Below are positions 1-64,000 of a stretch of DNA of 64,000 nucleotides, piece by piece. The notes under the pieces are model-generated. The model was not told the DNA's origin. It did no database searches and worked only from the letters and a program-made list of their open reading frames with translations. Where the stretch lies: the NCBI GenBank assembly GCA_947085095.1, contig CAMTVD010000004.1, forward strand, positions 1-64,000, in the 5' to 3' direction. Positions within the stretch are counted from its first letter, which is position 1; every line of letters begins with the position of its first letter. Source of the DNA: an uncultured Thermus sp. (GTDB taxonomy: Bacteria > Deinococcota > Deinococci > Deinococcales > Thermaceae). The position numbers were made by a program, and so were the translations under genes.

Positions 1-185
1 CTCTTACCCCACCGTTTCACCCTTACCCGCACCCCTTTCGGGGCCGCTGGCGGTCTCTTCTCTGTGGCACTTTCCGTCGGGTTACCCCGCCCAGCCGTTA
101 GCTGGCACCCTGCCCTATGGTGCCCGGACTTTCCTCACCCAGGGGAGAAGTCCCCTGGGCGCGACCGCGCGCCCGCCCTGGGGCA
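1..185 (-). ncRNA. rnpB: RNase P RNA (bacterial type A), 5' half; runs off the left edge of the window
   Basis: The minus strand reads ...GGUGAGGAAAGUCCGGGCACCAUAGGGCAGGGUGCCAGCUAACGGCUGGGCGGGGUAACCCGACGGAAAGUGCCACAGA...AAGGGUGAAACGGUGGGGUAAGAG, the universally conserved RNase P regions. Confidence 0.95.
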
Positions 186-191
186 CCTCCT

Positions 192-214
192 ATTCTACCA
201 CTTGCGTAAGTGTT
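192..214 (-). promoter_or_regulatory. Extended -10 promoter for rnpB with an overlapping short palindrome
   Basis: Minus strand TGGTAGAAT (TGn-TAGAAT) just upstream of the RNA 5' end; CACTT-GCGT-AAGTG inverted repeat at about 199-212. Confidence 0.6.
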
Positions 215-475
215 GCGGAGATCGCTCACGCTTCAGGTCAGAAACGGGGCTCTGGCCCGTGTGGGAGGGCGCTTCTAAGTGTGCACAGGGGGGAGAAAAC
301 CCGGCTTCAGAGGCCCGATAAGGCGGGGGGCGGCGGGGTCTAGTGGGGAACATTGGGGCGGGTGGCCGGAGGGCCTTTTAGGGGGTTCTGGGAGGCCAGA
401 AAGGCCTTCAAAGGCAGGGGTGGGAAAGGGTTTGGCCGGGGGCAGTCCCCCCGGCCGCAGCCTGGCCTCTTCAGA

Positions 476-769
476 TCAGCCAGCAAGCCTCACCTGCCTC
501 AGGAAGGCCTCCCGCTCCATCACGGGGACCCCAAGGGCCCGAAGGCCATCCGCCTTGGCCAGGACCTCCTCCACCAGGGCCCGGGCCGCCTCGGGGTCCT
601 CCCGGGCCAGCCTCATGAGGGCTTCAACGAAGATGGGCCACTCCTCGGCCTCGGCCATGAGGAAGAGCTCATCGTACCCCTCTGGGTCCTCTAAGAGCTC
701 CAGGTAGCCCTGCCAAAGCCAGCGGGCGTAGCCTAGAGCGTCTTGAGCCAGGAGGGTTTTCTCAACCAT
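476..769 (-). CDS. Small acidic helical protein, candidate immunity protein for the MuF C-terminal domain
   Basis: 97 aa (MVEKTLLAQD...), overlapping the 3' end of muF. Confidence 0.6.
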   Translation of the reverse strand: MVEKTLLAQDALGYARWLWQGYLELLEDPEGYDELFLMAEAEEWPIFVEALMRLAREDPEAARALVEEVLAKADGLRALGVPVMEREAFLRQVRLAG

Positions 770-1914
770 ATCGCGTCCTCGGGTATGGCGATGGCCTCTA
801 GGAAAGAAGCGGGGTAAGCCGTGACCAGAACGCCGCTTCTCAGCGAGTATACCACAAACCAGATGGGGCCTGCCCCCTTCCCACGAGCCCCCTCCGGAAC
901 AGCCCACTCCGTTCGGGCCAGAACGGCCACCACAGGGCCCTTCTCCCTTTGGTAGAGGACCACGGCCACCTCAGGGTCCGTAGCCCCCAGTCTGGCCATC
1001 TCCTCGTAGGCCTCCTCGGTCACGTGGGGAGCGAGCTGCCCTTCGGCGATGCGCTTGGCCAGGTGCACCTGGCGGCTCAGCGCCCGCTTCTGCCCTCCGG
1101 CGTACTCCCGATCCCGAGGGCGCACCTTGGTCAGATACGAGGGGAAGACCGCCACCGCCACCCTCCCCGCGGCCAGCATCCAGTCGGTGGGCCGGGGCTT
1201 CCGGGTGGTGAGGAGGTCCGCCAGGTAGCGGTCCGCCTCCGGCATCCCCCGCCCCAGGGCCCGGAGGTAGGCCCGCCAGAGCTCAGGGTGGTAGTCCCGG
1301 GGGTGGGGGCTCCACTCCTCCCGCCCCGGGGGGCGCCCGAAGCCCTCCTGGGGAGCGTGGGCGGGGGCCTCCTTCCAGGCCAGGCGCTCCCCCTCCTCCC
1401 GGGAGTAGGTGACGAGGGCCGTCCGGCAACCGAAGTGGAGGGGCGGGATGTGGCTGGCCCAGAAGGGGTGGTCCGCGGGCAGGACGATCCCCGCGAGGGG
1501 GGCGCAGATACGGGAGGTGCGCCCGTCCAGGACCACGGAGAGGCCCCAGTAGGGGCGGAGGTCCCGCACCCGCTCCGCCTCCCCGTACCGCCCCGCCCCG
1601 TAGGCCAGCTGCAGGTTGGTGCGGAAGACCGTTTCCAGCCGGTGGCGGCTCCCCTCCCCCCAGGCGTTCCGTACCCGCTCGGAGAGGGCCTTCTGGAACT
1701 CCCGGAAGGTGGTGCCCTGGGCCAGGGCCTCCTCCAGGGCGTCCATCACCTCCTGCACCATGTCCAGGGCGGCCAGGCCCGAGACCCAGGAGGCCCGCCT
1801 CCGGGCCTCCTGGGAGAGGGCCCGGACCTCCTCCTCGGGGAGGGCCAGGCGGCGGGCGAACCAGCGGAGGGCCCGCTCCGGCTTTAGGGGGTCGGGCTCA
1901 ACCGTCCAGGCCAC
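733..1914 (-). CDS. Mu gpF-like head morphogenesis (MuF) protein with a C-terminal extension
   Basis: RLETVFRTNLQLAYGAGRY, DGRTS and PPLHFGCR MuF motifs; located directly downstream of the portal gene. Confidence 0.9.
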   Translation of the reverse strand: MAWTVEPDPLKPERALRWFARRLALPEEEVRALSQEARRRASWVSGLAALDMVQEVMDALEEALAQGTTFREFQKALSERVRNAWGEGSRHRLETVFRTNLQLAYGAGRYGEAERVRDLRPYWGLSVVLDGRTSRICAPLAGIVLPADHPFWASHIPPLHFGCRTALVTYSREEGERLAWKEAPAHAPQEGFGRPPGREEWSPHPRDYHPELWRAYLRALGRGMPEADRYLADLLTTRKPRPTDWMLAAGRVAVAVFPSYLTKVRPRDREYAGGQKRALSRQVHLAKRIAEGQLAPHVTEEAYEEMARLGATDPEVAVVLYQREKGPVVAVLARTEWAVPEGARGKGAGPIWFVVYSLRSGVLVTAYPASFLEAIAIPEDAIWLRKPSWLKTL

Positions 1915-3412
1915 TGTCCTGACGCTGGGCTAGCCTACCGGCGAGCTCCGAGAGGAGAAGGGCGGCGTCCAGGAGCTGGGCCAGCTCGTGGAAGGGGAGG
2001 TCCGGGTAGAGGGCCAGGAGCCGCCGCCTCAGGTCCTCGTAGTTCTCCGCCTCCTCAATGGCCCGGAGGAGGGCGGGAAGGCCCGGGGCCTCGGCCGCCT
2101 GCAGGAGGCGGTCCCCCAGGCGGTCCACGAAGGCCTGGCCCGCCACCAGCCCCCGGGCCCTGCGCTCCTGGGGGGCGAGGGCGGGGGCCACCACCCTCTC
2201 CCCCTCCTGGGGGGCGGGCACCCCGAACTCCTCCCGAAGCCAGGCCTCGGGCAGGGCGAGGCCCATGCCCATGAGGGCCTGCAGGACCCGGGCCCGGCTC
2301 TCCAGGTCCCGTTCCTCCTCCACCTCGGGCACGGGGTGGGGGGCCAGGTGGAGGAGCTCGGGGCCGAAGTTGAAGGCCACGAAGGGCTTTATGAGCCCTT
2401 CTCTGAGGGTCTTGGCCAGGGCCCGGGCGTCCGCCCGGAGGAGGTCTATCCTGACCCGTTCGTGCACCTTGGCCAGGGCGTAGCTCCCGCCGTCCCCTTC
2501 GCTGGCGGTGAGGGTCTGGCCCAGGACCGCCTGGGCCATCTCCCGGTTGCAGAGGCGGATGAGGCTCTCGTAGACCTGGGGGCCCTGACCCTTGGCCGCC
2601 TCCAGGATCTGGATCTCCGTGTCCTTGCTTATGACCCCGGCGGCGTCCGCCCCCAGGGAGCGCACCGCCTCCTCCAGCCTGCGCCGCTCCTCCTCCCCGG
2701 CGGCGGGGTCGTAGCGGCCGATGCGGTAGGGCTGGCCGTAGACCTCGGCGAAGGTCACCCAGTCCTTGAGGGCGTAGTGCTTGAACAGGTAGAGCCAGGC
2801 CACGCTCCGCATGAGCCCGGCCCGGGTAGGCAGACCCGAACGGGCCTTGTAGCGGTGCTCTATGGCGCCCCCGTAGGGGAAAGCCTCCCCCCGGGGATTC
2901 TCCCGGGTGGCCAGGAGGAAGCGGTCCTCCTCCGGCACATAGACCAGGGAGGCAGGGTGGACCCAGCGGAAGCGGGCGGGCCGCCAGACCTCCCCATCCC
3001 GCTCCCAGGCCACGGCCACCACGCTCACCCCCTGGGGGATGGCGGAGAGGAGGTCCAGCATGAGGTCCTCCAGGGGAAGGTCCCACCACACCGCCTCCAC
3101 CTGGGCCAGAACGCTCCGGGCCCGGCGGGAGGCCTCCGCGGGCTCCAGCCGCCAGTCCAGGCCGATCACCGCCTGCTTACGGGTCTGGAAGAGGCTGAAG
3201 AGGAGGGCGTCCCGCTCCTCCATCTGCTGGACGAGCTCCGCCTGCTCGGCGATATCCCCCTCGTCCGCCAGGCGCAGGATGCGGGCGAGGCGCTCCGGGG
3301 TGAGGCCCCGGGCGGGGTAGCTGGGCATGGGGGGTTCCAGGGCCAGGGCCCCCCGGGCCGCCCTGGGGGGCTCGCTGGGGATGGGGCGTCCGTACTGGTC
3401 CAGGATGGGCAT
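1898..3412 (-). CDS. Mu gp29-like portal protein (DUF935)
   Basis: N-terminal ILDQYGRP, plus DWVTFAEVYGQPYRIGRY and LGQTLT...GSYALAKVH motifs. Confidence 0.92.
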   Translation of the reverse strand: MPILDQYGRPIPSEPPRAARGALALEPPMPSYPARGLTPERLARILRLADEGDIAEQAELVQQMEERDALLFSLFQTRKQAVIGLDWRLEPAEASRRARSVLAQVEAVWWDLPLEDLMLDLLSAIPQGVSVVAVAWERDGEVWRPARFRWVHPASLVYVPEEDRFLLATRENPRGEAFPYGGAIEHRYKARSGLPTRAGLMRSVAWLYLFKHYALKDWVTFAEVYGQPYRIGRYDPAAGEEERRRLEEAVRSLGADAAGVISKDTEIQILEAAKGQGPQVYESLIRLCNREMAQAVLGQTLTASEGDGGSYALAKVHERVRIDLLRADARALAKTLREGLIKPFVAFNFGPELLHLAPHPVPEVEEERDLESRARVLQALMGMGLALPEAWLREEFGVPAPQEGERVVAPALAPQERRARGLVAGQAFVDRLGDRLLQAAEAPGLPALLRAIEEAENYEDLRRRLLALYPDLPFHELAQLLDAALLLSELAGRLAQRQDSGLDG

Positions 3413-4692
3413 CAGAAGGCTCCTTTCCAGCCGGCGAAGGGCCGCCGGACCACGCTCTTGTACTCCACGGGGCCCCTGCGGGTCTCGGCGGCGTGGAGGG
3501 CCAGGGCCAGGGCCCAGAAGCGGTCGGCGTGCCCCTTCTCACTGCGCTCGGCGTCGTAGCGGACGTTGCCCGCGGGGGTCACCACCCGCCTGACGCTGTG
3601 CAGGTCCTCCCGCAGGGCCCGGTCATCGGGAGGGATGCGCACCTTCCGGTCCTCAAAGAAGAGGCGGAGGCGCTGGGCCAGGTCCGCCTTCACCTCGGGG
3701 GTGAACTTCACCGGCTCCACCTTGTAGCCGAAGGCCCGGCGGGCGTTTTCCGCCAGCATCTCCCCCAGGCCCGTGGCATCCACGCAGGCCCGGCGCACCC
3801 GGGGCAGGATGGCGTGGAGGCGGGCCTCCTGCTCGGCGAAGGGCACCCGGTGCAGGGTCTCCAGGAGGCGCACCCAGTAGACGTCCCCCACCCGCTCCAG
3901 GACCACGAAGGCGGTGAGGTCCCGGTGCCGACCGACGTCCACCCCCAGGTAGGCCTGGTCCGGGTTCCAGGGCCCCCTGGGGTCCTCCCGGGCCTCGGCC
4001 TCCAGGATCAGGCTCCAGGGCAGGAAGGCCTCCTCGGCGGAGACGAACTCGCACAGGTACTCCTGCTGCCAGATGAGGTCGTCCGCCAGGCCCGCCCGGA
4101 GCTCCTCGGGATCCACGGGCAGGCCCTGGGCCACGGCGTCGTAGATGGTTACCTTGTGCCGGGACCAGATGGGGCCGCCCTTCTCCCAGAGCTCCCAGAA
4201 CTTCCCCCGGGGGCCGTTGGGGGTGCTCATGACCCGGATCCTCAGGTCCGGCCTCCGGGTGATGATGGGGTACATGGCCGCCCAGATGGCCTCGGAGTCC
4301 TGGTGGAAGGCGAACTCGTCCAGGACCACGTTCCCCGTGTAGCCCCGGGCCGTGCGGGGGTTGGCGGGAAGGAAGATGAGGCGGGAGAGGTTGGGCAAGC
4401 GGATCTCCAGCTGGGTTACGCTCTCGCTCCCCTCCAGGAAGCGGCTCTCCATGTACTCCATCACCTGCTTCATGGCCTCCAGGTGGGCCTTAACCTTCTC
4501 CGCCAGCTCCCGGCTCTGCCTCTCCCCGGCGGAGAGGAGCACCCAGGTGGAGCCCGTGCTCTCCACGGCGCCCAGGGCCGCCTCCGCGGCCAGGGCGAAG
4601 CTCTTCCCCGTCTGGCGGGACCAGAGGCCGATCTTGAAGCGGCTTTGGTCCCTCAGCCAGGCCCGCTGGTAGGGCAGGAGGTCATAGTCCAT
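3412..4692 (-). CDS. Terminase large subunit (Mu gp28-like)
   Basis: LLPYQ, SRQTGKS (Walker A), VVLDEFAF (Walker B), STPNG, GVDVGR and HADRFWA. Confidence 0.95.
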   Translation of the reverse strand: MDYDLLPYQRAWLRDQSRFKIGLWSRQTGKSFALAAEAALGAVESTGSTWVLLSAGERQSRELAEKVKAHLEAMKQVMEYMESRFLEGSESVTQLEIRLPNLSRLIFLPANPRTARGYTGNVVLDEFAFHQDSEAIWAAMYPIITRRPDLRIRVMSTPNGPRGKFWELWEKGGPIWSRHKVTIYDAVAQGLPVDPEELRAGLADDLIWQQEYLCEFVSAEEAFLPWSLILEAEAREDPRGPWNPDQAYLGVDVGRHRDLTAFVVLERVGDVYWVRLLETLHRVPFAEQEARLHAILPRVRRACVDATGLGEMLAENARRAFGYKVEPVKFTPEVKADLAQRLRLFFEDRKVRIPPDDRALREDLHSVRRVVTPAGNVRYDAERSEKGHADRFWALALALHAAETRRGPVEYKSVVRRPFAGWKGAF

Positions 4693-5236
4693 AGAGGTCT
4701 CGCTTGATAGCCTCAATCACCTCGGGCTCAATCTCCCGGACCTTGAGGGCCCGCTCCACCTTCTCCGCCGCCTCCTGCCTGAGGGAGCGGTCTATCCGCT
4801 CCAGGGAGAGGGCCACCCGGGCCGCCTCCAAGCCCAACCGCACCACCTTCTCCGGGTCCACCTCCGCCTCCCCCAGCTCCAGGCCATCCAGGTAGCGGAG
4901 GGCCTTGTGCACCACGATGTTGGCCAGGGCGGCGGCGTAGGAAAGGCGCTTCCCCGTGGCCTCCTCCACCGCCTCCACCAGCCTTTCCATCCGCAGGACC
5001 TCTTCAAGGGCGGGGGCCAGGTGGCGGGCGTGGCGGCGGACGGAGCTGGGGGAAACCCCGTGCCCCCGGGCCTGGAGCCAGGCGGCGATCCCCTCCAGGG
5101 CGTAGGGCCGGCCGTCCTCCTCCGTCTCCTCCCCCAGGATCATGGCGTCTACCCGCTCCCGCACCTCCTCGGGCAGGGAGCAGACCCGGCAGCGGCGGTC
5201 CCGCCTGTAGGCGAACCCCTTCACGGCCTCACCCAC
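4682..5236 (-). CDS. Putative terminase small subunit (Mu gp27/DUF3486-like)
   Basis: Helical protein with an HTH-like VSPSSVRRH segment, immediately upstream of terL. Confidence 0.7.
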   Translation of the reverse strand: MGEAVKGFAYRRDRRCRVCSLPEEVRERVDAMILGEETEEDGRPYALEGIAAWLQARGHGVSPSSVRRHARHLAPALEEVLRMERLVEAVEEATGKRLSYAAALANIVVHKALRYLDGLELGEAEVDPEKVVRLGLEAARVALSLERIDRSLRQEAAEKVERALKVREIEPEVIEAIKRDLYGL

Positions 5237-5406
5237 CCCACCAGGGCCACCACCAAAAGGGCCGCGAGGAGCCAGCGCTCGGCCCTGCGGTGGCGGCGCT
5301 CCTCCTCCAGCTCGTGCCGAAGATGGCGAATCTCGGCCAGGATCTCCTCCTGGTGCCGGCGGACGGCCACAGAGAGGGCGTGAATCTCGTCCCGAATGTC
5401 CATCAC
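5221..5406 (-). CDS. Small coiled-coil protein with a C-terminal TM segment
   Basis: 61 aa, translationally coupled to both neighbours. Confidence 0.6.
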   Translation of the reverse strand: MMDIRDEIHALSVAVRRHQEEILAEIRHLRHELEEERRHRRAERWLLAALLVVALVGWVRP

Positions 5407-5729
5407 CGCGGCACGATGACCCCGGGGTCGTTTATGGACCCCTCCACCAGGTCAATGCCCCGCTCCGTGAGCCGGACCACCTTGATCTCCCCGTCCTCGT
5501 CCCACTCGGCCTGCAAGTAGCCCTTGCTCTGCAGGTAGCGCACGGCGGCGTTGAGCTCGGGCCGGGCAGGGAGGATGCGGGAGTACTCCAAGGTCCTCAC
5601 CAGGACCCCCCTGGGCATGGCGTAGGGGTCGGCCACGTTGAGGGGCGCCTCAGTGCCCATCGCGTGCAGGTAAAGCACCTGCAGCACGGCTCCCCGGATG
5701 ATCTTCGGCCTGTTCGGATCGCGAATCAT
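5403..5729 (-). CDS. Winged-helix protein, Mu gp26-like
   Basis: YLQSKGYL...VRLTERGIDLVEG...PGV; position before gp27. Confidence 0.65.
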   Translation of the reverse strand: MIRDPNRPKIIRGAVLQVLYLHAMGTEAPLNVADPYAMPRGVLVRTLEYSRILPARPELNAAVRYLQSKGYLQAEWDEDGEIKVVRLTERGIDLVEGSINDPGVIVPR

Positions 5730-5738
5730 CGCACCTCC

Positions 5739-5999
5739 TCAGGGAAAGAGCTTGTGGACGGGCAGGCCCAGCAGGGCCCCCAAGACGGCCAGCAAGAGGG
5801 CCAGCACCGTCCAGAAGAGGGGACGGGACCAGAGGGGAGGCGGGGGCGGGGAGTGCGCGGCCCGCAGGCGGGTGTAAAGGCGGAGGGCCAGTAGCTCCTC
5901 CCGTAAAGGGCGGAGGCGGTCCTCGGGCACGCCCTCCCGGGCCAGTTCGTCCACGAGGCCCTCCAGGACCCTGAGTACCCCGTCCACGCGCTCATCCAC
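5739..5999 (-). CDS. Small membrane-anchored phage protein, first gene of the leftward late operon
   Basis: GTG start after a GGAG RBS; hydrophobic C-terminus. Confidence 0.55.
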   Translation of the reverse strand: MDERVDGVLRVLEGLVDELAREGVPEDRLRPLREELLALRLYTRLRAAHSPPPPPLWSRPLFWTVLALLLAVLGALLGLPVHKLFP

Positions 6000-6019
6000 G
6001 CTCCACCTAAACGCTTTCG

Positions 6020-6092
6020 CCCCCTGGGCTTCCCCAGGGGGCACTTACCCAACCTTAGCCCTAGTGTACCTCAGGGGGTGGGGGGGTGTCTA
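6020..6092 (-). promoter_or_regulatory. Leftward late promoter plus leader hairpin (copy 1 of a 71-bp inverted repeat)
   Basis: TAGACA-N18-TACACT followed by the CCCCCTGGG-GAAG-CCCAGGGGG hairpin; 68/71 identical to 14580-14650 in the opposite orientation. Confidence 0.75.
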
Positions 6093-6513
6093 GGGTAGCT
6101 AGGCGCGTCAGACGGACCAGCACGTCCGCCATGTCCAGGGGCACGTGCAACTGTAGCCTTCTGGCCGAGTGGTTGTAGGTGCATATCGCGGACGGCCGCC
6201 CCCGTCCCAGGTAGGCTTCCAGCAGCTGGCGCTCGGCCGGATGGAGCCTCCGGAGGAAGGCCTGGTAGTCGGACCGCCACAAGCGCAGGTGCTCCCGGCT
6301 GATGTCCAGGGGGGGCAGTGGGGGCACGTGCACCGGCAGGTAGGCCGGGGCCTCCGCCTGGCGGGTAGTCAGGGCGTAGGACGCCGCCGGGGCCCCCGAG
6401 AACGGCCGGGGGTCCTCAGGGGTCAGGGTGATCCACCTGGCCTCTCCGTGGACCACCCGCCATAGGGCCGTGGCCACCCACTGGGCCCGCCAAAGGTCAA
6501 GGGGCTCAAACAC
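6061..6513 (-). CDS. Hypothetical phage protein, last gene of the early operon
   Basis: Starts VFEPLDLW after GGAGG and overlaps the stop of the upstream gene. Confidence 0.55.
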   Translation of the reverse strand: MFEPLDLWRAQWVATALWRVVHGEARWITLTPEDPRPFSGAPAASYALTTRQAEAPAYLPVHVPPLPPLDISREHLRLWRSDYQAFLRRLHPAERQLLEAYLGRGRPSAICTYNHSARRLQLHVPLDMADVLVRLTRLATLDTPPPPEVH

Positions 6514-6950
6514 CGTCCACCTCCCTGGCCAGGGCCCAGCCGTCCTCGGTGCGGACGGCCACCCCCTCCTCCTCCAGGCGTTCAAGGTACCGCCTCACGG
6601 TGGTCCGTGGCCACCCCAGATCGGCGGCCAGCCTGGCCACGGCCACCGGCCCCGGGTGGGAGGCCAGGGCCCTGACCACCTCCGTGGCCTTGCCCTGGAG
6701 CGTCCACTCCAGGTCCACGCTCCGCTTCACCCTGAGGGTGGCCGTGGGCTCGGCCTCGTCCGGGGAAAAGTGGCCACCCCTGTCCACCCCGGCCACTCCT
6801 GTCCGGTCAGGGGTGGCCGCTTCCCCTTCCCGGGTGGCCACCTCGGTCCTGGGAGTGGACAGGGGGGTGACCATCTGGCCGGGGGAGTGGCCACCCGCGC
6901 TGGCCACCCCCTTCCCCCTAGTGGCCACCCCGGCCAGGTGGGGTGGCCGC
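6470..6950. repeat. Cluster of GTGGCCAC palindromes
   Basis: Perfect copies at 6470, 6607, 6770, 6834, 6887 and 6921, plus several 1-mismatch copies. Confidence 0.8.
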
Positions 6951-7318
6951 CAGGCCAGGAGCTCCCCCACCACCTTCCCCACCACGTAGGTCCCCACGGG
7001 GACGAAGAGGCTCATGAGGAAGACCTCCCACAGGGGCAGACCCGGGGCCCCCCGGTGCATGGAGAGGGCGTTCCCCACCCAGACCAGGCCCAGGGCCAGA
7101 AGCGCCCCCGTCCCCGCCCAGGCCGAGCCCCGGAGGAGGGAGTTGGAGAGGAGGGAGAGGAGGAAGGCGGTGAACTCCAGGCTCCCCGCCAGCCCCCAGG
7201 CCATCCAGGGGGGAAGCCCGCCCAGGCTCTCCGCGTACCACTGGGCCAGATGGCCCGTGCTCATGGCCAAAGTGCTCAGGTAGGCCAGGATCAACAGCCC
7301 GATCATGGCGTTTCTCAT
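6506..7318 (-). CDS. Membrane protein (4 N-terminal TMs, low-complexity linker, C-terminal winged HTH), SpdB/DUF2637-like architecture
   Basis: Hydrophobic N-half; C-terminal VARLAADLGWPRTTVRRYLERLEEEG HTH. Confidence 0.7.
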   Translation of the reverse strand: MRNAMIGLLILAYLSTLAMSTGHLAQWYAESLGGLPPWMAWGLAGSLEFTAFLLSLLSNSLLRGSAWAGTGALLALGLVWVGNALSMHRGAPGLPLWEVFLMSLFVPVGTYVVGKVVGELLAWRPPHLAGVATRGKGVASAGGHSPGQMVTPLSTPRTEVATREGEAATPDRTGVAGVDRGGHFSPDEAEPTATLRVKRSVDLEWTLQGKATEVVRALASHPGPVAVARLAADLGWPRTTVRRYLERLEEEGVAVRTEDGWALAREVDGV

Positions 7319-7569
7319 CGCTTCAACTCCCTTTCCAGGTCCAGCAAAAGCCGCAGGGCCCGGTAGCGCGCCTCCTCGGCCTCGCGCACCCGCCGGGATA
7401 GGGAGGCCTCCCGGGCCCGCAAGGCCTCCACCTCCCGCTCGGCCTCCGCCAGTCTGCGCAGGGCCTCCCGCAGGGTCTCCCCCGCCCGCTCCACCTCCAG
7501 GTAGGCGCCGCCGGAAGCGGCCCCATAAGCGTGCATGAGGATGGCGTCCAGGGCCTCCTCCGGGGTCAT
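7315..7569 (-). CDS. Small coiled-coil phage protein
   Basis: MTPEEALDAI..., with ATGA overlaps. Confidence 0.65.
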   Translation of the reverse strand: MTPEEALDAILMHAYGAASGGAYLEVERAGETLREALRRLAEAEREVEALRAREASLSRRVREAEEARYRALRLLLDLERELKR

Positions 7570-7787
7570 ACCACCTCCACGGGCTGCCACATCCAGTAGA
7601 GGCGCTCGCCGGAAAGGCCGTACCAAACCAGCCCCCCGGGCACCTGGATGTAGGCCTTCAGGATCCCCACCGGGGGGCAGTAAGGGGTTCCCATCCCCGC
7701 CACGCCAGCGAAGGTGGGGACCCCCTCCTTGGCGATCCGGGCCAGGCGGCGCTCCACCTCGTCCACAAAACGCCTCCAGTCCGTCAT
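7566..7787 (-). CDS. Hypothetical phage protein
   Basis: MTDWRRFVDE..., RBS and coupled stop/start. Confidence 0.6.
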   Translation of the reverse strand: MTDWRRFVDEVERRLARIAKEGVPTFAGVAGMGTPYCPPVGILKAYIQVPGGLVWYGLSGERLYWMWQPVEVV

Positions 7788-7978
7788 ACCCACCTCCAGA
7801 CCAGAGCCAGGAACACGCCCAGGAGGCCCACCAGGCCGGCGAAGAGGGCCAGGCCCACGGAGGCCCCCTCGGGAAGGGCCTCCCGGCGAGTCAGGGCCAG
7901 GTAACCCAGGAGGGCCAGGAGGCCCAGCTGGGCGAAGAGGACGTAGATCAGGACCAGCTTCAAGAGGGTCACGCGCAC
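7784..7978 (-). CDS. Small 2-TM phage membrane protein
   Basis: VRVTLLKLVLIYVLF...; two hydrophobic segments. Confidence 0.55.
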   Translation of the reverse strand: MRVTLLKLVLIYVLFAQLGLLALLGYLALTRREALPEGASVGLALFAGLVGLLGVFLALVWRWV

Positions 7979-8256
7979 ACTCCCTCCTCGGAAAGCTCGT
8001 CCGGAACCTCCTCGGCAGGGTAGACGGTGCCCACGTACCGACCATTGAACCAGACCTCTACAGGGGCCTCGTAGTCGTTGGCGAACTCCTGGGCCTGGGC
8101 AGCCACAACCAAAAGGTCCTCGTCCTCGGGGAAGCTGTCCAGCCACCGGCCGGCACGGGTCTCCACCAGCTCGTAGCCCCGTACCTTAGCCCTGCTCCTC
8201 CGTACCCGCGACCTCAGAACCTGCCAGATCAGGGCTTGCCGAATAAACGCTTCCAC
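7969..8256 (-). CDS. Hypothetical phage protein
   Basis: VEAFIRQALIWQ...; fills the operon gap. Confidence 0.5.
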   Translation of the reverse strand: MEAFIRQALIWQVLRSRVRRSRAKVRGYELVETRAGRWLDSFPEDEDLLVVAAQAQEFANDYEAPVEVWFNGRYVGTVYPAEEVPDELSEEGVCA

Positions 8257-8444
8257 AACGCCTCCTCTACCTCCTCCGGGTCCCAGCCCCAGTCCAGGGC
8301 GAGGAGGACCTCGCCCCGGAAGAGGGCCAGGGTCCATCGCCCTTCCTCGTCCCGGAAAGCGTGCACCTCCAGCTTCCCGCGGCGGCGCGGGTAGGCCGAA
8401 GTGAAGCCCGCCAGGAAGGCCAGGACCTCATCCTCTCCCTCCAT
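8229..8444 (-). CDS. Hypothetical phage protein
   Basis: MEGEDEVLAF..., preceded by GAGGTG. Confidence 0.5.
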   Translation of the reverse strand: MEGEDEVLAFLAGFTSAYPRRRGKLEVHAFRDEEGRWTLALFRGEVLLALDWGWDPEEVEEALWKRLFGKP

Positions 8445-8811
8445 CGCCCACCTCGAAGAGGGCCTGCTGCTGCCACCTGGGCTTCCCGTGCCGCCGCCAG
8501 TGGGCCCAGGCCTCGTCCAGGCCGCGGATGGCGGTGTGGAGCTCCTGGATGCGGGAGACGAGGGAGCGGCGGAAGGCCAGGAGCTCGGCCTCGTCCTGGG
8601 CCACCTTGTAGACCTCGTCCCCCGCCGGGCTCTCCGCCACCACCACCGGGAGGATGCCCCGCTTCCTGAGCTCCGCCATGATGGCCCGGCCCCGGCGGTC
8701 CCCGCCGAAGTGCCGCGCGAAGTCGCTCCGGGCCACGCCCCACTCCCCCCGCTTGAGGAGGAGCTCCGCGGCCAGGCGCAGGTCGGTCTCCGTGATGCGA
8801 ATCTCATGCAT
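8428..8811 (-). CDS. Putative winged-helix DNA-binding protein
   Basis: MHEIRI...DRRGRAIMAELRKRGILPVV...YKVAQD. Confidence 0.55.
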   Translation of the reverse strand: MHEIRITETDLRLAAELLLKRGEWGVARSDFARHFGGDRRGRAIMAELRKRGILPVVVAESPAGDEVYKVAQDEAELLAFRRSLVSRIQELHTAIRGLDEAWAHWRRHGKPRWQQQALFEVGDGGRG

Positions 8812-9190
8812 GCTCCACCTCCCCCGCCAGAAGGTCGGCCAGGGCCAGGACAGCCTCCTCAGGGGTGAGGCCGGAGGCCTCCCGCCCCAGGGCCCGGGCG
8901 ATGTACCCCTCGGGGTGGGTGGCCAGTTCCACCCGGGCCCCCAGGCGCTCCAGGAGCCGGAGGGCCAGCCAGGCGGCGCGCCGCCTGGGCACGGCCCCCT
9001 CCACAAGCTCCTCCAGGCTGGCCAGGGTGACGTAGACCTTCTGCCTCATCCGCACCGCCCGGAGCTGGCCCCGCCTGAGGAGGTCCTCCACCGCGGGGCG
9101 TCCCACCTCCAGGAGGGCCGCCACCTGGTTGGGGGTGAGGAGGGCCTTGCCCTCCCACCCCAGCTCCCTGAGGCGCTCCCGCAGGCTCAT
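8804..9190 (-). CDS. Excisionase-like (HTH_17) DNA-binding protein
   Basis: LLTPNQVAALLEVGRPAVEDLLRRGQLRAVR. Confidence 0.7.
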   Translation of the reverse strand: MSLRERLRELGWEGKALLTPNQVAALLEVGRPAVEDLLRRGQLRAVRMRQKVYVTLASLEELVEGAVPRRRAAWLALRLLERLGARVELATHPEGYIARALGREASGLTPEEAVLALADLLAGEVEHA

Positions 9191-9432
9191 GCCACCTCCC
9201 CCGCGGACACGGGCCTGGCCTCGTAGATCCGCCAGCCCGCCATGACTTCCAGCGCCCTGGGCTCCGCGTGGGGGCCGTCCCAGAGGCGCAGGGGGCGGAG
9301 GTAGAACATGACCCCGCCCCGCTCCCACTTCAGGTAGACCGTCCCGGCGGTGCCCGACCGGCCCCGGATGCGCAGGGCCAGGGGAATGCCGGGGTTCCGC
9401 CTGAGGAGGCGGATCACCTCAGCGGGCAGCAC
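9187..9432 (-). CDS. Hypothetical phage protein
   Basis: 81 aa, coupled to neighbours. Confidence 0.55.
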   Translation of the reverse strand: MLPAEVIRLLRRNPGIPLALRIRGRSGTAGTVYLKWERGGVMFYLRPLRLWDGPHAEPRALEVMAGWRIYEARPVSAGEVA

Positions 9433-9697
9433 GGCGCACCTCCACCCAGCGCCCCGCCAGCTCGGGGTGGCACCGCCAGCAGGGGATGTCGTCCAGGTAG
9501 GTCCGCCCCCCGCAGAGGCCGCAGGGGCGGTGGAGGCGCAGGGCCACCTCCTGGGCCTCGGCCTCGTCCCGGTAAAGCTGGGCCAGGAAGGCCTGGCCGT
9601 GCCGCTCCGCCAGCCGGGCCCGCTCCCGCAGCTGCCCCGGGGTGAGGCCGTAGGAGCGGATGGTGTCCAGGGCGCTCTTGAAAGGCCTCACGGGCAC
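9419..9697 (-). CDS. Hypothetical phage protein with a CxxC...CxxC zinc ribbon
   Basis: CGLC and CWRC motifs. Confidence 0.55.
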   Translation of the reverse strand: MPVRPFKSALDTIRSYGLTPGQLRERARLAERHGQAFLAQLYRDEAEAQEVALRLHRPCGLCGGRTYLDDIPCWRCHPELAGRWVEVRRAAR

Positions 9698-9972
9698 CCC
9701 ACCCCCTTCATGCGGTGGGGGTTGGAGAGGATCTCCCGCGCCCCCTCCCCCGTCTCCGCGTGGGCGGCGGTGTGGGCGGCCAGGGCCCGGCGCACCAGCC
9801 GGGCCAGCTCCGCCACGTCCACCTCCTGGGTCTCCTGGATCTCGTTGGCGAAGCGCACCAGGTCCCGGGCCAGGTCGTAGAGGTAGTAGGCGATCCGGGT
9901 GTGCCGGGGCAGGCCCTCCGCCAGCTCGTCCACCAGCTCCTCCAGCTTGGTCCTCTTAGCGTCCTTCTTCAT
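9688..9972 (-). CDS. Hypothetical helical phage protein
   Basis: MKKDAKRTKLEELVDEL..., RBS GGAGAGG. Confidence 0.55.
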   Translation of the reverse strand: MKKDAKRTKLEELVDELAEGLPRHTRIAYYLYDLARDLVRFANEIQETQEVDVAELARLVRRALAAHTAAHAETGEGAREILSNPHRMKGVGCP

Positions 9973-10144
9973 GCCTCTCCTCCCGCTTCCTAAGCCACTC
10001 CCGTTCGGCCTCGGCCAGAATGGCCGCGATGCCCCTTCCCGCCTCCTCCAGGGGGCGGGGGCGCGCCCCCTGGAGGGCTTCCGCAAGGGCGGCCCGGACC
10101 TCCGGGTCCTCCCTGAGGAGCCGAATGAGCTCGTCCCGCGTCAT
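9956..10144 (-). CDS. Small hypothetical phage protein
   Basis: MTRDELIRLLREDPEVR; ATGA overlap. Confidence 0.55.
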   Translation of the reverse strand: MTRDELIRLLREDPEVRAALAEALQGARPRPLEEAGRGIAAILAEAEREWLRKREERHEEGR

Positions 10145-10563
10145 GCCTTCCCCGTAGAGAGGGGGGCCCGGAAGCCAAAGGCCCCCTGGCTCATGGCGGC
10201 CTCCAAAAGGTCGCTGTGGCGGTTGATGACGTAGCCGTACAGGGCCTTGCGCTCGTGTTCCAGGGCGTTCTTCTCCTCCGTGGCCACGTCAATGGCGGCG
10301 TGAAGCTGGTCCAGCCGCCTCACCAGGGCCTGGTACTCCGGGTCCTGGGCCAGCAGGGCGCGGGCCCGGGCCTCCCGCTCCTGGGCGGAGCGCCCCTCGG
10401 CGGCCAGGTAGGCCCGGGCCTCCCGCTCCTTCAGCTCCCGCTCCGCCGCGCGGCGCTCGGCCCGGAGGGCGGTCAGCCGCTCCCCCACCTTCCGGATGAG
10501 GGCGGGGAGCTCCAGCAAGCGGACGATCTCCTTGGCAGGTGGCAGGTTAGAAGGGAAGTTCAT
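10141..10563 (-). CDS. Coiled-coil phage protein
   Basis: 140 aa, RBS GGAGG. Confidence 0.65.
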   Translation of the reverse strand: MNFPSNLPPAKEIVRLLELPALIRKVGERLTALRAERRAAERELKEREARAYLAAEGRSAQEREARARALLAQDPEYQALVRRLDQLHAAIDVATEEKNALEHERKALYGYVINRHSDLLEAAMSQGAFGFRAPLSTGKA

Positions 10564-10894
10564 CGTTGTCCTCCTCGAGGGCTTTGTTCGTCTCCTCTAA
10601 CGACGGGACCAGCCTTACCAGCACTCGCCGTATGACTTGGCTGTAGCGGCCGGTACTCACATGTATCTCAGCGCGCACCTCTAACACTCTCACGTGAGCG
10701 ATATCACCCATCACAGATGAGGGGCGGAGGTCCCGGATGGCCACGAAGGTCCCCTCCTGCATCCAGTGCAGATCCTTCGGAATGATGGCGATGGGGTTCT
10801 TTGGCCATGTACCGTCCTCGGTGAGGTAGATGTACGTGGCCTCGTAGCGGATGGGAGGGACGGCCCCCTCTATTTGGGAGAAGGGACGCTTCAC
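10547..10894 (-). CDS. Hypothetical protein (lower GC)
   Basis: 115 aa, coupled to the ATPase stop; acidic DNDELPF C-terminus. Confidence 0.6.
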   Translation of the reverse strand: MKRPFSQIEGAVPPIRYEATYIYLTEDGTWPKNPIAIIPKDLHWMQEGTFVAIRDLRPSSVMGDIAHVRVLEVRAEIHVSTGRYSQVIRRVLVRLVPSLEETNKALEEDNDELPF

Positions 10895-11661
10895 GCCGCA
10901 CCCCCTGCCAGGTTCAACCGGGAAGCCAGGCGCCGCACGTGAGCCGGGGCAATGGCCCCCTTGGGAATGCCGTTGAGCTCCACCAGGGTGTCCATCTGCT
11001 TGATGAGGCGGACCACGTCCCGGAGGATCCCGCCCGTGAGCCGGTGAACCTCTTCCAGCACGGGGCGGGCGTAGCCTGAACCCTCGTAGATGCTCACCAG
11101 CTCAGCGGCGGGCACAGGCCCTATCTGGGCCACGGTGCCGATGCGGGACTCAATGTCCCGGTAGCGGCGGATCTGGGGGGCGTACTCATCGGTGGTGATG
11201 AGGACGAAGGTGGAGCCCGTCTCGTCCGCTAGGTACTTCGCCGTCTCCAGGGTGGGGCGGTCCATGAGCTGGGCCTCGTCCACGAAGACCACCCGGGGCC
11301 GGAGGAGAAGGGCGTCCCGGATCATGCTGAGGAGGACCCGGAAGTGCTTGTGCCGGGTGATGCGAAGCTCCACCGCCAGGTCTTCCAGGAATGCCGCCGG
11401 GCTGTAGGAGGGCTGGGCCCGCACCCAGGGGGCCTCGTGCTCCATCGCGTAGTAGCGGCAGGTCAGGGTCTTCCCCACCCCAGCAGGGCCCACCACCAGG
11501 GCGAACGGGAAGCGCTCCTGGGCGGCCAGGGCCAGGTGGCCCAGAAGGGCCCGGGCCCCGGCGGTGGGGATGAACCCGTTGCGGGGGTCCCTCAGCTCCG
11601 CCTCGGAGACGTAACCACCGAAAACTTCGTCAATGAGCCTGCTGATCTCCGCTTCCGTCAT
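10891..11661 (-). CDS. MuB/TnsC-like AAA+ transposition ATPase
   Basis: GPAGVGKT (Walker A) and VFVDEAQ (Walker B); follows the transposase. Confidence 0.9.
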   Translation of the reverse strand: MTEAEISRLIDEVFGGYVSEAELRDPRNGFIPTAGARALLGHLALAAQERFPFALVVGPAGVGKTLTCRYYAMEHEAPWVRAQPSYSPAAFLEDLAVELRITRHKHFRVLLSMIRDALLLRPRVVFVDEAQLMDRPTLETAKYLADETGSTFVLITTDEYAPQIRRYRDIESRIGTVAQIGPVPAAELVSIYEGSGYARPVLEEVHRLTGGILRDVVRLIKQMDTLVELNGIPKGAIAPAHVRRLASRLNLAGGAA

Positions 11662-13619
11662 GCCTCACCTCCCGCTTTCCCTTCACCCGGGGGGAGAAGG
11701 CCCCGCTCCCGGAGCCACTTCTCGCCCAGGGCAATGGGTTCCCAAATCAGGTCGTCCAGCCCCTCCTCCAGCTGGGCCGCGGCGGCCTGAAGCTCCTCCT
11801 CCGAGGGGCGGGGGAGCTCCTGGGCCATCGGGCGGACCCGCTCCCGCCGGGCCAGGGGGGCGAGGCCGGAGAGGCGCTCCAGGATCTCCTCAAACCGCAC
11901 GGCCGGGCCCAGCTGGGCAGTGAGCTCCTGGGCCGCCTCCCGCACGGCCCGGATGGCGGCCTTGTCGGCCAGACGTTTGGCCTTGGCCTCGAGGGAGTCG
12001 GCCCGAAGGGGCTCGGGAATGAGCTCCCCCAGGACCTTGAGGCTCCCGTCGGGCTGGCGCAGGGCCGCCCGGAGGGGCTGGCCGGGCAGGACCTGGACCT
12101 CCAGAACGATGACCTTCTGCCCCTGCCAGGGAATGAGGGAGCCGTCCTCGGGGCGGAGGTAGTAGTTCCGGCCCCGGTAGGCCACCACCCCGTTCCCCCG
12201 CACCACCCGCTCCGTCTGGTGGGCGGTGAGGAGGTAGAGGTCTCCGAGGTCCAGGCGAACAAGACGATGCCGGGGCACGTAGGCCCGGAAGAGGTCGGCC
12301 CGGGAAAAGCCTTCCTTATCCACCGGCTTCCGGTGCCAGTCCTGGAGGAGCCACGCCAGGGCCCGGGCCTTGTACTCCTCCTCCAAGAGGAGGCGGTTGG
12401 GATAAGGGTCGTCGTCAGCAGGCATGCCCGCCGCCACCCAGGCCCGGGTGTTGGCGATGAGGCGCTTGAGCTGGGTGGAGTCCCGCTCCGTGGCGTCCTT
12501 GCCCGCGTAGCCGGGGAGGAGAGCCTCAAACTCCTGGTGGAAGGCCCCAAAAAAGCGCTCAACCCGCCCTCTGGTGTGGGAGATCCGGGGGCGGGAGTAT
12601 ATGAGCTCAATACCCAGCTGGCGGGCGAAGTGTTCGCTCTTCTCTGAACGGTAGACCTTGCCGTTGTCCCAGTAAATCTTTTCTGGGACACCATAAACAT
12701 CCCAACCCGGGGCTAAACCGCTCTTGTCCTGGGTCATCAGGATGAGGAGCTGGTCGGTGGGAACCTGGCCCTCTTCCCGGCTGAACACGAGGCTCGGCGA
12801 GGCCCCGGAGAACACGTCCAGGGCCACGTGGATCCTGAGCCGGTAGGCGCTCCCCTCGTCGGGGTTGTAGACAAAAAGATCGCACCTGGTCATATCCACC
12901 ATGACCATCTGCATGGGGTACTCGGCCATCACGTGCCCGGCCCAGGTCCTGGCGAACTCCTTTCGGCCCTCATCCGAGAGGAGGGCCCAGCGGAAGGCCG
13001 GAATGGACTCGGCGGCCCTGATGAGGCGCCGCACCGTGGAAGGTGAGAGCGTGAACAGCGTGGAACCGTTCTGATAGGGCTTGTAGCGGAGAAGATCGGG
13101 GTCGTTCAGCTCAATGATCCGCAGGATCCGGTTCGCCGAGGCCCCCGGGTGGGCCAGCTTGAGCCCCAGCACCAGCTGGCGGAGCTCGGCCGGCACCCTG
13201 TGCTGGCCCTTGTCGCGCCGGGACCGCTGGAGAGTCTTCGGGCCCTCCTCCTGGTAGCGCCGAATGAGCCGATAGGCGTACTCTTCGCTCACCTCCAGCC
13301 GCCTGGCAACTTCGCGCACCAGGTCCCAACGGAGGCCTCGAGGGAGGCGGTTGTATTCTTCCGCGCTCCTGGCCAGTTCGTAAAACCCCCCACTGCCTTG
13401 ATGGGCTTCACCGCTTACTGGTGCCAGTTGGCTGGCATCGGCGAGAGCCTCTGGCTTGCCCAAAGCAAGCGTTAAAGCGCGGAAATCCACCAAGGTCCTG
13501 TACGTCCTGCCGACCTTCTCGCGCTTGGTAGGAAGCCTGTGCCGCTTGATAACGTCCCAAAGCCAACGGCGCTTCCTACCCAACGCCGATGCAGCTTCGT
13601 CAACGGGTAGCCAGGACAT
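11658..13619 (-). CDS. MuA/TnsB-like DDE transposase
   Basis: N-terminal HTHs; VMVDMT / YWDNGKVY / RGRVERFFG catalytic triad; Mu-type C-terminal beta-barrel. Confidence 0.93.
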   Translation of the reverse strand: MSWLPVDEAASALGRKRRWLWDVIKRHRLPTKREKVGRTYRTLVDFRALTLALGKPEALADASQLAPVSGEAHQGSGGFYELARSAEEYNRLPRGLRWDLVREVARRLEVSEEYAYRLIRRYQEEGPKTLQRSRRDKGQHRVPAELRQLVLGLKLAHPGASANRILRIIELNDPDLLRYKPYQNGSTLFTLSPSTVRRLIRAAESIPAFRWALLSDEGRKEFARTWAGHVMAEYPMQMVMVDMTRCDLFVYNPDEGSAYRLRIHVALDVFSGASPSLVFSREEGQVPTDQLLILMTQDKSGLAPGWDVYGVPEKIYWDNGKVYRSEKSEHFARQLGIELIYSRPRISHTRGRVERFFGAFHQEFEALLPGYAGKDATERDSTQLKRLIANTRAWVAAGMPADDDPYPNRLLLEEEYKARALAWLLQDWHRKPVDKEGFSRADLFRAYVPRHRLVRLDLGDLYLLTAHQTERVVRGNGVVAYRGRNYYLRPEDGSLIPWQGQKVIVLEVQVLPGQPLRAALRQPDGSLKVLGELIPEPLRADSLEAKAKRLADKAAIRAVREAAQELTAQLGPAVRFEEILERLSGLAPLARRERVRPMAQELPRPSEEELQAAAAQLEEGLDDLIWEPIALGEKWLRERGLLPPGEGKAGGEA

Positions 13620-13833
13620 CGTCCTCCTCCAAAAGCTCCTCAACCGGAACGTCCAATGCCTTGGCGATCTTGTGAACGGTGGCGATAGACGGGTTGGGTC
13701 TGCGCCCTTGCAGGAGCATGACCACATGGCCGTGGCTCAACCCGGCCGCCTTGGCCAACCCGTACTGGGATAGCCCGCGCTCCTGCAAAAGCTGCTTCAT
13801 TCTGTGAAGGTTTAGCCGGGTCTTTACTCTCAT
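13600..13833 (-). CDS. Cro/Ner-like XRE HTH regulator
   Basis: GLSQYGLAKAAGLSHGHVVMLLQGRRPNPSIATVHKIAKALDV. Confidence 0.88.
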   Translation of the reverse strand: MRVKTRLNLHRMKQLLQERGLSQYGLAKAAGLSHGHVVMLLQGRRPNPSIATVHKIAKALDVPVEELLEEDDVLATR

Positions 13834-13871
13834 CTGAGAGTAGCATAACATCTCACCTGAGAGTGAGTCAA
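13825..13871 (-). promoter_or_regulatory. Early promoter with two palindromic operators
   Basis: Minus strand TTGACT-N18-TATGCT; operators TACTCTCA-TC-TGAGAGTA (13825-13842) and TCTCA-CC-TGAGA (13851-13862). Confidence 0.75.
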
Positions 13872-13909
13872 GGGGTGCCCCGCCCCCTAAGCGGGGCAAG
13901 GAGGCATGG

Positions 13910-14581
13910 ATGAATAAGGAAAGGGAGGTTGACAGAGTGCGCGACCTCCAGGGGCCCTTCGCCAGGGAGATCCTGGCGAAGATGAAGGAAAAGGGCTTCC
14001 GGAAGCTGGAAGAGTTCGCCGACTACTACGACATCGGCAGGACCACGGTTTATAGCCTGGTCATCGGCCGGAAGGTGGGGGACAAGTACATCAAGCCCAG
14101 CTTGGACACCCTTACCAAGCTGTCAGTTGCGCTGGAAATCCCTGTGGAAAAGCTACTTGAGAGGCTCTATCCCGAGGGCTCCTTCCTCACCCGCAAAGAA
14201 GTAGGAGTGCCCATCCTCGGCTACGTGGGCGGCGGCCCCGCCCAGCTGGAGGAGCTGGAGGACCGCACCGTCCCCGTGCGGGTGAAGGGGGACGCCTCGC
14301 ACCTCGTGGCCTTCCGCGTGCGGGGCAACAGCATGTGCGCCGGGAAGCGGCCCATCTGCCACGGGGACATCATTGTCGTGGACACCCGGGACAAGGGCCA
14401 CCCCGGGGCCATCGTGGTGGCGCGGCTCAACGGACACGAGTACGTGGTCAAGAAGATGGGGCCGGACGGTACCCTGTACTCCACCAACCCCGAGGAGGGG
14501 AACGGCCCGCCGGTCATCCGCAGGGACGAGGTGGCGGAGATCGTGGGGCGGGTGGTGGAGGTGCGGAGCCGGTTGGATTGA
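13910..14581 (+). CDS. CI/LexA-like repressor (XRE HTH plus S24 peptidase)
   Basis: VPILGYVGGG cleavage region, VRGNSM catalytic Ser and VVKK Lys; divergent from cro. Confidence 0.9.
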   Translation: MNKEREVDRVRDLQGPFAREILAKMKEKGFRKLEEFADYYDIGRTTVYSLVIGRKVGDKYIKPSLDTLTKLSVALEIPVEKLLERLYPEGSFLTRKEVGVPILGYVGGGPAQLEELEDRTVPVRVKGDASHLVAFRVRGNSMCAGKRPICHGDIIVVDTRDKGHPGAIVVARLNGHEYVVKKMGPDGTLYSTNPEEGNGPPVIRRDEVAEIVGRVVEVRSRLD

Positions 14582-14650
14582 CACCCCCCCACCCCCTGTG
14601 GTACCCTGGGGCTAAGGTTGGGTAAGTGCCCCCTGGGGAAGCCCAGGGGG
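14578..14650 (+). promoter_or_regulatory. Rightward late promoter plus leader hairpin (copy 2 of the 71-bp inverted repeat)
   Basis: TTGACA-N18-TACCCT with extended TG, and the same hairpin as 6020-6042. Confidence 0.78.
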
Positions 14651-14672
14651 TAAGGCTTTTTAGGGAGGCAGC

Positions 14673-14954
14673 ATGCTGAAGGTTCTCAGGGTGGTCTACT
14701 TCGCCGTCGGCCTGGTGGTCCTCGTGGTGGAGGACCTCATGGACGGAGTGCCGGGCATCCAGAAGAAGGAGGAGGCCCTGAAGCGGGTGAAGGACGTGGT
14801 GATCTCCATCCTGGGCTTCTGGCCCGCCTGGATCCCGGACGTGCTGGTGGGCTGGGTCATTGACACCGTGGTGGGCATCTTCAACCGGGACGGCACCTTT
14901 CGCAAAGGCGCAGGCCCTCAAGGCGCCGCCGCCGGAGCCGGGGCCGGGGCCTGA
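14673..14954 (+). CDS. Small membrane protein, possible holin
   Basis: RBS GGGAGG; hydrophobic N-terminus; G.QKKEEAL motif reminiscent of holins. Confidence 0.5.
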   Translation: MLKVLRVVYFAVGLVVLVVEDLMDGVPGIQKKEEALKRVKDVVISILGFWPAWIPDVLVGWVIDTVVGIFNRDGTFRKGAGPQGAAAGAGAGA

Positions 14955-15034
14955 GGCCCCCCGCTGGCCCCTATCCCCGGAGACGGCGAGGCTGGAGAAC
15001 CGAGCCTACTGGGGCGTGGTCCTGAGGAGGCCCT

Positions 15035-16054
15035 ATGCCGAGTTTGACCGGCTTCCCCAAGAATACCGATACCTCCACCCCGACCTTTTCCGGCACGCTG
15101 CGCGCCGCCTTGGGGGACGCCCCTGAGCGCATCCCCCTCCACCCCTTCGGGGAGTTCGTGGGGAACGGCACCCTCTTCCTCTACGACGAGGAGAGCCTCC
15201 AGGCGGCCCTGCGGGACCTCGCCGAGCGGGGTGTGCCCTGGGTTTTAGACTTCCACCACCAGACGGTGCGGGTGGAGGAGGGGCAGGCGGGGGAGGCCCC
15301 GGCGGCGGGGTTCATCACCGGATTGGAGGTGGAGGACGGCGTCGTCTACGGCCTGGTGGAGTGGTCGGAGACGGGCCGGGAGCGGGTGAGCCGGGGGGAG
15401 TACGCCTACGTGAGCCCCGTCTTCTACTACGACCCCCGGCCGGACGAGCTGGGCAGGCACCGGGTGCTGGGGTACCACTCCTTCGCCCTCACCAACAACC
15501 CTGGCATCCGGATGCAGAGGCGGATTGAAGCGGAGGCGGACATGCTGGAAAGGTTGAGGCAGGCCCTGGGGCTCCCGCCCCAGGCCACAGAGGAGGAGGC
15601 CTTCCAGGCCCTGGAGAGGACCCTGGCCGAGGCCCGGGTGGGCCGGGTGGTCCTGGAGCTGGGCCTGGGGGCCGAGGACGAAACCGAGCTCAAGGCCAGG
15701 CTCCTCCGGCTCCTGGCGGCCCAGGACGCCCTGGCGGAGCTGGAGCGCACCCGGGCGGAGCTGGAGGCCATCCGGGCCCAGGCCCGGGAGGAGAAGGCCC
15801 AGGCCCTGGTGCGGGCCGCCCTGGAGGAGGGGCGCATCCTGCCCCACCAGCGGGAGTTCTGGCTGGCCCAGGCCCGGGCGGACCTGGAGGCGGCCCGGAA
15901 GGCCCTGGAGGGGATGCCCCGGCTGGTGCCCACGGAGCTCCCCAAGCCCAAGGAGCCCCCGAAGGAGCCCCTGGAGGCCGAAGACCCCCTCCGCAGGTAC
16001 GCCCAGATCTTCCGGGTCTCCGAGGAGGCTCTGAGGCGGTTTGGAGGTGAGTGA
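15035..16054 (+). CDS. Mu gpI-like prohead protease with a C-terminal scaffold
   Basis: VLDFHHQT, APAAG, VEWS, EYAYVSPVF and ALTNNP motifs. Confidence 0.92.
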   Translation: MPSLTGFPKNTDTSTPTFSGTLRAALGDAPERIPLHPFGEFVGNGTLFLYDEESLQAALRDLAERGVPWVLDFHHQTVRVEEGQAGEAPAAGFITGLEVEDGVVYGLVEWSETGRERVSRGEYAYVSPVFYYDPRPDELGRHRVLGYHSFALTNNPGIRMQRRIEAEADMLERLRQALGLPPQATEEEAFQALERTLAEARVGRVVLELGLGAEDETELKARLLRLLAAQDALAELERTRAELEAIRAQAREEKAQALVRAALEEGRILPHQREFWLAQARADLEAARKALEGMPRLVPTELPKPKEPPKEPLEAEDPLRRYAQIFRVSEEALRRFGGE

Positions 16055-16437
16055 TGTTTGACACTGAGCGCTGGGCGGAAGAGTACCTCATCCCCCTCCC
16101 GGTGAAGGCGGGCGCTGTCATCCGGCAGGGGGCGCTGGTCATGGTCTCGGGGGGCTACGCCGAGGAGGCTAGCCCGGGTACCGGGAAGATCGCCCTGGGG
16201 GTGGCCCAGGAGACCGTGGACAACTCCGGGGGCGCGAACGGGGCCAAACAGGTCCTGGTGCGCCGGGGGGTGTTCCGTTTTGAGAACGACCCCGCCGACC
16301 CCGTGGGCCTCACGGAGCTGGGGAAAGACGTCTACGCCACCGGGCCCAACACCGTGGGCAAGGCGGCCACGGGCCGCTCCAAGGCGGGGCGGGCCCTGCA
16401 AGTGGACGGAGACTACGTTTGGGTGGAGGTGTGGTAA
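16051..16437 (+). CDS. Capsid decoration/cement-like protein
   Basis: Beta-rich 128-aa protein between the protease and the major capsid gene. Confidence 0.65.
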   Translation: MMFDTERWAEEYLIPLPVKAGAVIRQGALVMVSGGYAEEASPGTGKIALGVAQETVDNSGGANGAKQVLVRRGVFRFENDPADPVGLTELGKDVYATGPNTVGKAATGRSKAGRALQVDGDYVWVEVW

Positions 16438-17340
16438 ATGATTCTGAACCGCGATCAGCTCAACGCCCTCAGCCGGACCCTCAAGGCCTTGGTTTTTGAG
16501 GCAAAAGAGGGGTACACCCCCCTCTGGCCCAAACTGGCCTTGGAGGTCCGGTCCAATGGCCGGGCCAACTACTACGCCTGGCTGGAGAACATGCCCGCCA
16601 TGCGCCTCTGGGAAGGAGAGCGGAAGATCCAGAACCTCACCGCCGAGACCTTCCCCATCGTCAACGCGGACTGGGAGGCCACCTTCGCCGTTTCCCGCAC
16701 CGACGTGGAGGACGACCAGATGGACCTCATCCGCATCACCGCCCTGCAGTACGCCCGGCGGTGGGCGGAGCACGATGACTACCTCATCGCCGACCTCCTC
16801 CGCACCGGGTTCCAGCAGAAGGCCTACGACGGGCGACCCTTCTTCGGCCCCCACACCGTGGGGCGGAAAACGTTCCAAAATGGGTCCAACGCCCCTCTGA
16901 CCCGTGAGGCCTTCCGCAACGCCCTGAGCCAGATGCGGAAGCTCACCGACGCCCGGGGCTACCCCCTGGGCTTCTTCCTGCAGAAGCCCATCTACCTGGT
17001 GGTGGGGCCCGGGCTGGAGAGCACCGCCTACGAGATCGTGGGGGTGCCTACCCTCCCCACGGGCGGGGCCAACCCCGACTACGGGAAGGCGGAGATCCTG
17101 GTGAGCCCCTGGTTGGTGGAAGACTACGAGACCTACTGGTTCCTGGTGGACGGGGCCCAGGCCATCAAACCCTTCGTGCTCCAGAGGCGGAGCCAGCCCG
17201 AGTGGATCGTCAAGGACGACCCCGCCATCAGCGACGAGGTCTTCAAGCGGAACCTCTTCATCTACGGGGTGTACGAGCGCAAGGCCGCTGCCCCCCTCTT
17301 CTGGCAGCTGGCCTACGGCTCCACCGGCACGGGTAGCTGA
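16438..17340 (+). CDS. Mu gpT-like major capsid protein
   Basis: YAWLENMPAMRLWEGER, YDGRPFF, LVVGPGLE, WFLVD..KPF and FWQLAYGSTG. Confidence 0.93.
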   Translation: MILNRDQLNALSRTLKALVFEAKEGYTPLWPKLALEVRSNGRANYYAWLENMPAMRLWEGERKIQNLTAETFPIVNADWEATFAVSRTDVEDDQMDLIRITALQYARRWAEHDDYLIADLLRTGFQQKAYDGRPFFGPHTVGRKTFQNGSNAPLTREAFRNALSQMRKLTDARGYPLGFFLQKPIYLVVGPGLESTAYEIVGVPTLPTGGANPDYGKAEILVSPWLVEDYETYWFLVDGAQAIKPFVLQRRSQPEWIVKDDPAISDEVFKRNLFIYGVYERKAAAPLFWQLAYGSTGTGS

Positions 17341-17777
17341 TGATCGGCCTGGATGACCTCCGGCAGACCCTCCCCGAGGGGGAGCTCCTCTACCTGGTGG
17401 ACGACGAGGGGGCGGGGGAGCTCACCCCCCAGGCCCTGGCCCGGGCCGAGGAGGCCCTGCGCCAGGCCTGGGGGGAGGTGGAAAGCTACCTGGCCCAGCG
17501 CTACCCCCTCCCCCTCCCCGCCCTGCCGGAGGTCCTGAAGGCCAAAGCCCTGGACATCGCCGTCTACCGCCTCTTCCTCAGGAAGGGCATCCGCCCCGGC
17601 ACCGCGGACGAGGCCGTGCGGGACCGCTACCGGGACGCCGTGGCCTTCCTCCGGGACGTGGCCGTGGGGCGGGCCTCCCTCCCCCTACCCCCGGCCTCCG
17701 CCCCGGCCCGGCCCCTGGGCGGGGCGAAGGTCCGGGGAAAGAGGATCTTCAGTCGGGAGAGCCTGGAGGACTTCTGA
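17340..17777 (+). CDS. Mu gp36/J-like head-tail connector (DUF1320)
   Basis: YLAQRYPLPL...DIAVYRL...RYRDAVAFLRDVAVG. Confidence 0.9.
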   Translation: MIGLDDLRQTLPEGELLYLVDDEGAGELTPQALARAEEALRQAWGEVESYLAQRYPLPLPALPEVLKAKALDIAVYRLFLRKGIRPGTADEAVRDRYRDAVAFLRDVAVGRASLPLPPASAPARPLGGAKVRGKRIFSRESLEDF

Positions 17778-18211
17778 TGGGCGTGCGCCTCAAAGGAGAC
17801 TGGAGGGAGCTCGGCGAGAAGCTCCACCACCTGGCCGGCGGGGTGCCCCGCCGGGTGAAGGAGGCGATCGCCGAGGGGGTGAAGAGCCGCACCCTGCGGC
17901 GCTTTGAAGTGAGCCGGGCCCCCGACGGCTCCCCCTGGCCCCCCCTCTCCCCCGTCACCCTGGCCCGCACGGGGAAGGACCGGAAGCCCCTCTTCCTCAC
18001 GGGCAGGCTGCGGAACTCCATCGCCTGGACCGTGCGGGGGAATGCCATCATCGTGGGCACCAACCTGGTCTACGCCCGCATCCACCAGTACGGGGGGTAC
18101 GCGGGCCGGGGGCGGAAGGTGCGCATCCCCGCCCGCCCCTACCTGGGAATCACCGAGGAGGACCGCCGGGAGGCGGAAAGCCTCCTCAAGGAGTGGCTTA
18201 GAGGGCGATGA
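17777..18211 (+). CDS. Mu gpG / P2 gpS-like virion morphogenesis protein
   Basis: PDGSPWPPLS, TGRLRNSI, VGTNLVYARIHQYGG and IPARPYLG. Confidence 0.92.
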   Translation: MGVRLKGDWRELGEKLHHLAGGVPRRVKEAIAEGVKSRTLRRFEVSRAPDGSPWPPLSPVTLARTGKDRKPLFLTGRLRNSIAWTVRGNAIIVGTNLVYARIHQYGGYAGRGRKVRIPARPYLGITEEDRREAESLLKEWLRGR

Positions 18212-18693
18212 CCCGGCCCGTGGTGGAGTACGTCCGCAGGGGGCTCAGGGAGGTGGGCCTTCCCGAGACCCGGATTCTGGTGAACCGCACCCGGGAGGAG
18301 GCCTACCGCACCGCCCCCGCGGCCCTGGTCCGCCTGGTGGGGGGGAGCCTGCGGCGGGACGGGAGCCGGGTGGAGGCGGGGCCCGAGCGCACCCTGAGGC
18401 GGCTCTACACCGGGACCCTCCGGGCCCGGGTGGAGCTCTACGCCCGGGGCCCGGAGGAGCTGGACCGCATGCTGGTGGGCTTCCTCCTCTACCTATGGAG
18501 CACCCCCCTCACCGCGGGAGGGGCCTACCACGCCAAGCTGGACGACCTGAGCCTGGTCTACACGGACGAGGAGGGGGTTCTGCTCACGGAGAACGCCCTG
18601 GCCCTGGAGATCCCCTTCGGGGTGGAGGTCCTGGAAGGGGTGGCCTGGGTGCCCGTGGAGGTGGAGGTGGAGGGCCTTGTCGAGGAGGTCTAG
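18208..18693 (+). CDS. Putative tail completion/terminator protein
   Basis: 161 aa, positioned between gpG and the sheath gene. Confidence 0.55.
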   Translation: MTRPVVEYVRRGLREVGLPETRILVNRTREEAYRTAPAALVRLVGGSLRRDGSRVEAGPERTLRRLYTGTLRARVELYARGPEELDRMLVGFLLYLWSTPLTAGGAYHAKLDDLSLVYTDEEGVLLTENALALEIPFGVEVLEGVAWVPVEVEVEGLVEEV

Positions 18694-18694
18694 G

Positions 18695-18892
18695 ATGTCC
18701 AAGGAAAAGGAGGCGCAGGAGGAGGTCCAGCTCCCCACCGTGGAGGAGCTGGCCGAGGAGCTCAAGGTGGAGCCCTGGGCCCTGGCGGGCCTCAGGGTGC
18801 GCATGGGCTGGGCCGTGGGGGCCCGGGTCTCCCGGGGCCAGTTTGAGCGGGCCCTGCGGGAGTTCCTCACCGGGCCCACGGCCAGGGAGTAG
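18695..18892 (+). CDS. Small phage protein
   Basis: MSKEKEAQEE..., RBS GAGGAGG. Confidence 0.6.
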   Translation: MSKEKEAQEEVQLPTVEELAEELKVEPWALAGLRVRMGWAVGARVSRGQFERALREFLTGPTARE

Positions 18893-18902
18893 GAGGTGAA
18901 GC

Positions 18903-20324
18903 ATGGCTAGACTGCCGGGCGTGTACCCGGAGATTCAGGACGGGGGCCTGGGCATCGTGCCCCCCAGCGGGGAGGGGCAACGGGTGGTGGTGGGGGTCTC
19001 CAGCCAGGGGCCCCTGAACCAGGTACTGGGCCTCGCCGACCTCTCCCAGGTGCCGGGCCTTCTGGGGACGGGCCCCCTGGCCAGGGCGGTGGCGGACCAG
19101 CTGGCCTACGGTGGGGGGCAGGTCTACGCGGTGCGGGCCCAGGCGGACATCGCGGGCACCGTGACGGCGGACCCGGGGAACCCCGCCTCCCCCGCCATCA
19201 CCCTCAGCGGAAGCCCCCTGGACCGCTACGACCTCGTGGTCCGCATCGTGCGGGGCGGGGCGGTGGGGACGGCCACCTTCGTCTACAGCCTGGACGGGGG
19301 GGACACGGAGAGCCTGGAGATCACCACCGCCGCCAGCGTGGCCCTGCCGGGAACGGGGCTCACCCTCAACTTCGCCGCGGGGACCTACACGGCGGGGGCG
19401 GTCTACCGCTTCGCCGCCACCGCCCCCCGGGCCAGCGTCTCCAGCGTCCAGCAGGCGGTGCGGGAGGCCCTGAACGCCCCCATCCTCTACGAGTACATCC
19501 AGATCGCCCAGCCCACGGACGCCGCCATGTGGGCGGCCCTGGACGCCCTGGCCCTGGAGGCGGAGAACCAGTACCGCTACATCTGGTTCCTCACGGAGAC
19601 CGTGGCCCCGGGGGCGGACGTGGACGCCTGGGTGAACGCCCGCCTGGCGGAGAAGGCGAACTTTAGCTCCAAGCGGGTGATGATCGTGGCCGCCTGGGGG
19701 GAGGTGGTGGACACCCTCACGGGCCGGCTGGAGGTCCAGTCCCTGGCCTCCCGCATCGGGGCCCGCATCAGCCGCAACAAGCCCCACGTCTCCCCCGCCT
19801 GGGTGCAGCAAGGGCCCCTCCCCGGGGTGGTGACCGTGGCCCCCTTCGTGCAGACGAGCTTCGGCAAGAAGTCCTTGTTCAACAACGCCCACGCCCTGGC
19901 CCTGGACACCGCGGGCTTCGCCACCGTCTACCGCCTCATCGGCCGGGACGGGGTCTTCGTGGTGGAGGGGCGTATGGCCGCCGCTCCCACCTCGGACTAC
20001 CGGACCGTCCAGAACCGCCGGGTCATGGACAAGGCGGTCACCCAGGTGCGCCAGGCCCTCCTGGACTTCGTCCAGTGGCACGTGGACCCCACGGACCTCA
20101 ACGCCTCCCTGGCCTCCCTCATCGCCCGGGCCAACACCCCCCTCCGGGTCATGCAGGCCGCGGGGGAGATCGCCCGGGGCCGGGTGGTCATCCCCCCGGG
20201 ACAGGACATCCTGGCCACCAGCAGGCTCCGCCTCCAGGTGCGCATCGTCCCCCTGGGCTACCTGAGGGAGATTGAGCTGGACATCGGCTTTGAGAACCCC
20301 TTCTTGCAGGGCACCAAGGCGTGA
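18903..20324 (+). CDS. Contractile tail sheath-like protein (DUF2586-like)
   Basis: N-terminal LPGVYPEIQDGGLG; SDYRTVQNRRVMDKA; C-terminal VRIVPLGYLREI. Confidence 0.85.
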   Translation: MARLPGVYPEIQDGGLGIVPPSGEGQRVVVGVSSQGPLNQVLGLADLSQVPGLLGTGPLARAVADQLAYGGGQVYAVRAQADIAGTVTADPGNPASPAITLSGSPLDRYDLVVRIVRGGAVGTATFVYSLDGGDTESLEITTAASVALPGTGLTLNFAAGTYTAGAVYRFAATAPRASVSSVQQAVREALNAPILYEYIQIAQPTDAAMWAALDALALEAENQYRYIWFLTETVAPGADVDAWVNARLAEKANFSSKRVMIVAAWGEVVDTLTGRLEVQSLASRIGARISRNKPHVSPAWVQQGPLPGVVTVAPFVQTSFGKKSLFNNAHALALDTAGFATVYRLIGRDGVFVVEGRMAAAPTSDYRTVQNRRVMDKAVTQVRQALLDFVQWHVDPTDLNASLASLIARANTPLRVMQAAGEIARGRVVIPPGQDILATSRLRLQVRIVPLGYLREIELDIGFENPFLQGTKA

Positions 20325-20335
20325 GGAGGTGAAGC

Positions 20336-20749
20336 ATGCCCATTAACGGCCGGTACTACGACTGGGAGCACATCTCCATCCAGGTGAAGGGCATCCCCCT
20401 GGCCGACGTCCTCTCCATTGACTACGAGGACTCGGAGAAGGTGAACGCCATCTTCGGCAAGGGCCGCACCCCCAGGGGCTACACCAAGGGGAACTACGAG
20501 GGCTCGGGCAAGCTCACCCTCCTCCGGGAGGAGTACGACCGGGTGCGGGCCGCCGCCCCCGAGGGCAACCCCCTCAAGCTGGAGCCCTTTGACATCGTGG
20601 TGAGCTACGAGAAGGAGGGGGCCACGGCCACCGACACCCTCAAGGACTGCCTCTTCACCAAGCGCTCCTTCGGGGGCGTGGAGCAGGACACGGAGAAGGT
20701 CACCGTGGAGCTGGAGTTCATCATCCTGGGCGGCGTGGAGCACGGCTAG
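20336..20749 (+). CDS. Tail tube protein
   Basis: INGRYYDW...G.GRTPRGYTKGNYE; follows the sheath gene. Confidence 0.8.
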   Translation: MPINGRYYDWEHISIQVKGIPLADVLSIDYEDSEKVNAIFGKGRTPRGYTKGNYEGSGKLTLLREEYDRVRAAAPEGNPLKLEPFDIVVSYEKEGATATDTLKDCLFTKRSFGGVEQDTEKVTVELEFIILGGVEHG

Positions 20750-20758
20750 GAGGCGTAG

Positions 20759-21007
20759 ATGAAGGAAGTGCCCTTCTACACCCTGGAGCACGGCGGGAAG
20801 ACCTACGGCTTCAAGCGGCCCAGCGTGGACCAGCTCAACCGCTTCCTGGCCAGGGTGGCCCGGGCCCCCCTCTCCAGCGCCCTGGAGTTCACCCGGGAGC
20901 TCTCGGAGGACCCCGAGGCCTGGGCCGCCGCCACCCACGAGAAGCCCGGGCTGGCCCTGCAGGCGGCCAACGGCCTCATGGAGGCCCTGGGTTTCCCGAC
21001 CGCCTGA
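20759..21007 (+). CDS. Tail assembly chaperone (G-like)
   Basis: 82 aa after the tube gene; ends at the G-GGT-TTC slippery site. Confidence 0.7.
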   Translation: MKEVPFYTLEHGGKTYGFKRPSVDQLNRFLARVARAPLSSALEFTRELSEDPEAWAAATHEKPGLALQAANGLMEALGFPTA

Positions 21008-21165
21008 GGGAGGTGGAGGCGGAGCCCCCTCCCCTGGCCCAGTACGCGGCCCTCATCCGCCACTGGCTTCATCGCGAACCCCCGGAGGACCTCGAGGCCT
21101 TCCTGGAGCTCACCCAGCAGGCCCTCTGGCTGGAGAAGCGCTACCTGAGAACCCCCCGGGAGTGA
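20989..21165 (+). CDS. -1 frameshift extension of the tail chaperone (GT-like)
   Basis: GGGTTTC heptamer; the -1 frame reads GFPDRLREVEAEPPPLAQYAALIRHWLHREPPEDLEAFLELTQQALWLEKRYLRTPRE* and has no start codon of its own. Confidence 0.7.
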   Translation, partial: GFPDRLREVEAEPPPLAQYAALIRHWLHREPPEDLEAFLELTQQALWLEKRYLRTPRE

Positions 21166-21181
21166 GCCCCGGGGGGTCTTT

Positions 21182-21364
21182 ATGGGCGAAAAGGACCTGC
21201 TCTACAGGGGTTTGAAGGACCTGGCCAGGCGGTGCCTGGAGGAGGGGAGGCCCCTCGCCTACTTCCTCCTGGCCCGAGAGCTGTGCCAGAACGAGGCCGA
21301 GGAGAGGTACGCCAAGCGGGCTTTCAGGGAGGCCCTAAGAGCGGCAAAGAAAAAGGCGCGCTAG
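21182..21364 (+). CDS. Small hypothetical protein
   Basis: 60-aa ORF with Thermus-like codon use. Confidence 0.45.
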   Translation: MGEKDLLYRGLKDLARRCLEEGRPLAYFLLARELCQNEAEERYAKRAFREALRAAKKKAR

Positions 21365-21995
21365 TATTCTAGCCGACTTCATGAGAAATGGATTTACATA
21401 CTGGGCAACAACCTTTAGCTTTTAGACTGCACACCGTGACGGTGTGCAGTCAATATGCAATGTGTGAATATTACCCTTCTGAAGGGGCTTAATGGGGATT
21501 TCAACCTTGCGCTACGACGGTGTGCACGCTGTGCAGTGGCCACCCCATATTTGGGGTCACGGTGTGCATGCACACCTCCGATAGTGCATAAACGCCTTTT
21601 CCGCCCTTCTGGTGCCGCTTTCCGCCTCTCATCAACCTTTAGCACCACCTTATCAAGTGAAGCGGCCTTTAGCCCGTTCCTAATCGCCTCTTTTCTACTT
21701 GCCTAAAGCATGACTCGTTCTGACCTAAAGCATAATCGGACCCGATAAAGGATTATCTCGGTCAGCCCCTTTTTTATCGGCTCAATCAACTGTGCACAGC
21801 GTGTTTTTCCCGCTGGCAACGGACTGACCGCCACTTTCTGACAAAAAGCATGACGCGCCCTACCCTCCGCTTCCCGCCGCTTTTCGCCGTTCGCCCGCCG
21901 CTTTTAGTCGCGTCTAGAACCACATTCCTTCGCTTTCCGCCGTTTTAAGTCGCATCTAAGCCAACTTGCATAGAGCATGCTCCATTACAATTACA
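21365..21995. repeat. AT-richer right-terminal region with palindromes and repeated putative transposase-binding sites
   Basis: GACTGCACACCGT-G-ACGGTGTGCAGTC (21425-21451); CCTAAAGCAT twice (21702, 21724); imperfect 23-bp direct repeat at 21895 and 21937; terminal ATTACA. Confidence 0.7.
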
Positions 21996-22040
21996 AGAGA
22001 TGACCGCGTAAAACAGAACCCGGCTTACGCCCTGTCCTGG
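21996..22040 (+). pseudogene. rnpB: Orphaned 3' end of an RNase P RNA gene
   Basis: AGAGATGACCGCGTAAAACAGAACCCGGCTTACGCCCTGTCCTGG contains the conserved ACAGAACCCGGCUUA motif and is complementary to the P2, P4 and P1 5' strands of the copy at 1-185. Confidence 0.88.
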
Positions 22041-22042
22041 AT

Positions 22043-22076
22043 CCCCCGAGCCTTGGCTCGGGGGCTCTCTCTTTTT
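22043..22076 (+). terminator. Intrinsic terminator of the original rnpB
   Basis: CCCCCGAGCC-TT-GGCTCGGGGG hairpin followed by a pyrimidine/T tract. Confidence 0.75.
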
Positions 22077-22080
22077 AGAA

Positions 22081-22140
22081 GTGGGAAGGAAGTGGGGCAT
22101 AGGTGGGAGGGAGTGGAAATCTGTGGGGGTCACGTGGTAT
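22081..22140 (+). promoter_or_regulatory. MraZ-binding direct repeats / dcw promoter
   Basis: Six GTGG(G) repeats at about 10-11 bp spacing, ending in TGGTATACT (extended -10). Confidence 0.75.
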
Positions 22141-22228
22141 ACTTCGCCGCGAAAGCCTCGCCTGGGTACGGCCCCTACTCCCTTAACCCTCCATGGCCGA
22201 GCCCCGCCGAGGTGGGAGTGGGTGGGAA

Positions 22229-22663
22229 ATGCCCTTCGGTGAGTACCAGTACAGCCTGGATGACAAAGGGCGGGTGGTCATCCCCGCCCCCTTCCGGGAC
22301 TTCCTGGAGGACGGCCTGGTGCTCACCCGGGGCATGGAGGGGTGTCTCTACGTCTTTCCCTCGGACCGCTGGCGCAAGATTGAGGAGCAGCTGGTCAACC
22401 TCCCCCTCACCGACGCAGAGGCCCGGGCCTTTGTGCGCTTCTTCTATTCGGGAGCCCACAAGACCCGCATGGACAACGCCTCCCGGGTGCTCATTCCTCC
22501 GCCCTTGCGCCAGTTTGCTGGGCTACAGGAAGGGGGGGAGGTGGTGGTGGCCGGGGCGCCGGGAAGGCTGGAGATTTGGAGCCAGGAGCGTTGGTGGAAG
22601 ACCATTGAGGAAATCATGCAAAAGCCTCCCGCTCCCGAGGCCTTGAGGGGACTTATTGGATAG
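22229..22663 (+). CDS. mraZ: Transcriptional regulator MraZ
   Basis: GEYQYSLDDKGRVVIP and DNASRVLIP motifs. Confidence 0.97.
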   Translation: MPFGEYQYSLDDKGRVVIPAPFRDFLEDGLVLTRGMEGCLYVFPSDRWRKIEEQLVNLPLTDAEARAFVRFFYSGAHKTRMDNASRVLIPPPLRQFAGLQEGGEVVVAGAPGRLEIWSQERWWKTIEEIMQKPPAPEALRGLIG

Positions 22664-23768
<1,105 letters not shown>

Positions 23769-23772
<4 letters not shown>

Positions 23773-25088
23773 CCGCAGGCGTGGAGCGGGTTTCCGTAGT
23801 GGTGGCCGGCCTTTTCCTCTGGCTCGCCCTCTTCGCCCTAGGGGTCTACGCCCTCCTGGCCCACGGGCCCACCCCCCCTTCCCCTCCTCCCCCCGCTTCC
23901 CCGGCCCGGGGGCACCTCTACGCCAGGGACGGCACCCCCCTGGCGGTGAGCCTGAAGACGGGACGCCACTACCCCTTGGGTGAGAGCGCCAGCCAGCTCG
24001 TGGGTTTCGGCGAGCGGGGTTCGGGGAAGGGCCTCGAGGGGCTGGAGCGGGACCTGAACGCCGCCCTCAGTGAGGGGCGCTCCTTCACCCTCACCCTGGA
24101 CCCCTGGGTGCAGGCCATGGCGGAAAGGGCCCTTTGGGCAGGCCTGGAGAGGAGCCGGGGGGCCTTCGCCACCTTGCTCGTGCTGGACCGGGAGGGGCGG
24201 ATCCTGGCCGTGGCCAACGCCCCCGCCTTTAACCCCCAAGCCCCCAGGAAGGACCCAGAGCAAGACATCTCCTGGCGCAACCACGCCTTCCTGGTGGCCC
24301 TCGAGCCCGGCTCCACCATGAAGGCCCTCACCGCAGCCATCCTCCTGGAGGAGGGAGCGGCCCACCCGACGACCCGGGTGGAGACTCCCATGCGCCTGGT
24401 GGTGGACGGCTGGGTCATCCAGGATGCCGTGCCCCACCCCCCTGCCCTCACCCTCACCGAGGTGCTCCAATACTCCTCCAACGTGGGCATCAGCTTGCTG
24501 GCGGAAGGAATTGCCAAGGAAACTTTCTATAACTACATGAAAAGGCTCCATCTCACCGATCCCGAGCCCCTACCCGGCATCCGCACCACGCCTCCTGTGG
24601 TGAGACCCCCCCAGGAGTGGAGCCGGGCGACCTACGCCAACCACGCCTTCGGCCAAGGCTTCCTGATTACCCCCTTGCACCTAGCGGCCGCCTTCGCTAC
24701 CCTGGTGGACGGCCTCTACCGCCCCCCCCGCCTCCTCGGGGACCAAGAAACCAAGGCCGAGCGGGTCTTCTCCCCCAAGACCGCAAGGAGCATCCGCGAG
24801 GCCCTGGCCCAAGGCCTGGCCCCCAGGGCCGCCCTCCCCGGTTACCCCCTCTCCGGCAAGACCGGCACCGCCCAGGTGGTGGTGAAGGGACGCTACTCCC
24901 AGGAGGTGTTCACCGCCTGGTTCGCGGGGTTTGTCCCTGGGGACGAACCCCTTTACACCGTGGTGGTGGCCGTCCACCATCCCAAGGGGGAAACCCACGG
25001 AAGCCTGGTGGCCGCCCCCATTTTCCGGGAGGTGGCCGCGGGGCTCTTGGCCTATGCGGGGATTCCCCCCTATGCTGAAGGACGGTGA
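23769..25088 (+). CDS. ftsI: Class B penicillin-binding protein (FtsI-like)
   Basis: EPGSTMK (SxxK), SSN and GKTGTAQ. Confidence 0.9.
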
Positions 25089-26382
25089 GGCAGTGGTGCA
25101 TCTTGCGCATGTTAGGGAAATGACGCCGGAGTGGGTGGCCCAGGCCACAGGAGGAAGGCTCCACCCCGGAGGGAGGCCCATCCAAGACCTCCACTGGGAT
25201 AGCCGCCAGGTGGGCCCGGGCTTTCTCTTCGTAGCCCTACCCGGAAGCCAAACCCATGGCCGTGAGTTCGCCGAGGAGGCCCTGGCCAGGGGAGCCCACC
25301 TGGTCCTCTCCGACCGCCCGGGAAAGGCCACGGTGGAGGTGGCGGACACGGGGAAGGCCCTCCTGCGCCTGGGGCGGGCCCTCAGGGACCTCTTTCCCCA
25401 CAGGGTGGTGGCCGTGGGGGGAAGCTCGGGCAAGACCACGGCCAAGGAGGCCCTGGCCCAAGGCCTTGGCTTCCCCGCCCCCGAGGGCAACCAGAACACC
25501 GCCCCGCCCCTGGCCCGCTTCTTCCTCAACCTCTCCCCCCAAGCCCCCGGGGCCGTGGTGGAGCTGGGGGTGGACCGGGTGGGGGAGATGGCGGAGCTCA
25601 TGGGCCTGGCCTCCCCCCACCTCTCCGTGCTCACCGCCCTGGGCGAGGAGCACCTTCTGGCCTTCCGCGACCTGGAAGGGGTGGTGCGGGAGGAGATGGG
25701 GCTTCTTTCGGCCCCTGAGGCCCTGGTGAGCCTGCAAGCGGCGGAGGTCCTAAAGGCCCTGGGCCACCGGGTCCCCTGGCCCACCTACGGCTTCGGGGAA
25801 GCCACGTTCCGGGGAAAGGACCTGGAGCTCCTCCCGGAAGAGAGCCGCTTCCGCTACCAGAAGATCCCGGTCCGCATCCCCTACCCCGGCCTGGGCCCCG
25901 CCTTGGGAGCCTTGGCCGCCCTGGCGGCGGCGGAGGTTTTGGGCCTCGAGGCGGAAGGGGTGGCGGCAAGGCTCGCCCGGCTCCGCCTTCCCCCTGGACG
26001 CATGGAACGGCGGGAGATCGGGGGGGTGATCTTCCTCAACGACGCCTACAACGCCAACCCCCTCTCGGTGAAGGCCGGCCTCGCCTGGCTCGCCGCCCAG
26101 CCCGGGCGGAAGTGGGCGGTCCTGGGGGAGATGCGGGAGCTGGGGGAGAAGGCCCTAAGGCTCCACCTGGAGGTGGCCGAGGAGGCGGCCCGCTTGGGTC
26201 TCAGCCCCCTTTACCTGGGCCCCTACGCCAAGGCCCAGGCCGCCTTGGGCGGGGAGGCGGCAGAAAGCCTGGAGGAAGCCCTCCTCTGGCTTAGGGAAAG
26301 GGCCCGCCCCGGGGACCTGGTCTACCTGAAGGCCTCGAGGGCCCTGGGCCTGGAGCGCATCTTGGAGCTATGGGACGCCTAG
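25072..26382 (+). CDS. murF: UDP-MurNAc-tripeptide--D-Ala-D-Ala ligase (start may be 25120)
   Basis: DSRQV, GSSGKTTAK, NDAYNANP and LGEMRELG. Confidence 0.93.
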   Translation: MLKDGEAVVHLAHVREMTPEWVAQATGGRLHPGGRPIQDLHWDSRQVGPGFLFVALPGSQTHGREFAEEALARGAHLVLSDRPGKATVEVADTGKALLRLGRALRDLFPHRVVAVGGSSGKTTAKEALAQGLGFPAPEGNQNTAPPLARFFLNLSPQAPGAVVELGVDRVGEMAELMGLASPHLSVLTALGEEHLLAFRDLEGVVREEMGLLSAPEALVSLQAAEVLKALGHRVPWPTYGFGEATFRGKDLELLPEESRFRYQKIPVRIPYPGLGPALGALAALAAAEVLGLEAEGVAARLARLRLPPGRMERREIGGVIFLNDAYNANPLSVKAGLAWLAAQPGRKWAVLGEMRELGEKALRLHLEVAEEAARLGLSPLYLGPYAKAQAALGGEAAESLEEALLWLRERARPGDLVYLKASRALGLERILELWDA

Positions 26383-27068
26383 CCTTCCTCTCCACTTTGG
26401 GCCTCCTCTCCGCCTGCGCCCCGCTGGCGCAAGCCCCCCTCCTCCCCTATCCCGGAGGGTTCGCCCGCGGGGGGTGGGTGGAGGGGCGCTTCGCCGTGGC
26501 CCTCCCGGGGCCGCCCCTCTTCCTGGACGCCGACGAAAAGGCCCTCTACGCTGCCTACCCTTACCAGCTCCTCGTCTACCGGGAAGGCCAGCTTTTAAGC
26601 CTTCCTCTCCCCGGGGTGCCCCGCTTCCTCCGGGCGCACCCCAGGCCCCTGGTGGGCCTTCCGGGGGGCATCTGGACCGAGGAGTCCTTTTACCCCTACC
26701 CCGCCCGGGATGCGGTTCTCACGGAAACCGGGCTCTATTACGTGGACGCCCAAGGCCTCCACCGGGAAAGGACCCTCCTCCGGCCCGGGGCGTTCTCCCA
26801 GGTGGTGGTCTGGGAGGGAGGGGTGGTGGCCCTGGGCGAGGAAGCCTACTTCTACCCCGAAGGCCGGGCCCTGCCCCTGCCCCGCCCGGCGCGGAAGGCC
26901 CAGGCGGGGGCTTGCGGGGTGGTGGCCCTTCTGGACGGGCTCTACCTGGTGCGCCCCGAAGGCCTGAAGGCCTTGGGCGTGGCCCAGGACTTCGCCGTCC
27001 ACGGGGAGAGGATTTACCTGGCCCCTTCAGGGGAGGTCTGGAACTGCAAGGAGGTGGCATGGCCCTAG
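26370..27068 (+). CDS. Hypothetical lipoprotein
   Basis: LSAC lipobox; coupled within the dcw operon. Confidence 0.65.
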   Translation: MGRLAFLSTLGLLSACAPLAQAPLLPYPGGFARGGWVEGRFAVALPGPPLFLDADEKALYAAYPYQLLVYREGQLLSLPLPGVPRFLRAHPRPLVGLPGGIWTEESFYPYPARDAVLTETGLYYVDAQGLHRERTLLRPGAFSQVVVWEGGVVALGEEAYFYPEGRALPLPRPARKAQAGACGVVALLDGLYLVRPEGLKALGVAQDFAVHGERIYLAPSGEVWNCKEVAWP

Positions 27069-27910
27069 CCCTGGTCCTCTCCTGGTTCCTCACCGCGGTC
27101 TGGATCGCCCTTATGAAGGGGCTGGGCCTGGGCAAGAGGGTGCGCCAGGACGGTCCCCAAACCCACCTGGCCAAGGAAGGCACCCCCAGCATGGGGGGCG
27201 TGGCCTTCCTCACGGCCGCCTTCCTGGCCTACCTGGCCGTGGGCCAGGATGCCTTTGCGGGCCTGTGGCTGCTGGGCCTGGGGTTTGGCCTCCTGGGGTT
27301 CGTAGACGACCTTTCGGGAAGCCTCAAGAGACCCCTAAGGGCGCGGGAAAAGCTTTTCCTGCAATCCCTCATGGCCCTGGTCTTCGCCCTCTGGGCGGTG
27401 CGGCAGGTGGCCTACACCCCCTGGCCCCTTCTGGACGTCCTCCTCATCCTCCTGGCCCTGGTGGGGGCGGCCAACGCCTTCAACTTCACCGACGGCCTGG
27501 ACGGGCTTCTGGCCTCGGTGACCGCCATCCTCCTCCTCCCCTTCTACCCCCACCCCTTCGCCCAAACCCTCCTCGGCGGGGTGCTGGGCTTCTTGTGGCA
27601 CAACGCCCCCAAGGCCAAGGTCTTCATGGGGGACACGGGGAGCCAGGCCCTGGGGGCCATGGTGGCGGGGCTTTTCGTCCTCACGGGAAAGCTCTGGCTT
27701 CTACCCCTGGCCGCCCTCGTTCCCGTCCTGGAGGTCCTTTCGGTAGTGGTCCAGGTCCTCTACTTCCGCAGGACCGGGAAGAGACTCCTTCGCATGAGCC
27801 CCCTCCACCACCACCTGGAGCTCTCCGGCTGGGAAGAGGCCAAGATCGTTTTCCGCTTCGCCATTCTCACCGCCTTGGCCACCGCTCTGGCCTTTGGAGG
27901 TGGTCTATGA
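27059..27910 (+). CDS. mraY: Phospho-MurNAc-pentapeptide transferase
   Basis: KEGTPSMGG, NFTDGLDGL, VFMGDTGS and PLHHHLEL. Confidence 0.96.
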   Translation: MALALVLSWFLTAVWIALMKGLGLGKRVRQDGPQTHLAKEGTPSMGGVAFLTAAFLAYLAVGQDAFAGLWLLGLGFGLLGFVDDLSGSLKRPLRAREKLFLQSLMALVFALWAVRQVAYTPWPLLDVLLILLALVGAANAFNFTDGLDGLLASVTAILLLPFYPHPFAQTLLGGVLGFLWHNAPKAKVFMGDTGSQALGAMVAGLFVLTGKLWLLPLAALVPVLEVLSVVVQVLYFRRTGKRLLRMSPLHHHLELSGWEEAKIVFRFAILTALATALAFGGGL

Positions 27911-29160
27911 TCCTGGTCTATGGTCTGGGGCGCAGCGGCCTTGGAGTCCTCCGCTTTTTGCAGAAGCGGGGTCTTCCCGCCCGCTTTTACGACGATCGCC
28001 CCAGGGAGGAGGAGGTGGCGGAGGCCCTACGGCTGGGGTTTACCCCCGATTGGGACCTCTCCGGGAGGTACCAGGAAGTGGTGGCCGCCCCGGGGGTGCC
28101 CATAGACCACCCCAAGCTGGAGGCCTTGCGGAAGAGGGGGGCCTTGGTCCTGGGGGAGGCGGAGCTGGCCTACCGCCTCTCCTCCACCCCCATCATCGGC
28201 ATCACCGGGACCGCGGGGAAGACCAGCACCACCCTCTTCACCGCCCACCTCTTGCGGGGGCAGGGGCTTAGGGCCCTGGAGGGGGGAAACGTGGACCCGC
28301 CCCTGGTGAGCGTGGTGGACGAGGCGGAGGTAGCGGTGGCCGAGCTTTCCAGCTTCCAGCTGGAGCGCGTCCACGCTCTCCGCCCCAGGGTGGCCGTCCT
28401 CCTCAACCTGGGGGTGGACCACCTGGACCGGCACAAAAGCCTTTCGGCCTACCACGCCGCCAAGCTCAACCTTCTCAAGAACCTCACCCCGGAAGACGCC
28501 CTGGTCTACAACGAGGAAGACCCCAAGATCAGGGAGGCGGCCCGCCGCACCCCTGCCCGCCTCTACCCCTTCATCCCCGGGGAAAACCCCAGGGAGAGCA
28601 ACCTAAAGGCGGCCATAGAGGCCACCCGGGCCTACCTGGACCTTCTGGGGAAGTCCTTGGACGAGAGGGCCCTGGAGGAGAGCCTGCAGACCCTCCCCGA
28701 GCCCCCTCACCGCTTCCAGATCTTCGCCAGGAAGGGTCGTGTGGTCTTCATTGACGACTCCATCGCCACCCGCGCTTCCGCCGTGGCCGCTGCCCTACGG
28801 GCAGCCCCCGCCCCCGTCGCCTGGATCCTGGGGGGGGAGGACAAGGGGGCGGACCTGGAAGCCCTAAAACCCTTCCTCTCCCGGGTCAGGGTGGTCCTCG
28901 CCCTGGGCCGGGACGGGCCCAGGATGGCCAAGGCCCTGGGGGGTGGGGTGGAGGTGGTGGTCATCCCGGAGAAGGAAGGGAGGAGGGCCATGGAGCGGGC
29001 GGTGGCCGAGGCCTTGGGGCGCCTCGAGGAGGGAAGCGTCCTCCTCGCCCCCTTGGCCAGCAGCTTTGACCAGTTCCGGGACTACAAGGACCGCGCCCAA
29101 GCCTTCCGGGAGGCGGTCTTCGCCTTAGGAGGTGAGCCTTGGACCCCGTCTACCTCCTGA
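27907..29160 (+). CDS. murD: UDP-MurNAc-L-Ala--D-Glu ligase
   Basis: GLGRSG, ITGTAGKTST, ELSSFQL, DHLDRH and SFDQF. Confidence 0.96.
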   Translation: MILVYGLGRSGLGVLRFLQKRGLPARFYDDRPREEEVAEALRLGFTPDWDLSGRYQEVVAAPGVPIDHPKLEALRKRGALVLGEAELAYRLSSTPIIGITGTAGKTSTTLFTAHLLRGQGLRALEGGNVDPPLVSVVDEAEVAVAELSSFQLERVHALRPRVAVLLNLGVDHLDRHKSLSAYHAAKLNLLKNLTPEDALVYNEEDPKIREAARRTPARLYPFIPGENPRESNLKAAIEATRAYLDLLGKSLDERALEESLQTLPEPPHRFQIFARKGRVVFIDDSIATRASAVAAALRAAPAPVAWILGGEDKGADLEALKPFLSRVRVVLALGRDGPRMAKALGGGVEVVVIPEKEGRRAMERAVAEALGRLEEGSVLLAPLASSFDQFRDYKDRAQAFREAVFALGGEPWTPSTS

Positions 29161-30197
29161 CCGCTCTCCTCCTCCTGGCCTTCGGCCTCCTCGGGGTGGG
29201 GGTGGCGGAGCCGGAACTCCTTGAGGGCCACCTCCTAAGGGTGGGGATGGCCCTTTTGGCCATGGCCGCAGGGAGCCTTCTCCCTGTCCGGTCCCTGCTC
29301 CGCTTCGCCTTGGGACTCCACCTCCTCACCCTCCTCCTCTTGGGCCTGGTCCTCGTCCTGGGGGATGGACCGGGAGGGGTGCGGCGCTGGTTCTACTTGG
29401 GGCCCGTGGCCTTCCAGCCCTCGGAGCTGGCCAAGCTGACCCTGGTCCTCTACCTGGCCTCCTTCGTGGGCCGCAAGGGGAGCGACTACCCCATCCTGGG
29501 CCCGGCCCTCCTGGTGGGGGGGACCGTGGGCCTGGTCCTGATTGAGCCCGACTTCGCCACCGCCCTTTTCCTCCTCACCCTGGGAGCCCTCCTCTTCATC
29601 CTGGCGGGGGTGCCCTGGCGCAGGCTGATCGCCATAGCCCTGGCGGGGCTCCTGGTCATCACGCCTTTCTCCGGGTTCTACCTGAGCCGCTTCGCCTACG
29701 TGTCCGAGCGCTTCAGCGGCTTCCTCAGCTACGTCCGGGGGGAGGCGAGCCCCAAGGAAGCCGCCTACCAGGTGGTCCAGGCCCAGAAGGCCATCCTCCT
29801 CGGGGGGGCCTTGGGCCAGGGGCCGGGAGGGAGCCTCCCCCACCTGCCCGAGGCCCACAACGACATGGTCTTCGCCAGCGTGGTCTTCGCCACCGGCTGG
29901 CTGGGAGGGCTCATGGTCCTTTTCCTCTACCTTCTCCTCTTCCTCAGGGGGTTCGCCCTCTCCCTTAGGCTCCAGGGGCCTGAGAGCCTGGTGGCCATGG
30001 GCCTCACCCTCTACCTCACCCTCCAGGCCGCCCTCAACATCGGGGTCACGGTGGGTTTCCTGCCGGTGACCGGGGTGCCCCTGCCCCTCATCTCCTACGG
30101 GGGGAGTTCCCTCCTGGTCTCCGGTCTGGCCCTGGGCCTCCTCATGGGCCTCTCCCGGGAGGCCTCCTTGAAGGAGGTGCGCCGATGGTCCTCCTGA
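29139..30197 (+). CDS. ftsW: SEDS peptidoglycan polymerase
   Basis: RRW, FQPSELAK, LPEAHND and GVPLPLISYGGSS. Confidence 0.95.
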   Translation: MDPVYLLTALLLLAFGLLGVGVAEPELLEGHLLRVGMALLAMAAGSLLPVRSLLRFALGLHLLTLLLLGLVLVLGDGPGGVRRWFYLGPVAFQPSELAKLTLVLYLASFVGRKGSDYPILGPALLVGGTVGLVLIEPDFATALFLLTLGALLFILAGVPWRRLIAIALAGLLVITPFSGFYLSRFAYVSERFSGFLSYVRGEASPKEAAYQVVQAQKAILLGGALGQGPGGSLPHLPEAHNDMVFASVVFATGWLGGLMVLFLYLLLFLRGFALSLRLQGPESLVAMGLTLYLTLQAALNIGVTVGFLPVTGVPLPLISYGGSSLLVSGLALGLLMGLSREASLKEVRRWSS

Positions 30198-31204
30198 CGG
30201 GCGGGGGCACTGGGGGGCATCTCTTTCCCGCCCTGGCGGTGGCCGAGGAACTCCTGAGGCGGGGGCACGGGGTCTTTTACCTGGGGGCCGAGGGGGGCCT
30301 CGAGGCCCGCCTTCTCCCCAAGACCTCCATCCCCCACGCCCTCATTCCCGCGGGCAAGCTGGACCGGAGCGCCTTCCGGCCCCAGGAGGCCCTGAAGCTT
30401 CTCCAGGGCCTAGCCTCCGCCAGGAAGGTTCTCCTTCAGGCCCGGCCCAAGGCCATCCTTTCCACCGGGGGGTATGCGGGCTTTCCCGGGGCCCTCGTGG
30501 GGGCCATGGGGGGGATCCCCCTCCTCCTCCACGAGCAAAACGCCAAGCTGGGCCTGGCCCTCCGCCTCCTCGCCCCCCTGGCCCAGGGCCTGGCCCTTTC
30601 CGTGCCCTTGGGCCTCTCCCCCAGGCTATCCCCCAAGGCCCGGGTGGTGGGCTACCCCGTGCGGGAGGTGCGCTACCCCCAGGCGGAGGCCAAGGAGAGG
30701 CTGGGCTTTGACCCCAAGAAGCCTCTCCTCCTCGTCCTTGGGGGGAGCCAGGGAAGCCTGGAGCTCAACGAAACCCTCCCCCCCCTCCTCAGGCCCCTGG
30801 GCCTTCCCGTGCTCCACCAGGTGGGGGAAAGGTGGCTTGCGCGCTACCGCCATCTGGAGGGGGAGGGGTACCGGGTGGTGGGCTTCCTGGACGCCCCCCT
30901 GGCCATGAGCGCCGCCGACCTCCTCCTCTCCCGGGCCGGGGCGGGAACCCTGGCCGAGGCCGCCTTCCACCGCCTCCCCGCCCTTCTCTTCCCCCTCTCC
31001 CCCAGGCTGGATGGGGGGGCGCAGGTGGCCAACGCCCTGGCCTACCAGAGGGCAGGGGGGGCGGAGCTTGGGGAACCCTCCCGCCTGGGGGAGCAGGTGG
31101 AGAAGATCCTGGGAAACCCCTCCCCCTACCGGGAGGCCCTGGCCCGCCTCTCCCCCGAGGGGGCGGCGGGACGAATCGCGGACTGGCTGGAGGAGTTCCT
31201 ATGA
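30185..31204 (+). CDS. murG: Lipid II GlcNAc transferase
   Basis: GGGTGGH, HEQN, GGSQG and RAGAGT. Confidence 0.97.
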   Translation: MVLLTGGGTGGHLFPALAVAEELLRRGHGVFYLGAEGGLEARLLPKTSIPHALIPAGKLDRSAFRPQEALKLLQGLASARKVLLQARPKAILSTGGYAGFPGALVGAMGGIPLLLHEQNAKLGLALRLLAPLAQGLALSVPLGLSPRLSPKARVVGYPVREVRYPQAEAKERLGFDPKKPLLLVLGGSQGSLELNETLPPLLRPLGLPVLHQVGERWLARYRHLEGEGYRVVGFLDAPLAMSAADLLLSRAGAGTLAEAAFHRLPALLFPLSPRLDGGAQVANALAYQRAGGAELGEPSRLGEQVEKILGNPSPYREALARLSPEGAAGRIADWLEEFL

Positions 31205-32541
31205 AACGCGTGCACGTGATGGGCATTGAAGGGGTGGGGATGAGCGCCCTGGCCCGCCTCCTCCTGGCAGAGGGGGTGGCGGTCACCGGGTGCGACCTGG
31301 CCCCTGGGGCCAGGGCCAAGGCCCTAGGGGTTCCCGTCCACTCTGGCCATGACCCCGCGCACCTGACCGAGGAGGACACCCTCCTGGTCCCCACCCCCAT
31401 CCCCCTGGACCATCCGGAGGTGCGGGCAGCCGAGGCCAGGGGGCTTAGGGTCTTAAGGCGGATGGAACTCCTGGCCCAGCTCCTTGGGCAAAGGCCCTCC
31501 CTGGGGGTCACGGGTACCCACGGGAAGACCACCACCACGGGCATGCTGGCCAGCATCCTCCTCGAGGCCGGCCTGGACCCCTGGGTCCTCCTGGGAGGGG
31601 AGCTCAGCCTCCTCCCTGGAAACGCCCGCTTCGGGGAGGGCCCCCGCCTGGCGGAGGTGGACGAGTCCGACCCCCTTTTCCAGGAGGTGCGGGTCTCCGT
31701 GGCCGTGGCCACCAACCTCGAGGCCGACCACATCGCCCCCCCGGGTCAAAAGGCCCCCAACTACCACGAGAGCCTCGAGGACCTGAAAGGGGCCATGCGG
31801 GGCTTCCTGGAGAGGGCGGAGGTGGCCGTGGTTCCCGCCTCTGATCCCCTGCTCATGGAGCTCTCCCAAGGGCTTCCCCGGAGGGTTTTTGGGACATCCG
31901 GGGAGCTTTGTGCGGAGAAGGTGCGCCTCGGCCCCTCGGGAAGCCGCTTCCTCCTGGTGCACGAGGCCCGGGTGCTGGGGGAGGCCACCCTCCAGGTGCC
32001 CGGTGCCCACAATGTCCAAAACGCCCTGGCCGCCGCCCTGGCCGCCCTGGCCCTTGGGGTGGGGGTAGAGGCCATCCTTCAGGGCCTCGCCCGCTTCCCC
32101 GGGGTGGGGCGGCGCTTCCAGAGGGTGGGGGAGGTCAAGGGGGCCTTGGTGGTAGACGACTACGCCCACCACCCCACCGAGGTCCGGGCCACCCTCGAGG
32201 CCGCAAGCCACCATCACCGCCAAATCCGCGTCCTCTTCCAACCCCACCGCCTCCTGCGCACCCAGGCTCTCTGGACAGATTTCGTGGAGGCCCTGACCCT
32301 AGCCCAGGAGGTGGTGGTCCTCCCCGTGTACACCGCCGGGGAAAAGGGGGAGGTCTCCCCCGAGGCCCTAAGCCGCCGGATCGCCGAGGCCCTAAGGGAA
32401 AGGGGGGTGGTTGCCCACTACTTGGAAAAGGAGGAGGCCCTAGCCTACGCCCGCACCACCGCCACCCCAGAAGACCTCTGGCTCACCCTGGGAGCGGGGG
32501 ATGTGACGGAACTGGCCCGGAGGCTCGTCCATGAAGGTTGA
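31201..32541 (+). CDS. murC: UDP-MurNAc--L-Ala ligase
   Basis: GIEGVGMSALA, GTHGKTTT, DDYAHHPTE and FQPHR. Confidence 0.97.
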   Translation: MKRVHVMGIEGVGMSALARLLLAEGVAVTGCDLAPGARAKALGVPVHSGHDPAHLTEEDTLLVPTPIPLDHPEVRAAEARGLRVLRRMELLAQLLGQRPSLGVTGTHGKTTTTGMLASILLEAGLDPWVLLGGELSLLPGNARFGEGPRLAEVDESDPLFQEVRVSVAVATNLEADHIAPPGQKAPNYHESLEDLKGAMRGFLERAEVAVVPASDPLLMELSQGLPRRVFGTSGELCAEKVRLGPSGSRFLLVHEARVLGEATLQVPGAHNVQNALAAALAALALGVGVEAILQGLARFPGVGRRFQRVGEVKGALVVDDYAHHPTEVRATLEAASHHHRQIRVLFQPHRLLRTQALWTDFVEALTLAQEVVVLPVYTAGEKGEVSPEALSRRIAEALRERGVVAHYLEKEEALAYARTTATPEDLWLTLGAGDVTELARRLVHEG

Positions 32542-33328
32542 GCGCGTCCTTCTCAAGGACCACACCACCCTGGGGGTGGGAGGCCCCGCGGAGCTCTGGA
32601 CGGTGGAGACCCGCGAGGAACTCAGAAGGGCCACCGAGGCCCCCTACCGGGTTATCGGGAACGGCTCCAATCTATTGGTCCTGGACGAAGGGGTCCCGGA
32701 GCGGGTGATCCGCCTGGCGGGAGAGTTTCAAGAGTACGATCTCCGGGGCTGGGTGGGGGCGGGGACCCTCCTGCCCCTTCTGGTGCAGGAGGCGGCCAGG
32801 GCGGGGCTTTCGGGCCTCGAGGGCCTCCTGGGCATCCCCGCCCAGGTGGGGGGCGCGGTGAAGATGAACGCGGGCACCCGCTTCGGGGAAATGGCGGACG
32901 CCCTGGAGGCGGTGGAGATCTTCCACGACGGAGCCTTCCACATCTACACGCCCGGGGAACTGGGCTTTGGCTACCGGGAAAGCCGCCTCCCCAAGGGCGG
33001 CATTGTGACCCGGGTGAGGCTTCGGCTGAAGGAACTCCCCTTGGATGCGATCCGGCGGCGCATGGCCGAGGTGGACGCCGCCAGAAAGGGCCAGCCCAAG
33101 CGGAAAAGCGCCGGCTGCGCCTTCAAAAACCCCCCGGGCCAGTCCGCAGGCCGCCTCATAGACGAAAGGGGCCTGAAGGGCCTGCGGGTGGGGGAGGCCA
33201 TGGTTTCCCTGGAGCACGGCAACTTCATCGTCAACCTGGGCCAGGCCACCGCCAAGGACGTGCTGGAGCTCCTAAGACGCATCCAAGAGGAGCTTCCCCT
33301 GGAGCTGGAGTGGGAGGTTTGGCCGTGA
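32531..33328 (+). CDS. murB: UDP-N-acetylenolpyruvoylglucosamine reductase
   Basis: GNGSNLL, MNAG, SAGCAFKNP and HGNFIVN. Confidence 0.97.
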   Translation: MKVERVLLKDHTTLGVGGPAELWTVETREELRRATEAPYRVIGNGSNLLVLDEGVPERVIRLAGEFQEYDLRGWVGAGTLLPLLVQEAARAGLSGLEGLLGIPAQVGGAVKMNAGTRFGEMADALEAVEIFHDGAFHIYTPGELGFGYRESRLPKGGIVTRVRLRLKELPLDAIRRRMAEVDAARKGQPKRKSAGCAFKNPPGQSAGRLIDERGLKGLRVGEAMVSLEHGNFIVNLGQATAKDVLELLRRIQEELPLELEWEVWP

Positions 33329-33359
33329 TTTCGCAACCCTTTCACACCTGGGGGATACA

Positions 33360-33947
33360 ATGCGCCTTATGAGGACCATCCTGGCTCTCCTTCTCCTCGC
33401 CACCCTCTTTGTGGCCAGCCTGGTCCTCTTCCCCGTGGAGAAGGTGGAGGTGGTGGGGCTTGAGCACCTGAAGGAGGCCCATGTGCTGGCGCGAACCGGG
33501 CTCCACGAGGGGGAGGCCTGGCTCTGGGTTTCCGCCAACCGCCTCGCCCCTCTGCTCCAAGACCCCTGGGTGGCCGAGGCCCGCCTGGAAAAGCCAAGGC
33601 CCGGGGAGGTACGCCTTTTCGTGCGGGAGCGGAAACCCCTTTTACCCCTAGGGGACGGTTCTGCCCTGGCCGAGGATGGCACGCTCCTCCCCGGAGGCGC
33701 CCCCCTGGCCCGGGGCCCCCGGGTGGAGGGCCAGGGCCCCCTGCCCAAGGAAGAGCTCCTGCGCCTGGCCCGGGCCTATCCTAGGGCCAAGGCCCTCCGC
33801 TACACCCCAGCGGGCTTCTGGGTGGAGCTCAAGGAGACCACCCTCTTCGCCCCGGAAGCGCGGTTTCTGCTAGAGTATGCCCAAGCGAAGGGGGCTTTGG
33901 GAAGCCAGGTCTACCTGTATTCTTGGGGGGTGAGCGTACGCCCATGA
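33360..33947 (+). CDS. ftsQ: FtsQ/DivIB POTRA protein
   Basis: TM plus POTRA-like region; position before ftsA. Confidence 0.85.
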   Translation: MRLMRTILALLLLATLFVASLVLFPVEKVEVVGLEHLKEAHVLARTGLHEGEAWLWVSANRLAPLLQDPWVAEARLEKPRPGEVRLFVRERKPLLPLGDGSALAEDGTLLPGGAPLARGPRVEGQGPLPKEELLRLARAYPRAKALRYTPAGFWVELKETTLFAPEARFLLEYAQAKGALGSQVYLYSWGVSVRP

Positions 33948-35188
33948 TCATCGCCGGACTGGATGTAGGCACCAGCAAGGTTACCACCGTGATCGGGGAG
34001 CTGGCCCCCGATGGCATTTTGGACATCATCGGCGAGGGAACGGCCCCCTCCCAAGGGCTGAAACGGGGGGTCGTGGTCAACCTGGAGCGCACCACCGAGG
34101 CCATCCGCCAAAGCGTCCACCAGGCCGAGCGGGTGGCTGGGGTCAGGGTGGAGCGGGTGGTGGTGGGCGTGGGGGGGCCCCACCTGAAAAGCGTAACCAG
34201 CCACGGCCTGGCCGCTATCCGCCGGGGCCATAGCATCGCCGAGGCCGATGTGGAGCGGGCCATTGAGCAGGCCAAGGCCTACCCCTTTGAAGGGGAGCTG
34301 GAACTTCTCCACGCCCTGCCCTTGGAGTTCAAGGTGGACGGGCAGGAGGGCATCCGGGACCCTGTGGGCATGGCGGGGGTGCGCCTCGAGGTGGAGGTCC
34401 ACCTGGTGGCCGCGGCCAGGGGACCCCTCGCCAACCTGCGCCGGGCGGTGGAGGACGCCGGGCTCGAGGTGGAGGCCCTGGTGGCCCAGACCCTGGCCAG
34501 CGGCCTCGGGGCCTTGGGTCCCGAGGAAGACCACATGACCGTTCTCCTCTTGGACGTGGGTGGGGGCACCACCGACGTGGCCGTCTTCCGTGAGGGGCGC
34601 CTGGCCCACTCCACCGTCCTGCCCTTGGGCGGCGATCACGTAACCCAGGACATCGCCCAGCTCCTGAAAATCCCCTTTGAAGAGGCCGAGCGGGTGAAGA
34701 AGAAGTACGGGGCCGCCCTGCCGGAACTGGCCGACCCTGAGCTGGTCCTGGAGATCAACCAAGAGGGGGGCTCCTTGGGAGAGGTGCCCGCCCCGGAGCT
34801 TTCCCGCATTATCCGGCCCCGCCTTAGGGAGATCCTCCACCTGGCCCGGCAATCGGTGGACGAGGCCTTGGGGCCCCTGGAGATCAGGGTAAACCGGGTG
34901 GTCCTCACCGGGGGCACGGCCCTCCTCCGGGGGTTTGACCTTCTGGCCCGGCAGCAGTACAGCCTACCGGTGCGCATCGGCAGGCCCCAAGGGGTTTCCG
35001 GCCTCACCGATGTGGTGGCTACCCCCGCCCACGCCACCGCCGTGGGCCTGGTGCGCTATGGGGCCACCTTACCCATCCGGTCCCCAGAGCCCAAGCCCAG
35101 GCGGGAAAAGAAGGAGAAGCGGGAAGAAAGCGGTCAGGCTACGGGATTCTGGGCCCGGATCAAGGAGATTATCAACAATCTATTTTGA
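33944..35188 (+). CDS. ftsA: Cell division protein FtsA
   Basis: GLDVGTSKV, DVGGGTTD and VLTGG. Confidence 0.97.
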   Translation: MIIAGLDVGTSKVTTVIGELAPDGILDIIGEGTAPSQGLKRGVVVNLERTTEAIRQSVHQAERVAGVRVERVVVGVGGPHLKSVTSHGLAAIRRGHSIAEADVERAIEQAKAYPFEGELELLHALPLEFKVDGQEGIRDPVGMAGVRLEVEVHLVAAARGPLANLRRAVEDAGLEVEALVAQTLASGLGALGPEEDHMTVLLLDVGGGTTDVAVFREGRLAHSTVLPLGGDHVTQDIAQLLKIPFEEAERVKKKYGAALPELADPELVLEINQEGGSLGEVPAPELSRIIRPRLREILHLARQSVDEALGPLEIRVNRVVLTGGTALLRGFDLLARQQYSLPVRIGRPQGVSGLTDVVATPAHATAVGLVRYGATLPIRSPEPKPRREKKEKREESGQATGFWARIKEIINNLF

Positions 35189-35197
35189 GGAGGGGAA

Positions 35198-36253
35198 ATG
35201 GAAGGAGCCGTCATCAAGGTGATTGGGCTAGGGGGGGCCGGGAACAACGCGGTGAACCGCATGATTGAGGCGGGCCTCTCCGGGGTGGAGTTCATCGCCG
35301 CCAACACCGATGCCCAGGTGCTGGCGAAAAGCCTGGCGGACACCCGCATCCAGCTGGGGGAGAAGCTCACCCGGGGCCTGGGGGCGGGGGCCAACCCCGA
35401 GATCGGGGAGAAGGCGGCCCTCGAGGCCGAGGACCTGATCGCCGAGACCCTCGAGGGGGCGGACCTGGTCTTCCTGACCGCGGGCATGGGGGGCGGTACG
35501 GGTACGGGAAGCGCCCCCATCGTGGCCGACATCGCCAAGCGCCTGGGAGCCCTCACCGTGGCCGTGGTGACCCGGCCCTTCAGCTTTGAGGGCCCAAAGC
35601 GCTTGAGGGCGGCGGAGGAGGGCATCAAACGCCTGAGGGAGCGGGTGGACGCCATGGTGGTGGTGCAGAACGACCGCCTCCTCTCGGCGGTGGACAAAAA
35701 GATGAGCCTCAAAGATGCCTTTCTCATCGCCGACCGGGTCCTCTACCACGGGGTGAAGGGCATCACCGATGTCATCAACCTCCCAGGCCTCATCAACGTG
35801 GACTTCGCCGACGTGAAGGCCCTCCTGGAGGGGGCGGGCCAGGTGCTCATGGGCATCGGGGCCGGGCGCGGGGAGAACCGGGTGGAGGAAGTGGCCAAGA
35901 CCGCCACCCATAGCCCCCTCCTGGAGCGCTCCATTGAAGGGGCCAGGCGCCTCCTCCTGAACGTGGTGGGATCGGAAGACCTCTCCCTCATGGAGGCGGC
36001 GGAGGTGGTGGAAAGGATACGGGAGGCCACGGGCCAAGGAGATGTGGACATCCTCTACGGGGTCACCTACGACGACCGGGCCCAGGACGAGCTTAGGGTC
36101 ATCCTTATCGCCGCGGGGTTTGGGGAGAGCACCGTGGTCCCCAGGCCCCTACGCCCCCTGGACTTTCCCACCCACACAGACACCTACAACTTTGATATAC
36201 CCGCCTTCATCCGCTACGGGGACGGGGAGTTTCCCCCCAAGCGGGGCAACTAG
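35198..36253 (+). CDS. ftsZ: Cell division protein FtsZ
   Basis: [17 protein letters not shown] and C-terminal DIPAFIR. Confidence 0.99.
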
Positions 36254-36267
36254 GAAGCCCCTCTCTC

Positions 36268-36768
36268 GTGGTCGTCTTGGGCGTTGATCCTGGCATCACC
36301 CACCTGGGCCTGGGGGTAGTGGACGTGGAGGCCAAGGGGGCCTTGAAGGCCCACCTTCTCCATGGGGAGGTGGTGAGAACCACGCACAAGGAAAGGGCCC
36401 AGGAACGGGTGGGCCGCATCCACACCCGGGTGAGGGAAGTCCTTCTCCGTTTTCGCCCCGAGGCCCTGGCGGTGGAGGAGCAGTTCTTCTACCGGCAAAA
36501 CGAGCTGGCCTACAAGGTGGGCTGGGCCCTGGGGGCGGTGCTGGTGGCGGCCCACGAGCTAGGGGTGCCCGTCTACGCCTATGGTCCCATGCAGGTGAAG
36601 CAGGCCCTGGCGGGACACGGCCATGCGGGTAAGGAGGAGGTGGCCCTGATGGTCCGGGGCATCCTGGGCCTAAGGGAGGCCCCCAAGCCCAGCCACCTGG
36701 CGGATGCTCTGGCCATCGCCCTCACCCACGCCTTCTACGCGCGGTTGGGCAGCGCTAAACCCCTTTAG
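36268..36768 (+). CDS. ruvC: Holliday junction resolvase
   Basis: LGVDPG, AVEEQF and ADALAIALTH. Confidence 0.96.
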   Translation: MVVLGVDPGITHLGLGVVDVEAKGALKAHLLHGEVVRTTHKERAQERVGRIHTRVREVLLRFRPEALAVEEQFFYRQNELAYKVGWALGAVLVAAHELGVPVYAYGPMQVKQALAGHGHAGKEEVALMVRGILGLREAPKPSHLADALAIALTHAFYARLGSAKPL

Positions 36769-37388
36769 AGCCATCCCCGGCGCACCGCATAGCGCAAGAG
36801 GTCGCTTCGGGACTTGAGGCCCAGCTTCTCCATACCCCGCTCCCGGTAAGTGGCCACGGTCTTTTCGGAAATCCCTAGCTTCTCGGCCACCTCCTTGTGG
36901 GAAAGACCTTGGGCCAGGAGGCAAAGGACCTCTTCCTCCCGGGGGGAAAGGGTTCCCTCGTCTACGGCTTCCTGAACCATCTCCATGGCCAGGCGCACGG
37001 CCAGGGCAGGGTTTAGGTATCGCTCCCCCCGGGCTACGGCTAGGACAGCGTCCAGAAGCTCGTGGTCCACGGCCGCCTTGCTCACGTACCCCTGCCCTCC
37101 GGCCTGGAGGAAGCCCCGCACGTACTCCGCGTCCTCGTGCATGGAAAGGGCCAGGAGCCTGAGCTCGGGAAACCGCTCCCGAAGCCTTTGGCAGAGGGCG
37201 ATGCCGGTGCCATCAGGAAGGGAGATGTCCAGGATGACCACGTCCGTCTCCACCCTCTCCAGGAGGTCCATGGCCTCCCGGCAGCTCCCCGCCTCCCCCA
37301 CCACCCGCACCGGCCCCTTAGCCTCCAGCAGGTGCCGGAGGCCGCTCCGCACCAAGAGGTGGTCCTCCACCAGCACCACCCGGATCAT
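36765..37388 (-). CDS. NarL/LuxR-family response regulator
   Basis: VEDH/LDISLP receiver domain plus LSPREEEVL HTH. Confidence 0.95.
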   Translation of the reverse strand: MIRVVLVEDHLLVRSGLRHLLEAKGPVRVVGEAGSCREAMDLLERVETDVVILDISLPDGTGIALCQRLRERFPELRLLALSMHEDAEYVRGFLQAGGQGYVSKAAVDHELLDAVLAVARGERYLNPALAVRLAMEMVQEAVDEGTLSPREEEVLCLLAQGLSHKEVAEKLGISEKTVATYRERGMEKLGLKSRSDLLRYAVRRGWL

Positions 37389-39079
37389 GCGGGCACCTCC
37401 AGGGGAAGCCTAACCTGTATCCGGGTTCCCTCGCCAGGGGCGCTTTCCAAGAAGAACCGCCCCCCCACAAGCTCCACCCGCTCCCGCATACCCCAAAGGC
37501 CCTGATGTCCAGAGCCCACCCCCTTGGGGTCAAACCCCCTCCCCTCGTCCTCCACGAAGACCCGCACTTCGCCCAAAACTTCCAACACCCCCACGGAGGC
37601 CCGGGGGCTTCCCGAGTGGCGGGCCACGTTGGTGAGGGCCTCCTGCACCACTCGGTAGACCACGATCTCCAGCTCCTTGGGCAGGGGACGGGCAAGGTGG
37701 AAGGAGAGGTCCACCTCTATCCCTGTGCGCTCGGCAAACTCCCGCACGTACCGCCGGAGGGCCGCTTCGAGACCCAGGTGGTCCAGGACGCTAGGCCTGA
37801 GGTCCAAGGCCAGGCGACGCACCTCGGCCAGGGTGTAGCGGGCAAGTTCCTTCAGGGCCTCCGCCCGATCCCCAGGGAGGCCCTCGAGGCCCAGGATCAG
37901 GCCAGTGAGGGCCTGCCCCACCTCATCGTGAAGCTCCCGGGCGATGCGCCCCCTTTCCTCCTCCTGGGCCTTCAGCCAGGCCTTGAGGAGCTCCGCCCGT
38001 TGCGCCTCCTTTTCCGCCAGGGCCTCGTAGAGGCGGGCGTTTTCTAAAGCGGTGGCCAGAGGGGCTGAGAGGGCCTCGAGGAAGGCCCTGAGCCAGGCCT
38101 CCCTCACCCCGGGCCGCCCATACAGGACCAAGGCCCCATGGGGAGGCACGGGAACCACCACTCCCTCGGACCGCACCACCACCTGTCCGTGGGCTAGGGC
38201 CTCCCGGACCATGGGGGCCACCTCCCCTAGAGGGCAGCGGTCGCGGCAAGCCTCGCAGTGGAGCACCCGCCCGCCGAGCCAGAGGTCCCCGCAGGTAAAG
38301 CCGAGCTCACGCACGAGAAGAGCAAGAACCCTCTCGGAAAGGGTCTTTAGATCCAGAGCGTGCATCTCGGCCAGTACCCGGTTCAAAAGCCTCAGGTCCC
38401 GCTCCCGCCGCTCCACCTCGGCCCCCATGGCGTTAAGCGCCCTTCCCAGAGTGCCAAGCTCATGGGGGGGCTCAGGAAAACGGGCCGACTGCCCCTGCCC
38501 CAGGCGCCCAGCCTCCTGGACCATCAGGGAAAGAGGCTCCAGGAGACGGGTAAGAAACAGGTAGCCTAGACCTCCTCCCAAGCCCACGGCCCAAAGAAGC
38601 CCAAAAACGCCCGTGCGCAACACCTTGAAGAATTCCGCTAGCAAAGGGGTCCGCTCCAGGGCGAGGCGCACCACCCCCGCCTCCCCTCCCATGATCCCTG
38701 CCTCCACCTGGTATACAACCTTCCCAGAAACCTGCAGGACCCGCTCCCCATCCAAGCGGGCCAGGGCCTCAGGCACCCCCTCGGCCAGGGTATGGGCCAC
38801 CACCTCCCCCTGGGAGTTCAGGATGTAGGCGTAGGCCAGGTGGGGGTAACGGTCCTCGAGGTGGCGGAGCTTCTCCTCCACAGACAGCCGATCGGAAAGC
38901 AAAAGATCGTCCAGGACCAGAAAGGACAGATCCCGGGCTAAGCCCCGGGCCTCCTGCCAAAGGGCCCGTTCCCCTTCCGCCAACAGGAAAAGCCCGCCCC
39001 CTATGATGAGCACCCCCCCCGTGGCCAGGGCTGTCAGCAAAGTGGTGAAGAAGAGCTGTTGGACCAGACCCCACCTCAT
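37385..39079 (-). CDS. Sensor histidine kinase (HAMP, GAF-like, HisKA_3)
   Basis: ERGRIARELHDEVGQ, QEALTNVARH and DEGRGF. Confidence 0.93.
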   Translation of the reverse strand: MRWGLVQQLFFTTLLTALATGGVLIIGGGLFLLAEGERALWQEARGLARDLSFLVLDDLLLSDRLSVEEKLRHLEDRYPHLAYAYILNSQGEVVAHTLAEGVPEALARLDGERVLQVSGKVVYQVEAGIMGGEAGVVRLALERTPLLAEFFKVLRTGVFGLLWAVGLGGGLGYLFLTRLLEPLSLMVQEAGRLGQGQSARFPEPPHELGTLGRALNAMGAEVERRERDLRLLNRVLAEMHALDLKTLSERVLALLVRELGFTCGDLWLGGRVLHCEACRDRCPLGEVAPMVREALAHGQVVVRSEGVVVPVPPHGALVLYGRPGVREAWLRAFLEALSAPLATALENARLYEALAEKEAQRAELLKAWLKAQEEERGRIARELHDEVGQALTGLILGLEGLPGDRAEALKELARYTLAEVRRLALDLRPSVLDHLGLEAALRRYVREFAERTGIEVDLSFHLARPLPKELEIVVYRVVQEALTNVARHSGSPRASVGVLEVLGEVRVFVEDEGRGFDPKGVGSGHQGLWGMRERVELVGGRFFLESAPGEGTRIQVRLPLEVPA

Positions 39080-39942
39080 GGCAGCACCTCCCGGGCCCGC
39101 AGGTAGACTCGGCGGTAAGCTTCTCCCGTAGCCGGAACAAAGCCTTTCAGGTACAGGGCCTCGAGGGCTTCCCTGCCCTTGGGCGTGGCTGCGAAGGCCA
39201 AGATGGCCTGGCGTATGCGCGCCTTGGCCTCAGGGGAGAGGCCCCGGCGCACCACCACCGGAGGGGCGGGGTCCTGCGGGCCCTGCCAGAGGAGGCGAAG
39301 CCCCCGCACCCCCAAGGCCTCGTACACCACCGCATCCACCGCCGCCCCCTCGGCCAGCCCCTCCTTCAGGGCCACCAGGGCCCGGTCGTGGCCGTAAGCG
39401 AAGAAGGCCCGGGCAAAGAAGCCCTCCCCTAAACCCCGGGCCGCCAGGCGGGGCCAGGCGTGCCCGGTGTTGGAAAGGGGGTCGGCGAAGGCAAAGGGCT
39501 TAGCAAAAAGCTGGGAAAGGTGCCGATAAGGGCTCCCCTCCCGCACCAGAATCAGGCTGCGGTAGGGGGTCTTGGGCTGAGTAGCCAGGATCACCTCCAA
39601 AAAACCCTCTTCTACCCCAATCCCTGCGGCTAGAGTGCAGACAAACCCCACCTCTGCCTCACCCCGGCGGAGGGCCTCGAGGACCCCCGCATAGGTCCTC
39701 CGGCCAAAGACCTCCACCCGCACCCCCAGCACCTCCCCCAGCCCCCGGGCCAAAACCCGGTAGGGCTCGGCCTCCTGGGGGGAGCGCATCCCCGCCACCA
39801 CCACCCGGATCTCCCCCCCCGCCACCCCCGCCCGGTAGGGTGGGGAAAGGGCTATCTCAGGGGGCTTGGCGCAGGCCCCCAGGAGAAGGAACAAGACGAG
39901 GAGCCTCACTACCCCAGAATAGGAAAGGCTCAGGGGTATCAA
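39076..39942 (-). CDS. PhnD/AioX-like extracytoplasmic oxyanion-binding lipoprotein (start may be about 30 nt downstream)
   Basis: LGAC lipobox, YRSLILV, FAFADPLSNTG, HDRAL and a Cys in GFVCT. Confidence 0.85.
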   Translation of the reverse strand: MIPLSLSYSGVVRLLVLFLLLGACAKPPEIALSPPYRAGVAGGEIRVVVAGMRSPQEAEPYRVLARGLGEVLGVRVEVFGRRTYAGVLEALRRGEAEVGFVCTLAAGIGVEEGFLEVILATQPKTPYRSLILVREGSPYRHLSQLFAKPFAFADPLSNTGHAWPRLAARGLGEGFFARAFFAYGHDRALVALKEGLAEGAAVDAVVYEALGVRGLRLLWQGPQDPAPPVVVRRGLSPEAKARIRQAILAFAATPKGREALEALYLKGFVPATGEAYRRVYLRAREVLP

Positions 39943-40046
39943 TGTCCCAAGGCCTGTCGGGAAAACTGCCTACACCCCTGTCCCCCCTTCGGCGACTACC
40001 CTAGAGGAGCTGAGCCTCCTAGCCTGGGTGGGGAAAGGAGGTGGGT

Positions 40047-40883
40047 ATGGAAAAACACACCCCCATGAATCCGGAGGAGAGGCGGCGCTTCTTGGCCAAG
40101 ATGGCCAGCGCCGTCTTCGCCTCCATGCTGGCCCCCGGGCTGGCCCAGGGAGCGCCAAAGCCAGAGGCCCCGGAGCCCGTGAGCGAGGATGTCCTCCTCA
40201 GGATGCAGAAGGACTTGGAGCGGGCCCTTCAGAACCCCAAGCGCAAATGGGGCATGGTCATTGACCTTAGGAAGTGCGTGGGATGCCACGCCTGCACCGT
40301 GAGCTGCATGGCGGAAAACCGCCTGCCTCCGGGGGTGGTCTACCGCCCGGTGAGCGAGGAAGAGCTTGGAACGTACCCCAACGTCACCTACCGCTTCGTC
40401 CCCAGGCCCTGCATGCAGTGCGACGAGCCTCCCTGCGTCCCCGCCTGCCCCTACGACGCCACCTGGAAGCGGGCGGACGGCATTGTGGAGGTTGACTACG
40501 AGCTTTGCGTGGGATGCGAGAAGTGCATCCCTCCCTGCCCTTACGACTCCCGGCACATGGACTACGGGGAGTACTGGACGAAGGACACCCCGGGCAAAGG
40601 GAGGATGCCCTACGAGACCCTCCCCGGGTACGAGTGGAACAAGAAGGTGGCCCGGGAGGACGAGGCTGGCCCCATGGACAAGGTGCGCAAGTGCCACTTC
40701 TGCCTGCACCGCATTGAAAGGGGCCTTCTCCCCCAGTGCGTGACCACCTGCATGGGCCGGGCCACCTACTTCGGGGACCTCGAGGACCCCACCTCCCTGG
40801 TCTCCCAGCTCATCAAGAAGCCCAACGTGATCCGGCTTAAGGAAGAAGCGGGAACCAAACCCCGCGTGTACTACCTGGTGTAG
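40047..40883 (+). CDS. 4Fe-4S subunit (TtrB/DmsB/NrfC family) with a Tat signal
   Basis: [29 protein letters not shown] and KCHFC. Confidence 0.93.
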
Positions 40884-40892
40884 GAGGTGCGT

Positions 40893-43800
40893 ATGGAAAA
40901 GCTTTCCCGGCGGGAACTCCTAAAGCTCTCGGGCGCAGGCGCCCTCCTCGGGCCCTTGGGCCTCACCCTTCAGGAGGCCAGCGCCCAAGGCATGGGGGCT
41001 TACGAGGTGCAGCTTCCCGAGAACACCATCTACTCCTCCTGCCTCCAGTGCAACACCGGCTGCCCCATCAAGGTGAAGCTCTACGAAGGGGTGGCCAGCA
41101 AGATTGACGGTAGCCCCATCTCCCCTTGGACCTTCCAACCCCATCTGCCCACGACCACGGACCTGGCCACCCTGGCCAAGATAGACGGGACCCTCTGCCC
41201 CAGGGGCCAAGCGGGCATCCAGACCGCCTACGACCCCTACCGCATCCGCCGGGTCCTCAAGCGGGCGGGCCCCCGGGGCAGCGGCAAGTGGGAGGAGATC
41301 CCCTTCCACCAGGCGGTGAAGGAGATCGTGGAGGGGGGAAAGCTCTTCGCCCACCTGGGGGACGAACGCCACTACCCTGGCCTTAGGGAGGTTTGGGCCC
41401 TCAAGGACCCCGAGGTCATGGCCCGCATGGCCCGGGCGGTGCGGGACATCTGGGCGGAAAAGGACAAAACCAAGAAAAAGGCCCTGGTGGAGAAGTTTAA
41501 GGAGGACTTCAAGGAACACCTCCACACCCTCATTGACCCCAACCACCCCGACCTGGGCCCCAAGAACAACCAGGCGGTTTTCGCCTGGGGACGCCTGAAG
41601 GCCGGACGCCGGCACTTCATAGACTGGTTCTTTCAAAGCAGCCTGGGGACCGTAAACCTCCATGGGCACACCACCGTCTGCCAGGGCTCGCTCTACTTCG
41701 CGGGCAAGGCCATGAGCGAGCAGCCCACCTTTGACGCTTCCGGCAAGCTCTCCTGGTCGGGGGGAATGAAGTTCTACTGGCAGGCAGACCTCTCCAAGGC
41801 CCGCTTCGTGGTCTTCGTGGGGGCCAACATCTTTGAGGGCAACTACGGCCCGCCCCTGCGGGTGGGCTGGATCACGGAGAGGGTTTCCAAAGGAGAGCTG
41901 GAATACGCCATCGTGGACCCCCGGGGGCAGAAGGGGATCAAGGAGGCCAGCCGCTGGATCATCCCCAAACCCGGGCACGACGCCGCCATCGCCTTTGGCA
42001 TCATCCGCCTCCTCCTGGAGTGGGAGAAGTACGATGCCAAGTTCCTCTCCGCCGCCAACAGGGCGGCGGCTAGGGCCATCGGCGAGGCCAGCTGGTCCAA
42101 CGCCACCTGGCTGGTCAAGATGAAAGACGGCCAGCCGGAAAGGCTCCTCCGGGCCAGCGATCTGGGTCTTCCCAAGCCCAAGGCCAGGGTGGGGGACAAG
42201 GAGGTGGAGCTGGACGCCCCCGTGGTCCTGGTGAAGGGGAAACCCGTAGCCTTCAACCCCAACGACGAGGCCCAGGCGGTCTTCGGGGATCTCTTCGTGA
42301 ACACCCGGCTTTCGGGGATCCCGGTGAAATCCGCCCTGCAACTCATCAAAGAGGAAGCCTTCAAGCACCAGGTGCGGACCTGGGCAGCCTTCGCCGGGGT
42401 CCAGGAGGGGGACATCCGCTTCCTGGCGGAAAAACTAGCCCAGCACGGCAAGAGGGCCGTGGTGGACCTCCACCGGGGAACCAGCCAACACACCAACGGC
42501 TTCTACACGGTGGCCGCCTGGCTCACCATCAACGCCCTCTTGGGCAACCTGGACCACCAGGGCGGGTCCACCATGGGCTTCACCTACGACATCACGGGCG
42601 CCCGGGCGGGCGGCCCATTTGTAATGGCCCGGCTCCATCCCAAATCCCTAACCCCCTTTGGTGTCAGCCTCATCCGCCACGAGGTCAAGTACGAGGATAC
42701 CACCCTCTTCGCCGGCTTCCCCGCCAAGCGGCCCTGGTACCCCCACGCCTCCGACATCTACCAGGAGGTCCTGCCCTCCGCCGCCCAGGGCTACCCCTAC
42801 CCCATCAAGATCCTCTTCCACTACATGGGGGACCCTGCCTACGCCAATCCCGGGGGCCACGAGCAGATCCGGGCCATGCTGGACCCCGACAAGATCCCCC
42901 TGATCGTGGCCTTTGACATCGTGGTGGGCAACACCTACGCCTTCGCCGATTACATCATCCCCGACCTCTCCTATCTGGAGCGCTGGGAGTTCCAGGGTAC
43001 CCACTTCTCCATCCCCTGGAGGGTCCAGCCCGTGCGCCAGCCTGCCATCGCCCCCATCCCCGAGGAGGTGGAGGTCTTTGGCCAAAAGATGCCCATCTGC
43101 CTGGAAAGCTTCCTGATGGCGCTGGCGGAGCACATGGGCCTGCCAGGGTTCGGGGAAAAAGGCTTTGCCAACGGCATGCCCTTCACCCACATGGACCACT
43201 TCTACCTGAAGCTGGCCGCCAACCTGGCCTTTGGGGAAAGGGCCGATGGCACCGACGCCCTCCCCGAGGCCGACGAGGAAGAGCTCCGCGTCTTCCGCCA
43301 GGCCAGGCGCCACCTCCCCCCCTCGGTCTTCGAGGAGAAGCGTTGGCGGGAAGCCGTGGGCAACGAAAGCCTCTTCCGCCGGACGGTCTACCTCCTGAAC
43401 CGCGGTGGGCGCTTCCAGGAGTTCGCCAGGGTGTATGGCCCTGGCGGCCTCCTGACCAACCGCTACGGACGGCAGGTGAACCTCTTCTTTGAGAAGCAGG
43501 CCCTCTCCCTCCACCCCATGACCGGCAAACCTTACTGGCCGTTACCCGCCTACTTCCTCCCCTACCAGGATGCCCTGGGGCGGCAGCTCCGGGACCCCGG
43601 CTACGGCCTCACCCTCCTCACCCACCGCGACATCCTCATGACCAAGAGCCGCACGGTCTCCAACTACTGGCTGAGGAGCATCAAGCCGGAGAACGCCATC
43701 CTGGTGAACGTGGAGGACGCCAAGCGCCTGGGGCTGAAGGACGGGCAGCTGGTTAAGGTGGTCTCGGCCACCAATCCCAAGGGGGAGTGGGACCTCGGGC

Positions 43801-44078
43801 CCATGGGCCGTAAGCCCATGGTGGGGCGGGTCAAGGTGGTCCAGGGCCTGCGCCCGGGGTGCGTGACCTTCCCCTTGGGTTGGGGGCACTGGGGCTATGG
43901 GGCCACGGACCTGGTCATTAACGGCCAGGTCATCAAAGGAGACCCCAGGCGGGCCATGGGCATCCACGCCAACGCCGCCATGCGCCTGGACCCCTACCTG
44001 AAGGACATGGCCCTCACGGACATCGTGGGAGGTAGCGTGGTCTTCTACGAGACCAAGGTGAACCTGATCCCCGTGTAG
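40893..44078 (+). CDS. Bis-MGD molybdoenzyme catalytic subunit, tetrathionate reductase TtrA-like clade
   Basis: SRRELLK Tat motif; CLQCNTGC...LCPRG; HTTVCQ; ADYIIPD..YLERW; about 1060 aa. Confidence 0.88.
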   Translation: MEKLSRRELLKLSGAGALLGPLGLTLQEASAQGMGAYEVQLPENTIYSSCLQCNTGCPIKVKLYEGVASKIDGSPISPWTFQPHLPTTTDLATLAKIDGTLCPRGQAGIQTAYDPYRIRRVLKRAGPRGSGKWEEIPFHQAVKEIVEGGKLFAHLGDERHYPGLREVWALKDPEVMARMARAVRDIWAEKDKTKKKALVEKFKEDFKEHLHTLIDPNHPDLGPKNNQAVFAWGRLKAGRRHFIDWFFQSSLGTVNLHGHTTVCQGSLYFAGKAMSEQPTFDASGKLSWSGGMKFYWQADLSKARFVVFVGANIFEGNYGPPLRVGWITERVSKGELEYAIVDPRGQKGIKEASRWIIPKPGHDAAIAFGIIRLLLEWEKYDAKFLSAANRAAARAIGEASWSNATWLVKMKDGQPERLLRASDLGLPKPKARVGDKEVELDAPVVLVKGKPVAFNPNDEAQAVFGDLFVNTRLSGIPVKSALQLIKEEAFKHQVRTWAAFAGVQEGDIRFLAEKLAQHGKRAVVDLHRGTSQHTNGFYTVAAWLTINALLGNLDHQGGSTMGFTYDITGARAGGPFVMARLHPKSLTPFGVSLIRHEVKYEDTTLFAGFPAKRPWYPHASDIYQEVLPSAAQGYPYPIKILFHYMGDPAYANPGGHEQIRAMLDPDKIPLIVAFDIVVGNTYAFADYIIPDLSYLERWEFQGTHFSIPWRVQPVRQPAIAPIPEEVEVFGQKMPICLESFLMALAEHMGLPGFGEKGFANGMPFTHMDHFYLKLAANLAFGERADGTDALPEADEEELRVFRQARRHLPPSVFEEKRWREAVGNESLFRRTVYLLNRGGRFQEFARVYGPGGLLTNRYGRQVNLFFEKQALSLHPMTGKPYWPLPAYFLPYQDALGRQLRDPGYGLTLLTHRDILMTKSRTVSNYWLRSIKPENAILVNVEDAKRLGLKDGQLVKVVSATNPKGEWDLGPMGRKPMVGRVKVVQGLRPGCVTFPLGWGHWGYGATDLVINGQVIKGDPRRAMGIHANAAMRLDPYLKDMALTDIVGGSVVFYETKVNLIPV

Positions 44079-44153
44079 GCGCCTCCCCCCGGGGCAACCC
44101 GGGGGGACAAACCTACCCGGATACCCGTGATAGCGTATGGATGGAGGGTTGCT

Positions 44154-44591
44154 ATGATCTCTGCGCTAAGAACTGCGCAAGACCCCACCCGCTTCGCTCT
44201 GGAGCTCATTCGCACGGTGATGCTCCTTCTGTGTCTGGTGGGCTGGGTCATGTACCCGTTGGAGCTCCTCTTGCTGGACCACTGGACCGAGGCCTGGCAG
44301 AGCCGCATCCCCTTTTTCGTAGCAGTACCCGGCTTCGTCTTCACCCTCTGGGTTCTCTTTGACCGGAAGACCCCCTGGGTGCGCTGGGCCTTCATCGTCA
44401 CCATGTGGGCCTCGGTGCTCACCGGGGTCCTCGGGGCCTACTTCCACCTGGTCTGGAACTTTGAGGGGGAGATCAGCTGGGAGTTTGAGGCCGCCATGGA
44501 GGCCATAGCGGGAAGCCGCCCGGTGCTGGCGGCCATGGCCTTCACCCACATGGGGGTAACTGGGCTCTTGAGCATTTACCGGGCCCGCTAG
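44154..44591 (+). CDS. Small 4-TM membrane protein (paralogue 1)
   Basis: LLDHWTEAWQSRIPF, GAYFHLVWN and GSRPVLAA. Confidence 0.75.
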   Translation: MISALRTAQDPTRFALELIRTVMLLLCLVGWVMYPLELLLLDHWTEAWQSRIPFFVAVPGFVFTLWVLFDRKTPWVRWAFIVTMWASVLTGVLGAYFHLVWNFEGEISWEFEAAMEAIAGSRPVLAAMAFTHMGVTGLLSIYRAR

Positions 44592-44601
44592 GAGGTGGCG
44601 G

Positions 44602-45045
44602 ATGATCGAGGCTCTCATTCGTGCCAAAACCGAGGAGGAAAGGCTCTTGGAGTTTTTGCGGAGCATCTTCCTGCTTATCGCCATGGTGGGCTTTATCTTC
44701 TATGGGATAGAGCACTGGATTTTGGACCACTGGACACCGGCTTGGCAAAGCCGCATCCCCTTCTACGTTTCCCTGGTGGGCTTTCCCCTGACCCTCCTTA
44801 TGTTCTTCCACCGGGGCAGGTGGGTCCGCTACCCCTTCCTCCTCTGGATGCTGGTCTCCGTGGTCACAGGAGTGGTGGGGGCCTACTACCACTTGCTTTG
44901 GAACGCCCAGGATGCGGAAGTAAGCCTATGGAGTCTTTCCGGCTTCCTCGAGGCCTTCAAGGGGAGCCGTCCGGTGCTGGCGGCCTTGGCCCACACCCAC
45001 GTGGGTGCCGTGGCCTTCATCGTGGGAATCACCATAAGGGACTAA
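44602..45045 (+). CDS. Small 4-TM membrane protein (paralogue 2)
   Basis: ILDHWTPAWQSRIPF, GAYYHLLWN and GSRPVLAA. Confidence 0.78.
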   Translation: MIEALIRAKTEEERLLEFLRSIFLLIAMVGFIFYGIEHWILDHWTPAWQSRIPFYVSLVGFPLTLLMFFHRGRWVRYPFLLWMLVSVVTGVVGAYYHLLWNAQDAEVSLWSLSGFLEAFKGSRPVLAALAHTHVGAVAFIVGITIRD

Positions 45046-45057
45046 AAGGAGGCGGAG

Positions 45058-45612
45058 ATGAAAAGAGTGGTCTTCGGTTTCCTGGTGCTGGCCCTAGGTC
45101 TGGCCCTGGCGCAGGCCCCCAAGGTGGACGGAAAGATCGCCCCCGGGGAGTACGCCAAGAGCTACAAGCACGAGAAGAGCGGCATCACCCTCTACTGGAG
45201 CGTGGTGGGGGACACCCTCTACCTGGGGCTCGAGGGGGAGAGCAAGGGCTGGATCGGGATCGGCTTCCTCGGCGAGAAGACGGAGAAAAAGAAGGGAAGC
45301 GACAACTACCTCTTCTACATGGAAGGGGGGAAGCTGGTAGCCCTGGACATGTACCAGACCAAGCGCACCGGGGCTCCGGCGCTGGACGAAAGGGAAGGGG
45401 GTAAAAACTCCATCCTGGCTGCCGCCGCCACCTACGAAGGGGGCAGGTGGACCGTGGAGTTCAGCCGCAAGCTGAAGACCGGGGAGGCCACGGACGTGGA
45501 GATCGTCCCCGGGAGGAAGCTGATCCTCATGCTGGCCTACTCGGACAAAATGGACCCCAAGGAGGAGCACAAGAAGACCGATCGCTGGTACGTTGAGGAC
45601 TTTGCCTTCTAG
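45058..45612 (+). CDS. Secreted DOMON-domain protein
   Basis: Signal peptide; PKVDG, LYW, GWIGIGF, TVEFSRKL.TG and a C-terminal His. Confidence 0.8.
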   Translation: MKRVVFGFLVLALGLALAQAPKVDGKIAPGEYAKSYKHEKSGITLYWSVVGDTLYLGLEGESKGWIGIGFLGEKTEKKKGSDNYLFYMEGGKLVALDMYQTKRTGAPALDEREGGKNSILAAAATYEGGRWTVEFSRKLKTGEATDVEIVPGRKLILMLAYSDKMDPKEEHKKTDRWYVEDFAF

Positions 45613-45624
45613 AGGGAACCCTTC

Positions 45625-45657
45625 GGCCCTGGGGTGGCCCCAGGGCCTTTTATTTTT
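45625..45657 (+). terminator. Intrinsic terminator
   Basis: GGCCCTGGGG-TGG-CCCCAGGGCC followed by TTTTATTTTT. Confidence 0.8.
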
Positions 45658-45708
45658 ACTAGCGGTTTATACCCTTGACTTTTATAAGCTCATAGGTACC
45701 ATGAGGCC

Positions 45709-46941
45709 ATGGAGCGGACGGCGCATCCCCAACCCCTAGCTCTCCTCTGCTTCCTCCTGGCTGCCCTTGGGCTTTCCTGGGCCATCCTGCAGGCCTCGGG
45801 CATCCGGCTCCTCCTGGCCTTCTTCGTGGCGGTCCTTCTGGGTCTGGCCCTCTTCCACGCCAAGTTCGGCTTTGCCTCCGGCTTCCGCCGCTTCCTCCTC
45901 ACGGGGGAAAGCCGCCTCTTAAGGGCCCACTTCCTCCTCTTCGCCCTCACCGCCCTCCTCTTCTTCCCCTTTCTCAAGGAGGGGGAGGTCCTCGGCCAGG
46001 CGGTGCAGGGCTTCGTGGTGCCCTTGGGAGTGGCCCTCCTGGTAGGGGCCCTCCTCTTCGGGATAGGGATGCAACTGGGGGACGGCTGCGCCTCCGGCAC
46101 CCTCTACCACACGGGAAGCGGGGATACCCGGGGGATTCTGGTCCTCCTGGGCTTCATGGCGGGCTCCCTCCTTGGGGTCTACCACCTCCCCTTCTGGCAG
46201 GGTCTTCCCGCCTTGGCCCCGGGAAGCGCCCTCACCTGGTTCCCCTCCCCCTACCTGGGCCTGCTCCTCTGGCTTGGCCTCATCGCCGCCCTCTACCTGG
46301 GAGTGAGCCTGGTGGAAAAGCGGCGCCGGGGGCGGATAGACCCCCTTTTCCGCCTCGAGGCCACCCATCCCCTTTTGGGCCCCTGGAGCCTGGTGGGTGG
46401 GGCGGTGGTCCTGGCCTTAGGTAGCCTCCTCCTTCTCCTCCTCCAGGGGCGGCCCTGGGGGGTCACTGGGGCCTTTGCCCTCTGGGGGGGTAAGCTGGCC
46501 GAGGCTTTGGGGGTTCCCGTCCTGGACTGGGCCCTCTTCCACAACCCCGCCTTCGCGGAAAAGCTGCAGGAAAGCGTTCTAAAGGACGCCACCAGCGTCA
46601 CCAACTTTGGCCTCTTCCTGGGAGCCTTTCTGGGGGCCGCCCTGGGCGGGGCTTTGCGCTTCCAGGACCTCAGGAAGATTCCCTGGAGCACCCACCTGGG
46701 GGTCTTCCTGGGCGGGGTGCTCATGGGCTACGGGGCCCGGCTGGCGGGGGGGTGCAACATCGGGGCCTACCTGGGAGGGACGGCCTCCTTCAGCCTCCAC
46801 GGACCCCTCTGGGGCCTCTTCGCCCTCCTGGGAACCGCCTTGGGCCTGCGCCTCAGGCCCCTCTGCCGTCTGGAGAACGAGGCCTTAGCACCGGAGGTAG
46901 CCCGGCAGGACCTCCTCCAGGGGCGTGGGGCGGGGGATTAG
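45709..46941 (+). CDS. YeeE/YedE family sulfur-compound transporter
   Basis: GMQLGDGCASG and MGYGARLAGGCNIG motifs; its own TTGACT/TACCAT promoter. Confidence 0.9.
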   Translation: MERTAHPQPLALLCFLLAALGLSWAILQASGIRLLLAFFVAVLLGLALFHAKFGFASGFRRFLLTGESRLLRAHFLLFALTALLFFPFLKEGEVLGQAVQGFVVPLGVALLVGALLFGIGMQLGDGCASGTLYHTGSGDTRGILVLLGFMAGSLLGVYHLPFWQGLPALAPGSALTWFPSPYLGLLLWLGLIAALYLGVSLVEKRRRGRIDPLFRLEATHPLLGPWSLVGGAVVLALGSLLLLLLQGRPWGVTGAFALWGGKLAEALGVPVLDWALFHNPAFAEKLQESVLKDATSVTNFGLFLGAFLGAALGGALRFQDLRKIPWSTHLGVFLGGVLMGYGARLAGGCNIGAYLGGTASFSLHGPLWGLFALLGTALGLRLRPLCRLENEALAPEVARQDLLQGRGAGD

Positions 46942-47748
46942 GGCCAAGACCTCCGGGGAAAGGGGGGCGGTGTTGCCCCCCTTCAGCATCACGTACTGGT
47001 CCTTGGTGAGGGGGGCGAAGGGCAGGGGGCTTAGGAGAGGCACCACCAGGTCCATGAGGGAAAGGGGGATGGGGAGGAAGGGCTTCCTCCGCCCCACCAC
47101 CTCCATCGCCTTCTCCAGGAGTTCCCGCAAGGTGTACTCCCTGGGCCCTACCAGGTCGTAAGACCCCAAGACGCCCCTCTCCAAGGCCTCCACGAAGGCC
47201 AGGGCCACGTCCCCCACATAAACGGGCCGGAAGGGGAAGCGGCCGTCCCCGATGAGGGGGACGAAGGGCAGGGGGTTGCAGACAAGCCCTTTGAGCACCT
47301 TGCCGAAGAACTCGTCCCCGGGGCCGAAGATGAGGCTGGGGCGGAAGATGGTCCAGGAGAGGCCGCTTTGCCGCACCACCTCCTCCCCCTCGGCCTTGGT
47401 CTCGTAGTAGCGGCTCCCCGTGCCCCGCCTCGCCCCCAGGGCGGACATGTGGAGGAGGCGGGCTACCCCGGCCCTGCGCATCCCCTCCACCAGGTTCCTC
47501 ACCCCTTCCACGTGCACCGCCTGAAAGGTCTGGGGGCCTTCCCGGATGATGCCCGCCAGGTAGATGGCGGCCTCCACACCCCTCAGGTCCGGAACCTCCC
47601 GGGTGATGTCCCCCAGGAGCCAGACCGCTCCCGGGGAAAGGTCCCTGGGCTTCCGGGAAAGGACAAGCGGGGTATGCCCCCGCTCCAGAAGAAGGGACAC
47701 CAGGGCCCGGCCCACGAACCCCGTGCCCCCCACCACCAAAACCCGCAT
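46885..47748 (-). CDS. NAD(P)-dependent epimerase/SDR (NDUFA9-like)
   Basis: GGTGFVG, HMSALGA, YYETK and RPSLIFG. Confidence 0.9.
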   Translation of the reverse strand: MRVLVVGGTGFVGRALVSLLLERGHTPLVLSRKPRDLSPGAVWLLGDITREVPDLRGVEAAIYLAGIIREGPQTFQAVHVEGVRNLVEGMRRAGVARLLHMSALGARRGTGSRYYETKAEGEEVVRQSGLSWTIFRPSLIFGPGDEFFGKVLKGLVCNPLPFVPLIGDGRFPFRPVYVGDVALAFVEALERGVLGSYDLVGPREYTLRELLEKAMEVVGRRKPFLPIPLSLMDLVVPLLSPLPFAPLTKDQYVMLKGGNTAPLSPEVLALIPRPTPLEEVLPGYLRC

Positions 47749-47749
47749 C

Positions 47750-48337
47750 CTAAGCGGCCTCCAAAACCCCTTCCGCCTCCTCCTCCAGGGCCCTCAGGTC
47801 CAGGAGGTAGACCCGGCGGTAGGCGGTGGCGATGAGGCCCTGGTGGCGCAGGTCCGAGAGGATCTTGGAAACGGACTCCCGGGTGGAGGCGGTGGCATCG
47901 GCAATCTCCTCGTGGGAAGCGGTGACGAAAAGGCCTTTCTCGTCCCGGAAGGAGGCCGGGGTGTCTGCCAGGAAGAGGAGGTAGCGGGCGATGCGGGCCC
48001 TGAGCTCCCCCGTCTGCAGGTGGGCCTCGTAGGCGTGAACCCGGCGCATCTGCCGGGCCAGGTTCCGGGCCACGGCGTGCAGGGCCTCGTGGTTCATGGC
48101 CCTGGGGTCAAAGCCCTGGACCAGCACCTCGGTCATGGCCTCGGCGGTGTAGCGGTAGCGCCTGCCCTCCAGGGCCTCTTCCCCGAAGTAGTCCCCAGGC
48201 AGGACGTGGCGGAGGGTGAGCAGGCGGCCGTCGGAAAGGAGTTCCACGATGCGCACCAGGCCCTCCTCGAGGCGGTACAGGGTGTGGGCGTTTTCGCCCC
48301 TCAGGTAGATGGTCTCCTTGCGGCCAAACCTCTTCAT
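47750..48337 (-). CDS. ldrP: CRP/FNR-family activator LdrP
   Basis: cNMP-like domain plus TRESVSK HTH; cotranscribed with carH. Confidence 0.85.
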
Positions 48338-49191
48338 ACTGCCTTCCTTTCCCCCTCAAGGGGTTGCAAAAGCTCCTCCACCAAAGCTTCCAAACTCTCC
48401 ACGTGGCGGGCACCAAGCCTCTTGGCCTCCTCCGGCGAGGCCCCCTGCCCCCCCAGGTAGACCCGGGGCGCCAGCTGGGAAAGGGCCCCGTGGGGTAGGT
48501 CCTTCAGGGGCTCGGCCAGGAGGGCGGAGAGAACCACTCCCCTCGCCGAAAGCCGGGCCGCCAGGTTTTTCAGGTCGGCCAAGGGGGTATCGGGGCCCAG
48601 ATAGAGGGCGGGAAGCCCCCGCCGCCTCAGGGCGTAAGCGGCCAGCATGGCCCCGATCTCATGCCGCTCCCCTGGGGGCGTGGTGACCAGAATAGGGGGC
48701 CCCGGGGGGAAGCCCACCAGGTCAAGGAGCTCCTGGAGCCGGGCCCGGAGGAAGGTGGAGGCGAGGTGCTCCTCGGCCACCCCCACCTCCCCCCGGTGCC
48801 AGGACTCACCCACCCGCCTCAGCACCGGCACCAGAAGGCGCTTCAAGACCCCTTCCGGGCCCAGAAGCCTCAGGGCACGGCGAAAGAGGGCCTCGGCCTC
48901 CTGGAGGTCCACCCGCAAAAGGGCCCCGTAAAGCTGGGCCTCGAGGGCCTCCGGGTACACCTCCTGGGAAAGGTAGCGGCGGATGGCCGCCTGGGGGGTG
49001 GCCCCCTCCTCCAGCCAGCGGCGGATGGTCCTTAAGGCCTCCACCTCCTCTTGCCGGTAAAGGCGGTGGCCTCCGGAGGTACGCTCGGGCCGGGGAAAGC
49101 CGTACCGCCTCTCCCACTGCCTGAGGACCTCGGCGGAGAGGCCGGTCAAGCTTTCCACCTCGGCGATGGTGTACACCCCAGGACGGGTCAT
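48334..49191 (-). CDS. carH: AdoB12-dependent photoreceptor repressor CarH/LitR
   Basis: MerR HTH (RQWERRYG); W-x9-EH and ERHEIG B12 motifs. Confidence 0.95.
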
Positions 49192-49197
49192 GCCCTT

Positions 49198-49240
49198 AGG
49201 ATAGGGGGGTGTTTAGACTTTGTCAAGGTCTTGTCCACCT
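49198..49240 (-). promoter_or_regulatory. carH promoter with a three-repeat CarH operator
   Basis: Minus strand TGGACA/TTGACA/TAAACA at exact 11-bp spacing; TTGACA-N17-TATCCT; ATG 6 nt after the -10 (leaderless). Confidence 0.8.
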
Positions 49241-49299
49241 CCACAGTGTGGTCGGGACAAACATCCCTGCACCAGAAGCTAGAGTAGAGTCAAAGCAAG

Positions 49300-50133
49300 A
49301 TGACTATGGAACCCGATTGGAAAGCCCTATCCCGGGTTATCCGGGCCCACTCCGCCACCTTCTACTGGGGAAGCCGCCTCCTTCCCCCCCAGGCCCGGAA
49401 GGGAGCGTGGGCGGTCTACGCCGCCTGCCGCCTGGGGGATGAGGCGGTGGACGGGGAGGGCGGGGGCCCGAGGGCCCTTGCCGCCTGGTGGGAAGGGGTG
49501 GAGCGGGCCTACGGGGGCAGGCCCATGGAGGCGTGGGAGAAGGGCCTGGCCTGGGCTCTGGAACGCTGGCCCATTCCCTTTGAAGCCTTTCTGCACATGA
49601 GGGAAGGCTTCCTCACCGACCTGGGCCCCGTGCGCCTCAAGAGCGAGGCGGACCTCCTCACCTACGCCTATCGGGTTGCGGGCACCGTGGGCCGCATGAT
49701 AACCCCCATCGCCGGGGGCGGTCCTGAGGCCGAGGAAAAGGCCGTCCGCCTGGGCCAGGCCATGCAGCTCACCAACATCCTCAGGGACGTGGGGGAGGAC
49801 CTGGCCCAAGACCGCCTCTACCTGCCCGAGGAGCTTCTCCGGGCTTACGGGGTACGCCTGGAGGACCTCCTCGCCGCCCGGGTCACCCCAGGGTACCGGG
49901 CCCTCATGGCCTATCTGGAGGCAAGGGCCAGGGACCTTTACCGGGAGGGCCTCGGGGGCCTGCGGCACCTCAGGCTGGGGCGGGCGGCCATCGCCCTGGC
50001 CGCCCTCCAGTACCAGGGCATCCTGGACAAGCTCCGCCTCCAGCGGTACGACAACCTGCGCCACCGGGCCCACCTCAAGACCTGGGAGCGGCTCAAGCTC
50101 CTTCCCAAGGCCTTTTTGATGGCGAGGACATGA
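49300..50133 (+). CDS. crtB: Phytoene synthase
   Basis: HSATF, YAACRLGDE, VAGTVG and QLTNILRDVGED. Confidence 0.95.
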   Translation: MTMEPDWKALSRVIRAHSATFYWGSRLLPPQARKGAWAVYAACRLGDEAVDGEGGGPRALAAWWEGVERAYGGRPMEAWEKGLAWALERWPIPFEAFLHMREGFLTDLGPVRLKSEADLLTYAYRVAGTVGRMITPIAGGGPEAEEKAVRLGQAMQLTNILRDVGEDLAQDRLYLPEELLRAYGVRLEDLLAARVTPGYRALMAYLEARARDLYREGLGGLRHLRLGRAAIALAALQYQGILDKLRLQRYDNLRHRAHLKTWERLKLLPKAFLMART

Positions 50134-51383
50134 ACCTGGTTTGGCACCGCGGGGACCTGCGCCTAAAAGACCACCCCGCTCTCCTCGAGGCCCTGGCCCA
50201 GGGGAAGGTGGTGGGCCTCGTGGTCCTGGACCCCAACAACCTGAGGACCTCCCCCAGGAGGAGGGCCTGGTTTTTGGACAACGTCCGGGCCCTGCGGGAG
50301 GCCTACCGGGAGCGGGGCGGGGCCCTCTGGGTGGTAGAGGGCCCTCCCTGGGAGGTGGTTCCCCAGGTGGCCCGAAGCCTGAAGGCCAAGGCCGTCTACG
50401 CCCTGAGGAGTTACACCCCCTACGGCCGCCACCGGGATGAAAGGACCCAGGAGGCCTTGGAGGTCCCCCTTCACCTCCTCCCCGCCCCCCACCTCGTCCC
50501 CCCGGACCTCCCCCGGGCCTACCGGGTCTACACCCCCTTTAGCCGGAACTTCCAGGGTGTAGAACCGCCCCTCCCCGCCCCTGAGGCCCTGCCCCAGGCC
50601 CCGGAGGAAGGAGAGATTCCCCAGGAGGACCCCGGCCTCCCCCTGCCCCAGCCCGGGGAAGAAGCCGCCTGGGCTAGCCTCCAGGCCTTCTTGGACACCC
50701 GGCTCCCCCGCTACCCCCTGGAGAGGGACCGCCTGGACGGGGAGGGGGGCTCGAGGCTCTCCCCTTACTTCGCCCTGGGGGTCCTCTCCCCCCGGGAGGC
50801 GGCATGGGAGGCCCTGAGGCGGGGGGGCGAGGGGGCGAGGAAGTGGGTTTCCGAACTCATCTGGCGGGACTTCTCCTACCACCTCCTCTACCACTTCCCC
50901 GAGATGGCCCAAAGGGCCCTGGACGGCCGGTTTGAGGCCCTCCCCTGGGCGGAGGACGAGGAGCTTTTCCAGGCCTGGTACCGGGGAAAGACCGGGGTGC
51001 CCCTGGTGGATGCCGCCATGCGGGAGCTTCGCGCCACGGGCTTTCTCTCCAACCGGGCCCGCATGGCCGTGGCCCAGTTCGCCGTGAAGTACCTCCTCCT
51101 CCCCTGGCAGAAGGCGGAGGAAGCCTTCCGCCACCTCCTTTTGGACGGGGACCGAGCGGTGAACCTCCAGGGCTGGCAGTGGGCGGGAGGCCTGGGGGTG
51201 GACGCCGCCCCTTACTTCCGGGTCTTCAACCTGGTGGAGCAGGGAAAGCGGCACGACCCTGATGGAACCTGGCTTCGCCGCTTCGCCCCAGAGTACCCCT
51301 CCTACGAGCCCAAGGACCCCGTGGTGGACCTGGGGGAGGCCCGCAGGCGCTACCTGGCCCTGGCCCGGTCCTTGGCAAAGTAG
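50130..51383 (+). CDS. phr: DNA photolyase
   Basis: WHRGDLRLKDH, SRLSPY, TGVPLVDAAMR and APYFRVFN. Confidence 0.96.
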   Translation: MNLVWHRGDLRLKDHPALLEALAQGKVVGLVVLDPNNLRTSPRRRAWFLDNVRALREAYRERGGALWVVEGPPWEVVPQVARSLKAKAVYALRSYTPYGRHRDERTQEALEVPLHLLPAPHLVPPDLPRAYRVYTPFSRNFQGVEPPLPAPEALPQAPEEGEIPQEDPGLPLPQPGEEAAWASLQAFLDTRLPRYPLERDRLDGEGGSRLSPYFALGVLSPREAAWEALRRGGEGARKWVSELIWRDFSYHLLYHFPEMAQRALDGRFEALPWAEDEELFQAWYRGKTGVPLVDAAMRELRATGFLSNRARMAVAQFAVKYLLLPWQKAEEAFRHLLLDGDRAVNLQGWQWAGGLGVDAAPYFRVFNLVEQGKRHDPDGTWLRRFAPEYPSYEPKDPVVDLGEARRRYLALARSLAK

Positions 51384-51427
51384 CAGGGAACCCACTCCCC
51401 CCTACCCCTGCCCGGTACCCTGGTTCT

Positions 51428-51607
51428 ATGTTCCCGGTGCGCGACCCCCAAAGGACCCTGAGGACCATCACCCTCTTCCGTTACGGCATGGCGGGCCTCT
51501 TCCTCCTCCTGGCCTCCTTTCGCGAGGAAAAGCTCCTCTTCCTGGGCCTGGCGGTCTTGGCCCTGGTGATGGCCCGCACGGGGTTCTGCCCCGTCATCCG
51601 CCGCTAG
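51428..51607 (+). CDS. 59-aa 2-TM protein, DUF2892/YgaP-TM-like (absent from the ORF track)
   Basis: MFPVRDPQRTLRTITLFRYGMAGLFLLLASFREEKLLFLGLAVLALVMARTGFCPVIRR; G.CP motif. Confidence 0.55.
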   Translation: MFPVRDPQRTLRTITLFRYGMAGLFLLLASFREEKLLFLGLAVLALVMARTGFCPVIRR

Positions 51608-51621
51608 AGTATCTTGGCCCC

Positions 51622-52794
51622 ATGAAGCGCCTAGACCTCAAGGAGGCCTTACCCCACCTCAAACGCCTCCAAAAAGACCCTCTTTCCGTCCTCCTGGAGT
51701 GGGGCCGGGCCCACCCCCGCCTCTTCCTCCCCATCCCCGGCTTGCCCCTGGCCCTGGTCTTTGACCCCGAGGGCGTGGAAAAGGTCCTCCTGGCGGAAGG
51801 GCTTACCAAGGCCACCTTCCAGTACCGAGCCCTCGCCCGCCTCACGGGGCGGGGCCTCCTCACCGACTGGGGAAGCACCTGGAAGGAGGCCCGCAAGGCT
51901 CTAAAAGACTCCTTTCTTCCTAAAGCCGTGAGAGCGTACCGCCCGGCCATGGAGGAAGAGGCCGAGGCCTTCTTCGCCACCTGGAAAGGGGAAAAGCGGG
52001 ACCTGGACCACGAGATGCTGGCCCTCTCCTTGAGGCTTTTAGGCCGGGCCCTCTTCGGCGAGCCCCTCTCCCCCAGGCTGGCGGAGCTTTCCCTAGAAGC
52101 CCTGGACCGCGTCATGGCCCAAACCCGCTCCCCCCTTGCCCTCCTCAACCCCTTCCAGGAGGCCCGCTTTCAAAGGGCCAAGGCCGCCCTCTACCGGGAG
52201 GCGGAGGCCCTCCTCCCCCACCCACCCCTCTCCCTCCTCCCCCGGGAAAGGGCCCTCGCCGAGGCCGTGACCCTCCTGGTGGCCGGGCACGAGACCGTGG
52301 CCAGCGCCCTCACCTGGTCCCTCCTCCTCCTCTCCCACCGCCCCGAGTGGCAAAACCAGGTGGGGGAAAGCGAGGAGGCCGCCCTTTCTGCCTTCCAGGA
52401 GGCCCTGAGGCTCTTTCCCCCGGCCTGGATCCTGACCCGCAAGGTGGAGGATCCCTTCGCCCTGGACGGGTTTCCCCTCCCCCCGGGCACCACCCTGGTC
52501 CTCTCCCCCTACGTGACCCAGAGGCTCTACTTCCCTGACGGCGAGGCCTTCCGGCCGGAGCGCTTCCTCACGGAGAGGGGCACCCCCTCGGGCCGATACT
52601 TCCCCTTCGGGCTGGGCCAGAGGCTCTGCCTGGGCCGGGACTTCGCTCTCCTGGAAGGCCCCATCGTCCTAAAGGCCTTCTTCCGCCGCTTCCGCCTGGA
52701 CCCCCTCCCCTTCCCCCGGGTCCTGGCCCAGGTGACCCTACGGCCGGAAGGGGGGCTTTGGGCGGCCCCCAAGCCCCTGGAGGTGCGGGCGTGA
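51622..52794 (+). CDS. Cytochrome P450 CYP175A1-like beta-carotene hydroxylase
   Basis: AGHET, EALR, FRPERF and PFGLGQRLCLG. Confidence 0.93.
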   Translation: MKRLDLKEALPHLKRLQKDPLSVLLEWGRAHPRLFLPIPGLPLALVFDPEGVEKVLLAEGLTKATFQYRALARLTGRGLLTDWGSTWKEARKALKDSFLPKAVRAYRPAMEEEAEAFFATWKGEKRDLDHEMLALSLRLLGRALFGEPLSPRLAELSLEALDRVMAQTRSPLALLNPFQEARFQRAKAALYREAEALLPHPPLSLLPRERALAEAVTLLVAGHETVASALTWSLLLLSHRPEWQNQVGESEEAALSAFQEALRLFPPAWILTRKVEDPFALDGFPLPPGTTLVLSPYVTQRLYFPDGEAFRPERFLTERGTPSGRYFPFGLGQRLCLGRDFALLEGPIVLKAFFRRFRLDPLPFPRVLAQVTLRPEGGLWAAPKPLEVRA

Positions 52795-53492
52795 CCTACC
52801 TGGAGTTCCACCTGGTCTTTATCCTTCCCCCCCTCCTTCTCCTCCTCCTCTGGGCCAGGCCCAGACCCCCCAGGCTCTGGACCTACCTCCTCATGCCCCT
52901 CATCGCCCTCCTCTACACCACCCCCTGGGACAACTACCTGGTCTACAAGGAGGTCTGGGGCTACCCCGAGGGGCGGGTCCTCCTCCGCATCGGGTACGTG
53001 CCCTTAGAGGAATACCTCTTCTTCCTCCTGCAGCCCCTCCTCACCGGGGCCCTCCTCTTCCGGCTGGCGGGGACCCCTCCCCCGGCGGGGCCGGGCCTGG
53101 CCCGGGTGGTGGGGGGAGGGTTCTGGCTCCTCATCGCCGCCTTGGGGGTGATGCTCCTGGCCCTTGGGGGCGAGTACCTCTACCTGGGGCTGATCCTGGC
53201 CTACTTCGCCCCCGTCTTCGTCCTGCAGTGGGCCTTCGGAGGGGACCTCCTCCTGGCCTGGCGCACGCCTTTCCTCCTGGGGGTGGGTCTCCCCACCCTC
53301 TACCTCTGGTTCGCCGACTTCTTGGCCATCACCCGGGAAGGGATCTGGTGGATTTCTAAGGAGTACACCCTGGGCCTGGGCCTGGCGGGGCTTCCCCTGG
53401 AGGAGATGCTCTTCTTCCTTTTCACCAACCTGGCGGTGGTCCAGGGCCTCCTCCTGGCCTGGCACCCCGAGGCCTTACGGCGCTTAAGATAG
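52791..53492 (+). CDS. Membrane lycopene cyclase
   Basis: Two PLEEY/PLEEM repeats and TPWDN. Confidence 0.88.
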   Translation: MTYLEFHLVFILPPLLLLLLWARPRPPRLWTYLLMPLIALLYTTPWDNYLVYKEVWGYPEGRVLLRIGYVPLEEYLFFLLQPLLTGALLFRLAGTPPPAGPGLARVVGGGFWLLIAALGVMLLALGGEYLYLGLILAYFAPVFVLQWAFGGDLLLAWRTPFLLGVGLPTLYLWFADFLAITREGIWWISKEYTLGLGLAGLPLEEMLFFLFTNLAVVQGLLLAWHPEALRRLR

Positions 53493-53497
53493 CCCCC

Positions 53498-54160
53498 ATG
53501 GAGACCCTGAGGGAAAGGCCTTTGGGGAGGCTCCTCTCCGCCATCGTGGGAGGATTTCTGCTCCTAAGCCTCAAGGGAAGCCTCCGGGGTGTGTACCTGA
53601 AGGGGGAGGTGCCCAAGGGCCCCCTGGTCCTGGCCATGAACCACCACAGCTTTTACGATGGCCACCTGGTCTGGCTCCTGGCGCGGCGCATGGAGCAGCC
53701 CGCAAGCCTCTTGGTGGCCGAGAAAAACCTGAAGGCCTTCCCGGTGCTGAAGCTCCTGGGAGCCCTGGAAGCCAGGTGGGTGAGGGAAGCCCTGCGGCGC
53801 CTCGGGAGGGGGGAGTGGGTGGCCCTCTTCCCCGAGGGGGAAATGCGCTACCCCGGGCCCCTGGGCCCCTTGAAGCCGGGGGCAACGTGGTTGGCCAGGA
53901 AGGCGGGGGTTCCCCTCCTCCCCGTGGCCTGCCGGGTGGCCCTACGGGGCTTTGAGCACCCCGAGGCCTTCCTCCTGGTGGGAAGGCCCCTCCCTCCGGA
54001 GGAGGACCTGGAGAGGGCCCTAGGAGGGCTTCTTCAGGAGCTGGACGAGGCCCTGAGGAAGACCCACCCCCGGGAGGTCCCGGAGGGCTTCCGGGAGGTC
54101 TTGAGGGGCAGGCGGAGCCTGGAGGAGAGGCTCGCCCCCCTGGCGAGGCTCTTTCGGTGA
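53498..54160 (+). CDS. Acyltransferase (carotenoid glucoside acylation)
   Basis: NHHSFYD and FPEG. Confidence 0.85.
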   Translation: METLRERPLGRLLSAIVGGFLLLSLKGSLRGVYLKGEVPKGPLVLAMNHHSFYDGHLVWLLARRMEQPASLLVAEKNLKAFPVLKLLGALEARWVREALRRLGRGEWVALFPEGEMRYPGPLGPLKPGATWLARKAGVPLLPVACRVALRGFEHPEAFLLVGRPLPPEEDLERALGGLLQELDEALRKTHPREVPEGFREVLRGRRSLEERLAPLARLFR

Positions 54161-55176
54161 TGGGCGACTTCTTCTTTGGCGTCTTTCTCTTCCTCCTCCT
54201 GAGGTGGCTCGCCCTCCTCTATAACCTCCTCCGCTTTCCCCGCCTAAGCCCAAGGCCCACACCCCAGGAGGCCAGGGTTTCCATCCTGGTCCCCGCCCGG
54301 AACGAGGCGGAGAACCTGAGGCGGACCCTCCCCACCCTCCTCTGGCAAGGGGCCCTCGAGGTCCTGGTGCTGGACGACCTCTCCGAGGATGGGACCGCCC
54401 GGGTGGCCCAGGAGGTGGCTGGGGGGCACCGCGGCTTCCGCCTCCTCCGGGGGAAACCCCTTCCCGAGGGCTGGCGGGGCAAAAACTGGGCCTGCTGGCA
54501 GCTGGCCCAGGAGGCCCGGGGGGAGGTCCTGGTCTTCACCGACGCCGATGTCTTGTGGAAAGAGGGGGCCTTGGGAGGCCTTCTTGCCGCCTTAGAGGGC
54601 AAGGACCTGGTCTCCGCCCTGCCCAGGCAGGAGGGAGGGCCAGAGGACGTGGTGGTGGCCTTCGTCATGAATGGGCTCTTTTCCTTCCTGCCCCACCCCC
54701 TCCTGGAGGCCTTCAGGGTGGCCAACGGCCAGGTCCTGGCCTTCCCAAGGGAGGCCTACTTCGCCCAAGGAGGGCACCAGGCGGTGCGGGGGGAGGTCCT
54801 TGAGGATGTGGCCCTGGCGAAGCGGGCAGGGCGCTACGGCCTCTACCTGGGGCAAAACCTCTTCCGGGTGCGCATGTACCGGGGCTACGCCCAGGCGGTC
54901 TCCGGCTTCGCCAAGAACTTCCTGGATATCCACCTGAAAAACTCCGCCATCCTCCTGGGCTCGGCTTTTTACCACCTGGCCCTTTACACCCTTCCCTGGC
55001 TCCTCGGTCGGTGGGAGCTTGGGCTTTTGGGCCTCTTGGAGCGCCTGGCCGTTCAGCTCGCCCTAAAAGGCCCCCTCCTTCCCGCCCTCCCCACCCCCCT
55101 GGTCCCCCTGCTTCTCCTGCCTATTTACCTAAGAGCGCTCCTCCCGGGGAAAACCTGGAAGGGCAGGCCCCTTTGA
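54157..55176 (+). CDS. GT2 carotenoid glycosyltransferase
   Basis: [20 protein letters not shown] and EDVALA. Confidence 0.88.
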
Positions 55177-55229
55177 AAGGTGGGCCAGGCCCATCTTTCC
55201 GGATGAGGGGGCCTGGTAGACTCCTCCTC

Positions 55230-58740
<3,511 letters not shown>

Positions 58741-58896
58741 GCTATCCCGCCCTGGGACTTTCACATGGCTTTCACAGGCTCTGATAATATTGGGTCCTGA
58801 GGGGAGGCGAAGAGCCCTCAGATCCCGAGATGGGCGCCAGGGGACGAGGGGGAGCCAGTGGCGCAACCGGCCCCGAAACCTTTTGGAGGTGCAAAG

Positions 58897-59502
58897 ATGA
58901 AAAGGAAGCTGGTCGCTCTACTGGCCCTGGTAGCGGGTTTAGCCCTGGCCCAAAACACCGCGAGCCACACCATCACGGTTACGGTTCCCCCAGTCCTTAG
59001 GCTCCATTTGGATGCCTTGGACTACCTCTTTGATTTCACCGCTGACGCCCCAGTCGCAAACAACTCGCTGGGCTTCCCCAAAGCCACGAAAGCAGCCTAC
59101 GAGGCCTTCCTAGACAATGCGTCCAAAACCACCCAACTCTTTGCCCCTACCAGTATTGCTGGGACCAGCAACGACTACGGCACCTTGCGAATCAATACGA
59201 ACCAGGCTCAATGGGTGGTCAAGATTGATACGATTACGGACAACCTTGCTACTCCCCTGTCCAACAGCCGTCTGAAAGTCCACGCTGTAAAGGATACGGG
59301 TAAGGGTTCCTCGCTAACCGGTGAGCCTGGTTCCATGGCCCTTGCGGCCAATACCGCTATCGTTGGAGCAACCAGCAACGGGCAGGGCAGGAGCGTGTAC
59401 AAGCTTTACTACCTTCTGGAAATGAACATCAACGACGCATTTCCACATGCGTCTGACTACAGCAGCACCATCACCGTTAACCTCCTTCTGACTACGCCCT
59501 AA
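58897..59502 (+). CDS. Secreted beta-rich protein, putative major pilus subunit (low GC)
   Basis: Signal peptide ALA-Q; N-terminal TITVTV and C-terminal YSSTITVNL strands. Confidence 0.65.
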   Translation: MKRKLVALLALVAGLALAQNTASHTITVTVPPVLRLHLDALDYLFDFTADAPVANNSLGFPKATKAAYEAFLDNASKTTQLFAPTSIAGTSNDYGTLRINTNQAQWVVKIDTITDNLATPLSNSRLKVHAVKDTGKGSSLTGEPGSMALAANTAIVGATSNGQGRSVYKLYYLLEMNINDAFPHASDYSSTITVNLLLTTP

Positions 59503-59574
59503 CCCTTGGTCGCGCTCAAGGCCGCTTCCCGCAAACACCGGAGGCGGCCTTTATGCTTGAGGAGGTAGACGAAG

Positions 59575-60315
59575 ATGAAGCGCCCCTGGACCTTACTGGC
59601 AAGCCTGCTAAACCTGGCCCTGGCCCAGGTGGACCTCATCCTCTCCCCCGCCCGGCTGGAGTTCGTCCTGCCTCCTCTGGGCGAGGTGAGCGAGGTGGTG
59701 CGGGTAGCCAACGGCCTAGACCGAGGGGAACCCCTCTCCGTGCGCCTCATGCCCTTCAGGCTGACCCCGAAGGGTGAGGTGCTGGAAAGCCCGGAAAGGA
59801 ATCTATGCCCCCACCTCACCGTGGCCCCCACGGCCTTCACCGTACCCCCCAGGGGGACCGCCGAGGTCCGCCTCACCCTCAAGGCCCCCCCTAAGGGGGA
59901 AGGCACCTTTGCCTGTATGGTGGTCTTCACCGCCCAACCTAGGCCTGTGAGCGCGGGGGGACTAAGGGCTTCCGCCAGCCCCTCCCTTGGCCTCGCCGTC
60001 TACCTCACCCTGAAGGGAACGGAAAGGCCCGCCCTCCGGGCCAGGGTGGGGGGTGAAGGGAAGGCCCTCCCCCTCCTCTTGGAGAACCCCGGGAACGTCC
60101 TCCAGCGCCTCACGGGGGAGGCCCGGGTCTTTGACGGGGCCGGGAAAGAGCTGGCCCGCCTCCCTGTAACTGAGCTCCCCGTCTTCCCCGGGGGGTACCG
60201 GGAGCTTGACCTGGAGGCGGAAGAGCCCCTTCCCCCAGGGCGGTACCGGGTGGTCCTGATCCTGGAAAGCGCCTACGGGCGCTACGCGGCGGAGGGAACA
60301 TGGACCGTGCCTTAG
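59575..60315 (+). CDS. Putative periplasmic pilus chaperone (PapD-like, two Ig domains)
   Basis: Signal peptide; LSPARLE start, P..FTVPP and LENPGNV. Confidence 0.65.
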   Translation: MKRPWTLLASLLNLALAQVDLILSPARLEFVLPPLGEVSEVVRVANGLDRGEPLSVRLMPFRLTPKGEVLESPERNLCPHLTVAPTAFTVPPRGTAEVRLTLKAPPKGEGTFACMVVFTAQPRPVSAGGLRASASPSLGLAVYLTLKGTERPALRARVGGEGKALPLLLENPGNVLQRLTGEARVFDGAGKELARLPVTELPVFPGGYRELDLEAEEPLPPGRYRVVLILESAYGRYAAEGTWTVP

Positions 60316-60890
60316 CCCTTCTCCTTTTCCTCCTCCCCTTGGCCTGGGGGCAGACCCTGAACTGCGACGCCACAGACCTGCGGTACGATTTTTCCGCCTC
60401 TGGCCCCCTCACCCAGGTGACCGTGGCGGGCCAGAACTACTACGTGGCCAACCTGGCCTCCTACCTTCTCCTCCTGGACGGTACCGCCTCCATGCGCTTC
60501 CTCCCCACGGCGGTGGCGGGAGGGACGGGGTACCGGGTAGCGTGCACGGTGACCACCCCGAACCGGGATGCGATCAGGGGAGGGGCGCTTTGTGGGGCGG
60601 GGAGGAAGTTCTGCTTGCGGGTGACGGGCGTTTCCGGCTCCCTCCCTGTGGACTGGACCGGGAGGCTTTACGTCATGGTCCAGGTCATCTCCGGAAACGC
60701 CACCAGCTTCGCGCCCACGCCCATCCTTCTCTCCGCCGTTCCCGACAACCGGGGCCTCGCCGATGTCCAGAGGAACACCACCGCCACCTTGCACATCTAC
60801 TACTGGGTGGAACTGGCCCCGGGCGACTTCTTCCCCACTCTGCCCGCCACGGGCACCCTTACCCTCACGTACCAAGTCCAAGGCGACTAG
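60300..60890 (+). CDS. Secreted Cys-containing protein, putative minor/tip subunit
   Basis: Signal peptide; C-terminal TGTLTLTY; YDF..A motif similar to the major subunit. Confidence 0.6.
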   Translation: MDRALALLLFLLPLAWGQTLNCDATDLRYDFSASGPLTQVTVAGQNYYVANLASYLLLLDGTASMRFLPTAVAGGTGYRVACTVTTPNRDAIRGGALCGAGRKFCLRVTGVSGSLPVDWTGRLYVMVQVISGNATSFAPTPILLSAVPDNRGLADVQRNTTATLHIYYWVELAPGDFFPTLPATGTLTLTYQVQGD

Positions 60891-60895
60891 TCCCC

Positions 60896-63343
60896 ATGCG
60901 CCCCGCCCTCCCTTCCCTCCTCTTCCTCTCCCTGGCCCTGGCCGCTAAGCCCGGGGAGGTCCTGGTCCTCCCCTTCCTGGGGCTTCCCGCTGGAGAGGTG
61001 GAGGTGGTCTCGGACCTCCCCCTTCTCCTCACGCCGGGCTCTGGGGAGGGGCCCCTCTTCGTGGTGGTGGAGGTCCCCAAGGAGGCCCCCCCGGGGCCCT
61101 ACCGGGTCTGCCTGAGGCCCAGGGTGGGAAGCGAGGTCTGCCAAAGGGTAGAGGTGGAAGCCCTCAGGGACCTGGAACTCCGCCCACCCCGGGAGGTCCA
61201 CGGCCAGACCCTCCCCCTCCTCCTGCGCAACCGGGGGAACGCGGCCGAAAGGGTGCACCTGGGAACCGCCGAGGGGAGCGAGGTGGACACGCCCCCCCTC
61301 GGCCTCACCCTGGCCCCGGGGGAGGAGCGGGTGGTGGAGCTTCCCCTCTTCGGCTATGGCCTCCTGAAGCTCGCCCTTTCCTGGGGTGATAGGAAGGCCC
61401 TCCACCTGATCCGGGTCCTCCCCGAAGGAGGAAAGCCCCTCCCCTACACACTCCAAGGGCGGGTGGAGGGGAGGTACCGGGGGGAGGATCCCTTCGCCTT
61501 CCGGCTCTCCCTGGAGGGCCCCCTCGCCCGAGAAGTGGGGGTGGGGTTCGTGGGGGGCACGGAGGCCCTGCGCCTCTCCTTGCGAACGGGCCCCTGGAGC
61601 GCCCGGCTCGGCCTTCTCCCCGCTTTGGAGGGGGGGATGACCTACCGGGAGGGCCCCCACGCCCTCTCCCTGGCCTACCCCTGGGCCCTGGAATGGACGT
61701 ACACGCCCAGGGAAACCTACCGCCTGCACCTTTCCCCCACCTCCCTCGCCCTGGGCTACGCCGACGGCACCTACGCCTTTGGGGCCAGCTTCCCTTGGAC
61801 CTTTACCTGGTCCTTTACAGGGGTTTCCCTCCGCCTGGAGCGCTACGGGGACCCCTACCTCTACGCCCGGTACGAGGGCGGGCTTTACGGGGGCTTCGCT
61901 TCGGGTCCCTGGCGAGGGGAAGTGGGTCTTGCACCTTTCGGACCCTCCGTGAGGCTCGCCCACACGGGTGAAGCCTTCGGGCTCACCTACGCCCTCCAGG
62001 GGGGGTACGCCGGAGGGCCAGAACTGGGCTTCGCCCTGGCCTATCCCCTTTCCCCTTTCACCCTCTCCTTGAGGGGAAACCTTCTGCCCCAGGGGGCCTT
62101 TGGCCTCGGCCTCGGGTACCGGGAGGGGAGTCTTTCGGGAGGCCTGGACCTGAGCCCGGGGAGGATTATGGCCCTGGTGGAGTGGCGGGAGGCCCCTTAC
62201 GCTTTCCGCCTGGAGGGGGGGTACACCGGGGGGTTCCGCTTCGCCCTCTCCGGGAGCTACGCCTTCCGCCTCCCCGTGCCCGAGGGGCTTACCCTGGCCC
62301 TGGGAGGGTACGAGCAGGCCCCGGTGGAGGGATGGGTGGAGGTCCTGGGAAGGCCCGTGGCGGGGGCCCGGGTACAGGGGAGGGAAAGCCGGGTGATCAC
62401 GGACGGGGATGGGCGCTTCCGCCTCTACGTATCCCGAGGGGGAGAGGCTTTGCGGGTGGACCCCCCGCCTGGCCTCCTGGCCTTGCCGGGGGAGGTGCGG
62501 GTCCGCCCCGGGGAAGGCCCCTACCGGGTGGAACTCACCCCAGCGGGGGCGGTGCGCCTCCTCTGCGAGGGGCCGGGGCAGGGGGCCTACCTCCTGGGAC
62601 CCGTGGGCCTCTTCCTGGCCTGCGGCAACCGGGCGGTGGTTCCTCCCGGGACCTACCGGGTGGAGCCCGTGGCCCCGAGGGGCTACCGAGGGGAAGGGCG
62701 CTCCTTGGAACTCGCCCCCCTGGCGGAGGCGGAGGTGGCCCTCAGCTTTACGCCCATCCCGGAGGAAAGACTGGAGGAAGCGAAGCCCCTGAGGGTGGAC
62801 TGGCCTCGGGCCCTCGCCCCGGGAGAGGTGGGGGAGGTCTTGGTGCGGGAAAGGGAGGAAGCGGAGCTCTTTGGGGCGCCCCTTTTGCGGAAGGACAAGG
62901 GCCCGGAGGGGATCCGCCTCCTTTTCCAGGTGCCGTGGGAAGCCCAGGGTTCCCTGGTCCTTAGGGTGAGGGCGGAAGGAAAGGAGGCGAGGTGGGTCGT
63001 GCCCCTGGACCCGGGAAAGCCCCTCCTCACCGTGGAGCTTTCGCCCCCCAGGGCCCCTCTCGGCGGAGAGGTGGAGGTACGCCTCCTCGCCCGCTTCCCC
63101 GCCGAGGGAGCCGAGGTCAACCTGGAGGGGGAAAGGCTCCTCGCCTTAAGCCCTTCCGGCGAGGGCCCCCCCTGGACCTTTGTGGGGAAGCTCCCCGTGA
63201 CCGAAGCCCTCGCCCCCAGGGCCACCCCTTTAGGGAACCTCCGCGCCCTTACCCTGGAGGTGCGGGCCTGGCAGGGGGAGAGGGAGGTGCGAACCAGGGT
63301 GCGCCTTCTTCTGGCCCTACCGGGCGCCACGCAAAGACCCTAA
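60896..63343 (+). CDS. Large outer-membrane beta-barrel plus Ig-domain protein, putative usher
   Basis: Signal peptide; central Gly/aromatic alternating strands; TDGDGRF carboxypeptidase-regulatory-like domain. Confidence 0.6.
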   Translation: MRPALPSLLFLSLALAAKPGEVLVLPFLGLPAGEVEVVSDLPLLLTPGSGEGPLFVVVEVPKEAPPGPYRVCLRPRVGSEVCQRVEVEALRDLELRPPREVHGQTLPLLLRNRGNAAERVHLGTAEGSEVDTPPLGLTLAPGEERVVELPLFGYGLLKLALSWGDRKALHLIRVLPEGGKPLPYTLQGRVEGRYRGEDPFAFRLSLEGPLAREVGVGFVGGTEALRLSLRTGPWSARLGLLPALEGGMTYREGPHALSLAYPWALEWTYTPRETYRLHLSPTSLALGYADGTYAFGASFPWTFTWSFTGVSLRLERYGDPYLYARYEGGLYGGFASGPWRGEVGLAPFGPSVRLAHTGEAFGLTYALQGGYAGGPELGFALAYPLSPFTLSLRGNLLPQGAFGLGLGYREGSLSGGLDLSPGRIMALVEWREAPYAFRLEGGYTGGFRFALSGSYAFRLPVPEGLTLALGGYEQAPVEGWVEVLGRPVAGARVQGRESRVITDGDGRFRLYVSRGGEALRVDPPPGLLALPGEVRVRPGEGPYRVELTPAGAVRLLCEGPGQGAYLLGPVGLFLACGNRAVVPPGTYRVEPVAPRGYRGEGRSLELAPLAEAEVALSFTPIPEERLEEAKPLRVDWPRALAPGEVGEVLVREREEAELFGAPLLRKDKGPEGIRLLFQVPWEAQGSLVLRVRAEGKEARWVVPLDPGKPLLTVELSPPRAPLGGEVEVRLLARFPAEGAEVNLEGERLLALSPSGEGPPWTFVGKLPVTEALAPRATPLGNLRALTLEVRAWQGEREVRTRVRLLLALPGATQRP

Positions 63344-63352
63344 ACTGAAGGG

Positions 63353-64000
63353 GTGGCGAAAATCCGGGTGGGCACGGCCAGCTGGACGGACGAGACCCTC
63401 CTCAACTCGGGATGGTACCCTCCCGAGGTGCGCCACCATCCCGAGAAACGCCTCCGGTACTACGCCCAGTTCTTTGACACCGTGGAGGTGGACAGCACCT
63501 TCTACGCCCTGCCCCGCCCTGAGGTGGTAGCCAAGTGGGCGGAGAGGACCCCGGAAGGTTTCCTCTTCCACGTGAAAGCTTATTCCGCCTTCACCGGGCA
63601 CGGCCTCGAGGCGGGAGCCCTCCCCAAGGACCTCCGGGCCCTGCTTCCCAGAAAAGAGGGCCACCTAACCCAGCGGGAGGTGCCCAAGGAGGTGGTGGAG
63701 GAGGCCTGGGGGCGCTTCTTCGCCGCCTTGGAGCCCCTTAGGGCGGCGGGGAAGCTGGGCTACCTTCACTTCGGCCTCCCCCCCTGGACCGAGCCCAAGC
63801 CCCGGAGCTTCCAGTACCTGGAGCACCTGGCGGAAAGGACCCAGGGCTACTGGGTGGCGGTGGAGTTCCGCAACCCCAAGTGGTACGTGGCCTGGGGTTT
63901 TGTCAAAAAGGAGCTCCTTCGCCTGGGCCTCATCCACGTGAGCGTGGACGCCCCTCCCCACCCCGAGGCCCCGCCCCGGGTCCTCGAGGCCACCCACCCG
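63353..64000 (+). CDS. DUF72 family protein (truncated by the window edge)
   Basis: MAKIRVGTASW...YYAQFFDTVEVDSTFYALP...AVEFRN. Confidence 0.88.
   Translation, partial: MAKIRVGTASWTDETLLNSGWYPPEVRHHPEKRLRYYAQFFDTVEVDSTFYALPRPEVVAKWAERTPEGFLFHVKAYSAFTGHGLEAGALPKDLRALLPRKEGHLTQREVPKEVVEEAWGRFFAALEPLRAAGKLGYLHFGLPPWTEPKPRSFQYLEHLAERTQGYWVAVEFRNPKWYVAWGFVKKELLRLGLIHVSVDAPPHPEAPPRVLEATHP

Follow-up and report, generated by a model that had tools for sequence, protein, structure and literature searches.

A Mu-like Thermus prophage upstream of mraZ very probably destroys the host RNase P RNA gene and carries a replacement

The prophage splits rnpB and carries its own copy

A Mu-like transposable prophage inserted in the region upstream of mraZ in Thermus very probably destroys the host gene for RNase P RNA (rnpB) and carries a replacement for it. 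In the genomes compared, the host gene is split, the target is duplicated, the phage carries rnpB, the phage copy is the only full-length one in four relatives, and insertions have occurred repeatedly and independently. The sequence analysed (the window) is a stretch of 64,000 nt from a Thermus metagenome bin (G000) of 41 contigs and 93% completeness; it covers contig C4:1-64000, and window position 1 is therefore the contig end.

The transposase search found this family in 5 of the 32 genomes of the genus, namely this genome and G041, G060, G061 and G046. The prophage adjoins mraZ in all five lysogens, and the four relatives, all at the mraZ locus, all carry rnpB as cargo, as the earlier reading of the sequence alone had anticipated for the transposase in other Thermus genomes. 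In G041, a closed chromosome, the prophage is 34,522 bp long and contains a complete internal rnpB (272 bits); the host gene is cut between ...GAGCCCAC and TGTCACGCG... at one junction and between ...CTATTACA and CCCACCGCC... at the other, with a 5-bp duplication (CCCAC). The split host gene and the internal rnpB lie on single contigs in G041, G060 and G061. In G046, one contig holds the gene order, the internal rnpB and the junction of phage end E1, the end facing mraZ; this contig ends within the phage, and the 5' part of the host rnpB is on a separate contig. On the far side of the prophage, rpmE (L31) was seen in G041, G060 and G061, and for this genome on contig C16.

An RF00010 match was present in all 32 genomes, and each of the 31 others has exactly one full-length copy. 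In the four relatives, this sole full-length rnpB is the phage copy (254.6-272.2 bits over model positions 1-367, all exceeding the 100-bit gathering threshold), and two pieces remain of the host gene; here, the phage copy is present as two overlapping halves. The cut gene of G041 and the copy count in four of four lysogens bear out the central claim of the sequence-only reading, that a phage splits the host rnpB and supplies a substitute. The phage rnpB genes of G041 and G061 are identical at 372 of 372 positions, with only 91.1% and 89.4% identity to the reconstructed genes of their own hosts. Additionally, a full internal rnpB was found in four of the five IMG/VR provirus records tested.

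The remaining 27 of the 32 genomes are free of the phage. In the flanks of these genomes, mraZ lies beside an intact rnpB in 24 of 27, in agreement with the expected contiguity of the two genes in phage-free strains, and both rpmE and mraZ flank the gene in 21 of 27. G048, which carries no phage, has rnpB inverted in place, and homology stops at the gene borders in any comparison.

Gene content and ends of the prophage

The features of the prophage and of the adjoining host region are listed in Table 1. The gene order is identical in all five Thermus lysogens, and the second late operon is found at the same relocated position in G041, G060, G061, G046 and G002. Each of the two late operons is preceded by a copy of a 71-77-bp repeat, which is probably a late promoter with a leader hairpin, judging from its sequence and placement. 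An inversion between these repeats was considered as the origin of the odd gene order and dropped, since five other genomes keep the order and each repeat is oriented towards the operon that it precedes. Both copies of AAAGC[AG]TGA in the 64-kb window (21705 and 21845) fall within the non-coding subterminal region. A scan of 42 phage ORFs yielded no integrase family, and a Pfam scan of 19 proteins (E<=0.01) no TniQ/TnsD-like domain. A scan of genome contigs with the MuF protein returned only two distant alphaproteobacterial loci.

Table 1. Features of the prophage and of the adjoining host region (window coordinates unless a contig is named)
Feature	Position	Strand	Evidence or remark
Phage rnpB, 5' half	1..180	-	Rfam RF00010, model 1-173 of 367, 132.7 bits; cut by the end of the window
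Phage rnpB, 3' half	C36 1-199		RF00010 model 160-367, 118.5 bits
Extended -10-like element TGGTAGAAT	192..200	-	upstream of phage rnpB; read directly
orf143, function not assigned	476..907	-	adjoins phage rnpB in relatives; 36-44% identity in G041, G060, G061, G046
MuF-like minor head protein	733..1914	-	phrog_220, 1.3e-47
Portal protein	1898..3412	-	phrog_113, 3.3e-130
Terminase large subunit (3412-4716) and small subunit (4682-5236)	3412..5236	-	
Repeat copy r1 (71-77-bp repeat)	6020..6090	-	upstream of terminase-portal-MuF operon
MuB/TniB-like AAA+ transposition ATPase	10891..11661	-	phrog_296 'DNA transposition protein', 5.9e-35; AAA_22 6.4e-16; TniB match weak
Mu-type DDE transposase	11658..13727	-	phrog_310, 1.7e-45; Pfam HTH_23/HTH_17 and rve (rve match of 27.7 bits, below the Pfam cut-off of 32.6)
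LexA/CI-like repressor (S24 peptidase)	13910..14581	+	
Repeat copy r2	14580..14650	+	upstream of protease-capsid-sheath operon
Second late operon: head protease, major head protein, adaptor, neck, tail sheath (18903-20324), tube, chaperone	15035..21007	+	
Non-coding subterminal region and phage end E1	21008..21995	+	ending ...ATTACA
Displaced host rnpB 3' end	21996..22042	+	from reference position 321 of 368
Host rnpB terminator hairpin and T-run	22043..22076	+	read directly
mraZ	22229..22663	+	Pfam MraZ 3.6e-33; ATG 233 nt past phage end

The phage end ...CATTACAATTACA finishes at 21995, and its CA (21994-21995) is the only terminus seen in this genome. The reported joining of this end to an rnpB remnant upstream of mraZ is real, but the remnant measures 47-48 nt instead of 45; positions 21996-22048 match C36 153-204, the 3' end of rnpB, at 86.8%. 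GTGGG-type repeats follow at about 22083-22130. It also holds that no matching left end separates the minus-strand rnpB from the phage genes, as TGTAATTGTAATG was found nowhere else in the genome. The other end had been expected to be of a TGTAA type; in the relatives it is of the TGTCACGC type. The E1 ends are conserved in 11 loci, and the relatives show TG...CA element ends with a 5-bp duplication. Perfect duplications were found in all three testable Thermus lysogens (CCCAC in G041, ATAAC in G060 and CTGGA in G061) and, outside Thermus, in G022 (AACAG) and G002 (CATAC); no clean duplication was found in G014, which is decayed.

The phage-borne rnpB and its contigs

The replacement rnpB had been placed at the left edge of the phage. 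It actually lies mid-phage, between the MuF/orf143 genes and a methylase gene and in the opposite orientation to the host gene; beyond it lies at least 14 kb more phage (tape measure, baseplate and fibres). Its distance from the phage ends is about 22 kb on one side and 12-13 kb on the other. In this genome the contig breaks fall within rnpB. Contig C36 starts with the 3' half of rnpB and continues with genes for a methylase, an M23 peptidase, the tape measure and the baseplate, and the phage rnpB pieces of C4 and C36 overlap by 14 nt. Contig C16 starts with the 5' half of the host rnpB and continues with the host genes rpmE and miaA. C4 and C16 match at 94% over positions 1-201 of each; the first 141 nt of rnpB are identical, and the two diverge afterwards. 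In the four runs examined, the Logan contigs over the left part of C36 all start at C36:112, which with k=31 places the branching of the second rnpB copy at position 142. P1 duplex energies favour joining C4 to C36: the window's 5' end reaches -41.9 kcal/mol with the 3' end of C36, against -27.7 kcal/mol with the host remnant at 22020-22047. The sequence-only reading had relied on pairing of the host remnant with P2 and P4 of the window's rnpB; this pairing holds but does not discriminate, as the strands are conserved in all 32 rnpB genes of the genus.

The leftward extension thus yielded the complete phage rnpB (C4 and C36) and the host 5' half (C16), as predicted, but more phage genes follow the rnpB in place of an element end. 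The second phage end (E2) and the predicted junction of AGAGA with TG were not found in this assembly, whose shortest contig is 5.8 kb. C36 terminates in a repeat that also occurs in a second prophage, on C3. Logan contigs aligned to C36 showed neither E2 nor its junction among the 24 of 338 loose ends listed, and such contigs cannot reveal rare forms. As part of an explanation that we hold with high confidence, window positions 1-21995, C36 and a missing short contig form one Mu-like transposable prophage of about 35 kb.

The claim that the minus-strand rnpB has its own promoter stands in part: the extended -10-like element TGGTAGAAT, homologous to TGCTAGAAT of the host copy, is present, but a two-hexamer consensus scan found no promoter-like site in positions 1-800. 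Homology to the upstream region of the host rnpB stops at about 201. A terminator scan found no terminator after the phage rnpB on C36. The phage rnpB copy is presumably expressed and functional. A catalytic role in tRNA 5' processing is likewise suggested, because this is the sole full-length copy in four genomes of 99% completeness. For the same reason, that no other full-length copy is present, the rnpB cargo would be indispensable to the lysogen, and loss of the prophage by deletion would presumably be impossible.

An artefact of mis-joined contigs or mixed strains in a chimeric bin, with a phage-borne rnpB that is not real, is extremely improbable. The bin is fragmented and incomplete and breaks inside rnpB, and its head and tail modules are out of order compared with Thermus phage Riverbug and Meiothermus phage MMP17. 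However, gene order, internal rnpB and split host gene occur together on single contigs in G041, G060 and G061, and in part in G046; the internal rnpB recurs in four IMG/VR provirus records, and each relocated operon has its own copy of the promoter-like repeat of about 75 bp. The closed chromosome of G041 contradicts the possibility of an assembly error, which had been raised as a caveat for this window. It is no more credible that the five Thermus genomes, which share locus and orientation, inherited vertically a domesticated prophage from a single ancient insertion without ongoing targeting. Identities of 60-90% between the phage proteins of different genomes could fit such a long descent, but nine junction positions with intact termini, 5-bp duplications at differing sites and an identical phage rnpB in two hosts with differing genes of their own argue against it, as do the absence of the phage from 27 of the 32 genomes and the intact rnpB beside mraZ in 24 of these 27.

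Insertion sites and the target

Eleven E1 junctions, from the five genomes and the 6 of 24 IMG/VR loci that reach the junction, correspond to nine distinct positions, with kin genomes only partly independent, some IMG/VR loci possibly from the same strains as genomes, and the junction of locus L093 equal to that of G041. The Thermus insertion points fall at positions 184-332 of the 368-nt rnpB, a stretch of about 150 nt in its 3' half, in a single orientation. The distance from E1 to the mraZ ATG is 224-369 bp in Thermus and 210, 214, 250 and 396 bp in other genera, so that all sites upstream of mraZ lie 210-396 bp from the ATG, a spread of about 190 bp. Measured from the rnpB 3' end, the sites range from about -185 to +545.

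In genus g5, an E2-type end lies 100-166 nt past an intact rnpB in G014, G022, G023 and G034 (100 nt in G023), and the other end adjoins mraZ in G014, G022 and G034; for G023 only the E2-type end was seen, mraZ lying beyond the stretch fetched. In G002 of genus g2, E2 lies 545 nt past rnpB and E1 beside mraZ, and about 500 nt with reverse-strand coding potential separate rnpB from the insertion. G014, G022 and G002 each have one RF00010 copy, outside the phage. Four further g5 genomes with the transposase have phage and rnpB on different contigs and stand outside the site count. The exception is G001, whose relative of the phage (transposase identity of 42% across the tblastn match) is 321 kb away from rnpB; no mraZ was found near this phage, whose left side is disrupted by an IS. 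The near-random insertion typical of Mu was not found, either at the Thermus rnpB sites or in the five lysogens of other genera at the rnpB-mraZ spacer.

The suggestion of a dedicated target site is supported by nine insertion points in one 150-nt stretch and one orientation, but the target is better described as lying 210-396 bp upstream of mraZ than as rnpB. It is probably the mraZ-upstream region, and the anchor that sets it would be on the mraZ side, because phages in other genera, which lack the cargo, have inserted in the spacer that separates mraZ from an intact rnpB. Since these relatives use the same locus, the idea that the cargo rnpB guides targeting by homology was dropped. Since the Thermus spacer is short (about 190 bp), the target window falls within rnpB, for which the cargo copy compensates; in the explanation that we favour with high confidence, the target is older than the cargo.

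If insertion were random as in Mu and only hits in rnpB persisted because loss of the phage is lethal, deletion would indeed be lethal in the four lysogens whose sole rnpB is held by the phage, and the G001 relative sits elsewhere. This is very unlikely, given that unprotected, cargo-less relatives still sit between rnpB and mraZ in G014, G022, G034 and G002, with an E2-type end 100 nt past rnpB in G023. Moreover, all nine Thermus sites are in the rnpB 3' half and in one orientation, although protection would be equal for disruptions elsewhere in the gene or in the other orientation, and none of the five Thermus genomes with the transposase has the phage at another place. A target consisting of rnpB itself (as DNA, transcription or RNA-DNA hybrid), beside which cargo-less phages land because an insertion inside would be lethal, is unlikely to a lesser degree. 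All sites are in rnpB or at most 545 nt downstream, and the two anchors are hard to separate, with rnpB and mraZ adjacent in 24 of 27 phage-free Thermus flanks and in 11 of the 25 g5 genomes with an rnpB match. However, the spread relative to the rnpB 3' end (about -185 to +545) compares poorly with that relative to the mraZ ATG (-210 to -396), none of the nine Thermus sites is in the post-rnpB spacer or the rnpB 5' half, and the putative coding stretch of about 500 nt intervenes in G002. An rnpB-based anchor is therefore less likely than an mraZ-based one.

Proposed mechanism and implications

In the favoured explanation, with the mraZ-upstream region as target, the DDE transposase and the MuB-like ATPase would integrate the phage, giving TG...CA ends and a 5-bp target duplication, in one orientation and within a window of about 200 bp, 210-400 bp ahead of the mraZ start codon. 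The Thermus counterpart of this window is the 3' half of rnpB, an essential gene present in a single copy, which integration would destroy, and the complete rnpB brought by the Thermus phage lineage would become the cell's only RNase P RNA. One tentative answer to how the site is chosen is tethered targeting, in which the MuB-like ATPase would be guided by a factor bound at the mraZ promoter, for example MraZ in complex with its operator at the GTGGG repeats, and insertion would occur in one orientation 60-250 bp upstream of the array, the Thermus branch having made the lethal rnpB hit an advantage by means of its cargo. If so, the result would be an undeletable prophage and an essential RNA gene moved horizontally between species, and in hosts such as G048 the RNase P RNA would be a permanent legacy of a phage.

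A virus that knocks out an essential single-copy ribozyme gene and substitutes its own copy would bind host survival to the prophage. The phage copies that are 100% identical in two hosts with differing genes of their own point to a core RNA gene moving between species. Here, a Mu-type transposase system appears to be strongly selective for region and orientation although no Tn7-type selector is recognisable. Experiments in a thermophile that is naturally competent and genetically tractable could therefore test directly how MuB-like proteins are aimed. A targeted insertion system that is thermostable and takes large cargo would also be of practical interest. For annotation, the 'rnpB' called by pipelines in these Thermus lysogens is a prophage gene, and the described prophage borders (mraZ and the L31 gene) conceal two rnpB fragments.

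Comparison with known systems

'Prophage 2' of Thermus aquaticus Y51MC23 and the prophage of Thermus sp. 2.9 are about 36 kb long with many Mu-like annotations, and 'Prophage 2' has mraZ on one flank, the L31 gene on the other and a diversity-generating retroelement near the L31 side, according to the published description (PMC4605624). By that description, its flanks are those of the locus seen here. In that text the terms 'RNase P' and 'rnpB' do not occur, and a split gene, a cargo gene or marks of transposition are not reported (PMC4605624). The rnpB aspect is mentioned in none of the papers found.

Like Mu and the Mu-like phages, this phage has a DDE transposase with an AAA+ partner, TG...CA termini, a 5-bp duplication, a divergent repressor beside the transposase and Mu-type portal, MuF, protease and head genes. 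Mu-like transposable phages include D3112/B3 and BcepMu, and the target choice of Mu is nearly random. Unlike Mu, this phage family inserts in a single orientation within a window of about 200 bp, has one late operon relocated and inverted beside the repressor end, and carries an essential host RNA gene.

Integrase elements target tRNA, tmRNA or protein genes and repair the cut gene by means of a duplicate of its 3' part, as e14 does in icd. Like them, this phage interrupts a needed gene, supplies the lost part and leaves a displaced fragment at the far junction. In contrast to them, it shows no integrase among the 42 ORFs scanned, and its junctions vary by lysogen with only 5 bp shared. Its replacement is a whole rnpB on the opposite strand, distant from the ends, which would act in trans and not by fusion.

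Tethered targeting is known from Tn7 at attTn7 (TnsD at glmS), from res-site hunters and from Ty elements at Pol III genes. Tn7 shares with this phage a transposase with an AAA+ regulator, orientation-specific insertion and a conserved housekeeping locus. Unlike in Tn7, no TniQ/TnsD-like domain was detected among the 19 proteins scanned, and the insertion points cover about 190 bp, whereas Tn7 inserts at a fixed distance. The Thermus site, moreover, is no safe harbour such as that used by Tn7: it lies within an essential gene.

Prophage and rnpB pieces in the window

The split and replaced RNase P RNA gene (rnpB) is real and no artefact, and the element concerned is a Mu-like transposable phage. 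The source bin comprises 41 contigs (2.08 Mb, 93% complete, smallest contig at least 5.8 kb), and the window starts at the end of one of them, C4. E1 denotes the phage end adjoining mraZ, and E2 the opposite end.

Coordinates of prophage features, and distances between phage ends and mraZ (window positions unless a contig is named; g5 and g2 are other genera of the family)
Feature	Position	Strand	Remarks
rnpB 5′ piece	1-180	-	RF00010 (bacterial class A), model positions 1-173, 132.7 bits; cut by contig end
Terminase small and large subunits, portal, MuF		-	
MuB-like ATPase	10891-11661	-	
Mu-type transposase	11658-13727	-	
LexA-like repressor	13910-14581	+	
Head protease, major head protein, adaptor, sheath, tube, chaperone	end at 21007	+	after repressor
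Phage end E1	stops at 21995		...CATTACAATTACA; non-coding phage DNA
Host rnpB 3′ end	from 21996 (last 47 nt, 21996-22042)		then terminator hairpin, then mraZ
71-77-bp element, copy 1	6020-6090	-	
71-77-bp element, copy 2	14580-14650	+	
71-77-bp element, copy 3	C36 3303-3379	+	
Phage end to mraZ ATG, g5	G014 210, G022 214, G034 250 nt		
Phage end to mraZ ATG, g2	G002 396 nt		
Phage end to mraZ ATG, Thermus	G046 224, L079 232, G000 (this genome) 233, G060 283, G061 358, G041 369 nt		

The three copies of the 71-77-bp element are 94-96% alike, and each lies directly upstream of one late operon and faces it; a further copy precedes the protease operon in the Thermus lysogens G041 and G060. A promoter-like part (TAGACA/TTGACA...TAC(A/C)CT) is followed by a conserved leader containing the hairpin CCCCCTGGG-GAAG-CCCAGGGGG, and the element is probably a late promoter with a regulatory leader. 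Additionally, 4 of 11 E1 junctions show a tandem duplication of the phage's terminal word, over 6 nt (ATTACAATTACA) at 21983-21995 in the window, 8 nt in the lysogen G046 (L038/L039), 19 nt in locus L083 and about 45 nt in locus L078. A c-di-GMP-II-GAG riboswitch match at 58794-58881 on the plus strand (44.5 bits; gathering score 40) is unrelated to the rnpB finding.

Two rnpB genes at the contig break

The first 141 nt of rnpB are common to the starts of C4 and C16, another contig of this genome, and the sequences diverge beyond. Overlaps of 141 nt also occur at other contig ends of the bin, and such a shared start marks a branch in a k=141 graph. Beyond rnpB, C16 is host DNA, with rpmE, an HSP20 gene and miaA. 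A third contig, C36, starts with rnpB model positions 160-367 (118.5 bits) and has 14 nt in common with the end of C4. Its next genes, for a methylase-Mrr fusion, an M23 peptidase, the tape measure and the baseplate, are exactly the tail genes that the window lacks. The C4 and C36 rnpB ends belong together, because P1 pairing between the 5′ end on C4 and the 3′ end on C36 (-41.9 kcal/mol) is stronger than with the fragment at 22020-22047 (-27.7 kcal/mol). Moreover, contigs over the left of C36 begin at C36:112 in all four sequencing runs containing this DNA, which at k=31 places a branch at position 142 and thus implies a second rnpB copy that shares a core and then departs. Based on the contig overlaps, the C16 and C36 continuations, the P1 pairing and this branch, there are therefore two rnpB genes, a complete phage-internal one (starts of C4 and C36) and a host one, with its 5′ part on C16 and its last 47 nt beyond E1.

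The sequence-only reading, that the phage split the host rnpB and carries a replacement, is thus borne out. Its expectation for the sequence further left was confirmed in part: the minus-strand rnpB is completed by C36 and the host 5′ part was recovered on C16, and the assembly lacks the segment that would link host rnpB to the second phage end. C36 terminates in a repeat common to a second prophage on contig C3, and the remaining ~2 kb of phage would be below the bin's size cut.

The phage and host rnpB of this genome are equal over the shared core and 95.6% and 87% identical over the 5′ 180 nt and the 3′ 46 nt, respectively. Since the core is equal and both termini differ, this pattern suggests exchange between the two copies. 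The sole signal upstream of the cargo rnpB, the phage-internal copy, is an extended -10-like TGGTAGAAT, common to the host copy; a consensus promoter scan called no promoter near the cargo gene, and a terminator scan found none downstream of it.

Beside the phage rnpB, C36 157-3219 carries a fusion of an N6/N4 DNA methylase with an Mrr-type nuclease domain, a 306-aa gene of unknown function and, on the opposite strand, a DUF488 gene. This cargo varies among relatives, with the methylase in G041 and G061 and orf306/orf159 in G060 and G046. C36 (11827-12251) and C3 (28313-29438) each terminate in a gene of the tail-fibre region; the two genes are similar, with 74-76% identity to the G041 homologue, and this region is also part of the second prophage on C3. 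Logan contigs on C36 showed 14 substitutions clustered at 12062-12110, together with a skip of 144 nt at 11827-11972. In the available text of PMC4605624, a diversity-generating retroelement is reported at the tail-fibre side of a T. aquaticus prophage.

The same prophage in other genomes

Sixteen of 68 family genomes contain the transposase family; within the genus the count is 5 of 32, this genome among them. G041 (a closed chromosome), G060, G061 and G046 share the layout of the window's prophage, which from mraZ reads chaperone-to-protease operon, repressor, transposase to MuF, orf143, rnpB, methylase or other cargo, M23 peptidase with tape measure and baseplate, and rpmE; the G046 contig ends within the phage, so that the last two steps lie beyond its end. 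A full-length rnpB occupies the same internal place in each of the four (254.6-272.2 bits). RF00010 matched in all 32 genus genomes, with exactly one full-length copy in each of the 31 other than this bin, and in the four relative lysogens this sole copy is that of the phage.

The split itself is present in G041, where host rnpB is cut after ...GGTAAGAGCCCAC and the phage end TGTCACGCG... starts there; at the far junction, phage ...CTCTATTACA is followed by CCCACCGCC..., and a perfect 5-bp duplication flanks the 34,522-bp element. Perfect 5-bp duplications occur at other positions in G060 (ATAAC) and G061 (CTGGA). In phage-free genus genomes, mraZ lies beside intact rnpB in 24 of 27 flanks, and rpmE and mraZ are both present in 21 of 27. 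The phage rnpB genes of G041 and G061 are identical (372/372), and they match their own hosts' rebuilt rnpB at 91.1% and 89.4%. Because the phage copies are identical to each other and differ from their own hosts' genes, the rnpB cargo, judged from these sequences, moves with the phage.

IMG/VR yielded 24 related loci, and in all six that reach the junction the phage end is joined to the 3′ part of rnpB. On a 368-nt reference rnpB, 11 junctions mapped to 184 (twice), 197, 272, 282, 311, 321 (the window), 323 (twice), 328 and 332, i.e., nine distinct insertion positions, confined to the 3′ half and sharing a single orientation. An internal rnpB was present in four of five provirus records tested; the fifth, which lacks it, has a sheath identity of only 66%.

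Target site of the phage family

In g5, an E2-type end lies 100-166 nt downstream of intact rnpB (G014, G022, G023 and G034), and in g2 545 nt downstream (G002). The opposite end adjoins mraZ in G014, G022, G034 and G002, and the G023 stretch ended before mraZ. Target duplications were AACAG in G022 and CATAC in G002, and the decayed G014 prophage had no clean one. RF00010 found one rnpB per genome in G014, G022 and G002, outside the prophage. A dedicated target site, which the sequence-only reading had suggested as a possibility, is supported by the nine positions in one orientation and by the insertions between rnpB and mraZ in other genera.

Measured from the rnpB 3′ end, the sites extend from about -185 to +545; the rnpB-mraZ spacer is ~150-190 nt in Thermus and 177 to >1,200 nt in g5. 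Most simply, the family would be aiming at an interval that lies upstream of mraZ and just beyond the GTGGG repeat array. This interval would fall within rnpB only in Thermus; on this reading, with slightly better than even chances, the Thermus branch acquired the rnpB cargo as compensation. A relative in G001 (42% transposase identity across the tblastn match) lies 321 kb away from rnpB, has no mraZ in its vicinity and is broken by IS elements on its left side, and in four g5 genomes phage and rnpB are on separate contigs. No candidate selector protein was recognised among the scanned phage proteins; in the early region lie HTH proteins of 270 and 174 aa, along with several unknowns. In G002 (L076/L077), the interval from the phage end to mraZ contains, outside the element at 34770-34910, an extra copy of the phage subterminal CTGACAAA(T/C)AGC(G/A/T)TGA-type motif, which may be a trace of an earlier insertion at this locus.

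Possible relics and wider rnpB cargo

In the phage-free genome G048 (contig C3; L062/L103), rnpB (83738-84107) and ~20 nt of promoter are inverted in place between mraZ and rpmE, in flanks collinear with those of relatives. The same picture would be expected of a lysogen in which only the phage rnpB was left; the arrangement may also be a simple local inversion. A ~2.4-kb stretch between intact rnpB and mraZ in G057 (C7 22001-42000; L102) holds a methylase 70% identical to the phage methylase, orf143 and a 44-aa MuF fragment, and lacks both a transposase and a second rnpB. It resembles the decayed remains of a prophage from this family, in a cell that had retained or recovered an rnpB in host orientation.

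A blastn search with phage-borne Thermus rnpB found rnpB-like stretches in 10 phage-collection records, among them MT835553.1 (23882-24181) and MW495066.1 (Microcystis phage MaAM05; 115322-115518). One match covers 84% of the query, mid-contig in a 33.6-kb unannotated gut phage, and another is in a 274-kb cyanophage. Phage cargo of the rnpB-like type may be more widespread.

Comparison with known systems

The finding was anticipated in print only superficially. The available text of PMC4605624 describes a 36-kb 'prophage 2' in T. aquaticus Y51MC23 and a comparable prophage in Thermus sp. 2.9, each lying between mraZ and the L31 gene and bearing many Mu-like annotations; this text does not mention RNase P or rnpB. 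In the accessible part of PMC12540744, a phage att site in ffs is described, and the known RNA-gene targets listed are tRNA, tmRNA and csRNA genes, not rnpB, which in PMC2516327 serves only as a phylogenetic marker. A full-text literature search, with subscription journals and supplements outside its scope, returned nothing on rnpB as insertion site or cargo of Mu-like or Thermus prophages. The INPHARED phage collection held no member of the transposase family, its best matches covering 11-20% of the protein. Compared with Mu-like transposable phages, this family departs in its choice of target, and this phage carries a full replacement for the essential gene that its insertion destroys.
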